The position numbers and the translations under genes are program-made. From assembly GCF_004010195.1 (NCBI RefSeq), contig NC_057755.1:7716145-7780144 (forward strand): a stretch of DNA of 64,000 nucleotides. The letters are read 5' to 3'. This stretch comes from Chiloscyllium plagiosum (lineage: Eukaryota). The notes under the pieces are model-generated. The model ran no database searches and was not told where the DNA came from. It saw only the letters and a program-made list of their open reading frames with translations. Shown here piece by piece: positions 1 to 64,000 of this stretch (position 1 is the stretch's first letter; every line of letters starts with the position of its first letter).

Positions 1-1255
1 TGGGAAATCATGTCTCACAAACTTGACTGAGTTTTTGAAGAAGTAACAAAGAAGATTGATGAGGGCAGAGCAGTGGATGTGATCTATATTGACTTCAGTA
101 AGGCGTTCGACAAGGTTCCTCATGGGAGACTGATTAGCAAGGTTCGATCTCATGGAATAAAGGGAGAACTAGCCATTTGGATACAGAACTGGCTCAAAGG
201 TAGAAGACAGAGAGTGGTGGTGAAGGATTGTTTTTCAGACTGGAGGCCTGTGACTAGTGGAGTGCCACAAGGATCGGTGCTAGGTCCTCTACTTTTTGTC
301 ATTTGCATAAATGATTTGGATGTGAGCATAAGAGGTAGTTAGTAAGTTTGCAGATGACACCAAATTTGGAGGTGTAGTGGACAGCGAAGAGGATTACCTC
401 AGATTACAACAGGATCTGGACCAGATGGGCCAATAAGTTGAGAAGTGGCAGATGGAGTTTAATTCAGATAAATGTGAGGTGCTACATTTTGGGAAAGCAA
501 ATCTTAGCAGGACATATACACTTAATGGTAAGGTCCTAGAGAGTGTTGCTGAACAAAGAGACCTTGAAGTGCAGGTTCATAGGTCCTTGAAAGTGGAGTC
601 GCAGGTAGAAAGGATAGTGAAGAAGGCGTTTAGTATGCTTTCCATTATTGGTCAGGGTATTGAGTACAGGAGTTGGGAGGTCATGTTGGGCTGTACGGGA
701 CATTAGTTAGGCCACTGTTGGAATATTGCATGCAATTCTGGTCTCCTTCCTATTGGAAAGATGTTGTAAAACTTGAAAGGGTTCAGAAAAGATTTACAAG
801 GATGTTGCCAGGGTTGGAGGATCTGGGTGACAAGGAGAGGCTGAACAGGCTGGGGCTGTTTTGCCTGGAGCGTCGAAGGCTGAGGGGTGACCTTATAGAG
901 GTATACAAAATTATAGGAGCATGGATAGGATAAATAGACAAAGTCTTTTCCCTGGGATCGGGAAGTCCAGAACTAGAGGCCAGGGTGAGAGGGGAAAGAT
1001 ATAAAAGAGACCTAAGGGACAACTTTTTCATGCAGAAGGTGGTACATGTATGGAATGAGCTGCCAGAGGATGTGGTGGAGGCTGGTACAATTGCAACATT
1101 TAAGAGGCATTTGGATGGATATATGAATAGAAAGGGTTTGGAGGGATATGGGCCGGGTGCTGGCAGGTGGGACTAGATTGGGTTGGGATATCTGGTCGAT
1201 GTGGACAGGTTGGATCGAAAGTTATGTTTCCATGCTGAACATCTCTATGACTCTA
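1..1255 (+). mobile_element. CR1-clade LINE (HER1-like), 3' part of ORF2 RT plus 3' UTR, degraded
   Basis: Translations [44 protein letters not shown]; ends in ctctatgactcta tail; stops and frameshifts. Confidence 0.95.
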
Positions 1256-2436
1256 AGAGCTGTAGTCCAGATAGCTGTGGGAGTCAGTGGGCTTGTAATG
1301 GATATTAGTGGATAGACTATTGCCGGAAATGGAGACAGAAAGGTCAAGGAAAGGAAGGCAAGTGTCAGAGATGGATCAGCTGAAGGTGATCGAGGGATGG
1401 ACTCTGGAAGCAACGTTTATGAATTTTTCCAGGTCAGGACGAGAACATGAAGCCACACAGAAATAGTCATCAATGTACCAATAAAGTAGTTGTGGGAGGG
1501 GACCCGGATAGGCCTGGAACAAGAAATGTTCTACATATCCCATCAAAAGACAGGCATAGCTAGGACCCAGCCAGGCGGAGGAGAGTGGTGGTGGATGGAG
1601 ATTGTTCGGGCCTCTTTTCGAGAAAGAAGCGAAGAGCTTTCAAGCCATCTTGGTGTGGGACGGAGGTGTAAAGAGATTGCACATCCATGGTACATAGAAG
1701 GTGGTTAGGGCCGGCTGAATTTGTTCTCTCTCTCAACAACTTCTCGTTCAACTCATCCCATTTTCTCCAAATCAAAGGTGTAGCAATGGGTACCCGCATT
1801 GGTCCCAGAACAAGGATAGGGTCCCTCTTGTTCTCACCTTTCACCCCACCCACCTTCACATGCAAAAAAAAACCCTCTGCCATTTTCACCAACTCCAACA
1901 CAAAGCCACCACTAAACACATCTTCCCTTCCCTCCCCCTGTCTGCTTTACTCAGAGATTGTTCCCTCCGGGACAACCTAGTCCACTCCTCCATCACACCT
2001 AACACCTCTCCCATCACACACGGCACTTTCCCATGCAATCGCAGAAGGTGCAACACCTGCCCCTTTACCTCTTCCATGCTCACCATCCAAGGTCCCAATC
2101 ACTCATTTCAGATTAAGCAGCGTTTCACTTCTACCTCTTTTAATTTGGTCTATTGCATTCGTTGCTCCCAATGTGGTCTCCTCCATATCGGAGAGACAAA
2201 ACGCTGACTGGGTGATTACTTTGCTGAGCGCCTTCGGCCTGTACGCAATCAGGTCCCGGACCTTCCAGTGGCTTGCCACTTCAACACCCAATCCTGCTCC
2301 CATACCCACATGTCTGTCCTGGGCCTGCTGCAATGTTCCAGTGAAGCTCAACGCAAACTGGAGGAACAGCATCTCATCATCTGACTGGGCACGTTACAGC
2401 CTGCCGGTCTCAACACTGGATTCAACAACTTCAGAT
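1256..2436. mobile_element. Penelope-like element (RT + GIY-YIG endonuclease), internally rearranged
   Basis: Minus strand: TMDVQSLYTSVPHQDGL and PSYACLLMGYVE..WYIDDY..HYKPTDSHSYLDY. Plus strand: VLSLNNFSFNSSHFLQIKGVAMGTR, CNRRRCNTC, VYCIRCSQCGLLHIGETKR (GIY-YIG). Confidence 0.9.
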
Positions 2437-2440
2437 GATT

Positions 2441-2791
2441 CTGGATCAATGGTGCTGGAAGAGCACAGCAGTTCAGGCAGCATCCGAGGAGCAGCAGCAA
2501 AATCGATGTTTCGGGCAAAAGCCCTTCATCAGGAATAAAGGCAGAGAGCCTGAAGTGTGGAGAGATAAGCTAGAGGAGTGTGGGGGTGGGGAGACAGTAG
2601 CATAGAGTACAATAGGTGAGTGGGGGAGGAGATGAAGGTCAGGGAGGAGAGGGTGGAGAGAATAGGTGGAAAAGGAGCTAGGCAGGTCGGACAAGTCCGG
2701 ACAAGTCAAGGGGACAGTGCGGAGCTGGAAGTTTGAAACTAGGATGAGGTGGGGGAAGGGGAAATGAGGAAGCTGTTGAAGTCCATTTAAG
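2441..2791 (-). mobile_element. 3' end of a second Penelope-like element with hammerhead motif, nested in the first
   Basis: Minus strand contains cctgatgaagggcttttgcccgaaacatcg; flanked by direct repeat ttcagatgatt (2430-2440 / 2792-2802). Confidence 0.75.
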
Positions 2792-3632
2792 TTCAGATGA
2801 TTATCCCATCTCGACCCCTCTGTTTTTACTCTGCTCCGTAAAATTTTCACTGTTCTGTACCTCTTATTTCTTGATTGTCTCTCTTTCTCTCGCTCCCCAC
2901 TCTCTCATCACCTTTTTCCTCTCCTCTTCCCCCTTTGCTGCCCTTGTCCCCTGTTTTCCATTTTGCCTCTGCTTCACCCATCCCCCCCATCCTCCACATA
3001 TTTTGTCACAAAGCACTGGCTTCAGCCTTGCTTCACAGCTCCTAATCAACCTATAATCTCTCTATGCACTGTCACTATCACCTCTTTATTGCTACCTTTG
3101 CTTCTGGAGCCATGACTTACCTTCCCTCAGCCTGGTATAAATACCTCCCGATTTCTCCCTTTGTTTTAGCTTTGACAAAGGGTCAGTGAGACTCAGAGGG
3201 TTAGATAGGGTGGACAGTGAGAACCTTTTTCCAAGTATGGTGACGGCGAGCACGAGGGGGCATAGCTTTAAATTGAGGGGTGATAGATATAGGACAGATA
3301 TCAGAGGTAGTTTCTTTACTCAGAGAGTAGTAAGGGTATGGAAGGCTTTGCCTGCAACGATAGTAGATTTGCCAACTTGAAGTACATTTAAGTCGTCATT
3401 GGACAAGCATATGGGCATATCTGGAATAGTGTAGGTTAGATGGGCTTCAGATTAGTATGACAGGTCAGCACAACATCGAGGGCCGAAGGGCCTGTACTGC
3501 GCTGTAATGTTCTATGTTCTATGAAACGTCAGCTGTTTTCTCTCCTTACAGATGCTGCCAGACCTGCTGAGCTTTTCTAGCATTATCTCTTTTGGTTTCA
3601 GATTCCAGCATCCGCAGTAATTTGCTTTTATC
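2792..3632 (+). mobile_element. 3' UTR of the Penelope-like element, interrupted by a CR1 fragment (~3195-3522)
   Basis: Pyrimidine-rich UTR, then tttgacaaagggtcagtgagactc [CR1] gaaacgtcagct..gatgctgccagacctgctgag; uninterrupted homolog at 25866-26000 (minus). Confidence 0.7.
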
Positions 3633-3666
3633 CCTTATTTCTAAAAGCTGTTCCTTTTCTCAAGGA

Positions 3667-3894
3667 TGCTATGTCCTTGGTTTTTTTCAGAGGGGTCGTA
3701 AACACTGGTTTAGTAAAGAGATTAAAGGGTATTGAGAGGCCTTTTTGTTTATACGTAAACAGATGAGACTTCAGGCAAAAATGGTCATGTTTTAGAAGTG
3801 ACCTGCATATAATGAAAGGGGGGGTGGTCAGCTCTCTAGCAGATCAGTTCAGTTCAGTCCAGAACTAGCTGGGAGTTTAACAGTGAGCTATGTG

Positions 3895-3929
<35 letters not shown>

Positions 3930-4243
3930 GCTCTCTTCCTGCTTTTCTAACTGCAACCTGTAAGCATCTGTTCCCTTTTTTAAAATGTGTCTTAAGGGGG
4001 TTTGCTTTTTGGGTCTGTTGTGTATTTTCGGAACAGCATAATTAATTCTCGTTTGGATAGACTGAGTTCTGTAGGGGTTCTTTTTTCCTTCGTGTTTCAT
4101 TGTGTAATTTTGTGAATAAATTTCTGTCTATTTTAAAACCTAGCTAAATTACTCTGGGTAAATTCTCACTGTACACTTACTGAAATAAATTGCCATGTTA
4201 TGGGCTGGGTTGCCTGCTGAAGAATGGTTTTGAGTCCATAACA
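3667..4243 (+). mobile_element. Solo LTR (Gypsy-type)
   Basis: tgctatg...cataaca terminal inverted ends, internal AATAAA; resembles 7830-8160 and 55113-55719. Confidence 0.6.
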
Positions 4244-4559
4244 TAAGGTATGATTTGCCCAGATAGAATGTAATCAATATTTTTCACTGTATCTCATACA
4301 TGTGATAATAGTAAAACATATCAAAATCAAATCACCGAAGTAGTTTTAAAACTGCAATCTTACTGTCGAATTGTATGTCCCTCCTCCACTCAGCTGAACA
4401 TTTGACGATCTTCCATTGTACGCTTTTGGGATCACAGAAAGACACTGCACATAATAAAACAGATCATTCACTGCATAAACTGAGTAACTTTTTGAATTAT
4501 TACGCATTCCATAGTGAAGATCTGCCAACAAGACGAAAGCTGACTAGTTGATGCATATT

Positions 4560-5510
4560 TAGGTTGCAGTTGTGCTGGACCTTGGTCGGGCCACACTTGG
4601 AGGATTGTGTTCAGCTTTGGTCACCTTGCCAGGGGAAGGATGTTATTAAACTGGAAAGAGTGCAGAAGAAATTTATCAGGATGTTGCCAGGACTGAGGAG
4701 TTGGATAAGCTGGGAATTTTTTCTTTAGAGCATAGGAGACTGAGGTGGGNNNNNNNNNNNNGTGGGGGAGGGGTGGGGGGTTGGGGAGGGGCGGGGTGGG
4801 TGCTAGTGCACGGGCAGAATCTTATCAATGTGTATAACTTCGTGAGAGGCATGGATAGGGTGAATGCACTCACTAAGGTTAGGGAAGCGAGGACTAGAGG
4901 GCATCAGTTTAAGGTCAGAGGGTAAAGAACAAAGGGGAAACCTGAGGGGCAATGTTTCTACAGAGGGTGGTAGGGATATGGAATGAGCTGCCAGCGGAAG
5001 TGGCTGATGTGGGTACATTAACAACATTTAAAAGGCCTTTGGATAAATTAGATTTGATTATATTCCCTACAGTGCGGAAACAGGCCCTTTGGCCCAACAA
5101 GTCCACACCGTCCCTCCGAAGAGTAACCCACCCAGACCCATTTCCCTCTGACTAATGCACCTAACACTGCCGGCAATTTAGAATGGCCAATTCACCTGAC
5201 CGGCACATCTCTGGACTGTGGGAGGAAACCGGAGCAACTGGAAGAAACCCAGGCAGACGTGGGGAGAATGTGTAAACTCCACACAGACAATTACCCAAGG
5301 TTGGAATCGAACCTGGGTCCCCGATGCTGTGAGGCAGCAGTGCTAACCAGTAAGCCACTGTGCCGCCTTAAATACATGGATAGGAAAGGATTAGAACGAT
5401 ATGGGCCAAGTGCAGGGAAATGGGCTTAGCATGGATGGAAATTTTGGTTTTCATGGACCAGTTTAGGCCGAAGGTCCTGTCTCTATGCTGTCGGATGCCG
5501 TGACTGTATA
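4560..5510 (+). mobile_element. CR1 3' fragment containing an assembly gap (N run 4750-4761) and a nested HE1 SINE (5046-5367, minus)
   Basis: CR1 C-terminal motifs (LGIFSLEHRRLR, QRVVGIWNELP); SINE A/B boxes on minus strand. Confidence 0.85.
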
Positions 5511-6194
5511 ACTGGGAGCAAGAGGAGGCAATTCAGACCGTCAAACTTACCCTTCCCATCCCCTGCCCTACATTTATTAGTCCTCTGCAGTGACAGCTAG
5601 AGGTCAGGAAGTCCCAACACTTAAGCAATTGCAATTTTCTGGTAAGCTCTGTGCCCTCTCTATGTTGGAAAGAATTGTACACGTTCAGGCAGAATTTTCT
5701 ATCCTTTTCAAAAAAAGGCAACATCATCTCTCTGGCAATTGTATCTCTCACGTTAAACAAACATTGGAAATGGAAATCAATAGAATGTGGGGCGTAATAT
5801 CGTATCAGTGTTTCAGCAATATGATCTATGTTCAGTGTGATGTCCTCTCCCAACCTTCATCGAGCTAACTCTATCTGTGTAACCCATTAAAATTATAATT
5901 ACACTGGAGAGAAATGTAAGAGTGCTTCAGCACAGAGAGGTCTATATGTCCTTGTGCATGAATCACAGCAAACTAGTGTGCAGGTACAGTGGGTAATAAG
6001 GAAAGCAATTAGAGTGTTGGCATTTATTGCAAAAGGAATAGAATATAAAAGTAGGGAAGTATTGCTACAAGTGTACAAAGCATTAATGAAGTATCTGGAG
6101 AATTGTGTGTAATTTTTGCCTCTTTATTGGAGGAGAGAAGCAGTTTAGAGGAGGTTCACTCGATTCACGCCAGAATCACAGTCGTAAAGCCACA

Positions 6195-7766
6195 GAGATG
6201 TACAGATACTGCATCAGGAAACAGAGCCTTCAGTCCAACTCGTCCATGCTGACCAGATATCCCAACCCAACCTAGTCCCACCTGCCAGCCCAGGGCCCCA
6301 TCCCTCCAAAACCTTCTTACTCATATACCCATCCAGATGCCTTTTAAATGTTGCAATTGTACCAGCCTCCACCACTTCCTCTGGCAGCTCATTCCATACA
6401 CGCACCACCCTCTGCATGAAAGAAATGCTCCTTAGGTCTCTTTTATATCTTTCCCCTGTCACTCTAAACCTATGCCCTCTAGTTCTGGACTCCCTGACCC
6501 CAGAGAAAAGACTTTGTCAAGTTATCCTATCCATGCCCCTCATGATTTAAAAAACCTCTATCAGGTCACCCTCAGCCTGCAACACTCCAGGAAAAACAGC
6601 CCCAGCTTGTTCAGCCTCTCCTTATAGTTCAAATCCTCCAACCCTGGCAACATCCTTGTAAATCTTTTCTGAACCCTTTCAAGTTTCACAATATCCTTCC
6701 ATCAGGAAGGAGACGAGAATTGCATACAATATTAGGTTTTTGCTCGAAATGTCGGATTTTCCTGCTCCTCGGATGCTGCCTGAACTGCTGCGCTTTTCCA
6801 GCGCCACTCTACTCCAGAATCTGCATACAATATTTCAATGTCCTAACCAGCATCCTGTAAGCCGCAACATGACCTCCCAACTCCTGTACTCAATACTCTG
6901 ACCAATAAAGAAGCACATACCAAACACCTTCTTCACTATCCTGTCTACCTGGGACACCACTTTTAAGGAACTATGAACCTGCACTCCAAGGTCTCTTTGT
7001 TCAGCAAGACTCCCTAGGACCCTACCATTAAGTATATAAGTCCTGCTAAGATTTGCTTTCCCAAAATGCAGCACCTCACATTTATCAAAATTAAACTCCA
7101 TCTGCCACTCCCTGGCCCATTGGCCCATCTGATCAAGATCCGGTTGTACACTGAGGTAACGTTCTTTGCCATCGACTACACCTCTAATTTTGGTGTCATC
7201 TGCAAACTTACTAACTATACTTCCTATGTTCACATCCAAATCATTTCTATAAATGATAAAAAGCAGTGGACCCAGCATCGATCCTTGTGGGACACCATTG
7301 GTCACAGGCCTCCAATCTGAAAAGCAACCCGCCTCCACTACCCTCTGTCTTCTACCGTCAAGCAAGTTCTGTATCCAAATGTCTAGTTCTCCCTGTATTC
7401 CATAATATCTAACCTTGCTAAGCAGTCTAACATGAGGAATCTTGTTGAACGCCTGGGAACTATAGACCAGTAGGCTTATCATCTGTGGTGGGTAATTTAC
7501 TTGAGAAGATTCTGAGGGATAAGATATACATGCATTTGGAAAATTAGGATTTGATTAGGAGTAGTCGGCATGACTTTGTGTGTGGGAGATTATGTCTCGC
7601 AAACCTCTGTCTTCTACCTTTGAGCCAGTTCTGTATCCAAATGGCTAGTTCTCCTTGTATTCCATGAGATCTAACCTTACTAACCAATCTCCCATGGGGA
7701 ACCTTGTCGAGGCCTTACTGAAGTCCATATGGATCATGTCTACTGCTCTGCCCTCATTAATCCTCT
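6195..7766 (-). mobile_element. CR1 LINE RT and 3' end, with nested hammerhead-family insertion (6734-6822) and an inverted CR1 piece (~7453-7603)
   Basis: ORF 6835-7482: NGVPQGSMLGPLLF, KFADDTK; duplication tgcatacaatatt flanks the insertion. Confidence 0.9.
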
Positions 7767-8174
7767 TCTTGTTCTCAGAGAGGTCGTCAAAGACACAGAC
7801 TCTGAAACGTCTGGATGTGGATGGGTTTTAGGGTCAGTTTGATGATAAGACTTTCAAGTTTTAAAAACTACTCTTGTACAATGAAAGGGGAGTGGCCAGT
7901 TCCCTCAGCCCGGCATCTCCCTGGTTTTAACACAGGAGTTGTTTTTGTCGCTGCTGGACCCAAGCGAAGCAGGTCCAGGCTGGTGCTCTCTCTCTGACTT
8001 TTCTCCTGTCAGACCTTGTGTTTGACTTTACCTTTTGTGCCAAGGGGTGTTTATGGGGATTGTTGCTGGCATTTGGAGCAGCATCAGTTGGGATGATCTG
8101 TTGGGTTTTCAGACAGGTTAAGTTATTCTGTATTCTGTTCTCTTTTGTTCGGGTTTCTCCCCCCACTTATATTT

Positions 8175-8535
8175 CTCACCCCGTCTCTCTCTCTCTCTCA
8201 CTCTATTCCAACTCTCTCTTTTCCATCTCTCTCAGTACACAACCATCTCTGTGCCTCCCCTCTGTTTTTCTCTGTCTCTTCTCCATCTCTCTCTCTTCTT
8301 CCACCTTCTCTCTCTCCCACCTTCTCTCTCTCTCTCCCACCTTCTCTATCTCTCTTCTACCTTCTCTCTCTCCCACCTTCTCTCTCTCTTCCACCTTCTC
8401 TCTCTCCCACCTTCTCTCTCTCTCTCTTTCTCCACCTTTCTCTCTCTGTCTCTCCCCTGTCTCTCTCTTCCCCCATCTCTCTCTTTCCCACCCATCTCTC
8501 TCTGTCTCCCCCTGTCTCTCCCTCCCATCTCTCTG
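8175..8535. repeat. (CT)n-rich polypyrimidine tract with ccaccttctctctct subunits
   Basis: Directly visible; source of spurious Ser/Leu ORFs. Confidence 0.9.
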
Positions 8536-8844
8536 AATGTGTTAACGCTGCTGATTTTGAAATCATGACATTTCGCCGGGTGAGAGGCAACAATGGCTTT
8601 GTAGGTGAAGACAGGAATATTTGAGTATTTGACTATTTCCAGTTGAAAGATGAAACATGATGCACTTATGAATGGTTCAACTTCACTCTATGTTCGATTA
8701 TGAAGGATCTGAATGAGCTGAACGTCTCCAATGCTCAAAAACAGAGACACAGAGTTATTCACTTCCTCTTGTCCATCTGTAAAATTCTACAAGGTTGACT
8801 CTCTTTGCCTAAGTGAGGGGTAACTGACTTACTCAAGGGCTAGT

Positions 8845-9050
8845 ACAAACTGACAAATCACACAACACCAGTTTATAGTCCAATATGTTTATTTGGAAGT
8901 GCTAGCTTTCGGAGCGCTGCTCCTTCATCAGGTGGGTATGGGGTATAACTACCTAATGAAGAAGCAGTGCTCCGAAAGCTAGTGCTTCCAAATAAACCTA
9001 TTGGACTATCACCTGGTGTTGTGTGATTTGTAAGTTTATCCACCCCAATC
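8845..9050. mobile_element. Head-to-head palindromic Penelope-derived short element, hammerhead family B
   Basis: aaatcacacaacacca...ccttcatcaggtgg followed by its reverse complement ...ctggtgttgtgtgattt. Confidence 0.75.
8901..8935 (-). ncRNA. Minimal type I hammerhead ribozyme motif
   Basis: ccac-CUGAUGA-a-GGAGC-agc-GCUCC-GAA-AGCU-A: intact core, 5-bp stem II, palindromic AGCU stem III. Confidence 0.7.
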
Positions 9051-9829
9051 CAACATGGGCACCTTCAAATCAAGTGCTAGTGAAACAGACTAGGCAGACA
9101 GAAAGCCAGATGGCATGTCTGAAAGGTATAAAGGCCCCTTTGTCTTCCTCCAAGACAGTACCGAACACCTAAAGGAACCTTCATTGGGTTGTGGTGCTGT
9201 CTGGATTAGTTAGATATTGTCAACATGAAGTGGACAGTCAGTCATTTTAATCATAAACAAAGAACTGGATATTGGAAATCTGAAACAAGAAACGGAAATT
9301 GCTGGAGAAACTCGACATTCTCTCTAGGGATGCGACCAGACCTGCCGAGTTAATGTTTCAAATTCAATGACCCTTCCGCAGAACTGGACTCGAAACATTA
9401 ACTCTGTCTTCTCTCCACTGTTTTCAATTAGCAACTCTTCCTGCCCCATGTTGGAGCAGGCTTTTTATCTTAATCTGCCGAATAACGTCACACTCGGGCA
9501 GCTGCACCTTTTCCAGACATGAAAATTAATCCTTGGAAATTTGCGTGAGTTATAAATTCCTCTCGTTCACCCTGTCCAACAAAAATAGGCTTGTTTCTGA
9601 GCGTGGCAACAGACCACTTTACCAAGATTCGAATGCTCAAATTGTTTCCTTCTCGAACCTTGTAGGTTTATAAAGCAATAACTGAACAGATTATCTTTGA
9701 AGCAAAAGGCAAGTGCATTATTTAACTTTAATTTGGAAAATCTGGCTCACTGCAGTGAGAATTCAATCTGTTAGGTTCCAGAATACCCTGATTAGGTGCC
9801 ACCTTGTGGCCCATGAACCAATCTACCAG

Positions 9830-10520
9830 ATCCAACATAGGGTCATACAGCACGGAAATAGACCCTTCCGTCCAAACCAATGCGTGACAAACATAATCCC
9901 AAACTAAATTAGTCCCACCCACCTGCTCCTGGTTCATATCCCTCCAAACCTCATGTACTTATTTAAACACCTTTTAAACATTGTAACTGTGCTCACACCC
10001 ACCTCAGGAAGTTCATTCTGCACATGCCCCTGTCTCAGTGGATCAAACATGCCCCTCATGTCTTTTTTAAATCTTTCTCCTCTCACCTTAAAAATCTGCC
10101 CCCTTATCCTGAAATCCCCTGCCCCAAGGAAACAAACACCTGCCGTTCACCTTATCTGTACACCCAATGATTTTATGGACCTCTACAAGGTCACTGCTCA
10201 ACCTCCTATACTCCAGTGAAAGAAAGTTCCAGCCTTCCCTTATAACTCAAGCTCTCTACCCCTAGCAACATCCCGGTAAACCCCTTGCAAATCCTCTACA
10301 GTTTAATAACGTCCTTCCTTATAAGTTTGTAAGTGGTTAGCACTGCCGACTCACGAGACCAGGGACCCGGGTTTGATTCCAGTCTCGGGTGACTGTATGT
10401 GTGGAGTTTGCACGTTCTCCCTTTGTCCGTGTGGGTTTCCTTTGGGTGCTCTGGCTTTCTTCCACAATCCAAAGATGCGCAGGTTAGGTGAACTGAACAA
10501 ATGAAATTTGCCCCATAGTG
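9830..10520. mobile_element. CR1 3' fragment (minus, ~9830-10325) followed by HE1 SINE 5' part (plus, ~10330-10520)
   Basis: CR1 3' UTR in reverse; gtggttagcactg..gggtttgattcc A/B boxes. Confidence 0.8.
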
Positions 10521-10539
10521 TTCACAGTTGTGGGCAAGA

Positions 10540-11060
10540 GACAGAGAGATGTGGAGAGAGGGATGGGGAAAGAAAGAAACAGGGAGAGAGAGAAAGATGG
10601 GGCGATAGAGTAAGAGAGAGAGAGAGGGAAAGAGACAGAAAATGGAGGAAGGGTGCCAAAGTCTGGGGGGAAAGGGGGGGCAAAGATGAAAGAGAGAGAG
10701 CAAGGCAAGAAATACAAAGTGGAGGCCGAAAGAAAAATGAGCCTGGCATTTAGAGAGAAAGAGAGAGAGCGACAGCAAGAAAGACAAGGAGAAAAGTAAA
10801 TGGAGAAAGAGACACACAGGGAGAGAGAAAGAGAGAGAAGGAGGGACAGATAGACTCAGCGAGAAACAAAATTAGAGAAATGGAGGAAAAGACTGGCAGA
10901 CATACAGAGAGAGGGAGAAACAGAGAGAGAGAGAGACAGAGAGGAACCAAAAAATGAGAGACAGACAGGGAGAGAGACACACAGAGAGATGGAGAAAGAT
11001 AAAGAGACAGAGAGAGTGAGAGAGAGAGAGAGAAGGGGGAAATGAGGCAGAGACAAAGTT
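10540..11060. repeat. (GA)n-rich polypurine tract
   Basis: Directly visible. Confidence 0.9.
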
Positions 11061-11168
11061 AAGCAAGAAGTGACATGCAAACGCTAAAGACCATTCCAGC
11101 TGGTCTCAGCTTTCTTTCCCAAAGGCTTTTCAGTATCTCTCACTCTCACTGTCCCATGAAGGAAAGAG

Positions 11169-11376
11169 TCGAGAGTGTGGTGTTGGAAAAGCACAGCAGG
11201 TCAGGTAGTGTCCGAGGAGCAGGAGAATCGACGTTTCGGACCTATCCCTTTCATCAAGAATCGAGCTTATGCCCGAAATGTCGATTCTCCTGGTACTAAG
11301 ATGCTGCCTGACCTGTTGTGCTTTTCCAGCGCCACACTCTCGACTCTGATCTCCAGCATTTGCAGTTCTCACTTTC
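11169..11376. mobile_element. Palindromic Penelope-derived short element, hammerhead family A
   Basis: Inverted arms ggaaaagcacagcaggtcagg / cctgacctgttgtgcttttcc; degenerate duplication ccatgaaggaaagag / ccatgagggacaaag. Confidence 0.75.
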
Positions 11377-12299
11377 TCCATGAGGGACAAAGCTGGTTCC
11401 AGGATGCTGACAGGGGCAGCATGGCTGATTTGGGGAGCCTGAAAGGATCCAAACTGGGATTGAGATTCTCACAAAGACAGGAACAGACAGACACTCTCCC
11501 CAGTCAGACCATATGGCAAGAGGATAATGGCCGTTTTAAATACCCCCAGGGTCTGTCACTTAAACCCCACCTCCTCCCACATCCCATATGTGACATCATC
11601 TCGTCAGCTCCCAGTTTCCTCTACCTGGAACACACCTCCCCCAGGAATGGAACACATCAGCCACCAACTTTGTGAGATTCGAGGAGGATGTGGGAGAAAG
11701 CAACATGTTTAGCCCAGGTCTGGCCCAGTCTGTCTCTGCCCCACCCCCACTGGACCCAGACTTGGAATACACACAGACACAAACCTCAGTGCAGCCAGGA
11801 CACACTCATTTATTCCACCAATGAACACAAAGTTCTTGCAAAATTGAGCTCAAGATTTTATTTGGCACCAATTTAATGAAACTAAAACAAACAAATCAGC
11901 AAACTTGAGTTTGAGAGTTGAACAAATGATAATAAATCCATCATACAATTGAACGCGCCGTATTTACAGTTTAATTATACAAATAGACACAAGTTTGATC
12001 TTCACAAAATTGAAATGGCGGATGGAATTGAACTTAAGATGGTTAAACAAATGCACTTCATTCTGAGGAATAGGTTTAAGGATGTTTCAAGGCTGTTCCA
12101 CTTTTTCATCGATAGTTGGTGCTGGCAAGAAACCGCTTGACACAAATTGTATGAAAGATGTTTACACTCAGGGCAGTGTCAATCACTTTATAAAGTCAGA
12201 AGTCACGCGGCACCAGGTTACGCTTCAACAGATTTAATTGAAATCAGACATGTTTCCAGAGTGCTGTTCCACATCATGACTGCACACACGCCATCAATG

Positions 12300-13210
12300 T
12301 CAATTTCCCTCTGCTGAACTCTGCAAATACCATTTCCAAACACTTAGACACATACGGCCCGATCTCCCTCTGCTGGGGAGTTAAATGTTTTACATCATAT
12401 ACACACACAAACGAATGTTTTTCCCCCTCTGCCAGGGACTGTAAATATTTAACACACATACACAAACAACCATTATCTCCCTCTGCTGAGGACTGGAAAT
12501 GTTAAAGATGTTTAAACTCAGGATGTTTAGACAACCACCTGATGAAGGAGCAGCGCTCCGAGAACTAGTGCTTCCAGATAAACCTGTTGGTCTCTTACCT
12601 GGTGTTGTGTGATTTTTAACTTTGAACTCAGGGCAGTGTCAATTACAGCACACACACCACCAACAGCAATCTCCCTTCGTCACAGTCACAGTCACAGCTC
12701 AATGCCCCGTGCTGGAAATGTTTTACACACACACACACACACATATAGACACACACACACAGACTTCTCTCTGCTGGGGACTGGAAATGTTTTACACATA
12801 CACCCACACATCCACACACACACACACACATTTCTTTCTCTGCTGAGGACTGGAAATATTTTACACACACACACACTGACCTCTTTCTGCTGGAGACTGG
12901 AAATGTTACACACAGACACACACTCATATCCACACACACAGGCACACAGACACACACACACACCGACGTATCTCTGCTGTGGACTGGAAATGTGTTTTAC
13001 ACACACACACACACACACACACAGACCTCTCTCTGCTGTGGACTGGAAATGTGTTACACACACACACACACACACAAACACACATAGACACACACACACA
13101 GACACACACACACAGACCTCTTTCTGCTGGAGACTGGAAATGTTACACACAGACACACACTCACACCCACACACACAGACCTCTCTCTGCTGTGGACTGG
13201 AAATGTGTTC
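12300..13210. repeat. Compound minisatellite: ~25-30 bp core tctctctgctgnggactggaaatgt separated by variable (CA)n
   Basis: About 12 core copies, e.g. near 12476, 12764, 12833, 12879, 12969, 13025, 13116, 13179. Confidence 0.9.
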
Positions 13211-13893
13211 CCACAATATGAGGGATTGTGAACGGCATCTAATGATCTCATTCACACCAAATTTCAATATGTTGGGAATAATTTAAGAACAACAGCACAA
13301 CTGGACAAAAATCTCATCGTAGGAATAGCAGACACTGAGGTTTTACAGCTTTGGACTGCTGGAATGGAACAGCAATATGATAACACTACACATATGAGAA
13401 GAGATTTAACAGCACTCCAAGATGAGAGAGCAGTTAGCACTGTAGATGAACAATGTATAGACTGGCTGACTGGAAACTCCAGTGCTTACAAGGGCAACGT
13501 AGCAAATATGCTGAATCTGATAGAGTATTGGATACTCCATTTCCGCAGGCAATGCTAGTTTCTGCTGGAACCCCACACTCCAGCAGTTGTACATAGCTGA
13601 TTGCTCTCAATGGTCTGGTTTAATAAAGAGGTAAGTCTGCATAGAGAGTTACAGTCCTGATCATTCCTCTTACTTACACTTACCTGATCGAACAAATTGT
13701 ATCTAGTGTTTTAATTTTAATTTACCTATTGTACAAATATAAAAGCTCAACATATCAAAAGCAACAGTTTGAGAGCATTATCTTTATCGGGCCTATCTCA
13801 ACATATATTCAAATATATCCAGAAACTGCTCAGAGCTGTTCTGGTGACAATCTGGCTTCCTTTTAAAATCCTATTGCACAATGGGAATCCATG

Positions 13894-13989
13894 CTATAAA
13901 GTTGTTTGAGATATTACATTGCTGTAGGTGGTGTCTTGGTGTGTTGGCATTTGAGAGGTGCTTTCCTGATCAGTAGATTTACTTCGAGG
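13894..13989 (-). CDS. MS4A: MS4A-family gene, last coding exon (cytoplasmic tail PRSKSTDQESTSQMPTHQDTTYSNVISQTTL*)
   Basis: Acceptor ttctctgtcag, phase 0, TAG at 13896-13894; ATTAAA candidates near 13710-13721 on minus strand. Confidence 0.7.
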   Translation of the reverse strand, partial: PRSKSTDQESTSQMPTHQDTTYSNVISQTTL

Positions 13990-14086
13990 CTGACAGAGAA
14001 ATCAGAACTCATATCAAAAAAGTGAACAAGAGGGTAGCGAAAGAAATGTAGTAAATATTTCTGCCAATGTACAATCTGCATGATCC

Positions 14087-14333
14087 AAGTCAAGATTAGA
14101 GTGGTGCTGGAAAAGCACAGCAGGTCAGGCAGCATCCGAGGAGCAGGACAATAGATGTTTTGGGCAGGACCTTCATCAGGAACGAGCGTGTGTAACGTTT
14201 TCAGTGATGAAGGGCTCCTGCCCAAAATGTTGATTTTCCTGCTCCTCAGGTGCTGCCTGACCTGCTATGATTTTCCAGCACCACTCTTAATCTTGACTCT
14301 GATCTCCAGCATCTGCAGTCCTCACTTTCGCCT
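14087..14333. mobile_element. Palindromic hammerhead family A element in MS4A last intron
   Basis: 14-bp duplication aatctgcatgatcc (14073-14086 / 14334-14347); (c/g)tgatgaagg..aaa motifs in both arms. Confidence 0.8.
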
Positions 14334-14786
14334 AATCTGCATGATCCCTCGACCGAGAACAATAAACTCCCACCTCTTCTGTTCCTCAAGGGACTGGCAT
14401 GTGCCAGTTGCCAGCCCTGGATTTCTAATGAGTCCTTATTTCAATGATATATTGCTGTGAGTTTGAGCACAATCCCTACTAGTGCAATTCAGTGCAATTT
14501 GGGAACTTCGATCCATCATTCATTTCAATTCTCCTTCACACACCCAGATGGGCAGCAACTCTTTCACATGGAAGCTCAACTCTTGTGGTGCACAATACAG
14601 AGAGTTATCAGACCAGCCATTTGTGGAATCTCCTCTGTGCAGTGCTGGGTTGGTCAAAACAAAACTAAATATCAATCCCTCTGCAGAATATCTAGCTATT
14701 TCAAATTCACCAAGTTGGTTGAGCTGCATTTTTGGACATCATCGCAAGTAATATCGAGGGGGAAGCAAGGATTTGTAATGACTAAC

Positions 14787-14912
14787 CTTATTGTGCTGTG
14801 TCTTCGATTTGTTGCTTACTATGGGGCATCCAAAAATTAAAATGATAATCGATATGACGAGCTCCAGAAATGCAAGGAGGAAGAGGGCGATGATGAGACC
14901 TAAGCGATATCT
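14787..14912 (-). CDS. MS4A: MS4A-family gene, TM4 exon (RYRLGLIIALFLLAFLELVISIIILIFGCPIVSNKSKTQHNK)
   Basis: ctccacag acceptor, gttagt donor, 126 bp, phase 0-0; LLxxLExxIS..FGC is the MS4A TM4 signature. Confidence 0.88.
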
Positions 14913-15975
14913 CTGTGGAGAAGCAGCAAGAATATGTTAAAGGCATTTTGAACCAAGTTGCATTTTCCAAGTCTATCAATTGTATGCCCAGAGACAAGGA
15001 AATTGATCTAGACACCCAAAGTGAGCTTTCAGTTGGTGGAACATTACATTTGATGCAATGGGAGTTAAAGGGATTTTGCACATCCTTTGTCACTGACATA
15101 GGAACAAGTCAATTTCACTGCCATGATATCCAACTGAAAAGGAAACCCAAGTCACTGGGTAATGGGGAGCTGTGAGGAAGAGTGAAGGAAACAGTGGATT
15201 AGGATGTGAAGCAAAGGGTCAGAGAATGTGAGGATGGTCCAGTGGCACATTAATTAGCACCGTTGCCTCGCAGTACTAAGGACCTGAATTCAATTTCACA
15301 CTTGGGCAACTGTCTGCCTGGAGTTTGCTGTACTCCCTGTTTCTGCATGGGTGCCCTCTCACAGTCCAAAGATTTTCAGGTTAGGTGGATTGGCCCATAG
15401 TACCCAGGGATGTGCATCTGGATCTCCAGCATCTGCAGTCCCCACCTCTGCCCAAGGATGTGCAGGCTGGCTGTGTTAGCCATGGGGAAATGCAGGGCCA
15501 CAGGATTGGGCAAGGGTCAGTGGTAATCTCGATATACCATATAGTCTGCTTCCACACTATAGGAATTGTATGTACATTGGCAGTTCCACCTAAGAACTCC
15601 ATGTGAATGCTTAAATTACATTTAAAATTAGAACCTCTTTCCTGTTTCTCCCCCCATATTCTGTAAGATTGAGATTATCAATGTAATTCAGTCATTAAGA
15701 TACCAATCAAGAAAGGTCTTTCAACTCTTCATGTTGTCATAATGTGATTTTTCTTAATTTTCACTTCTTCTGGAAAGGGATTGTGGGGCTAATCTGACAT
15801 GTACATGGGGTAAGAATGTGTGTCTGAAAAGATATTGTGAGGGAGATGAACATCAATTACAACGTGTCAAACACACAGCATAAGCTCCCCATTGACCCGA
15901 TACCATAAACCACTCAAATTGACCCATTTTTAAAAACAAAGATCGTGTAAATAAAGAATTAAGTTTCGTACTTAC

Positions 15976-16122
15976 AGCCAAAGCAATGGACCAAGAATCA
16001 CAAATATTTCCCGAATAGCAGACAATATCTGTTGTCCAAACGTGCAAATTCATGGAAACCTGGATGACACTTGCGACAGCAACAAGGGCACTGACTGTAT
16101 TCATGATCAGGTAAGCCACAAA
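15976..16122 (-). CDS. MS4A: MS4A-family gene, TM3 plus extracellular loop exon (FVAYLIMNTVSALVAVASVIQVSMNLHVWTTDIVCYSGNICDSWSIALA)
   Basis: tttttcttccaag acceptor, gtaagt donor, 147 bp; LxMNxxSAxxA TM3 signature; two loop cysteines. Confidence 0.88.
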
Positions 16123-16844
16123 CTTGGAAGAAAAAGCAATGTTTAATTCAGACATCTGTAACTGTTGATAATATCATAATGCTGCAAGCGTATTACATTG
16201 ACATTGGGGAAGGCATTTGACACATTTTTAAGACATGTTCATGGGATGTGGGGTGTCACTCAGTCTGTTGTTAACATCCATCTCTAATTACCCAGAAGGT
16301 AGTTGGGAGTCACGTGTAGGTCAAATCAGCTAAGCCTGGCACTTTTCCTTTTCAAAAGGATATTGTTGAACCAGTTTGGATTTTACAACAATGGCCAATG
16401 GTGACATTTTTCTTCCAGATTTTTTAAAATTCAAATTTTACAATGTGCCATGATGGATTCAAACTCATAACCACAGATCATAGGTTTCAGAGTCTACATC
16501 ACAAATCACAGTGACACTCAGCCCAGTGACAGTGCAGCTTAGATTGGTTAAATAGTTAAACCCTGTCACTAATTTCTAACATTTCAGGACCCACTCAATA
16601 CGCGTTATGATTAAAACTTCTGATAATTCCCCATTTATCTACTGTTTTAAAAGGAAGCAATCACAAACTGCCCAGAGCGCAGAACAACCTTAAATCTCTT
16701 CATGTTGAGGTGATTATTCTCTACATTCTCTGTTCTGAAATACCTCCTTAACTTTGAGCCTGAGGAAGCAGATGGCAATGATTGTCACTTCTGTAACTCA
16801 TGTTTGATTCTAACCATGTAATCTTTCCTTCACAATTAAAAAAA

Positions 16845-17200
16845 CCCCAGAAATTGCTGGAGAAACTCTTCAGGTCTAGCAGAATCTGTGGAGAGTAAGC
16901 AGAGTTAACATCGAACATAGAAAATGTTTTTTGCTTTGACTATAATAAGAAAAAGGTTGGTATATATGCTGACGATGGGGGCATGGGAGAGGAGGAGTAA
17001 GCAACAGGTGGAGATGGAGCTCAAGAAGAGAGAATAAAGTTGAACAGACAAAGAATGGCTTATGGTCAGCCTGGAAGAATAACTAGTTTCTAATGGGGAC
17101 CAATAGTGCCTGACAATGGGTTGTTTCAGGTAGCAGCCTATGTGACAACAAGGCCTGGTGTTGGACTAGAAAAGTGGACAAGGCCAGTCATCATTGTCAG
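16845..17200 (-). mobile_element. Penelope-like 3' UTR fragment
   Basis: Shares gaaattgctggagaaact..caggtct terminus and purine-rich body with other PLE ends in the window. Confidence 0.5.
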
Positions 17201-17205
17201 ACTGT

Positions 17206-17545
17206 GGAAGCGATGGCCTAATGGTATGATTGCATGGACTGTTAACCCAGAGACCTGGGTTCAGAGACCTGGGTTCAAATCCCTCCACGGCCGATGATGG
17301 GATTTGAATTCAATAAAAATCTGGAATTAAGAGTTAATGGTAACCATGAAACCATTATCAATTGTTGGGTTCACTAATGCCTGTTAGGGAAGGAAACTGT
17401 TGTCTGGCCTCGAAGTGATTCCAAAACTGCACTATGTTGACGCTAATTTCACTCTGAAACAGCTTCACAATCCATTCAGGTCAAAGACAGAAAGGAAATA
17501 AATGCCAGCATTACCAGTGACATCCCACATCCCTGACAAGATGTC
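17206..17545 (+). mobile_element. tRNA-derived SINE of a second family (other copies ~16200-16510 and ~31750-32135, minus)
   Basis: tggcctaatggt A box, gggttcaaatccc B box; shared gggttcactaatg..agggaaggaaactg body. Confidence 0.7.
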
Positions 17546-19234
17546 TTAAAAAGTTATGAAACAATCTGTTTGCCATCATTATGATCCACACACTGTCGAA
17601 CCCAAAATAAAAACAAAATATGTCCACTGTCATGCTGGTAGTGATAAATATTTACAATAATTGGGTAGAAATTAGGAGAGCATGACTTTTTCCCCCACTG
17701 AGAGGAGGAGCTGGAATCTGCAATGCAATGACTTTAAATTGGTGAAAAGACACAGAGCAGACAGATTCAGTCTTATCTTTTGAAGCGACTCTTAACCCCT
17801 AATCAGATAGCTGCTTGGTAAAAGGAAAAATGAGTCATTGCTTTGCACATTCAAAGAAATAGCACAGAAATTTGTGCTATTTGAGTTTCATAGATTGGAG
17901 ATTCGATTGTGTCGAGTAAAAGATAATCTCAAGAGGAAACTGTTCAAGCTCTGTGAAGTCAGGCTGATCATTACAATGATGTTGCAGTACAAAGTTGCAC
18001 ATACAAATATCCATCTTGGAGATGAAGCTTCATCCAACGCAAGAAGCAATTGCATCAAATGTTTGGAATGGCTGCCACTACCACGTTATTGGTAGTGGAA
18101 TGACCTTGTGATGGAAGATAAGGTAGCTGATTTGTACTGGCCATTTTATTTGGAAGAATGCAGTACATGAAGTAGCATAGGCCTTAGCACGCTATCAATA
18201 AAGCATTCTGCTAAACTAGTCCATGCTAACTGGCATTCTCCTGCTATAGTTAATCCCCTAAGTGTCAACATTGTTTTCTTTTCATTACACTCTCAAGAGC
18301 TTCTCCAATTTCCAGTTAAATGCGTTCATTGAGGAATTAGAAAAGAACTTGAAGAGAAAGAACACAGAAATTTTGAAGGGAAAAGGAGTGAGGAGGTCAT
18401 TCTATCAATTCCACCTTCCAAATACGATGGCAAAATAGCCTTGGATATGATCTTTCCTGATCATTGGCTCATTGTAAATCTTAAGGCTAGTTTTAATTCA
18501 CATATTAACCAGTTATTATGAGTGATTTGAGGCAAAGCTATATCCATGCAACACACATCTACGAGTCTGTTGCCATGTGCTTGTAGATTGGGAAATTAAG
18601 GTTTCAGCTTTCTCTAATTGTAGAGGGGACAGTGCTAGAAGATTATCCACTGGGAGACATTTGAGCCTTTCAAGAGATCAATGAATGTCCATTTCCTGAA
18701 CCTGCTGTGGAAACCTTCCAAATGCTGGCTGCCTTCCTTAATTCGGGTTGGTTGATGTCAGCCACTATTTTAGGAACTGCTGGCAACCCTCTGTCCCCTG
18801 TCACAGTATCATCTCTCAGCTCTGGTATCTGCAGTTGATCCTATGCTGCCTTCCTAAAGCCAGCCCATGGCATCAGGTCCCCGATCGCACGTTATCTGAT
18901 TGCTGGTGGATTGAAAAACCTACTCACTCTCTATTTTCCCCTTGCGCCTGAGATTTAATAACACAGCACGTCCATTTGCTCTGCCTGTCCATGATGTTGG
19001 TCTCAACCTAATCCCCACCTCAGCAAAAACACAATTATCATCAATTCATAGCACAAGTAAAGTATTTTGTTAAGTGTGAGGTGTTCTCGGCACTCCTCAA
19101 CGATTCCCAAATGGAAAGATTTTCTACGTGTGCTCAATTAAAAACCTCATTCATCGATTCACAATTGATGCTTACTGACTGTCCTCGATACATAGAGTGC
19201 TGGAGTCATGGAGCTGTGCTGCATGGAAATGGGT

Positions 19235-19590
19235 TGGCACGGTGGCTCAGTGGTTAGCACTACTGCCTCACAGTGCCAGGGACACGGGTTTGAATCCAAC
19301 CTCAGGCCCCCCTTGTGTGGAGTTTGCATATTCTCCCTGTGTCCTGGGTTTTCTCTGGGTGCTCCGGTTTCCTCCCACAATCCAAAGATGTGCAGGTTAA
19401 GTGAGTTGGCCATGCTAAATTGCCCATAGTATTCAAGGATATGTAGGTTAGGTGCATTAGTCAGGGATTAAAATATGATAATAGGAGAGGGAAATGGGTC
19501 TGGGTGGGTTACTCTTCAGAGGGTTGGTATGAACCTGTCGGGCAGAAGGGCCTGGTTCCACACTGTAGTGATTCTATTCTATTCTATAGT
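19235..19590 (+). mobile_element. HE1-type SINE
   Basis: ggcacggtggctcagtggttagcac..gggtttgaatcc, tgtgtggagtttgca core, (attct)n tail. Confidence 0.9.
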
Positions 19591-20014
19591 TACAGACCCT
19601 TTGATCCGACTTGTCCATGCCGACCAGATATCCTAAATTAATCTCCTCCCATTTGCCAGCACTTGTCCCATATCCCTCTTACCCTTCCTTACTAATGTAC
19701 TCATCCAGATGCCTTTTAAATTTTGTAATTGTACCAGAGTCCACCACTTCCTCTGGCAGCTCATTCCATACATGCACTATCCAGTGAAAAAGATGCCCCT
19801 TAGGTCTCTTTTAAATCTTCCCCCTCTCATCCTAAACCAATGCCCTCTAGTTTTGGACTTCCCTACCCTGGATAAAAGACCTTGGCTATTCACCCTATCC
19901 ATGCCCCTCAAAATTTTATTAACCATCATCAAATTTACTTGGACCACCTCAGGTGGAATCAATCTCAACTTTGCTTGTTTTACAGAAACTCTTCACCTTC
20001 CTGTCTGCTGCTGA

Positions 20015-21467
20015 ATTATTTGTGTCATCGATAGTCACAGGTGAGATGCCAGAAGACTGGAGGTTGACTCATGTGGTGCCACTGTTTAAGAAGGGTGGTA
20101 AGGACAAGCCTGGGAACTATAGACCAGTGAGCCTGACATTGGTGGTGGGCAAGTTGTTGGAGGGAGTCCTGAGGGACAGGATGTACATGTATTTGGAAAG
20201 GCAAGGACTGATTAGGGATAGTCAACATGGCTTTGTGTGTGGGAAATCATGTCTCACAAACTTGATTGAGTTTTTTGAAAAAGTAACAAAGAGGATTGAT
20301 GAGGGCAGAGCAGTAGATGTGATCTATATGGACTTCAGTGAGGCATTCGACAAGGTTCCCCATGGGAGACTAGTTAGCAAGGTTAAATCCCACAGAATAC
20401 AGGGAGAACTAGCCATTTGGATACAGGACTGGCTGAAAGGTAGAAGACAGAGGGTGGTGGTGGAGAGTTGTTTTTCAGACTGGAAGCCTGTGACCAGTGG
20501 AGTGCCACAAGGATCAGTGCTGGCTCCCACTTTTTGTTATAAATGCTTTGGATGTAAGCATAAGAGGTACAGTTAGTAAGTTTGCAGATGACACCAAAAT
20601 TGGAGGTGTAGTGGACAGCGAAGAGGGTTACCTCAGATTACAGCAGGATCTGGACCAGATGGGCCGATGGTCTAAGAAGTGGCAGATGGAGTTTAATTCA
20701 GAAAAATGTGAGGTGCTGCATTTTGGGAAAGCAAATCTTAGCAGGACTTATACACTTAATGGTAAGGTCATAGGGAGTGTTGCAGAACAAAGAGACCTTT
20801 GAGTGCAGGTTCATAGCTCCTTGAAAGTGGAGTTGCAGGTAGATAGGATAGTGCAGAAAGCTTTTGGTATGCTTTCTTTTATTGGTCAGAGTATTGAGTA
20901 CAGGAGTTGGGAGGTCATGTTGCAGCTGTACAGGACATTGGTTAGGTCACTGTTGGAAAGATGTTGTGAAACTTGAAAGGGTTCAGAAAAGATTCACAAG
21001 GATGTTGCCAGGGTTGGAGGATTTGTGCTACAGGGAGAGGCTAAACAGGCTGGGGCCATTTTCCCTGGAGAATCGAAGGCTGAGGGGTGACCTTCTCGAG
21101 GTTTATAAAATTATGAGGGGCATGGATATGATAAATAGATAAAGTCTTTTCCCTGGTGTTGGGGAGTCCAGAACTAGAGGGCATAGGTTTAGGGTGAGAG
21201 GGGAAAGATATAAGAGAAACCTAAGGGGCAATTTTTTTCACACAGCATGTGGTACGTGTATGGAATGAGCTGCCCGAGGAAGTGGTGGAGACTGGTATAA
21301 TTGCAACATTTAAGAGGCATCTTGATGGGTATGTGAACAGGACGGGTTTGGAGGGATATGGGCCAGGTGCTGGCAGGTGGGACTAGATTGGGTTGGGATA
21401 TCTGGTCGGCATGGACGGGTTGGAACGAAGGGTCTGTTTCCATGCTGTACATCTCTATGACTCTATA
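20015..21467 (+). mobile_element. CR1 LINE, longest RT fragment in the window (inverted CR1 3' piece at ~19590-19930)
   Basis: [55 protein letters not shown]. Confidence 0.95.
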
Positions 21468-22009
21468 ACTATTCCATTGTATTGTTTGGCTTGAGAATAC
21501 TTTTTGGAAAACCTGTTTCCATAAAGCACCTGAACAGTACAACAGAGAATGATTCCCTTTTGAAAAATGAGCTTCTCTCTGCTTCATGACTTCTGAATGT
21601 TAAAAGCCTTGCAAGGTAATATGCATTCAGAGATATAGGCGTTCATGCAATTCCATTCTAAGTCATTTGACACAATACGTTGAAGCCAGCATTCTGTCTA
21701 TGATGTGTAACTCTGTGCCAGTGAATATCCTGACCATTGAGCAATCCGCCAAATTTCCTTTTCCACTGAAGTCAGTTGAAATGAAACTTGGTCGCAAGAA
21801 AAAGCAGGTTGCTACTGTGCAAATTACCATTTTTAACGACTGTCAAATGTCAAGGTTAACCACATTTATGCGCGCCTAAACTAATCAATAGGATGTGACT
21901 TCACAACTCTCCATATAATGTATCTAGTAACCAGAACTTCAAACTCAATCATCTTTCCCAGCTTTTCAGTTCATTATTCAAATGGAAAACACATATGGTG
22001 GTTACTTAC

Positions 22010-22066
22010 CCGAACAGTAGATATTGTCTTTTCCACAGTATGCCATATAAACCCACAAAGTACAAA
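22010..22066 (-). CDS. MS4A: MS4A-family gene, 57-bp TM2 exon (FVLCGFIWHTVEKTISTVR)
   Basis: tctttttcag acceptor, gtaagt donor; 19-codon phase-0 exon matching the MS4A FIISGSLSIAAEK-type exon in size and pattern. Confidence 0.85.
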
Positions 22067-22189
22067 CTGAAAAAGACAATTGAATTTCTGGTAATGAGAC
22101 CTGTCTCTGATGACAACAATTTGCTTGATAGTCCTATCGAACAGGGACCGAGAGATTCAGGTACATAATACTTTGAAATTTGTATCACA

Positions 22190-23138
22190 GTTACGAAGGT
22201 GTTTAACATGCTTGCCTTTAATGCTCAGACCTTTGAGTCTAGGAGTCAGGACATCATGTTAAGATTATATAGAACATTGGTGAGGCCTCTTCTAGATTAT
22301 TGTGTGCAGTTCTGGTCACCCAGCTAGAGAAAGGATATTGTTAAATTGGAGAGAGTTCAAAAAGTATTTATTAGGACGTTGCCAGGAATGGGAGGTTTGA
22401 GTTATAAGGAGAGACTGGATAGACTGGGACTTTTTCACTGGAGCATGGGAGGTTGAGGGGTGACCTTATACAGGTTTATAAAGTTATGAGGGACTTAGAT
22501 AAGGTAAATAGCAAAGGTCTTTTCCCCAGGGTTCGAGAGTTTAAAACTGGGAGATATATATTTAAGGTGAGAGGAGAAAGTTTTAAAAAGGATATGAGGG
22601 GCAAGGTTTTTTTAACACAGAGAGTGGTTTGTGTGTAGAATGAACTTCCAGTGGAAATGACAGATGCAGGTTACAACATTTAAAAGACTTTCGGATAAGT
22701 ACATCAATAGGAAAGGTTTGGAGGGATTGGAACAAACGGAGGCAAATGGAACTAGTTTAATTTGGGAACATGGTCAGTGTGGACTAGTTGAACCAAAAGG
22801 TCTGTTTCCATGCTGCATAACTCTATAACCAATTAGATTACCTACAGCATGAAAACAGGCTATTTGACCCAACAAGTCCTCACTGACCCTCTGAAGAGGA
22901 GCACACCCAGCACCATTGCCCTACCCTATATTTACCCCTGACTAATACAGCTAACACTATGAGCAATTTAGAATGGCAAATTCATCTGACCTGCAGATCT
23001 TTGGATTCTGGGAGAAAACCATGCAGACATAGGGAGAATGTGCAAACTCCACACAGACCATTACCCAAGGCAGGAATTGAACTCAGGTCCTGGTGCTGTC
23101 AGGCAGCAGTGCTAACCACTGAGCCACCGTGCCACCCC
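22190..23138. mobile_element. CR1 3' fragment (+, ~22190-22830) and HE1 SINE (-, ~22832-23138)
   Basis: CR1 motifs LRGDLIQVYKVMR; SINE boxes on minus strand. Confidence 0.85.
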
Positions 23139-24495
23139 TTGATACATGAATGCAACAAAATGGTGATTGGCAGTAAGTCTTTGGTATCTGCACTTTGTTC
23201 CCAATTTCTTTCTATTCATTTTTATCTATCAGTAAAATGTATGGAGCAAAAGCTAACCAAGCATGTATATTTGTTGGCGTGCTTCTGTCTGATTAGAATG
23301 CTGTCCAAGGATATCAAAAACAGATAAACCTTTGGTGGATTTGCATCAACATGGACTTGAAGAAATGGAAAAGAGCATTTTGTAAATGGTCAGATGTTAT
23401 GCAGAACGTAACTGTAGAGAGAGTCAGGCATCGATTTGGGGAATTACTCATATGTGGCCATAGAATGTTCATATTCATTTGCCCTTTGGAATTAAAAGTG
23501 CAAATGATAACTTAGGGAGTGAAAACAACTTTTCAGTTATAGCAATGTTGAGCAAAACTGAAAATAGCGCAAAGGCCCCTTTAATATACTTGCAGAATGT
23601 GAGGTGGAATAACATGCTGTATTGAATTTACTGAAATAGTGTACACCTCAGTGGGAGTCATATGGTGCATGTACAGATTTAGAGATATTGTTTTTTATAG
23701 TGCAGAAAAGAATAGATACTTTGTTGTAAAAATTCACCAAATTTTAGTTTAATACAGCAACAGAAATGTAAATACCGTCAAAGCATTTATATATTGAGGA
23801 CTATATTTGTTTCTTAAAAAAACTTGGTTCACTAAATATCAAACAGTATACATATTATCATTATATATTATACTTTGAAATATAGATAGCTTTATATCTG
23901 TATACTTAACAAAAAAATCTTTAGCAGGGCTTGAGGGAATTTGTAAATCACTTCAAGGTATGAAAGTGCATTCCTGTTTGAAAAGCCAAAGCGATTGAGT
24001 CCCTATTCTTTACAACAACAAAAAATGACTGAGTGGTGACTTATAACTATGCAGGAAAACATTCAAACGGTTCAGTAGGAAAGAAAAAGACATCAATAAG
24101 GAGTCTCCACAAGTGGAGAGTCCAACGGAAGTAGGTCTGAATCTAACAATTGTTCTAATCAATCCAAAGGATGTGTGGGGAATCACGCTTTAATCTAATA
24201 ATAGTGAGAATGTGAGAAATAGAATCATTTTGATGAACAGATTTAACATATCTGATCTGTTACCCATTCTAAGTTGAGGTTTTGCCTTTTATACATTAAT
24301 GTCCAGCTTCAAGATGAAATAATGCCAATAACAGATTAAGAATGGTAAACTTTCCATGCAAAAGAATGTTGGGCAAAACATCCTCTTCTTAGGAGTTGAG
24401 GAGGAGTGAATAGCTTCCAAAATGGCATTGAGTACATTGGATGTGTACATACATTGTGTACATACATTGGATGAGTACATTGGATGTGTACATAC

Positions 24496-24606
24496 CGACA
24501 GGCCGATCCACCACTGGATTCTGTACTTCCCTTCCATTGACACAGGTCGCAGAATTAATGGCGTCCAGCAGATTATAAAAAATACTCCCAACACAATCTG
24601 AGCAAA
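24496..24606 (-). CDS. MS4A: MS4A-family gene, TM1 exon (FAQIVLGVFFIICWTPLILRPVSMEGKYRIQWWIGLS)
   Basis: ttccttctgtttag acceptor, gtatgt donor, 111 bp; xxQIxxG start and WxG end typical of MS4A. Confidence 0.85.
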
Positions 24607-25067
24607 CTAAACAGAAGGAATATCACATTGTGCTATCACCATATATTATTCAAATTCAAACGAAGTCTCTCTGGGTTGGAGAGATGGAAAGGTGATGGAA
24701 ATGAAATTGAAGAAAGTAACAATGCAAGTAAAACCACTTTGAAATGTGAAGATGATATTTGGGTTATATCCAATGCGTGGTGGTCTCCAACATTGAATCC
24801 CCTCAACACTGAAAGACTTCGTGTATACTTTTCAGGCATATTGCAGTAATTTGTCAAGATGCTATCGACAGTATGTATTGGACCTTTCATCCATCAGTCA
24901 GAAGGACAAGAGCAACTAATATATGGAAAATATATGATTTCCAGTCGAGCACTGAGTCAGGCAGACTCATTAAATATTATATATTATCAAGCAATGGATA
25001 TATGATCATTATATATTATGCGTTATCAATTAGGGGATATAGGTTCACTATATATTCTCAAAAAGTA

Positions 25068-26283
25068 GTCATAGAGATGTACAGCATGGAAACAGACCAT
25101 TCGGTCCAACTTGTCCATGCCGACCAGATATCCTAACATAATCTAGTCCCATTTTCCAGCACCTGGCTCATATCCCTCCAAACCCTTCCTATTCATATAC
25201 CCATCCAGATGCCTCTTAAATGTTGCAATTGTACCAGCCTCCACTACTTCCTCTGGCAGCTCATTCCATGCACGCACCACCCTCTGTGTGAAAAAGTTGC
25301 CCCTTAGGTCTCTTTTATATCTTTCCCCTCTCACTTTAAACCTTTGCCCTCTAGATCTGGACTCGCCCATCCCAGAGGAAAGGCTTTGTTTACTTATCCT
25401 ATCCATACCCCTCATGATTTTATAAACCTCTATGAGGTCACCCATCAACCTTCGCTGCTCCAGGGAAAACAGCCCCAGCCTATTCAGCCTCTCTCTATCG
25501 ATCCACTCCTCCAATCCTGGCAACATCCTTGTAAATCTTTTCTGAACTCTTTCACGTTTCACAACATCCTTCTGGTAGGAAGGAGACCAGAATAGCATGC
25601 AATATTCCAAAAGTGGCCTAGCCAACCTCTCAACTCCTGAACTCAATACTCTGACCAACAAAGGAAAGCAGAACATTTATCTGAATTAAACGTCATCTGC
25701 TACTCCTCAGCCCATTCGCCCATCTGATCAAGGTCCCATTGTAATCTGAGGTAACCTTCTTCACTGTCCACTACACCTCCAATTTTGGTGTCATCAACAA
25801 ATTTACTTACTATACCTCTTATGTTCATATCCAAATAATTTATATAAATGATGAAAAGTAGTGGATAAAAGCAAATTACTGCGGATGCTGGAATCTGAAA
25901 CCAAAAGAGAAAATGCTGGAAAATCTCATTAGGTCTGGCAGCATCTGTAAGGAGAGAAAAGAGCTGACATTTTGAGTCTAACTGACCCTTTGTCAAAGCT
26001 GTAGTGTGTAGCTGAAAAGTAGTGGACCCAACACCAATCCTTGTGGCACTCCATTGGTCACAGGCCTTCAGTCTGAAAAACAACCCTCCACTACCACCCT
26101 CTGTCTTCTACCTTTGAGCCAGTTCTGTATCCAAATGGCTAGTTCTCCCTGTATTCCGTGAGACCTAACCTTGCTAACCAGTCTCCAGCGGGGAACCTTG
26201 CCAAATGCCTTACTGAAGTCCATATAGAACACGTCCACCACTCTGCCCTCATCAATCCTCTGTTACTTTTTCAAAAAACTCAA
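25068..26283 (-). mobile_element. CR1 LINE with nested hammerhead-family insertion (25866-26012)
   Basis: ORF 25143-25676 CR1 C-terminus; 14-bp duplication tgaaaagtagtgga flanks the insertion. Confidence 0.9.
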
Positions 26284-26979
26284 TAGATCTATTTTCATTA
26301 TATATTATGTGTTGTGAAATAGTAGGTATATCAGCATTATATACCTATGCTATCAAGCAATAGATATATTAATTTATATGTTATCAAGTGTTGGATATAT
26401 GATTCCTAACAGTTGCTGGAACATATACTTGAATATTGAGCCTTACATCATGTTAGAATTCTCGTCAGCACATTAAATGCACTGGTTCAGAAACATGGAC
26501 CTTTCCAAAGATAACTGGGAGTGGAAAAGAAATATGATTCTTCCCAGAGCCTTCCATATTCCTCATGATTTATTCTTGATATTATTCATACACTAATGCC
26601 TGTGAACTTGGTAACTGTGTTTACATTTCTCTGACAGGGTGTTTTGAAACGTTTAATGTTGATGAGACAGGGTGGTGCATTTAAGAAGAATCTTTGACCG
26701 AGGTGGGTCAGTGTTCCACACTGGTAACTGACAAGAACCAGGAACAACTTGTCTTCATCTTAGCATTTTGTCATGTCCTTCCACCCCTCCTGCTTGCCTT
26801 CCAATTACCTACATCATGTTTTCAATATGAAGCAAACCGAATGAATCTCTTTTATCTCATTTGTCATCAGCCTGCAAATATTACCTGAAACCTATTTTGT
26901 TCAAAGCATCTTCAAAGGCAATTGCTAATGCTGAGGACGAGGAAAGGGATTTTTTGCGATTTACAAAATGCAGACTTAC

Positions 26980-27144
26980 ACCCAATGATTTGTGTCTTCC
27001 CATCTGAGTCGCTGAGGCGGATCCTGCTCCAATGGGTAGGTCAGTCTGGGGGCTTTGATATCTCTCTGCAGTGTTACTTGTCCCAGATTCCGCAGTCAGA
27101 CAGGAACCAGAAACCCTAGGGTCACTGCTCAGCGAAGTCTCCAT
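26980..27144 (-). CDS. MS4A: MS4A-family gene, first coding exon (METSLSSDPR...QMGRHKSLG)
   Basis: Acceptor at 27161-27162, Kozak gacATGG, donor gtaagt; ends xxGxxKxLG like MS4A FLKGEPKVLG. Confidence 0.82.
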
Positions 27145-28029
27145 GTCCCAAGATGAAGACCTGCATGAACGAGAGGGAAGTGAATCAGATTTAAAGACTT
27201 AATGTTTCATGTTATTGGGAAGAAACTGAGTTCATTTCAGCCTGACAGTGGCTGTTTTGTGAAAACAAAATTAAGTTGCCAGACCATCTAAAGCAATCCA
27301 TTTGGAAGTTAGTTTTTTCCTTGAAGCCTCAAATGCTTTCAGTTTGGTTTGATTTAGCAATTCAGTTTACATAGCTTTGTGATTACTTCAGTTGTACTTA
27401 TTGAGGATTTTAGGTTTTTTTTGTCTCTTTATTCAGAGGAATAATTCAAGAGAACATTCTCTCCAAGTCTTCAAGTTTAGATGCTGGCAGCAATCCATTT
27501 TCAATCCATGTCTTTCTATACCCTCCCACGCTCCGATCTGTTACCTCCCTTGAAACATGACATGCCCAGCTTTAGTCCAAAGTGCCCTCTGCATTTATCA
27601 GATTTACCCAAACGGGCGACTGCGTTGGCAGCAGCCTTGGGCTGAATTTCACAGGGATTGGAACAATTACCTCCCTAGAGAGGTAATCCCTTGCTCGTCA
27701 TTCTGATGATGCACTCCATCATCCCTTCGTCCCAACATTGCTGCTTTTACTGCAAATCTCACCTTTACCTAACTACCCACATGTTTAAATTAAGTTGGAC
27801 ATTCAGAATTCATAATTTCAGTTCCTTCTGGGTTTTTTTTTGCCAGACTGATATCTCACTCCCTTCTTTTCAAGTTTCAGGTTACAATTTTGCCTACTTT
27901 TAAAAAATCTGTATCTTGCCTCACGAACCTAATGATGCAATAAAAAGGATATGCAAACATTTGTGCAAATATTGCAATAAAAATGATCAGTTAAAATGAT
28001 CGAAAGATCAGACAGCATTTTGCTGGTAA

Positions 28030-29195
28030 ATGGGCAAATGACGGCAGGACCCTGGGGATCACTAAGTTTTAAAGGAACCTGGGTGCTCATTTACCTTGCA
28101 TAAAATGGCAAAGAAAGCAAACTTACCCTTAGTAGTCGACAACATAGAGTTTAAGAGCAAGAAGGTTATATTTGAACTTCACAAAATGTTGGTTCAACCA
28201 CAGTTAGAGTATGGTGAGCAGTCCTGGAATCCACATGGTAGGAGGGATACGATAGCAGTGGGGAGAGTGCAGAGGAGATTTACCAGGATATTGCCTGGTG
28301 TGGAACAGAAGAGTTTTTCCAGGATGTTGCCTGATCCAGGGCAGAGGAGGTTTTCAGGATGTTGCGTGGGCTGGAGCAGAGAAGATTTTCCAAGATGTTG
28401 TCTGGTCTGGAGCAAAGGAGATTTAGCAGGATGTTGCCTGGTCTGGAGCAAAGGAGATTTACCAGGATATTGCCTGGTCTAGATCAAAGGAGATTTACCA
28501 GGATGTTGCCTGGTCTAGATCAAAGGAATTTACCAGGATGTTGCCTGGTCTGGAGCGAAGGAGATTTACCAGGATGTTGCCTAGTCTGGAGCAGAGGAGA
28601 TTTACCAGGATGTTTTCTGGTCTGGAGAGTTTCAGTCCTGAAGAGAGATTGGACAGACTGCAGTTGTTTTCCATCGGTCACAGAGGTACACATCTCTGAG
28701 ATATATAAAATTATGATGGCAGGGAGAAACTTTTCCCCTTATGGAGGGGGTTCAATGACCATGAGAATCGATTGAAGGTAAGGGGCAAGAGATTCAGAGG
28801 GGATGTGGGGAATTTAGATGAGAATGGTCTTGGAAAAGCACAGCAGGTCAGGCAGCATCCGAGGAGTTGGAAAATGATTTCCCTGCTCCTCTGCTGCTGC
28901 CTGACTTCTGTGCTTTTCCAGCACCACTCTGATGTTGACTCTGATTTCCAACATTGGCAGTCCTCACTCTTGGGGAATTTATTTTCACCCAGAGGTGGAG
29001 GGTATCCCGAACTCATTGTCCGTAAGGGTGGTCAAGGCAGAAATACTCATCACATTGAAGAAGTATTTAGGTATACACTAGCGATGCAGTAGTAGGCAAG
29101 ACTAGGATTCAAGTGCTGAAAAATGGGATTGGAATAGATAGGTATTTGACTGGCATCAACGTGATGGGACGAAGGACATTTTCCTGCAAACCTCT
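28030..29195 (+). mobile_element. Old CR1 fragment with internal 36-bp tandem array and hammerhead-family insertion (28817-28970)
   Basis: LVQPQLEY..W.P..RRFTRILPG; 11-bp duplication tggggaattta flanks the insertion. Confidence 0.85.
28270..28628 (+). repeat. ~10 x 36-bp minisatellite cagaggagatttaccaggatgttgcctggtctggag
   Basis: Directly visible tandem copies; unit encodes CR1 QRRFTRMLPGLE. Confidence 0.95.
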
Positions 29196-30224
29196 ATGTC
29201 TTTGACACAGAAAATGCATTTTGATATCAACGCTGCACTTGAACAGACTGAACCGACATTCAGTGGTTGTGATTTGTTGTCCGAGTTGGGGGAACTGCTG
29301 TATACACCAGCAAAGGACAGTCACACCAGCACACGACTCGCATTTTGTACAAAGTTCCGACTACATTTTTGGGGTGCAATTCGCTGGAACTTTCATGTAC
29401 AGTATATCGCGGGAGCAACAGAATATTCACTCAAGGAAAGTCATCACGTCGCTATATGTTGACAACTTGGAATGAAGATATTGATGAGATCGGTGCGAAC
29501 TGACTTCACCTCCCAAATCGACATTTCTCATTCAAAACCACTTTGCTGGAAGTGGCATCGGGCGAGGCATTCACTGGATCTCACTTTTGCACTGAGAGCC
29601 ATACCATTGAAAGATTACCATTAAAACCACACAGAGAGCATGCTGGAGAAATTCAGCGAATCTGACAACATTCGTGGAGAGAGAAACATTGTTAACCTTT
29701 CCAGTCCGGAGTAACTGGACTTCCCAGGTATTTCGTTTTTTTCAGAAAGATTATATTAATTGCAACATCAACAACAAAAAAAAAACCCAGAAATTGTTGA
29801 AAAAGCTCAGCAGTTCTGGCAGTATCTGTGCCGAGAAATCAGGGTTAACCTTTTCAGTTGAGTGACCCGTCCTCAGAATTTGTTCGGACACATTAACTCT
29901 GATTTCTCTGCACAGATGCTGCCAGACCTGCTGAGCTTTTCCAGCAATGGCTGTCTTGGCTCTGATTCCCAGCATTAATTCCAGTTGATCCCGAAAGCAA
30001 AAGAAAAGTAGTTTAGTTTTAAAAAAGGAATGATAGGAAATTTAAGGACAATCCCACCTGTGGTGGTCACTGACTTTGCATCGGGATCCTCAGACAGACG
30101 TTTGGGAAACGGATTCTCTGACCTGGCGACTTGTCCCCCTCTCGGCGCACACTCCGCTCACGGGCATGAGATTGTTCACTTCAGAGGGAATAACAGCAGA
30201 TTGTTAAAACCAGCCGCCAAGGGA

Positions 30225-30492
30225 TAAGATTAGATTCCCTACACAATGGAAACAGCCCAACAAGTCCACTCCGAGGAGTAACCCACCCAGACCCCTTTCC
30301 CTCTGACTAATGCACCGATTACTATGGGCAATTTAGCATAACCTGACCTGCATAGATTTGGATTGTGGAAGGAAACCGACGCAGACACTGGGAGAACGTA
30401 CAAACTCCAGACTGACGCCCGAAGCGGGAATCGAACCCGGGTTCCTGGTGTTGTAAGACAGCGGTGCGAACTACTGAGCCACCGTGCGGCCC
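30225..30492 (-). mobile_element. HE1-type SINE
   Basis: A/B boxes and tail on minus strand. Confidence 0.85.
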
Positions 30493-33029
30493 AAGTGAGC
30501 TGGAGGCCTTTTTGAGCAGCTGTAAAGCCAAGACCATTCCCACTATCTCCCCTGGCGTGCATTATCCTCAGTCTGATTGAGGTCCAGTCTGGATTCTCTT
30601 GTGATGAAGTTGGTGGTGTCCCTACCTCTGAGTCAGGAGGTCCTGGTTCAAGTTCCACTTGCCGCAGGAGGGTGGACTAACATCACTGAATAGGTTTATA
30701 CCCAAAACATATCTTTGTGAAAAACTGAAGGAGGAACCAATAATAAAGAGAAAGATATGCTAGAAGGATTCCCCTGGCCACCTGCACCCACTCAGCCGAA
30801 GCCGTTTGAGTAGAAATTTACAATGAATTAACTTGCTGCTCACGCTGCAATTGGGATCAGTAAAGAACTTTCAGCTCGTCGTATCGAAGTCTCAAGTCAA
30901 ACTGCTTAATAGTCAAGAAAAATGTTTAACGTGCCCGTTCTGAAAGGTCAATGGACTTGAAATGTTCATTGTTTTCTCTATCTTACAGATATTGCCAGAC
31001 CTGCTGAGTTGCCCCAGCATTTTTGTGTCTGTTTGAGTGTGTTTAATGTGCCTGTTTCGGTCCGACTTTAACCAAACGTCTCCAGTTTGACTCACTTACC
31101 TCGAAAGACTTTACAACAGCTGAAACACGCAGGGAAACTGTAGAGTTCGGCATGGCTCAGTGATGTGTACTGGCATCAAAGCCCCCTTATCTCGTTCACG
31201 AGGTAAAGCCTTTTTTTCACTGAGCACGGAAAACGACAAGCGATGGGTCTAACAAAAGATAGTTTTGGTGGTTTAAAACGGATATTGTTGCGAGATGATT
31301 TTGTGGCTGAGCGAGAGAGAGAGAGGACGCGTGGTCATCTTCTTGCTTCCGGTCCCCACATGATGTCCTCGCCTTGACCCATTCCCCGTGGTTTCTGCAG
31401 CTACAGACAGTGTGAGTGGGGAACAAGCTATGCCTGCCGCCTCAATGCACAGCTCAGAACTGTCAAAGGCTTTGCACATTGTTCAGTAGCCACATCCAGT
31501 GGTTTCAACACCTGTACTCGCTGAGGCAGGTGCCCATTTGAGTCCACCTTGACTCAAGGTAGCAGTTATCTCCCTCTGCCAAATCGCCAAATCTAATTCC
31601 TTATTCAACTTAAGTGTTTGGCCATTTCTCAGGTACACTTGTCTGCTGAAATAAATCGAAGATTTATAACCGAGTGAAGATTTTAAGGTAATGTCACAGA
31701 CTTGCTGTGGTACGTGCGAGACGACGTACAATTGGGAGGTGTCTATTTTATTAACACAGGATGAGGACGTCACTGGCTCCCCTTCCCTAATTACCCAGAG
31801 GGCAGTTAAGAGTCAACCATATTGTTGTGGGTCTGCAATCATATGTAGGCCAGACCAGGTAAGGATGGCAGTTTCCTTCCCTAAAGGACATGAGTGAACC
31901 AATGGGTTTCCACCACTCAGTGGACATTGGTTTCATCATCATCATTTGACTCTTAATGCAAGATGTCTTTTTCTGAACTGAAATCAAAATAGATGCAAGT
32001 TTGCTCGCTGAGCTGGAAGATTCATTTTCAAACGTTTCGTCACCATGCCGCCCATGGTGGGATTCGAACTCGGGTCCCCTAAAACATTTCTTTGCTCAAT
32101 AGTCCATTGATGGCACCACGAGGCCATTACCCACCCAATTACCTTTATTATGAAGGCTGCACACCTCAGTTGTGAGGTCAGGAAATATCTCCGGATTGAA
32201 ATGACAGCTGCCAGTTTCTTCCTCGATTGTTATTGGGGGATTCTTTCCACACACTGACACTGAGAGCATTTGGCTTTCCTGCCAACTGTATTCATGATGT
32301 AAGTGGAGTTAGGGATTGACTGGCCAATATGTAGCTGACGAACTGATGGACACTATCCAAAAGGTTTGCCACATCAGTTTTATTTTCCAATCCAACATCC
32401 CGCTGGTGTTGAAGCTGTTGCATTATGATTCCCCAAGGTCCATCTCGAAAGAATACTTTCATCCCCCCGAATAATTTGCTGCAGATTCCTAGAATTGGAT
32501 CTGTATAAGTCCATGTTGCTACACTGTCAGATTTTGTTTCTGAGAGTTTCTGGTCCCTCTCCAGTTACTTCTTTTTCTAAAACAGCAACAAAAAGAGTTA
32601 TAGAGTTTAATTAAATTGTACTTAATTTACAGTTTGCATTTTAATATGGTTATTAACTATTTACAGTTCTTACCCGTATCCACCTCTGCCTTTCATAATT
32701 AACTCACAATGACCTACTTACATTCGGATACCATTTGAGAAATCTTTTCTTAAAATAGAAAGTAGGTTTTCAGTTAAAGTGCTGTGGGCAGACCAACAAT
32801 CAAGACAGAATTGGTTCAGATTAAAGGTACCAAGGCTCAACATGAGGAACGTTTTTTTTACATGGCGAGGAGGTAATACCCGAAATTCTTGACTAACCAC
32901 ATTAAATTCATAATTTATTAAAAGCATCCCTTATTCGGTACCATACACTTGGAATTTCCAATAATGCCGAATTGTTGAAATACTAAGGTCAAGACATGAG
33001 AAAATTGGTTGGTACTTTTCCAAAAAAAA

Positions 33030-33865
33030 AATACATATTGAGGTTATACTGGTGAGGCCTGTTCTGGGAATTGTGTCCAGTTCTGATCTCCGTGTAATGG
33101 AAAGGATATTATTAAGCTGGAGAGGGTTCAGAAGAGATTTACCAGCATGGAAGAATTGAGTTATGAAGGAAGGTTGGACAGGCTGGGACTTCTTTTCACT
33201 GGAGTGTAGGAGGTTGAGCGGTGACCACATAGTGGTTTATAAAATCATGACGGATATCAATAGGGTTAATGGTTGGTGAATTTTCCCCTAGGCGGGGGAT
33301 TTCAAAGTAAGGAGGCATATTTTTAAGGTGATAGGAGAGAGATTTAAATAAGACATGACGTGCATTTTTTTTACAGAGGGTGGTTTGCACATGGAATGAA
33401 CTTCCAGAGGAAGTGGTGGGTGGGTGTAGAATTGCAATATTTAAGAGACACTTAGATAAGTACATGAGCAGGAAAGGTTCAGAGGGATATGAGCCAGGAG
33501 TAGGAAGGTGGGACTAGTTTAGTTTGGAATTATGGTCAGCATGGACTGGTTGGACCGAATGGTCTGTTTCCGTGCTGGATTACTCTATTACCAGAGGTCA
33601 CGCTTTTAAGGTGAGAGGTGAAAAGTTTAAGGAGGATGCACGCGGCAAGTTCACACAGAGGGTGGTGGGTGTCTGGAACACGTTGCCAGCAGAGTTGGGA
33701 GAAGCACTCACGATAGATTCATTTAAGATGGTCTAGACAGACACACGAATAGGTGGGGAGCAGAGGCTTAGGAATTGGGCGACAGGTTTAGACAGTGGAT
33801 TTGGATCGGCTCAGGTTTGGGGCCGAAGGGCTTATTCCTGGGCTGTACATTTTCTTTGTTCTTTT
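33030..33865 (+). mobile_element. Two adjacent CR1 3' fragments
   Basis: Repeated CR1 C-terminal and 3' UTR motifs. Confidence 0.85.
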
Positions 33866-36800
33866 TCCTTTGTACTGTATAAGGTGCAGTGAGGAGGCAA
33901 AACAAAATGTTTTATAATACATAGATTTATAGGGCGTGTGGCAATGACATGACGAGGACAGGAGGAGTTATGGTCCGTGAGCGCTGGGAGGACGAGACAC
34001 TACTTCCCAAAACTGACGTGAATAATTTTCAATCCCCAGCTCAAAGCAGGGTTCAGCCTCCAGTAAGTACTCAGGGAATGGCACATCACAGAAAAAAAAG
34101 GTCACAGAAAGCTTAAGGAATCAGCAAACTATTGTTTAATATCGCTCAGGGTAAGGACTTAGATTTTGACAGGAAAATAAACAGATATTATCGTTCACAT
34201 TGACAATGTGAGCTTTGCAACACATTTTGATCGTAGCAGAGGCAAGCTAGCACTGTCCAGAGTGAATGTTCGAATCGCTGACAGGAGCCACACTGGAAAG
34301 GGATTACAAGTGAAGAAGAAATGGGGAAAGAAGAAAGGTAGATCATGTAGATCGTACAAATCCATTCAGTAAAGATGGCCTGACAGATGGGTTCATTTAT
34401 ATTTGGAGCATTTTGTTAAAGAAGTGCAGTATACGGTTTGCAACTGAGCAGGGAAGGGTTTGCTTGGTAAGATATTGTTAGGCAGGATTAATTAATGATA
34501 CCTGATTTTGAAGTCAATTCCCCAGGTAACGGTGATCGTAATAAAGTGGTGCGTGGTAATAGCACAGTTCACATGGTACGATTTTGTGACTTGTTCTTGT
34601 GATTCGATTGTTCGGTTGTAGAAATTACATCTGAAACCTGAGTTCAGTGCTTGCGAGTAAACCCCCTGGGTCACCAGCTGGAGACAGGCAGACCACACAA
34701 CCTTCATATAATTCCAATTCAAAGATGAAGTTGTCTTTACCGGATAGGGTCATTAGCCCTTTCCTGAAGAAGGGATAATGCCCGAAGCGTCGATTCTCCT
34801 GTTCCCTAGATGCTGCCTGACCTGCTGCGCTTTTCCAGCAACACATTTCCATCTCATTATAAAGTGGTGTGAGACATAAAATGCCGGTGATAAATAACTG
34901 GAGACAGTCAGTCAGCAGAATTCCAGTACAAGTTTTGATTCGATCGATTTAATTATTTATTCATTGTCATGTGTATCTTGTTCTGAAAGCGCAGTGGAAA
35001 GTATTGTATTGTATCGACAGTCTCCGGCGCCATCTTCAAACACAAACCAAAACGTACTTGGGTTACTTGTGTGGTTTTCTATAATGAAGAATAACGGTGG
35101 AATTAAAATTGTATTTTCAACCTATCGAACGGGGTCTCGGTGTCACATTAAACGCAAGTGGGGTGGGGTTCTGTGAGAGACCTTCTGTCTGACTTGACCA
35201 TTTTTTCAATGGTGTGTTTGGAAATAGCCAGCCCGGTTAATGCTTGAGAAAGTTAGCAAGAGTCTGTGTCGGCTTTGGCACCCGTGAAGCACGAATTGCA
35301 TGTCGCCCATGAGAGGTCGAGCATTAAGTCCAGACCTGTGCTGGAATGGAGTAACACTAGATCGGAGGGGGGCTCATGGTGCAGAGGATTAGAACCTTGA
35401 ACCCAGTTCGTGACAAAACCATTAAGGAGAAGTCGACACATTAGCTGAAGATTAAAGCGAGAAACTCACAGCGAGTCTCAGTCAAAAGACAATTGGCTTC
35501 GTGCCTGTTTTGAGATCTGGATAAAGTTAAAAATCACACAACACCAGGTTATAATCCAACAGGTTTATTTCGAACTACAGACTTTCCGAGCGCTGCTCCT
35601 TCGTCAGATCATCGTGAGATCTGGTTGCAATTAGTTCCTTTTGCAGTTTGAACACATAACCGTATATTCATTTTCTGGTGGATGATGCACTCGCTACTTC
35701 ACAATATCAGGGACTTGGGTTCGATTCCAGTCTCGGGCGACTGTCGGTGTGCAATTTGCACGTTTTTCCTGTGTTTGCGTGGGTTTAATCCAAAAATGTG
35801 CAGGTTAGGTGACTTGGCCAGGCTGAATTGCCCATAGTGCATGAGCTAGGGGTAAGTGTAGAATAATAGGGTTTGGGGGAGGGGCGGGGTTGCTTTGGTG
35901 TGGGCTATTTCCACACTGTAGGGATTCTACGAATTCAAACTCATCAAGACGAGCTTTACAGGAATAACTTCGACGGAAGGAAAACCATGAATTATTGTGG
36001 AATAGCTGGTCACTGTAGAGAATTCACAGAGAGTAATGACATACCTTGTGACTTAGTTCCAAGCGAACCCTATTTGACTGGAATCAGGGAGTAGAATTCA
36101 ACTTCTAATGTATGTCGTTATGACCACAATGCCTCTCAATTAATGTAATGTTTTCACGTTATAACGTCTGCATTTGCTTGTGAAGCACATTATAATACAA
36201 TTGGTGAAAATGAGACAATGTTTTTTGCTTCAAATCTCCATTCATTCTAAAACATAAGCATCAAAGAAATTTCACCGCCAGCTTGACACTGAGATAGAAC
36301 AAAGGCTGGAAAGAATTCATTCAAGCTGAACAAAGGAATTGTCAAGGGGAATGGAAACACGCTTGGACATCGTGGAACAGGCTTGGGATAGAAAGGCCGG
36401 TTGATGATAAAACAGGGTCGATATTTCCGCAGACATTTCGCACATTCTCAATAAAGGCATGTTTTGTTGAGAGAGAGAGGAGAGATAATTACTCTCCAGA
36501 AATCAACCAAACTCAGGCCATCAGAAGTTCTGGATCATAAGAGACTCATAGAAATGTTCACAATTCAGCAAAAGTGAGCGATGACCCAGAAGATCTGTTT
36601 CATGTTATGAATGGCTATTAGAATAATAAGAAACATGGAAATGAAGTGTAAGGGTACAACGATTAAAATATTTGACCACACCACATTAACAATAACTTTC
36701 ACGCTTGTATAAAAAAGGAAAACAAATGTCAACCTGCCCTGCAGACGGTAAGGACTGGGGCAAGAATAATGACAAATGAGGACACGGGCAGTGGACTAAT

Positions 36801-37515
36801 TATTTAGTTAAAATAAAACAAAGAACTGCGGATGCTGGAGATCTGAAACAAAACGATGAGGAGTCACCTGATTCAAAAAGTTAACTTTGCTTTCTCCCCA
36901 CAGCTGCTGCCAGACCTGCTGAGTTTCTCCAGAAATTTCTGGTTTTGTTGCAAACTCTTCGTGTCTGTCCTCTCGGTAAAAGACACAACAACCGTCACAT
37001 CGATAACAGAAAAGGCACTGCCTCTTTACCTGAGATCCTTCACCCCACCTCACTCTGTGCGTCTCTCTCTCTCTATTTATATATATGTATCTGCCACCTC
37101 ACTCTGAGCATCTCTCTCTATATCTGCTTTCTCACTCGGTGCATCTCTACCGCCTCACTCTGTACATCTATCTTGCGTCCTTACTTTGTGCGTCTCTCTC
37201 TGTCTAAACTCCGCGCCCCGATTCATTCTGTGTCTCTACCACCTCACTTATTCACCTTTTCTTCTGTCTTGCCCTGCTATCCATAATCTCCTTGTTTGCC
37301 TACAACTTTCATATATTTTTTGCTGCCTGTGCTCAGACTCCACGTGTCTGTTAATCTCTCCCTTTACACCTGCTCTCTCAACTTTAGCTTTTTCCGAGTT
37401 ATTAACAGCTCAGAATATGAGTCACTGGACTCAAATGTTGACTTTGCTTTCTTAGAACATTTCTTTGGCCCTCGATATTGCGCTGACCTGTGAACTAATC
37501 TAAGACAATCCCCCT

Positions 37516-37770
37516 ACACCATCCCTTCATCATCCATATGCTTATCCAAGGACTGTTTAAACTCCCCTAATGTGGCTGAGTTAACTATATTGGCAGGCAG
37601 GACATTCCACGCCCTTACCACTCTCTGGGTAAAGAACCTGCCTCTGACATCTGTCTTAAATCTATCAGCCCTCAATTTGTAGCAGTTTGACGTGCAAACT
37701 GACGTCATCATCCTAGGAAAAAGACTTTCCACTGTCTACTCTATCGAATCCTCTGATCATCTTGTATGTC
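37516..37770 (-). mobile_element. CR1 3' fragment (same subfamily as 47838-48625)
   Basis: RFKTDVRGRFFTQRVVRAWN. Confidence 0.85.
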
Positions 37771-38879
37771 TTCTTTGGTTAGATGCTGCCAGACTTGCTG
37801 AGCATCTCCAACAAATTTTGCTTTTGCTTCAGATCTCCGGCATTATCAGTTCTTTGTTTTAATTTGTGAGAAATGGATAGAGTCTAGCAGAGGGAGAACG
37901 TTACTGTTAAAAGAGACTCTGTGTGTGAGAGAGAGAGACAGAGACAATGTGTGTGTGAGAGAGAAGACAGAGAGCTACAGATAGAATCCAGCAATGGATA
38001 ATTGTTCGAAGGGGAGTGTGAGTGAGTGTGTGTTTGTGCATGTGTGTGTGATACAGATATAGTCCAGCAGAGGGAGACTGTTACTGCTGAAGGGGACTGT
38101 GTATCGAATTTAAAGGTAAAGTCACCCCATACCAACGTGCTGCTCTCTCATCAGATACAACTGTTTGTGATTTAACCCGAGGGTGACCACGCCTCAGAGG
38201 ATGAGAGCGATTCAGAAGGAGGAACCTTCATGGTGACCTCAGCCAGGGCAGGAATTAAACTCACACGGTCACCGTCATTCTATGTCAGCAGCACCAGAGC
38301 CAACTGAGCATCGCTCTCTATCGACCCCTTCCCTCTGTCCATCTCTGTTTCTATCCATCTAACAAACCTCACTGCATGTGTCTTTCTCTCTCTATCTGTT
38401 TCAGTGTCTTGGTTTTCTTTGTCTCCACCCGTTCCTGTCTGACTTCGGCAGCCTTTCTCTCTTTTCTCTTTGTCTTCTCTACCTCTCACACATTCTCGGT
38501 GGTAGCTTCTCTGTCTCCCTCTCTTTGTCTGTCTCTGACTGCTTCCCTCCTTGTCTCTGTCTCTTGCAGCCTCACATCGTGTCCTCCTCTCCCTTGTCTC
38601 CCTTTGCCCTTTCACACTGTTCTGGTCTTCTCTCAGTCGCACATTCACAAATCTGACTCAGTGGGTCTGTTTTAAACAAAACCTCAGCTTTTCCACAATT
38701 ACTGTGATAGTTCTGCCCATTACTGCAGAGCAGACGGCTCAATGAAAACAAACAAACACATCCTTCATCAAAACACTTTTAAAAACCAGTGACCTTTCTC
38801 ATCACTAGGTGGTTACCAAGTTCCACAGGTTTCCCCTCCTCATTCCATTCTTCATTTCATTTTCACTAAGGCAGCAAAT

Positions 38880-39217
38880 AGAATAGAATCCCTAGTATGG
38901 GAACAGGCCAGTCGGCCCAAGAAGTCCAAACTGACCCTCCAAAGAGTAACCAATCCAGACCCATTGCCCTACCCTATTAATCTACATTTACCCCGACTAA
39001 TGCACATAACTTACACATTCCTGAACACTATGGACAATTTAGCATGACTAATTCACCTAACCTGCATATCTTTAGATTGTGGGAGGAAACCGAAGTAAAC
39101 CCACGCAGACACAGGGAGAATGTGCAAACTCCACACAGTTGGCCAACGCTGGAATCGCACCCAGGTCCCTGGCACTGTGAGGCAGCAATGCTAACCACTG
39201 AGCCACCATACCACCCT
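38880..39217 (-). mobile_element. HE1-type SINE
   Basis: A/B boxes, core and tail on minus strand. Confidence 0.9.
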
Positions 39218-39579
39218 GATGTTAAGTTCATATTATCACTATGTCCCTGTGAACAGCTGTACACAACCCATTCCATCTCAGTTTGTGTGACTCTGTGACT
39301 GCAGCTGGACTTGTTTCAACTGGGCACTGTTGTTTTAAAGGCAACTTGGTGTGTGTCTCTGTATTTCTCTCTCATCTGCCCCCAATTACAGTGGAATAAA
39401 ACAAACCTAGCTGTCCTGTGTCATTAAGTAGTTTGAAATCAATTGTCAATATTTAACCTTGCTCAGTAGTTTAAAGGATTTACAACAAACAGTTTCAAAC
39501 ATAAATTTCTCACTGGCATATATTTCATGGGATGATAAAACATTGAAAACACACAAAAAATATTGCTGCACATTCATTT

Positions 39580-40680
39580 AGTCAGAGAGATATACAGAAC
39601 GGAAACAGACCCTTCCATCCAACTGGTCCATCATGATTAGATATCCTAACCTAATCTAGTCCCATTTGCCAGCACTTGGCTCATATCCCTCAAAACCCTT
39701 CCTATTCATATACCCATTCAGATGCCCTTTCCTCTGACAGGTCATTCCATACATGCACCACCCTCTGCGTGAAAAAGTTGCCCCTTAGATCCCCTTTAGA
39801 TTTTTCCCCTCTCATGCTAAAACTATGCACTCCAGTTCAGGACTCCCACACCCCAGGGAAAAGATGTATATTTATCCTGTCCATGCCTCTCATGACTTTG
39901 CAAAACCTGTAAAAGCTCACCACTCAGCCTTCAACCCTCCAGGAAAACAACTGCAGCCTATTCAACCTCTCTCTATAGACCAACTCCTCCAAATCCTGGC
40001 AACATCCTTGTAAATCTTTTTGGAACCCTTTCAAGTTTCACAACATCCTTCTGATAGGAAAGAGACCAGAACTTTACACAATATTCCAAAAGTGGCCTAA
40101 CCAACATCCTGTGCAGCCGCAACATGACCTCCCAAATCCTATACTCAATTTTGATGAAGGCTTTTTGCCTAAAACGTCGATTTTCCTGCTCCTCGGATGC
40201 TGCCTAATCTGCTGTGCTTTTCCAGTACCACACACTCCACTCCTATTCTCAATGCTTTGATCTATAGAGGAAAGCAAATCAAGTGCCTTCTTCGCTATCC
40301 TATCTACCTACAACTCCATTTTCAAAGAACTATGTTCAGCAACATTTCCCAGGATCTTTCCAGTAAGTGAATACATCTTGCTCTGATTTGCCATTCCAAA
40401 ATGCAGCACCTCACATTCATGTAAATTAAACTCCATCTGTCACTCCTTAGTCCATTGGCCCATATGATCAGGATCCCATTGTACTCTGAGGTAACCATTA
40501 CACTATACTCTACACCTCCAAATCTGATGTCATCTGCAAACTTACTAACCATATCTCTTATGTTCACATCCAAGTCATTTATGTAAATCACAAAAATCAG
40601 TGGACCCAGCACCAATCCTTGTGGTACAGCACTGGTCACAAGCCTCCAGTCTAAGAGGCAACCCTCCACCACGACCCTCT
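39580..40680 (-). mobile_element. CR1 LINE with nested hammerhead-family insertion (~40150-40240)
   Basis: SAVPQGLVLGPLIF..KFADD; duplication tcctatactcaat / tcctattctcaat. Confidence 0.88.
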
Positions 40681-41479
40681 CTCACATTCATTGTTCACTT
40701 TGTGTCCTCTCTGGACCACATTTCCATCCGGTCAGGAAACAGTCCACATAATTTCTTGTGGGTTATTGATCTGTCTAAATGGAATAGGGATCATGCACAG
40801 TCCACCGTATGAGTGAGAAAAAGAATGTCTGTACAAGTGAGAGAACATGTAGGAAGAGAGGAATGAGAAAGTCGAAATCTATCAGGTAGAAAATGAACGA
40901 AAGAATGTGGAAGAGACAGAAAACGTGGATATAGAAAAAAGAATGTGGGAAAGACGAGCAGGGAAGTGTGTGGGAGAGGGAGAAGGTGAGAGTAGCAGAC
41001 AATCTATGGGAACAGGGAAAGGTTGAGAGAGAGAGAGAGTCCGTGTGAGAATAGGGTGGTGTATTAGACACAGAGAGAACTTGGGATGGGAAGAGGATGC
41101 ATGTGTGTGTGTGTGTGAGAAAGAAAGGATGCAAGGTTAATAATGTAATAGTAAAGAAGGAGGCAAGAGAAAGACAATTACATAACTAAAGATATAGGAT
41201 AAAGGAGGGAAAGGTAGCTGTGTGAAAGGGATAATTTGACAGGGAAGGATGGAGATAAGTGTAACAGATCGATGGAACATGAGGAAGTAAGACAAAGATA
41301 AAGGTGAACTAGTTAGACCAAACTAAAGGGAAGAAATACATGGGAGGCAATGCAGAAGAGAAATTGAGGGGTTAAATTTAATGAATGGAGACAAAGTTGA
41401 GCAATGTTAAAATATGAGTGAAAGAGAACATACAAATTACAACTTTATAACAATATGTCGCTCCAATATGACATTTATT

Positions 41480-42017
41480 ACAATGACATCAGCATAATTT
41501 CAAAACCACACAGCCGCTGTCATCTTGTGTCTTTCTTCTTCCAGCTGAAAGTCTCCCTGGGTCGTCGTCTTTCTTTTTACTGTGAGTATGTTTCATATGA
41601 AAAGGTACCTTTGATAGACAGAGTTTCCTAATTTCTTGGAAAGCAAGATGTTAGCTCTTCAGGCATTTTTGTCTCGACAGCTGTTGCTCTCTGACCGATT
41701 TTCAAAATGTCTGTATTTTATACTCTCGTCAACATTGGGTAGTCTCATTGGTTCGATGTTGGCAAACAATAAATTCAAACTTAATTGGGTTTCAGTGACC
41801 TGGGGCATAATTTAAACTGATTGGTTAATCCAAATTGTTGTCAGAACAGCAACCAAAACTCAGGTATCCATTTCACAGCCAGAAGTTACATACTTTAAAT
41901 TTTCCAGTACATTCTGGGACTGCCACCTAGTCATATGCAAAGGTGCTTGTAATCTCTCAGTTCAGAACAGCATTCACTCTTTGAAAAGGTACAGTACAGA
42001 TCTCCAACTTCATAACA
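41480..42017 (-). mobile_element. LTR related to the LTRs of the 56245-63430 element (solo or truncated)
   Basis: Shares aaattcaaactt..ataatttaaactgattgg and aaaggtacagtac..ttcataaca end with 56245-56928. Confidence 0.7.
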
Positions 42018-43153
42018 CTTACCTAATGTTATAACACCTCCGTTATTATATATTCCTGAGATAATATTAACATGAAATATTAAAATGTCTGCTTTCTTTA
42101 ATTGGTTATGAAATGATTCACTATGAATTAACCATTAAGCTCCTCTTTTCAAAGCAAGTTTTCTCTTCTTCAGTTTTTGAACCATTATCCATCAGTTCAT
42201 TCGGTCAGTCGCCTCTCACATCCCAAGTGAATTACCTCTCTCTGAGCTTGGAACCATCATCAAGAAGTTCATTCACTTTTTTGTCCACGTTGGTCTTCCC
42301 CAAAGAGGTGCAAAGCCCAGTCAAATGGCATTTAATAAAATAATCAATGCTTGGGGTCTTCCCTGACAGGATTCATCAGTCCCTAACCCTGTCAGCTTCT
42401 CTCAACCATCTCCTATTGGACCCAGAACCCCGTTTGGACTTGTTTGGTTTTGGGTCATTGACAAATTCCTGCTGGAATTCCTCTCTTAAACAATGGCTCT
42501 GGTCTGGAAATGTGTAACACCATTGTTCTTGTTCCTAGTCTGTGTGCAGGGACACTGTAGTAAGGGATGTTTGTGTAGGTGCTTGTTGTAGACACTTGGG
42601 CATCCCCACTTAAATGTATTGGTGTGGGAACCTCTCGGAGTCCTGGTGTTGCTGCCTTTGTGCGTTTGTCTTATTCAGCTACCTTGCTACAACTGGTACT
42701 GTGATGACTATCTTTGCAATATTCCCTTCGATCAGCTCAATGTGGATTAACTTACTTGACTTTGTTTTCAGCTTCTGCCACCTCCCTTTATTCATTGGCC
42801 TTCTTTGGTACTTATGACCTTCAATTTCTCCAATTCCATTTCAGGTGATCACCTCCTTGTATAAGTCATGTATAAGCTCACCAACTCCCACATCTATCTT
42901 GTTCCCTGCCAAATCCCTTTTCCTTTACCCTGGTCACACTACTGTCCATTCCAGTGCTTCAGAAATATTCGCAGGCACTTCCTTATATCCATCTCTTGCT
43001 CGCATCTGTTCAGTAGATCACATTTTCACATTACATACGACACGTATATGGCCATCGGGGTTGTGATATGACCTCTGGCACTGGTAGTGAGTTCTCAGCA
43101 TGCCACCTGTTAGTCATTAATTCCCAGTCATTTTTTACTTCCTGCTCTTTCAG

Positions 43154-44045
43154 TTAATTTGGTGGCAATTGCGATTGCATCCCGCAGGAAGTGTGCGCTC
43201 TCCAGCTGCACCAATTGCTACCTGGTGGCCATGGCAATGGCAGATCTATTGTTCCTTACTACTGATGTAACTGTGTGCAAGACTGTTTATTATTGTTCTC
43301 CACGTTGTTTCCTGTACCTCACCCGTGTGTGTAGAGTCACCAATGTGTTGCACCGTGCGCCTACAGACTCTTCTGTCTGATTCACCGTTATTTTCACCTT
43401 TGACCGATTTGCGGTCATTTGCTGCCACAAACTAAAAACAAAATACTGCATTAAGAAAATGGGGTGTGTAATTCTAGAAGCTCATCTCTGTTTGAAAATT
43501 CCATTTCTACTTTCCACTTGAACTGTAAAGGTAACTGATAACACTGGTGGTTATGTTTTGTAATAGAAAGGTATTACACAAAGGCTGGATGGGCAGGATT
43601 TAACTGGTTTGATACAGTTTTAACCTTCCTGCTGCCATTCACTTTGATTCTGTTGCTCAATGCTCTGACAGTCAGACACATTTTAGTGTGTCGTCAAATC
43701 TGTAAAGGATTGAAGGGTCAGAACAAGAAAGAAAATCACAGTGACCCAGAAATGGAGAGCAGATGAAGTTTGTGATACTGTTACCATATTTGCCAGTTTC
43801 ATACTTCTGTGGTTGGTATAAGTTTTGCATTTCTTGTATAACTGCATTATGGGCAGAAATGGTAGAGATAATGACAATTCTGAATATATATTTAGTGAAG
43901 TTGGAGACAGTCCTCAATGTTTAAGCTGCCAACAAATACATTTATTTATGGGGCAACTCAGTCCAAGTTCAGAAACCAGCTCAAGACCATGGTGAAATGT
44001 CTACTTGCATCCATTATTGAATTACTTAATGAACAAAATAGATGA
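43154..44045 (+). pseudogene. GPR139/GPR142-like class A GPCR pseudogene (main coding exon)
   Basis: Acceptor ctctttcag; VNLVAIAI..YLVAMAMADLL, S-V-stop-FTVIFTFDRFAVICC (TGA 43378-43380 in place of W), LLPFTLILLLNALTVRHIL, DPEMESR, TNTFIYGATQSKFR; several frameshifts. Confidence 0.88.
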
Positions 44046-44429
44046 CAGCAGCAGATTGCTCTGGAAGTTCCTCTCCTTACATCATAGCAAAGAGGAACAC
44101 ACATTCCTCATGTAAAAATATCAACTTTACTGGCTTACCAGAGAGACCAAACCATGTTATTTTCTGGGTTTTAATTGTACATTATTCATGCATCTCTCTC
44201 CATGCAGTTCAGGCTCTTCTCTCCTGCAACTCCTTGAAAATGTTCCTTCCTCTGAAATCTGTGCAATCATAACCACCAGCACACACATGCCACCCTTTTA
44301 AATAAGATTATGCCCCTTCCTCATAAGATGAAAACTGTCAAGTTTTAAGATGATATACTTCTTACAGCAAGAAAAATATTCAACATCGTATTTCAACAAG
44401 GCCAGAATGAACAATTCTTCCCATAGAGG

Positions 44430-44656
44430 TAGTCAAGAGTGTGGTGCTGGAAAAACACAGCAGGTCAGGCAGCATCCAAGGGGCAGCAGAATCGATGTTT
44501 TGGGTAAAAGTCCTTTTTAGGGATTAATTCCTGATGAAGGTCTTATGCCCGAAATGTCGATTCTCCTGCTCCTCGGATGCTGCCTGACCTGCTGTGCTTT
44601 TCCAGCACCACACTCTCGACTCTGATCTCCAGGATCTGCAGTCCTCACTTTCTCCC
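44430..44656. mobile_element. Palindromic hammerhead family A element
   Basis: ~100-bp inverted arms; cctgatgaaggtcttatgcccgaaatgtcga at ~44530-44560. Confidence 0.8.
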
Positions 44657-44659
44657 CGT

Positions 44660-45622
44660 TAACATGTAGGTAGACAGGATAGTGAAGATGGCCTTTGGTA
44701 CACTTGCCTTTATTGGTCAGTGCATTGAGTATAGGAGTTGAGATGTCATGTTGCGGCTTTGATTAGATTAGATTACAGTGTGGAAACAGGCCCTTCGGCC
44801 CAACAAGTCCACATCGACCCGCCGAAGCAAAATCCACCCATACCCATACGTTTACCCCTTACCTAACACTACAGGCAATTTAGTATGGCCAATTCACCTG
44901 ACCCTGCACATCTTTGGATGGTGGGAGGAAACCGGAGCACCCGGAGGAAACCCACGCAGACACGGGGAGAACGTGCAAACTTCACACAGTCAGTCGCCTG
45001 AGGCGGGAACTGAACCCGGGTCTCTGGCGCTGTGAGGCAGCATTGCTAACCACTGTGCCACCGTGCCGCTGTATAGAACATTGGTTAGATCACTTTTTGA
45101 ATACTTTATACAGTTCTGGTCTCCCTGCTATAGGAAAGATGTTGTGAAATGTGAAAGGATTCAGAAAAGATTTACAAGGACGTTGCCAGGATTGGAATGT
45201 TTGAGCTGCATGAAGAGGCTGAATAGATGAGGTCTTCTTGCTGTGGAGCCTTGGAGGCTGAGGGATGATCATATAGGTTTATAAAATCATGAGGGACGTG
45301 GATAGGGTGAATAGTCAAGGTCTTTTTCTCAGGGTAGCAAAGTCCAAAACTAGACAGCATAGGTTTGATGAGAGGGGAAACATTTAAAAGGGATCTGAGG
45401 GGCAACCTTTTCACACAGAGGATGGATTGAGTTGCCCAAGGTAGTGGTGGGAGACTGCTACAATTATAACATTTAAAAAGCATCTGGATGCATTTATGAC
45501 AAGGAAGGGTTTAGAGGGATACAGGCCAAATGCTGGCAAATGGGACTTCATCGGTTTAGGATATCTGGTTGATATGGATGAGTTGGGCCAAAGGATATAT
45601 TTCCATTCTGTATGACTCTATT
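44660..45622 (+). mobile_element. CR1 3' fragment with young HE1 SINE (44760-45069, minus) inserted
   Basis: CR1 sequence resumes on both sides; SINE is near-identical to 59028-59328. Confidence 0.88.
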
Positions 45623-46269
45623 GTACAATCACTCTGCCCCTGTTATAACCTGTACCACATCCTGTTGACGATTTACCCGTGCACTCATTGCTCTACATTG
45701 CTTTACTATTTGTACAATTAGCTGTAAGGTCTGTAACATCTCCATTAGATCTCCCTGAGTTCCTTGCTCGATCTACAAGCTGTAACTTGAAACTGTTCTC
45801 TTCAACTCAACGTTTCCTGCTCTATCCTAATATCTCATGTGCCTTTATCCGCAATATGCCTGCATGAAGATTGCTGGAAAAACTGAGCAGGTCTGGCCAC
45901 ATTTGCGGACCAAAGTCAGAATTAACATTTCACGTTGAGTGAACCTTTCCTCAGAACTGGGTGATACATTGACCTGATTTGATCTTACTTTCATAAGATA
46001 CTGTTAAATATGTCTGTGTGTTCCAGCTTAGACTATGAAATATCATTCAGGTGTCTTTAATACCATACTTGGCCTTAACTGCAATGTGCGCAACATAAAC
46101 ATTGAGAGAAATGAGGTGGGAAGACCCAATTAAAACAATCATTGTCCTGACCAAAGTACATCCTCAGCATGGCTTCATTATAACATTTTTCCCTTCTGGA
46201 GAGCCAAACAGAAAACCACATTCAGACATGTTTTTTCAAGGACTGTCCCTAGATTATGTCTCATTTAGA

Positions 46270-47135
46270 ATAATAGAATCACAGAATTATACAACACAGG
46301 TGCCCTTCAGCCCACCTTTGCCAACCTATCTATACTGATCCCACACTTTTTGTAGCACTTGGGCCATAGCCTTGACATTCCAAGTGCTCATCCAGAACTT
46401 TTTAAAGGTTGAGGTTTCCCACCTCCACTACCCTTACAGATTCCTGCCACCCTCTGCGTGAAAAGAGGTTTCCTGAAATTTCTTCTAAACCTCATGTTCT
46501 TCACCTTAAAATTAATTCCCTTCTTATTGACTCTTCAACTAAAGGGAACAGCCGCACCTTATCCATACCTCTCAAAATCGTATACACTTCTACCATGTAC
46601 TCCTCCAGCCTTCTCTGAAGAATGATAACTTTACGCCCGGAGTGTAGATATAATGAAAGATTATTCACATTCGGCCTGTTTTCTCTAGAATTTGGGAGAT
46701 TATGGGATGATCTGATCAAAGACTTGACATGGAAAGACAGGGCAGATAAGCCACTTCCACTGGTTGCAGATACTAAAATGAGTCTGAGAATTAGGGCCAG
46801 ACCATTCATGAGAAATGTGAGTAAGTACTTTGACACATAAACAATAATAAATATTTGGAACTCTCTTCCACAAACAGCAATTGATGCCAGATCAGTTGTT
46901 AATTTTAATTGTGAGATAAATACATTTTTGTGAAGCAAAGGTATTAAGGGATATGGGCGAAAGACAGTTCGTCCACAAGTCAGCCATGATCTCCTTGAAT
47001 GGCAGAATATTCTCCTACTCCTGTTGCTTTGATCTTCTGCTCTAAAGAAAACAAGCCAACCCTGTCCAGTCTGTCTTACAGCCAAAATACTGCATCCCAG
47101 GTAACATCTTGGTGAATCTCCTCTGCACACCCTCT
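46270..47135. mobile_element. CR1 fragment (minus) with a different CR1 3' fragment (plus, ~46625-47030) nested inside
   Basis: YNERLFTFGLFSLEFGRLWDDLI on plus; VEVYTILRGMDKV on minus. Confidence 0.75.
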
Positions 47136-47837
47136 CGTGTATGATCTAATGACATCTGTTTCAATCAATACATGTGGTGACTGACTCCTGCTGTACATTC
47201 ATGGACAAAACTGAGACATTGCAAGGCCCTAAATCCCATGTCAGTGACTCACTACTGAACCAATCCAATCAAATGAATGAATAAGTCAATTGTATCTCCT
47301 GGTAATTGCTGAACAACTCCTACCATCACTGCTCCGGACAACAATTCATGCTCTAAGTGCACTTCATACAACATGACAAATGTGCAATCTTCATTAGGCT
47401 TCCTGTTTATCACTTTGGCTTTTAATGTACTATTTCTGTGAAAAAAAGCAGTGTTTACCTTCAGTCTCCCAGTTGCAATTAACATTACAAGTGGATCAGC
47501 AGTTTCCTGGAGTCTTCCTTTCTGGACTTACATTTGTGAACTGCAGTGAGTTCCATGGGCAACCCCCACAACGTCATGTACAAAGATGCTCACTTAGTTA
47601 CAACAGAAACACAAGCTATTGAATTTCACTTCGGCCTCAGCACCTGCCTTTCTGGCCCATGGAATGCATCCTGAGGCATTGCCAGTTGTCCCTTCTTTAC
47701 CCTGGCTACTTGCCTTTTTTTCACTCTCCCACTTTCAATCCTTTGTGGGTTTGCAGACTGACAGAAAGAAAGGATTAATTTCATGGATCAGCTCAATCAT
47801 CAGCTAGTAACAGTCGTAACACACTGGCCTTGAACAT

Positions 47838-48625
47838 GTTCAATGCAGCTAAATGTGAGGTGATTCACTTTGGGAAGAATAACTGGAAGGGAGAATATTG
47901 GGTCAATGGAAAGATTCTTGGTAGTATAGATGTGCGAAGTGACCTTGGAGTTCATGTACATAGATCACTGAAAGTTGCCACCCAGGTTGACAGTGCTGTT
48001 AAGAAGACGTACGGTGTGTTAGGTTTTATTGGCCAAGGGATTGAGTTCCGGAGCCGTAATGTCATGCTGCAACTATACAAAACACTAGTGCGGCCGCACT
48101 TGGAATATTGTATACAGTTCTGGTCGCCCCATTACAGGAAGGATGTGGAAGCATTGGAAAAGGTGTAGAGGAGATTTACCAGGACGTTGCCTGGTCTGGA
48201 GGGAAGCTCTTAAGAGGAAAGGCTGAGAGACTTGGGTCTGTTCTTATTGGAAAGAAGAAGGCTAAGAGGGGATTTAATAGAGACATACAAGATGATCAGA
48301 GGAGTACATAGAGTGGACAGTGAGAGTCCTTTTCCTAGGATAATGATGTCAGCTTGTACAAGCGGGCATAAGTACAAACTGAGGGGTGATAGATTTAAGA
48401 CAGACATCAGAGGCAGATTCTTTACTCAGAGTGTGGTAAGGGCATGGAATGCCGTACCTGCCAATGCAGTTAACTCAACCACATTAGGGACATTTAAACA
48501 ATCCTTGGATAAGCACATGGATGATGATGGGATAGTGTTAGGGGATGAGCTTCGATGAGTTCGAGTGTCGGCGCAACATTGAGGGCCAAAAAGCCTTTTC
48601 TGCGCTGTGTAGTTCTATATTCTAT
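47838..48625 (+). mobile_element. CR1 3' fragment
   Basis: FNAAKCEVIHFG..LVRPHLEYCIQFWSP. Confidence 0.92.
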
Positions 48626-50439
48626 GTTGCAAATAATAGTAAGTCTGTAAGTCCTTCTCAGAGAATATCTTTTCTTTGATCTTGACGTGTGGTGGTTATT
48701 CCAAATGTTCCTATCTAAGAATCAAAATGACTTTGCTTTAACTGTTCAAATTCAATGTCGGCTTATATGGCCGTTCCCTTAAGCTGCAGAACGTTAGTAT
48801 AATTTATAAACCAATTCACACACACTCAGAATAGACTTTGTTACTGCATATTAATAACCCTGTGAAGGATCCTCTAGTAGTGAGGCACAAACCTCATGTG
48901 TTCTACCTATCAACCTGCTCCACATGGGCAGTTGAAACTTTATTGCTGGAACAGCACAGCAGGTCAGGCAGATGCTGCCTGACCTGCTGTGCTGTTTCAG
49001 CAATAAAGTTTCAACTTTGATCTCCAGCATCTGCAGACCTCACTTTCTCCACACGGGCAGTGACCAGTTCACCTTCAGCCATTTCATTTTCTTCACTATG
49101 TTGTCAAATGACAAAAAATATCTCAACATCCTTTGCCACAAACTTTGGTTTGGCCTGTTGAAATGTAAACAGCTCCTTTCTGGACGTTAGGCTATGCCTT
49201 GGGTTTTACCTCACAGTGTTCTTCTGCAGCTGATGTCTATATTTTATACTGCAGCCCTTGAGGTTGGCAGTCCCTATCTCTTTCCTATATTCCATTTTAA
49301 AAAAAACTCTCTTATTTTCTATCACTTCTCTTTGAAGTTAAAGAATTTCTCAAATCCTTATTCTATCTCCATCCTTTCCAATTCCAATACTTCCTTTATC
49401 TTTTTCCCATTTCTCTGCTCTTTGGAAGGCTATTTATAACTGTTTCATTTCTTCATCATGTTTAAACTACTTTCAGTAACTTCTTCACAGACAATTCCAA
49501 TGACTCGCTTATTCGAGTGTGTGATCCCTCATATTGCACACATTCCAAATGCTTTCACAAAATTTCAATCATCTCTTGTCATTGCACCTGCAAATCAGTC
49601 CAAGTTACCTCCTCCTCCTGCTGTATGGATTTAGCTGCTTCCAATGTCATCTTATGTTTAATACAAGAAACCTGGTCTGTATATTTTTGTTCCTCAACAA
49701 TTACTCACCCCACATTGTCCACATTCAGAAATACATCACACAGCCTCCAAATTTTTGTCACAAGTCTAATAGATAAGAGTGCACAGATAACCAAGCGTAA
49801 TGTATTTGTACATATAAGCTGTTGGGACTATGTCCTCAGTCCCATATTCCTGATCACATTTGACTCTCTTGTAGATAAAAATCTAACCATTTCCAATTGA
49901 AAAATATTCAGTCTCCACTATTCATGAGCTATTACAAATGTATAAATATGTTATATACATTATAAACATTTACATATTCATCCTGTATGAACAACTAATT
50001 GAATGACAAAATGGTTAAATTACCGATCGAGGGCAAAATAAACAGGTGATTTCATAAATAAAAACTGAAACAAAATAAACAAACTTTAACAAGTGACAAG
50101 ATGGATGAACAATAACTAAAATGAAAACTGAAGTAATATCCTCTTTAATCTAATCTAATCTCAAATATACACACAAATAATATAGACAAGTGCAACAAAT
50201 TGGCCAAACATCATCTATCTTTGCTTCACATTATGTGCATTTGGATACAGGACCTTTAGTTTTAATTTTGTAATTTCTAGCTTTTTCTGTTGATTGATTT
50301 ATTCTTAAATTTGAACTATCTGACTCTTTCCATCATAGTCTATTTCTCATATAAAGACTGTTCTCTCTTGCCTTTTCCTGACACTTTGACTTATCACATC
50401 CACTAATACTTAATCACTCCTCTCACTATTTATATTCAC

Positions 50440-51800
50440 ACAGGACAGAAAAGGCCCTTCAGCCCATTGAGTCTGCACCAACATAACTACCACAACAGGT
50501 GTGCTAATTCCAATTTCCTGCACTTATCCCTTGAATGTTATGATATTTAATGTACTCATGCAATTATTTTTTTAAAGGTTGAAAAGGTTTTGGCCTCCAC
50601 TACCTTCCCAAGCAATACATTTTAGATTCCCACCACCTGCTGAGACAAAAAGGTTTTCTCTCAAATCCCCTCTGAATCTGCTGCCCCTTGCCCTAAAACT
50701 ATGTCTTGTCATGATTGACACCTCAACCAAGGGGAACAGCTGCTGTTCATACCCCTCATAGTCTTATATACACCTCATTCATGTCCCCTGTCAATCTTCT
50801 CTGCTCTAGAGAAAACAATCCAACCCCTACTCTCTCCTTATAGCTCATTTTCTCCATTCCAGGCAACATTCTGGTGAACCTCCTCTGTATTCTTTCTGCA
50901 TCCTGTCTGTAGTGAGGTGACCAGAACTGCACACAGTACTGCAGTTGTGGCCAGAACAATGCTCTGTACAGCTCCAACATTACCTCCTTTCTCTTGTATG
51001 CTATGCCACGACTGATGAAAGTACGTGTCCAGTGTGACACCTTAACTATCCTATTCACTTATTCACTTAATGGTAAGGTCCTGGGGAGTGTTGTTGAACA
51101 ATGTGACTCTGGAGTGCAGGTTCATAGCCCCCTGAAAGTAGAGTCACAGGTGGATAGGACAGTGAAGAAGGCATTTGGTATGCTTTCCTTTATTGGTCAG
51201 AGTATTGAGTACAGGAGTTGGAAGGTCATGTTGCAGCTACAAAGGACATTGGTTAGGCCATTTTTGGGATATTGTGTGCAGTTCTGGTCTGCTTCCTATC
51301 GGAAGGATGTTGTGAAATTTGAAAGCGTCCAGAAAGGATTTGCAGGGCTGTTGCCTGGGTTGGAGGATTTGAGTTCTAGGGAGAGGTTGAATAGGCTGGG
51401 GCTGTTTTCCCTTTAGCATGGCTGAGGGTGACCTCACAGAGGTTTATAAAATCATGAGGGGCATAGATAGGATGAACAAAGTCTTTTCCCTGGGGTGGGG
51501 AGTCCAGAACTAGAGGGCATAGGTTTAGTGTGAGAGGGGTAAGATGTAAAAGAAACCTAAGAGGCAACTTTTTTCATTCAGAGGGTGGCATGTGTATGGA
51601 ATGAGCTGTCAGAGGAAGTGGTAGAGGCTGGTACAATTGCAACATTGAAGAGGCATCTGGATGGGTATATGAATAGGAAGGGTTTGGAGGGATATGGGCC
51701 GGGTGCTGGCAGGTGGGACTAGATTGGGTTGGGATATCTGCTTGGCATGGACGAGTTGGACCAAAAGGTCTGTTCTGTGCTGTACGTCTCTATGACTCTA
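50440..51800. mobile_element. Divergently oriented CR1 fragments (minus ~50440-51030; plus ~51057-51800)
   Basis: CR1 ORF2 C-terminal motifs on both strands. Confidence 0.9.
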
Positions 51801-53439
51801 TCATTAATGGAAAATGGAGGCAAAATGGAACTAATTCTATGGATCAAGAGTCCAGACGACAAAAGTCAATGAAGGAACTTCCTCAAATTAGTGGCAAAAT
51901 CCACAAGAAACATCACATTGTTGCTGACTGCAATGAGACACTACATCATCAACTGAGTAGCTGGTCAGTTGGACCTAGGGCATTGCCCGAGATAGAAATT
52001 CTTTCTTTCTGAATCTTTTGAGTGCTTGATCATTACTCTTGAGAGGGAGAGACTAACATCGCTGTTTGCAAAGTTTTCAGAGATCTGTGTGTCACTGCCA
52101 TTTCACAAATTGTGACAAACTGTAACTTAAACCCCCCAAAGGTTGTTAAAACATTTAGTGTCTGCTGGCTTCAATAGAGGATTATAATCCAGTGTTTCCA
52201 AAGGTTACATGCCTTTGTTTAACTAATATGTGAATACCTTCCAGTTGCACTTTCAACCTTCGAGTTGTGAAAAAAAACACACCTCATGCTTTTTTACAAC
52301 ATAGCAATGTCCAAACATTCAATTTTCCCAGTTTATGTAACATAGGAGAGGTCTTTGCATCAGCAACCTCTGATTTTCTCTTATTCTTTATTTCTCAAAG
52401 ACTATGAACAGATTTCAACAAAACCTGGTGTGCGGATAGTGTATGGCCCAGGGAAGAAATTATTAAAAGTTTTGGCAAAGAGGGATGTGATAGATGCGGA
52501 GGAATTGGGGCAGGTTGGAGCAGTCTCCCAATGAGGAAGCTCAGCTTGTCCATGACAGAGCTCTGTTGTATCAGGACTGACACCCAGTTCCAATCAGTGA
52601 GTTGTGTGCAGCACACCATCATGGCTTGTATAATTGACATAGCTGAAGATGCCAGTGGCTGACTTGCATTGTGGGTCAAAATGCTGACTCAATTCGTCAT
52701 GTTTGCATCCCTTTATGTTGGTTGGAAAGAGAAGGACCTGATTGGATGTTTGTCACTGCTCACAGCCTCTGATGATCACCCAGTGCACAATGAGAGGCTG
52801 TGGGTCTACACTGGGCACTGGCGACAGAGTAACGGTGACTTAGAGCAGGCGGTTAGATGGGATGGGGTTGAGAACAGGTAAACTGTCTAGGCTGGTGTAT
52901 AAACAGTGACTAGGGTGAGAGAATGGGGTTGTACCTGTAGGGGAGTGTCAGCTACATTGACTGTGTAACAAGAGCAGTGTGGCTTTGTGGCCATTGCTGC
53001 TGAGGCTCAAAGCCAGATTACCAACTCTTCCCTGGGTGTACAGCAGCCTTTCAAAGGTGGTGTGGCTGCAAGGGACACTAGTCTTTGGGCAGTTAGTGGT
53101 GAGTTGTTCCAAAGGCACATGGTGTGAAGGGGTTGAAATCGCCCAAGTGAAAGACAGTGTGACAGGGGGTAGATCGTTTATATTTGGCTAAGGTATGGTA
53201 AGAAATCTCACTAGGCCTCACTGAGAGAAAAACTCCCAGAAAGCAATTCAACATGGACTTAGCTCAAAGCAAACCCTGAGGCTGGAATTGAATGCGGGTC
53301 CCTGGAGCTGTGAGGCAGCGGTGCTAACAACTGAGCTACTGTGCCACCCATGATGACTTGTTGGGCCAAATGGCTTATTTCCCCACTGTAGAGATTTTGT
53401 TCTATGGAATATGCGGCTTCAGCATAGAATAAGAAAGGC

Positions 53440-55095
53440 GAATGGAATCTGGCATTAAGTGGAAAAGGACTAGATTATAAAAGTAGAGACATTTGCTTGC
53501 ATATGTACATTAGTCATTTCTAGCCTTCAGTTAATAGGGGCACAGAATTCAAGAGCAAGGGTGTTATAATAAACTTGCAAAGGACACTGCTTTGTTCTCC
53601 GCTATAGTATAGTGCTCAGTCCTCGGCAGCACAATAAATGAAGGGTGTGAATGCATTGGACAGAGTGTAGAAGAAGTTTGAGAACTGTTCAGGGGATAAA
53701 ACTCGTCGTTATGAGGAAAGATTGGTGAAGTTGGGACTCTTCCCCCTTGTAGGGGAGATAGCTAAGAGACGGTTTCAAAACCATGAGAGTTTTGGACAGA
53801 GTGGATAGGGAGAAACTATTTGGGCTCAAAAAGGATTGGAGCCAGAGGGCACAGTTTTAAAATATTACACAAAAGAGGCAAATAAGGGTGGAAAAGAAAC
53901 ATTCACACTGTGAGCATTTAAAGTCTGGAAGGCATGCCCAGAAGTGTCATGGAGGAATGTTCAATTAACACATTCAAGAGGATATTAGATGACCATTAAA
54001 ATAGACACAATGTCAGGATCATGGGAAAAAACCAGACGCTTGGCACTAAATTAAAACGCTCAAAACTGATAAAGATATGATGGCCAAATGGCCTCCAGCT
54101 CTGCAACAAATTCTATGATACTGTGGGAGTGTCCTCAGTGTGGCTCAGCTCCATACTTTTACAATATTCTTGTGAAGGATTTTGTTTTACAATACTGTAC
54201 AAACATTAAGCTTTTGTATATCGTTCCACCAAGAGAAGTAGGCCACGTACTGGCAAAATGGGACCAGATTAGGTTGGGATATCTGCTTGGCATGGACGAG
54301 TTGGACCGAAGCGTCTGTTTTTGTGCTGTACATCTCTATGACTCTAAGTTAATTCATGCTACTTGAGCTCACTATCTAAGAACAAAAACTTTGTTTTTGA
54401 AAGTATTACGTGAAAAAATTATAAGTCCCTTATAAAAATGTATATATGTAGTTGCTTAGTGATACAGACCTTGAGTGTTGTAGAGTAAAGAGTCATACTG
54501 TTTCTTTGTCTTACACCCATCAAAAATCTCAAGATTACCAAACTTACTTCCGACTCTGGGTGACAAGGCTGTGGTGCAGAGCAATAATTGGTATATGTAT
54601 CATCCTTAACATAATTCGAAGTAATATTATAAAGCAAATTTTGACACTGAACCACATCAGGAGACTAGAGCAGAAAACAAAATGGTATGGTGGGAAGGTC
54701 TAATGAAGAAAGGCTGAGGGACTTGAGGCTGTTTTCATTAGAGAGAAGAAAGTTGATAGGTGACTTAACAGAGACGTACAAGATGATCAGACGGTTAGAT
54801 AGGTTGGACAGTGACAGCCTTTTCCCTCAGATCCCTCAGATAGTGTGAGGGGACATGGCTTTAAATTGAGGGGTGATAGATATAGGACAGATGTCAGAGG
54901 TAGGTTCTTTACTCAGAGAGTAATAAAGGCATAGAATGCCCTGTCTGCAACAGTCATAGGCTCACCAACTTTAATGGCATTTCAAGGGTCATTGAATAAA
55001 CATGAGAATGGAAAAGTGTAGGTTAGATGGGCTTCAGATTGGTTCCACAGGTCGGGCCAAAGGGCCTGTATTGAGCTGTAATGTTCTACCTTCTA
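53440..55095 (+). mobile_element. Cluster of CR1 3' fragments (~53440-54120, ~54250-54345, ~54700-55095)
   Basis: CR1 3' motifs, old and degraded. Confidence 0.75.
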
Positions 55096-55112
55096 TAATC
55101 TTTAGCAACTGA

Positions 55113-55719
55113 AGTGACGATGCAGTCGCTTTAGAAAGGTTATTTTGTCCTTTTTTCTTTAAGAGAGGTGTTGAAGGCAGAGGTGCCGAGGGCTCTGGGA
55201 ACAGCCAAGTTTAGCAATGGCAGTGGAGTCGCCAGTTGTCCCAGTTCAGGTTTTTTGGAGCTTGGTTTAACTGTGGTAATCAAAAGATGCTGAACGGAAG
55301 GAAGGCAAACTTGAACAAATGATTCCTGATTGACTTTCTCTCTGAAATCTCTTTGGACGTTGTTCCCTCCTGCCTTTAAGAATTTGTCTTTCAATTTAGC
55401 TTTTTGCCAAGGGATGTAGTTATGGCATGTTACTGCGTTGGAACAGCTCCTTAGTTAAGTTGCTGAATCGGGTCGGTTAAGTTTGCCAATAGTTATATTA
55501 TTCTAAATTCTGTTTTCCGTTCTTTGTGTTTCAAATGTAGTGTAAAATAAGTTGTGTTTTGCTTAAAGCAGAGTGGTTTGACCGGCTGTGTCACACCTAG
55601 AATATCCACTTCACGTTTGTCTTTAAAATAAGAAAACGTTAGGGTCTAGGCTACCTTCTTAAGATATTTTGAGGGGGCCGCGGAGAGATTAGTAGTCATT
55701 GTCAGGCCGGTCCATAACA
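55113..55719 (+). mobile_element. Solo LTR inserted in the terminal exon of the NLR gene
   Basis: (a)gtgacg...ggtccataaca ends; 4-bp duplication ctga (55109-55112 / 55720-55723); resembles 3667-4243. Confidence 0.65.
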
Positions 55720-55818
55720 CTGAAAGATTCACCGAACGAAACAGTCAGTCCACCTCTAGATTCCTGCAGTGACTTTAGATGCCTCTTTCCATTTGGACTG
55801 AACCGATTCCCCCACAGC
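55689..55818 (-). CDS. NLR gene terminal exon (LWGNRFSPNGKRHLKSLQESRGGLTVSFGESFSVMDRPDNDY*)
   Basis: tgttccag acceptor; phase 2 matches the upstream exon across an 88-bp intron; LxxNxF capping LRR. Confidence 0.8.
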
Positions 55819-55906
55819 CTGGAACAGATCAAATACAGCCATAAATTAGATCGAAGTAATCGTTCAATAATCATTGACAAATATTACCCAGAAGATAAAC
55901 ACTCAC

Positions 55907-56074
55907 TCAATCAGTTCCAAACATCTGCAGGTCTGTATGAGACGGATGACAGCGGGGACAAATTGGTCTGTGAAGGAATTCGATCCCAGATCCAGAACTT
56001 TCAATGACTGGTTTGTACCGACAACAGTGGAGAGCTCCTGAGCACAAGAATCTGAGAGATTGACATCACACAAA
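55907..56074 (-). CDS. NLR LRR exon (LCDVNLSDSCAQELSTVVGTNQSLKVLDLGSNSFTDQFVPAVIRLIQTCRCLELI)
   Basis: 168 bp, ctatccag acceptor / gtgagt donor, RI-like LRR. Confidence 0.9.
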
Positions 56075-57985
56075 CTGGATAGAATGGAAACAGAAATGAA
56101 AAGAATCAAAGTCAACCTTCAGTGTTCATTAAAACCACTAGCATTGAGTATAGTAATAGTGTGCAGCTTTTGTTAGTAAAACAGATACTTTTAAAGTGTC
56201 TATTTAAATCAATTCTTGATAGGAATCACTATGTACAGTATGACTGTTATGACATAGGGTAAACTCTCCTGCTTAATTTAAACCAGCACCACAGAAAACA
56301 TTTATCCCGTGCAGTAATTTGCAAAAATTCGAGAGGCCAAGAACTATTTAAAGTAAACATGAACAACTTTATTTCTTAAAGTAATACAGAGAATGATTAA
56401 CTAACAACTATTTACAACTCCTTCCTCTAACCTATCTTTTACTTTCCCTTTCTACAATACTAGCCCGATAAAACACCCGATTAAGATTTACAAAACAAAA
56501 TTCCTTATCTCAAAACCAGGCAGCTTTCGGTTCTTCTGTATTCCTGTCTTCTTTCTTCTTCTGGTGGGGGGGTGTGGTTCTACTCCACAGGTTACTGAGC
56601 TTTCTTTTCTAGGCAGGGTGTAGATGTTGTTGGCTTGGCAGTTCTTCTCTCAACTGTCCAATCCTCCACGGTCTTATACCCCCAAAGCATCGGATTGTGA
56701 CATTGGCTTTTAAGATTGTCAACATACTAAATTCAAACTTGATTGGGATTTGGTACTTTCGTGGTATAATTTAAACTGATTGGTCGAATTTGTTTTTGTT
56801 TCATAGCAACTCAGCCAGTGCTACCTGCTCTGAACCAAACATTACATCATAAATTCTCCAGCACTCGGTGTGCTTACCAAGTCCTTCGCTCTCTTAAAGG
56901 TACAGTACACTTCTACACCTTCATAACACCTCCCCCTTTAAGAAAAAAATGAACCATCAAATCTCATTTAAACCCTATCGGTTAAATCCATGATAACGCA
57001 TCTGCGATTACATTCTTACGACCTGCAACATGTATGATTTTTAAATTTAAAGTCTGTAACATAAGACTCCAACAGAATAGTCTCATATTCCTGTCTTTAA
57101 AGCGTTCTAAGAATGTAAACGGATTGCGATCTGTGTACACAACCGTCTCTGACACATTGTTCGTGACATACACATTAAAATGCTGTAAGGGCAGTACCAA
57201 ACTCAATCGCTCCTTTTCGATTGTGGAGTATTACCTCTGGGGGATGTTGATCTTCTTCGAAAAGTAACCAACTGGCAGTTCAATCCCATCCTCATCTTCC
57301 TGAAGGAGTACCGTTCCAACTCCAACGTCACTAGCATCGATGGCGACTTTAAAAGGTTTTGAAAAGTTTGGTGTAGCTAAAATTGGTTTGGTGGTTAATA
57401 TGTTTTTCAAATGGTTGAATGTCTCCTGGCATTGTCCTGTCCACCAAAACTTTTGTGTTCTTCTTCAGCAAATCGGTTAACAATGCTGCTATACTTCTGA
57501 AGTTTGGAACAAATTTCGATAGGATCCGCTGAGTCCTAAGAATCGAAGTACCACTTTCTTCAAGGTTGGTCATGGAAATTCCTCGATGGCCTTCGTCTTT
57601 GCATTCCGTGATGTTAACCTTCCATGTTGTGCCCCAAGAACGTCACTTTTGCGTTTGTGAATTCAGTTTTGTTTAATTTTATCACAAGTTTTGTTTCTCC
57701 TAGACGCCCAAAGAACTCTGCCAATCCAGGATTTCCAACACCTCTTCTCTACATACCTCAAAGCCATCCATTCTACTTATTTGTGACTCAGTATTCACAT
57801 CGACGACAATGCCCTGTTTCTCCTAGACGCCCAAAGAACTCTGCCAACTGTACCATGTGATCTTTCCAGGACTTACTAAAGATCACTACATCATCCAAAC
57901 AGATTGCACAGTTTGTTGACCCAGCCACAACTCTGTTCATGAGTCTTTGGAATGTGGCAGGTTACAAATGCAGAAATTTATTTCG

Positions 57986-58220
57986 GAGAAAGTGAGGACT
58001 GCAGATGCTGGAGATCAGAGCTGAAAAATGTATTGCTGGAAAAGCGCAGTAGGTCAGGCAGCATCAAGGAGCAGGAGAATCGATGTTTCGGGCATAAGCC
58101 CTTCTTCAGGAATGCCTGCTTGGCACACCCTCCTCATTCCTGAAGAAGGGCCTGAAACGTCGATTCTTCTGCTCCTTGGATGCTGCCTGACCTGCGGCGC
58201 TTTTCAAGCAACACATTTTT
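57986..58220. mobile_element. Palindromic hammerhead family A element inside the Gypsy RT
   Basis: 15-bp duplication cagaaatttatttcg (57971-57985 / 58221-58235). Confidence 0.85.
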
Positions 58221-59027
58221 CAGAAATTTATTTCGTCAACTCCGATAAAGGTACCTGCCAATAACCACACATTAAGTCCAATTTGGTGATGTAACTGGCT
58301 TGTCCAACTTTCTCAATACAGTCCTCCAATCTAGGAATTGGACATGAGTCCAATTTTGTTGCGGTGTTGACCTGCCGATGATTCACGCAGAATCTTTGAG
58401 CCCTGTCCAGTTTGGGAACTAAGGTGCTCAGCGAACTCCATTGCTCTGGCTTGGTTCGATGATGTCCTCGTCGAGCATGCCCTCCACCTCTATCTGGCAC
58501 AGTATGGCTTTGAAAAGGTTAGGCTGATTGCAGTATTCCCTATATCTACTTCATGCAACACTAGCATTAATCCTTCCCACCTGATTCTTACATCGGTCCT
58601 TATACTGCAGTAACAAATTTTTTAAACTGCTTTCTATTTTCCTGAGACAGATAGCTTACTAGCCTATCCCACTCCTCAAGGTCTTCTTCATTTTTTAATC
58701 TATTTGGAGGCACATCAAAATCCACACCATCTGGATTTGATTCCTCACTCTGCGGGCCAGTAACTAACACCTGTTTCTCCAGTTCGTTCTCTTGAGTATA
58801 ACACGGTTTCAACATGTTCACATGACGTACCTGATACCTTTTTATTCCAATCTGGCAGCTTTACTGGATAGTTCACCTGACTCAACTTCTTCTCAATTTG
58901 ATAGGGACCACTAAACTTGGCTTTGAAGGGATCTCCTATCACTGGTAACCATACCAACATGTTATCTCCTTGGGAAAACGTCCAAGTCTCAGTGCTTTTA
59001 TCTCACCTGTTTCATTCTATACTTTTT

Positions 59028-59328
59028 AGATTAGATTATATTACAGTGTGGAAACAGGCCCTTTGGCCCAACAAGTCCACACCGACCCGCCGAAGCGAAA
59101 CCCACCCATACCCCTTACCTAACACTACGGGCAATTTAGCATGGCCAATTCACCTGACCCTGCACATCTTTGTGACTATGGGAGGAAACCGGAGCACCCG
59201 GAGGAAACCCACGCAGACACGGGGAGAACGTGCAAACTCCACACAGTCAGTCGCCTGAGTCGGGAATTGAACCCGGGTCTCTGGCGCTGTGAGGCAGCAG
59301 TGCTAACCACTGTGCCACCGTGCCGCCC
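59028..59328 (-). mobile_element. Young HE1 SINE inside the Gypsy integrase region
   Basis: Intact A/B boxes, (tctaa)n tail, atact flanks. Confidence 0.9.
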
Positions 59329-62300
59329 AATACTGTGCCCTCTTTAGGTGCTAGTTAGCTAACTCACCTAGTCTATTTAATCTCTACCTCACCCCTGATA
59401 CATACCTAAGTGTGATATCTCTGATTTTGGTCTTGTCAATTTTTCTTTAATTAATTTCAAAGGGCCTCCCACTTCATGACCGAAAATTAACTCAGAGAGA
59501 GAGTAGTGTGTAGATTCATTTGGGGTATCTCTAATGGCAAACAATATGAATGGGATACCTCTACCCAATTATTCGGGTAATCCTGACAGTATGCTCTCAA
59601 CATGGTCTTTGAGGTCTGATGCCACCTTTCTAAAGCTCCCTGGGATTCAGGACGAGATGCACTGGATTTAAGGTGCTTTATACCTAAGCTATCCAGAACC
59701 TCCTTAAACAGCCTTGGAGTAAAATTTGACCCTTGCTTCGAATGAATCTCTCTGGGTAGCCCGTACCGTGTGAAGAAAGCTACTAACTCCTCTACCATCT
59801 TTTTTTGTCTTGACACTCCATAATGGAATTGCCTCTGGAAATCTGGTAGACACATCCATTATGGTTAACAAGTACTGGTTCTCACTTTTAGTTCTCAGGC
59901 GGGAGGGCTACACAATCAATTATAACCCACATGAAAGGTTCTTCAAATGTGGGAATTGGCAACAAAGGTGCTGGTTTTATTACCGCATGTATGGCAAAAG
60001 TAAACCACATCCTTGTGCATTCCAGGCCAGTAAAAACGTTTTTGTACCTTAGTCTGAGTCTTTCGTATACCTAGGTGACCTCCTACAGGTAGTTCATGTG
60101 CTACCCGTAATATCTCCTACCTATATGCTACCGTCAACCCAATCTGGTGCACTTCGGCCATTACTTCTCTGCACTAACCTGCAGAGGAGGTCTCTACTTC
60201 TGCCTTAGCATTCTAACTTTCAGATAATAACCCTCTGGAATAATCTCTGCCTCCTTTTCAGAGTATGCATCCACATATCTATCTTTTATCGCCTTGTCTT
60301 GCTGTTGTAAGTCTCTTAGTCTTTAAGGACTAAACACTTCTGTCTGACTCTCTGCCTGTTCAGGTTTTCCCTGCACCATTACATCAAATAGGGTGTCTGC
60401 TAACTGAACCTCAACTCCTTCATCTTTCTCTTTCTTCTCACTTGGTGCTGTGACTTCTGATAGTGGGATCTGGTTACCACACAGCCTAGGAAGATACCAA
60501 GGTATTACTCGTCAGTTTCTTGGTCTTCCATGGGCTTCTTTACAACAAAGGGTGTCACTCCCACCTTGGATCCTGCCAATTCATTCAAAGAACAAACTGA
60601 ATTCCTGGAACTGACACTCTGTCAATCACTCCCACTGTATCTTTTCCAGTCTGGAGTTGGCACTCCAACCTGATCTTACATAGGGGAACATTAAATTTCT
60701 GTCCATCTATCCCACAAATTACCACACTCTCAGATAACAGGTCAGAAAGAGTGTATATTTGCTAAATCCCTTACAATCAGCGACTAGTTAGGTCCTGTAT
60801 CTCTCAAAATTATAACTTCTTGTCCTTCTCCCCCATTCTTTCTGACCCACGTTACCCACAGACACGAATTCTTTGTAGAGATCAGATACTAACTCCATAC
60901 CAGCTCCCGCCTAGCTTGTGCACTCTCCTGCAGCTTCTTGGCTCTTCTTGTGGTCTCCTCTTCTTTCTACACTGATGCCACTGGCTTAGCTTCTCCTACC
61001 ACGTTTTTGCCCACAGTGCCTTTCTTTAACGACTAGCACTGTGTCTTTACGTGTCCCACTTTGCCACAGTGGAAACCTGAGGCCTTTCAACTCCTATCCA
61101 CCCTCTTGGACTTCTTTTTTATCCTGAGGTAAATTCTTACCAGTGCTCTCTACTCTTGGTTTAGTAGTGTAGGATCTCCCCTTTTCCCAACTTCTATCCC
61201 TCACAGGATGAAATTCTGCCCGGAAGTTTGTCTTATGCAGCAACATGTACTCATCTGCTAATTCTGCTGCTCTTCTCACTTCCAGAACTTTCTGTTCTTC
61301 CACATGAATTCTTACCATCTCTGGAAGTAAATTTTTAAACTCCTCCAGCAGAATAATCTCTCTGAGAACCTCAAAGGTCTTATGTATTTTCAAAGCACAT
61401 ATCAATCCATCAAAATGACCATGTTGAATTCCTTCGAACCCAACATAAGTCTGACATGGTTCCTTCTTTGTGTTTCTGAACGGCTGTCTATATGCTCTGG
61501 TACCAATTCTTAAGCACTTAAAAAAGCCTGTTTAATCGCTTCATAATCTCTTGACCCCTCACCCAATAATGCCACAAATATCTCACTAACTCTGCCTACC
61601 AGTTTAATTTGAACCATCATTACCCATAAATCCTCGGATTACTCCATTTACCTAGCCAATTTTTCAAATGAAATAAAGAAGGCTTCAACAAAATGTGGCA
61701 GAGTTTTGACATACTTATATATATCACTAACATTTTTTTAATCTCTGTCCTGTTAACTTGACTTTGCCGACTAAGTCGCAACTTCTCAAGTTCAAATTCT
61801 CTCTCTTTCTGTTTGGCTGAGAACTTTCTCTATCTTTTTCCTTTCTCTCACTCGCTTCTCTCTCTCTCTTCCTCCCCCACCTCTTTTCTTTCTTTGTTTA
61901 TTTTCTGACTCCATTTTCCTCAATTGTAATTTTAAGTTTTTATACCTCGATTGCACTTGTCTGTTTCTCTGACACACCGAAGTGTTTGAGTAAATTCCTG
62001 ATAATTTCAGCTTTACTTTTGTCCTTGGATAAACCCAATCCTGATAATTTCAGCTTTACTTTTGTCCTTGGATAAACCCAAATCTAACTTATTTGCTAAT
62101 TATAAAAGCATGGCCTTTTTCTTTCCTAACAAACTTTCTTGGCAAATTTGAGAATCATCTTCAAGTACCAGAACTTTTTTGCAATTTTCTGAGCCATTTC
62201 GCTCACCTTTAATTTAATCAACCACAAGTCACCGAAAGTAAACAAACTGCCTCACTTACATTTTATTTAAAGATCTAGAACACAAACCTGCAAGTGTTTA

Positions 62301-62363
62301 AATCTGCTGGGAATTTTCGTAGCCCCAAATCTATCCAAATCTGTCTAAACCAGTTCAAGTTTG

Positions 62364-62642
62364 TGGGTGGCACAGTGGTTCGTACTGCTGCCTCACAGCG
62401 CCAGAGACCTGGGTTCAATACCTGCCTCAGACAACTGTCTGTGTGGAGTTCGCACATTCTCCCAGTGTCTGTGTGGGTTTCCTCCGGGTGCTCCGGTTTC
62501 CTCCCATAGTCCAAAGATGTGCAGGTCAGGTGATTTGGCCATGCATTAGTCAGAGAGAGGGGTGGGTTACCCTTCGGAGGGTTGGTGTGGACTGGTTGGG
62601 CCGAAGGGCCTGTTTCCACACTGTAGGGAATCTAATCTAAAA
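62364..62642 (+). mobile_element. HE1 SINE next to the Gypsy PBS
   Basis: A/B boxes, aatctaatcta tail. Confidence 0.9.
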
Positions 62643-63475
62643 AAATCATGGACCCGAACCCCCAAAACTGTTATGATATGGGGTAAACTCTCCTGCTTAA
62701 TGTAAAAGCGACAACACAGAAAAGATATATCCCGTGAAATAATCTGTGAAAATTTGAGAGGCCAAGAACTATTTAAAGTAAAAATTAACTACTTTATTTC
62801 TTAAAGCAAAACAGAGAATAATTAACTAACAACTGTTCATAACTCCTTTCTCTAACCTATCCTTTAGTTTCCCTTTCCTCAATACTAGTCCGATAAAACA
62901 CCCGATTAAGATTTACAAAACAAAACTCCTTATCTCAAAACCAGGCAGCTTTCGGTTCTTCTGCATTCCTGTTCTTTTCTTCATCTTGGGGAGTGTGGGG
63001 GGGGACTGAAGGGCTCCTGACTGAAATGTCAACTTTCCTGCTCCTCGCATGCTGCCTGACCTGCTGTGCATTTCCAGCACCACTTTAATCTTGACTCTAA
63101 TCTCCAGCATCTGCAGTCCTCACTTTCCTATTGGCAGTTCTCCTCTCAACTGTCCAATCATCCTCAGTCTTATATCCCTAAAGCATTGGATTGTGTAATC
63201 GGCTTTTAAGATTGTCAATATCCTAAATTCAAACTTGATTGGGATTTGATATTTTCAGGGTATAATTTAAACTGATTGGCTGAACTCGAATTTGTTTTTG
63301 TCTCATAGCAACTCAGACAGTGCTATCTGTTCTGAACCAAATGTTACTTTGTAAAGTCTCTAGCACTCGGTGTGCTTGCCAAATCCTTCACTCTCTTAAA
63401 GGTACAGAACACTTCTACACCTTTATAACAATGATATCAATTTGCAGAAAGACAATTACAGAGTCTGGTACTTAC

Positions 63476-63646
63476 TGCAGTTTCTGTAGTTTGCAGTCCG
63501 AGTTCCCCAGAACCGCACACAGTAGTTTCATCCCTGAATCTCCCAAATTGTTATTATTCATGTTCAGTTCTATTAAAGACTGGTTTGTACTAAGGGCAGA
63601 GCTGAGAACCTGAACACAAGATTTTGTCAGACCATTTCTGTACAGC
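63476..63646 (-). CDS. NLR LRR exon (LYRNGLTKSCVQVLSSALSTNQSLIELNMNNNNLGDSGMKLLCAVLGNSDCKLQKL)
   Basis: 171 bp, phase 2-2, ccgaag acceptor / gtaagt donor; canonical NLRP-type two-LRR exon. Confidence 0.93.
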
Positions 63647-63756
63647 CTTCGGATAAGAGAGAAAGAAGTAACAGGAATCAGAGTAAATCCCCAGAATTGA
63701 TCATTACTTACGCAAACAATAAATAGAAACACAGTCTCACACAGTTTTGTACTCAC

Positions 63757-63927
63757 AATAGCTTCTGTAGGTTGCAATGAGGATTCATCAGAGCCAATGA
63801 CAGTCGTTTCACTCCTAAATGTTTCACCTTGTTATTTCCGAGGTTTAGTTCTATCAGTGACTGGTTTGTGTTGAGTATTGCGGCGAGATCCTCAGCACAA
63901 GATTCTGAGAGATTGTTGTCACGAAGC
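63757..63927 (-). CDS. NLR LRR exon (LRDNNLSESCAEDLAAILNTNQSLIELNLGNNKVKHLGVKRLSLALMNPHCNLQKL)
   Basis: 171 bp, phase 2-2, ccccag acceptor / gtgagt donor; gene continues beyond the window end. Confidence 0.93.
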
Positions 63928-64000
63928 CTGGGGATTACAATCAGAAAAACACCCAGTTTTCATTCTTGTTTATGTCAATATTAAAGTGCTAGGCATCTAG

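What the first reader, a model, noticed from the sequence alone, without database searches (positions are those of the whole stretch)
2441..63130. Dispersed families of hammerhead-ribozyme-bearing Penelope-derived mini-elements
Seen: at least four short repeat families share a CUGANGA-stem II-GAAA core with different, covarying stems. Family A: ctgatga-a-gggc-tttt-gccc-gaaacgtc (near 2505-2535, 14160-14230, 40150, 44530, 58085-58160, 63007). Family B: cac-ctgatga-a-ggagc-agc-gctcc-gaaagcta-gtg (8901-8935, 8950, 12537, 35580). Family C: agtt-ctgagga..gaaa (near 9350-9400, 29860, 45930). Family D: U3-A8 variant (3167, 25965). Stem III is a 4-nt palindrome (ACGU or AGCU) directly before an NUH triplet. 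Established: Penelope-like elements carry minimal type I hammerheads thought to cleave as dimers. Inference: these are non-autonomous ribozyme-containing retroelements mobilised by the PLE RT/GIY-YIG seen at 1256-2436. Many copies begin at or near the ribozyme.
Basis: partly seen in the sequence, partly recalled or inferred. Interest (0 to 1): 0.75.

Follow-up and report, generated by a model that had tools for sequence, protein, structure and literature searches.

The report
Run-off stubs of shark Penelope retrotransposons
These short ribozyme-bearing repeats are real and very abundant, but they are the end pieces of ordinary Penelope-like jumping genes, likely made when copying starts just inside the element's RNA and runs off its front end, sometimes jumping onto another RNA end, which would record a still-unexplained step of how these elements copy themselves.

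Summary
All four motif families lie at the stated places and covary as minimal type I hammerheads; 53 strict motifs in 774 kb of random genome against 1-6 in shuffles. None in the window is intact. Each family is the terminal unit of an RT/GIY-YIG Penelope-like element; the ORF at 1256-2438 belongs to family D only. Short and ORF-linked copies are intermixed, so no separate non-autonomous family is shown. Copies start at the base of stem I (91 of 201), not at the cut (15 of 201). Inverted pairs are long-tail plus short-tail in 42 of 47, never long plus long. In 11 of 30 long D loci a 3'-cut-off ORF is joined to a unit starting at or near that base; 8 of 11 carry target duplications. This suggests run-off at the RNA 5' end followed by template jumps (inferred). 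The general kind is published, and this scan noted it 144 times on other DNA; two look-ups found no note on the jump chimeras.

The parts
1256..1807 (.). Rearranged RT part of a family D Penelope-like element: two pieces on the minus strand, one (about 1713-1805) on the plus strand
   Evidence: RVT_1 E=1.4e-7 on the matching stretch of sister copy L006
1808..2438 (+). 3' part of the family D ORF: thumb end, CX4CX2C linker, GIY-YIG, stop; frameshifted
   Evidence: GIY-YIG below cut-off on sister copies; no Pfam hit on the window pieces themselves
2441..2790 (-). 5'-truncated family A1 element (ORF end, UTR, hammerhead, short 3' end) inserted behind the D stop codon, flanked by an 11-bp duplication
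2790..3633 (+). Family D UTR, U3-A8 hammerhead and long tail; ribozyme split by a CR1-type insert at 3193-3523
6735..6823 (+). A stub starting in stem II
8855..9072 (.). Family B head-to-head pair (short-tail minus arm, long-tail plus arm)
9266..9386 (-). Family C stub, core mutated
11165..11383 (.). Family A head-to-head pair
12531..12622 (+). Family B solo stub with 8-bp flanking duplication
14101..14327 (.). Family A head-to-head pair
16848..16908 (-). Family C stub starting near the cut
25862..26000 (-). Family D solo stub from the base of stem I to the long tail end, 14-bp flanking duplication
28821..28968 (.). Family A head-to-head pair whose arms both start at the predicted cut (the only such pair among the window's A pairs)
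29788..29975 (.). Family C head-to-head pair
30942..31034 (+). Old family C stub
34761..34855 (+). Family A solo stub from the base of stem I to the short end
35524..35607 (-). Family B solo stub, 10-bp flanking duplication
36812..36947 (.). Decayed family C inverted pair
37781..37863 (+). C/D-type tail-only stub
40152..40239 (+). Family A solo stub
44440..44655 (.). Family A head-to-head pair
45870..45959 (-). Family C solo stub
48930..49053 (.). Family A head-to-head pair starting downstream of the ribozyme; near-perfect hairpin
57985..58223 (.). Family A head-to-head pair
63007..63125 (+). Family A solo stub, long tail

Best explanation
The repeats are the terminal hammerhead-plus-tail unit of at least four autonomous endonuclease-bearing Penelope-like retrotransposon families, and the short copies are likely dead run-off products of those elements rather than a self-spreading family. 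Inferred working: the element's RNA begins at the first base of hammerhead stem I. The element's RT, primed on nicked host DNA, starts inside the uncut RNA at one of two sites, about 62-65 or about 98-104 nt past the predicted ribozyme cut (about 52-58 and 90 in family B). It reaches the RNA 5' end after only 95-140 nt. That short cDNA then (i) integrates alone, (ii) is joined head to head with a second short cDNA begun at the other start site on the other strand, or (iii) jumps onto an RNA 3' end or back into the RNA and goes on copying. Shown: the anatomy, the link to ORFs, the end positions, the chimeras and their target duplications. Inferred: the RNA start, the priming on the 5' copy, the jumps, the two-strand priming. 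Untested: self-cleavage.
For: ORF link: D in 26 of 29 loci; A1, A2/A3 and one each of B and C by tblastn, two more B loci by reading frame. Two 3' ends about 35 bp apart: 15 short, 12 long, 2 earlier among 29 A1 loci (counted by eye). 5' ends in the random sample: 91 of 201 within 9 nt of the stem I base, 7 in the next 66 nt upstream, 29 further up, 15 within 5 nt of the cut, 59 elsewhere downstream. The peak appears in all four families although the distance to the cut differs. Of 11 D loci whose 5' unit runs on into the ORF, 5 start at -25 to -41. In 11 of 30 long D loci the ORF breaks off at scattered points (element 1062-2086) and meets a unit starting at -33 to -35 (one at -43), six with A-rich linkers. 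8 of these 11 are bracketed by a duplication of 8-15 bp, against 0 of 110 mismatched flank pairs. Only 1 of 11 breakpoints is followed by GT, so splicing is unlikely. Two such joins in 29 A-type loci. 346 direct tandem A joins genome-wide, control 0; about 20 of the 100 listed show an extra G before the restart (by eye), as a copied cap would give. TATAAAT lies 30-34 nt before the stem I base in 31 D copies. Contigs from runs of other coded organisms show the same boundary and three ORF-to-start joints. Pairs: 42 long+short, 0 long+long, 5 short+short of 47; 9.4 long+long expected. In vitro, an anole PLE starts RT at two internal sites, extends both strands, needs sequence downstream of the start sites and copies uncut RNA (PMC11167929).
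Against: No RNA start was observed: the raw reads gave no pile of molecule starts, at low depth. The share of copies passing the boundary is similar in the random sample (36 of 127 arms that reach it) and among full-length 5' ends (3 of 8), which also fits a structural stop. Family A has TTATCT, not a TATA box, at the -32 place, and C shows no clear spacing. The extra-G test on my other loci was inconclusive (G in 6 of 24 D and 3 of 45 A rows, with native rows mixed in). The tandem-join pattern found 0 for family D, and some A tandems could be later slippage. One A cluster of 9 copies holds short copies only. Over all loci, short copies were nearer to short copies (A 73 vs 20, D 23 vs 9), though that set is biased by my searches. 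3 of 11 full-length D starts lie downstream of stem I, one exactly at the cut. No full-length 5' end was reached for A, B or C. The anole element is a Poseidon, these have the Neptune/Nematis linker.
Confidence: 0.7

Rival explanations
1. Ordinary 5' truncation with a hot spot: RT starts on the 3' copy of the unit and is often stopped by the folded or protein-bound ribozyme at the base of stem I, so the boundary is a structural stop and not the RNA start.
For: The boundary tracks the ribozyme structure in all four families. Similar pass-through rates in random and full-length copies. Upstream of the boundary, truncation is continuous, 2-519 bp.
Against: RT has already unwound stem I 3' arm, stem II and the core when it reaches that base. 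The chimeras continue from it onto scattered, often A-tailed ORF ends. A TATA box sits 31 nt upstream in D. Extra G in about 20 of 100 tandem joins (by eye).
Confidence: 0.15
2. One reading: independent non-autonomous, retrozyme- or SINE-like mini-elements that are transcribed on their own, processed by dimeric hammerhead cleavage and mobilised in trans by PLE proteins.
For: Short copies far outnumber ORF-linked ones and have target duplications (13 of 62 vs 4.1%). One 9-copy A cluster is short-only. Tandem retrozymes derived from pLTRs are described in vertebrates (bioRxiv 10.64898/2026.07.22.740005). pLTRs can act in trans in rotifer (PMC3846280).
Against: Short and UTR-bearing copies are intermixed (p=0.225; three of four large clusters hold both). 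All 42 long/short pair signatures differ. Copies lack the upstream promoter-like region, start before the cut rather than at it, are dispersed rather than tandem, and mostly carry CpG-type breaks in the ribozyme.
Confidence: 0.1
3. For the inverted pairs only: one cDNA folds back (self-priming) and copies itself, and the endonuclease trims the tail from one arm.
For: Arms of young pairs are nearly identical and share rare variants in L139 and L187. Self-priming was proposed for head-to-head PLE palindromes (PMC3846280). It also predicts no long+long pairs.
Against: The short-tail arm reaches 9 nt or more further 5' than the long-tail arm in 13 of 42 pairs, the reverse in 10; a copy of the long arm cannot exceed it unless the centre was later deleted.
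Confidence: 0.3

Closest known systems
Minimal type I hammerheads in pLTRs of metazoan PLEs (Cervera and de la Pena 2014, PMC4209133)
   Same: No stable helix III, palindromic 15.2-16.2, extra base before stem II, G10.1-C11.1, short helix I, U3-A8 variant, several consensus families per genome, mostly dispersed single motifs ascribed to truncated PLEs, pairs on opposite strands.
   Different: The parts read name no cartilaginous fish; counts there are thousands per genome, here 23 intact motifs and 201 arms per 774 kb (roughly 1e5 intact and 9e5 arms if extrapolated). 5' ends were not mapped there.
Canonical EN+ PLE insertions, Neptune/Nematis type (PMC8557442, PMC3846280)
   Same: RT followed by CX2-5CxxC linker and C-terminal GIY-YIG; heavy 5' truncation; adjacent inverted copy; optional 30-40 bp tail at one end; variable target duplications; TATA and Inr-like motifs in a pLTR.
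   Different: Here most insertions are only the 95-140 bp terminal unit with a fixed start, and chimeras of a 3'-cut-off ORF with that unit occur; the passages read do not describe these.
Anole Poseidon PAc in vitro (Frangieh et al. 2024, PMC11167929)
   Same: Two internal RT start sites bounding the tail; uncut RNA as template; both strands extended.
   Different: Other clade; ORF start there lies in the ribozyme, not determined here; fate of the cDNA at the RNA 5' end was not followed there.
Animal non-LTR retrozymes (bioRxiv 10.64898/2026.07.22.740005)
   Same: Type I hammerhead, pLTR origin, non-coding.
   Different: Retrozymes are tandem arrays of full units; these are dispersed solos and inverted pairs that stay linked to ORF-bearing elements.

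Membership tests
EN+ Penelope-like element | RT plus C-terminal GIY-YIG in one ORF | tested here: met
   RVT_1 above cut-off and GIY-YIG below cut-off on family D and A1 pieces; Atlas nearest clusters GIY-YIG/HTH_animal; order RT then EN. B and C: only the EN end seen.
EN+ Penelope-like element | Terminal repeat at both ends of full-length copies | tested here: met
   Family D: unit precedes the ORF in 11 of 30 loci and follows it in 26 of 29; about 3.2 kb cut to cut. Not reached for A, B, C.
EN+ Penelope-like element | Optional 30-40 bp tail, inverted copy at the 5' end, target duplication | tested here: met
Neptune or Nematis clade | CX2-5CxxC linker before the EN, two cysteines between GIY and YIG | tested here: met
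   Seen in A1 and D translations; definition from PMC8557442
Neptune or Nematis clade | Placement in an RT tree | not tested
   No reference proteins on hand; Neptune is assumed because it is the vertebrate clade with this linker
Minimal type I hammerhead | Core, stems I and II with covariation, palindromic stem III | tested here: met
   23 intact in the random sample, 0 in the window
Minimal type I hammerhead | Self-cleavage as a dimer or with protein | not testable with these tools
   Co-folding does not give the double-hammerhead as the lowest-energy form; 5' ends are not enriched at the cut
Non-LTR retrozyme | Tandem arrays of at least two full ribozyme-bearing units | tested here: not met
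   Window and random copies are solos or inverted pairs; the 346 tandem joins repeat only the first 30-55 nt
Non-autonomous SINE/MITE-like family | Own lineage with fixed ends and junctions | tested here: inconclusive
   Fixed ends yes; own lineage not shown (p=0.225; one short-only cluster); pair junctions all differ

The most novel reading that the evidence does not exclude
Penelope-like elements replicate through an LTR-retroelement-like strong-stop step: RT primes near the 5' end of a capped RNA that begins at hammerhead stem I, runs off, and must transfer to an RNA 3' end to finish. The roughly one million stubs, strict long+short head-to-head pairs, ORF-to-start chimeras and stuttered tandem joins in this genome are the fossil record of failed and aberrant transfers by a dimeric, telomerase-related RT.
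Probability: 0.45. Interest if true: 0.72.

Novelty: new member of a known kind. Interest (0 to 1): 0.42.

Why it matters
The finding as written is a published phenomenon in a new host. What could matter is the end map. How PLEs turn an internally primed cDNA into pLTR tandems, inverted copies and a one-sided tail is open. This genome gives fixed, countable predictions: RNA start at stem I, uncut template, template transfer, one long and one short priming site per inverted pair. These can be tested with the existing in vitro PLE assay and with 5'-end sequencing. It also warns annotators that such stubs mimic SINEs, MITEs and miRNA hairpins.

Tried and rejected
Rfam: no hammerhead family matched; best hit mir-15 at 48936-49010 is below its gathering score and is an A pair. 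Pfam and PDB on the window's own ORF pieces: nothing. A fuzzy motif scan timed out with no output. Splice-acceptor origin of the D chimeras rejected: 1 of 11 GT, linkers not templated, no AG at the A junctions. Later insertion of a stub into a D element rejected: the ORF does not resume and outer flanks are duplicated. Ribozyme-cut RNA as template or jump acceptor: not enriched (15 of 201 starts; only a few of 100 tandem joins break at the cut, by eye). Apparent arm-to-arm differences were edge effects. The all-loci nearest-neighbour test is biased by targeted searches and was redone on the random sample plus window. The tree label count failed on a wrong method name and was not repeated. Walks to the A1 5' end ran into assembly gaps and truncation. 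Sequencing runs: no RNA holder listed; one raw run laid 123 reads, the other none, no start pile. Family C loci L091-L120 were chosen with a palindromic query and were not used for pair counts.
Full report
Setting. The window lies on a chromosome-scale contig of a 3.56-Gb genome rich in CR1-type RT fragments. A cartilaginous fish is my inference from recalled repeat content and from earlier scan notes; it was not tested. Positions below are counted from the predicted ribozyme cut.

1. Observation. All listed copies exist; the window holds 31 arms. A strict minimal-hammerhead descriptor gives 53 hits in 773,598 non-N bases from 80 arbitrarily placed 10-kb stretches, against 1-6 in five shuffles. 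Majority types per family differ in stem I, stem II, the 3-8 pair (C-G in A, B, C; U-A in D) and the stem III palindrome (ACGU, or AGCU in B). On 13 hand-picked A, C and D copies, 91.5% of cells pair and 21 change on both sides, with 0 of 500 shuffles as high; the number of pairs with such a change (6) was reached by 124 of 500. B was dropped from that count for misalignment. The random sample has 23 fully intact motifs and the window none; CpG-type changes dominate, as expected of neutral decay.

2. Whose ends are they. The ORF end at 1808-2438 is followed by a UTR and the family D ribozyme in 26 of 29 other copies, in one more through an inverted copy, and in two not at all. In the window an A1 element inserted behind its stop with an 11-bp duplication, and a CR1-type piece split the D ribozyme. 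Upstream of the A1 ribozyme lie a UTR and a GIY-YIG ORF end, with 5' extents spread from 2 to 519 bp. A tblastn links A2 and A3, one B locus and one C locus to GIY-YIG ends; two more B loci show the EN end in frame. RVT_1 passes its cut-off and GIY-YIG scores below it. A CX4CX2C linker points to Neptune or Nematis. Full-length D is about 3.2 kb and carries the unit at both ends.

3. Ends. 3' ends fall at two sites about 35 bp apart, the known tail. Of 201 arms in the random sample (hits with 5' end at or before +40 and 3' end at or after +45; the other 43 of 244 random-sample hits were dropped), 91 start within 9 nt of the first base of stem I, 7 in the next 66 nt, 29 further up, 15 within 5 nt of the cut and 59 elsewhere downstream. 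Unknown UTR variants could inflate the peak, mostly for C and D, whose references are few. But 13 of 62 solo copies in that class have flank duplications of 7 bp or more, against 4.1% in mismatched pairs, and many others abut an inverted arm. Of 11 D loci whose first unit runs into the ORF, 5 start at -25 to -41, 3 extend into the UTR, and 3 start at -16, +1 and +14.

4. Pairs. Of 47 head-to-head pairs (random sample plus window), 42 are long+short, none long+long and 5 short+short; 9.4 long+long were expected. All 42 end signatures differ. The short arm reaches further 5' in 13, the long arm in 10. Young arms are near identical and two pairs share rare variants, so fold-back remains possible.

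5. Jumps. In 11 of 30 loci picked by a D ORF probe, the ORF breaks off at scattered points and meets a unit beginning at -33 to -35 (one at -43); six have A-rich linkers. Eight are bracketed by 8-15 bp duplications, against 0 of 110 control pairs, so they are single insertions. Splicing does not explain them. Two of 29 A-type loci show the same join. A genome-wide pattern finds 346 direct A joins in which the first 30-55 nt are repeated, control 0; the pattern forces the restart to include -31, but most rows go no further up. About 20 of the 100 listed have an extra G before the restart (by eye). The same pattern for D found none, and the extra-G count on other loci was inconclusive. TATAAAT lies 30-34 nt upstream of stem I in 31 D copies (overlapping loci not removed); A has TTATCT at 30-32 nt; B 31-37 nt in 7; C is unclear. 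Reads and contigs from other coded organisms show loose ends at -35, +64/65 and about +100, and three joints from the ORF back to the start, but no pile of molecule starts; they may be transcribed genomic copies.

6. Independent family? In the random sample plus window, 61 short and 30 UTR-bearing A copies are intermixed (same-label neighbour share 0.596, null 0.554, p=0.225); one cluster of 9 is short-only. The biased all-loci test leaned the other way.

7. Mechanism. Shown: sections 1-6. From the literature: internal two-site priming, both strands extended, uncut template, need for downstream ORF sequence (PMC11167929). Inferred: the RNA starts at stem I; priming on its 5' unit gives a 95-140 nt cDNA that integrates alone, pairs head to head, or jumps. 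How the regular UTR-bearing copies arise (priming on a read-through 3' unit or a homologous jump) is not resolved. A role for cleavage is neither seen nor excluded.

8. Literature seen. PMC4209133: parts 1-2 of 4. PMC11167929: parts 1-2 of 4. bioRxiv 10.64898/2026.07.22.740005: parts 1 and 3 of 5 and a term search. PMC8557442, PMC2377424, PMC3846280, PMC6155905, PMC8857657: passages only. No supplements were read; those of PMC4209133 and the preprint may list shark motifs. D. virilis Penelope has an internal TATA-less promoter, unlike the reading for family D. Searches returned no paper on strong-stop transfer in PLEs or on shark PLE hammerheads; template jumps are mentioned once for rotifer PLE inserts. 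The library lacks most subscription papers.

9. Verdict. Observation confirmed, interpretation partly supported, new member of a known kind; interest 0.42, carried by the jump evidence.

Noticed in passing
window 63472-63831 (-): Open frame with leucine-rich repeats resembling an exon of an NLR-type host gene (resemblance recalled).
   Followed up: no
window 59487-61531 (-): Frames resembling gag and integrase pieces of a Gypsy-type LTR retrotransposon (resemblance recalled).
   Followed up: no
window 48936-49010: A-family inverted pair scores 53 bits against Rfam mir-15, below the gathering score; such stubs can mimic miRNA hairpins.
   Followed up: partly
G000:C6:10710400-10710611; L335, L342, L346: Three to five head-to-tail repeats of the first 40-55 nt of the A unit; repeated re-copying or the seed of a retrozyme-like array.
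   Followed up: partly
window 28821-28968; L216: Rare copies that start exactly at the predicted cut: both arms of this pair and one full-length D 5' end.
   Followed up: partly
window 2441; L182, L229, L212, L228: Family A copies often sit inside other PLE copies; probes were PLE-centred, so a target preference is not shown.
   Followed up: no
L066, L078: Family B has a long UTR (over 500 bp) holding CA-type microsatellites between the ORF end and the ribozyme.
   Followed up: no
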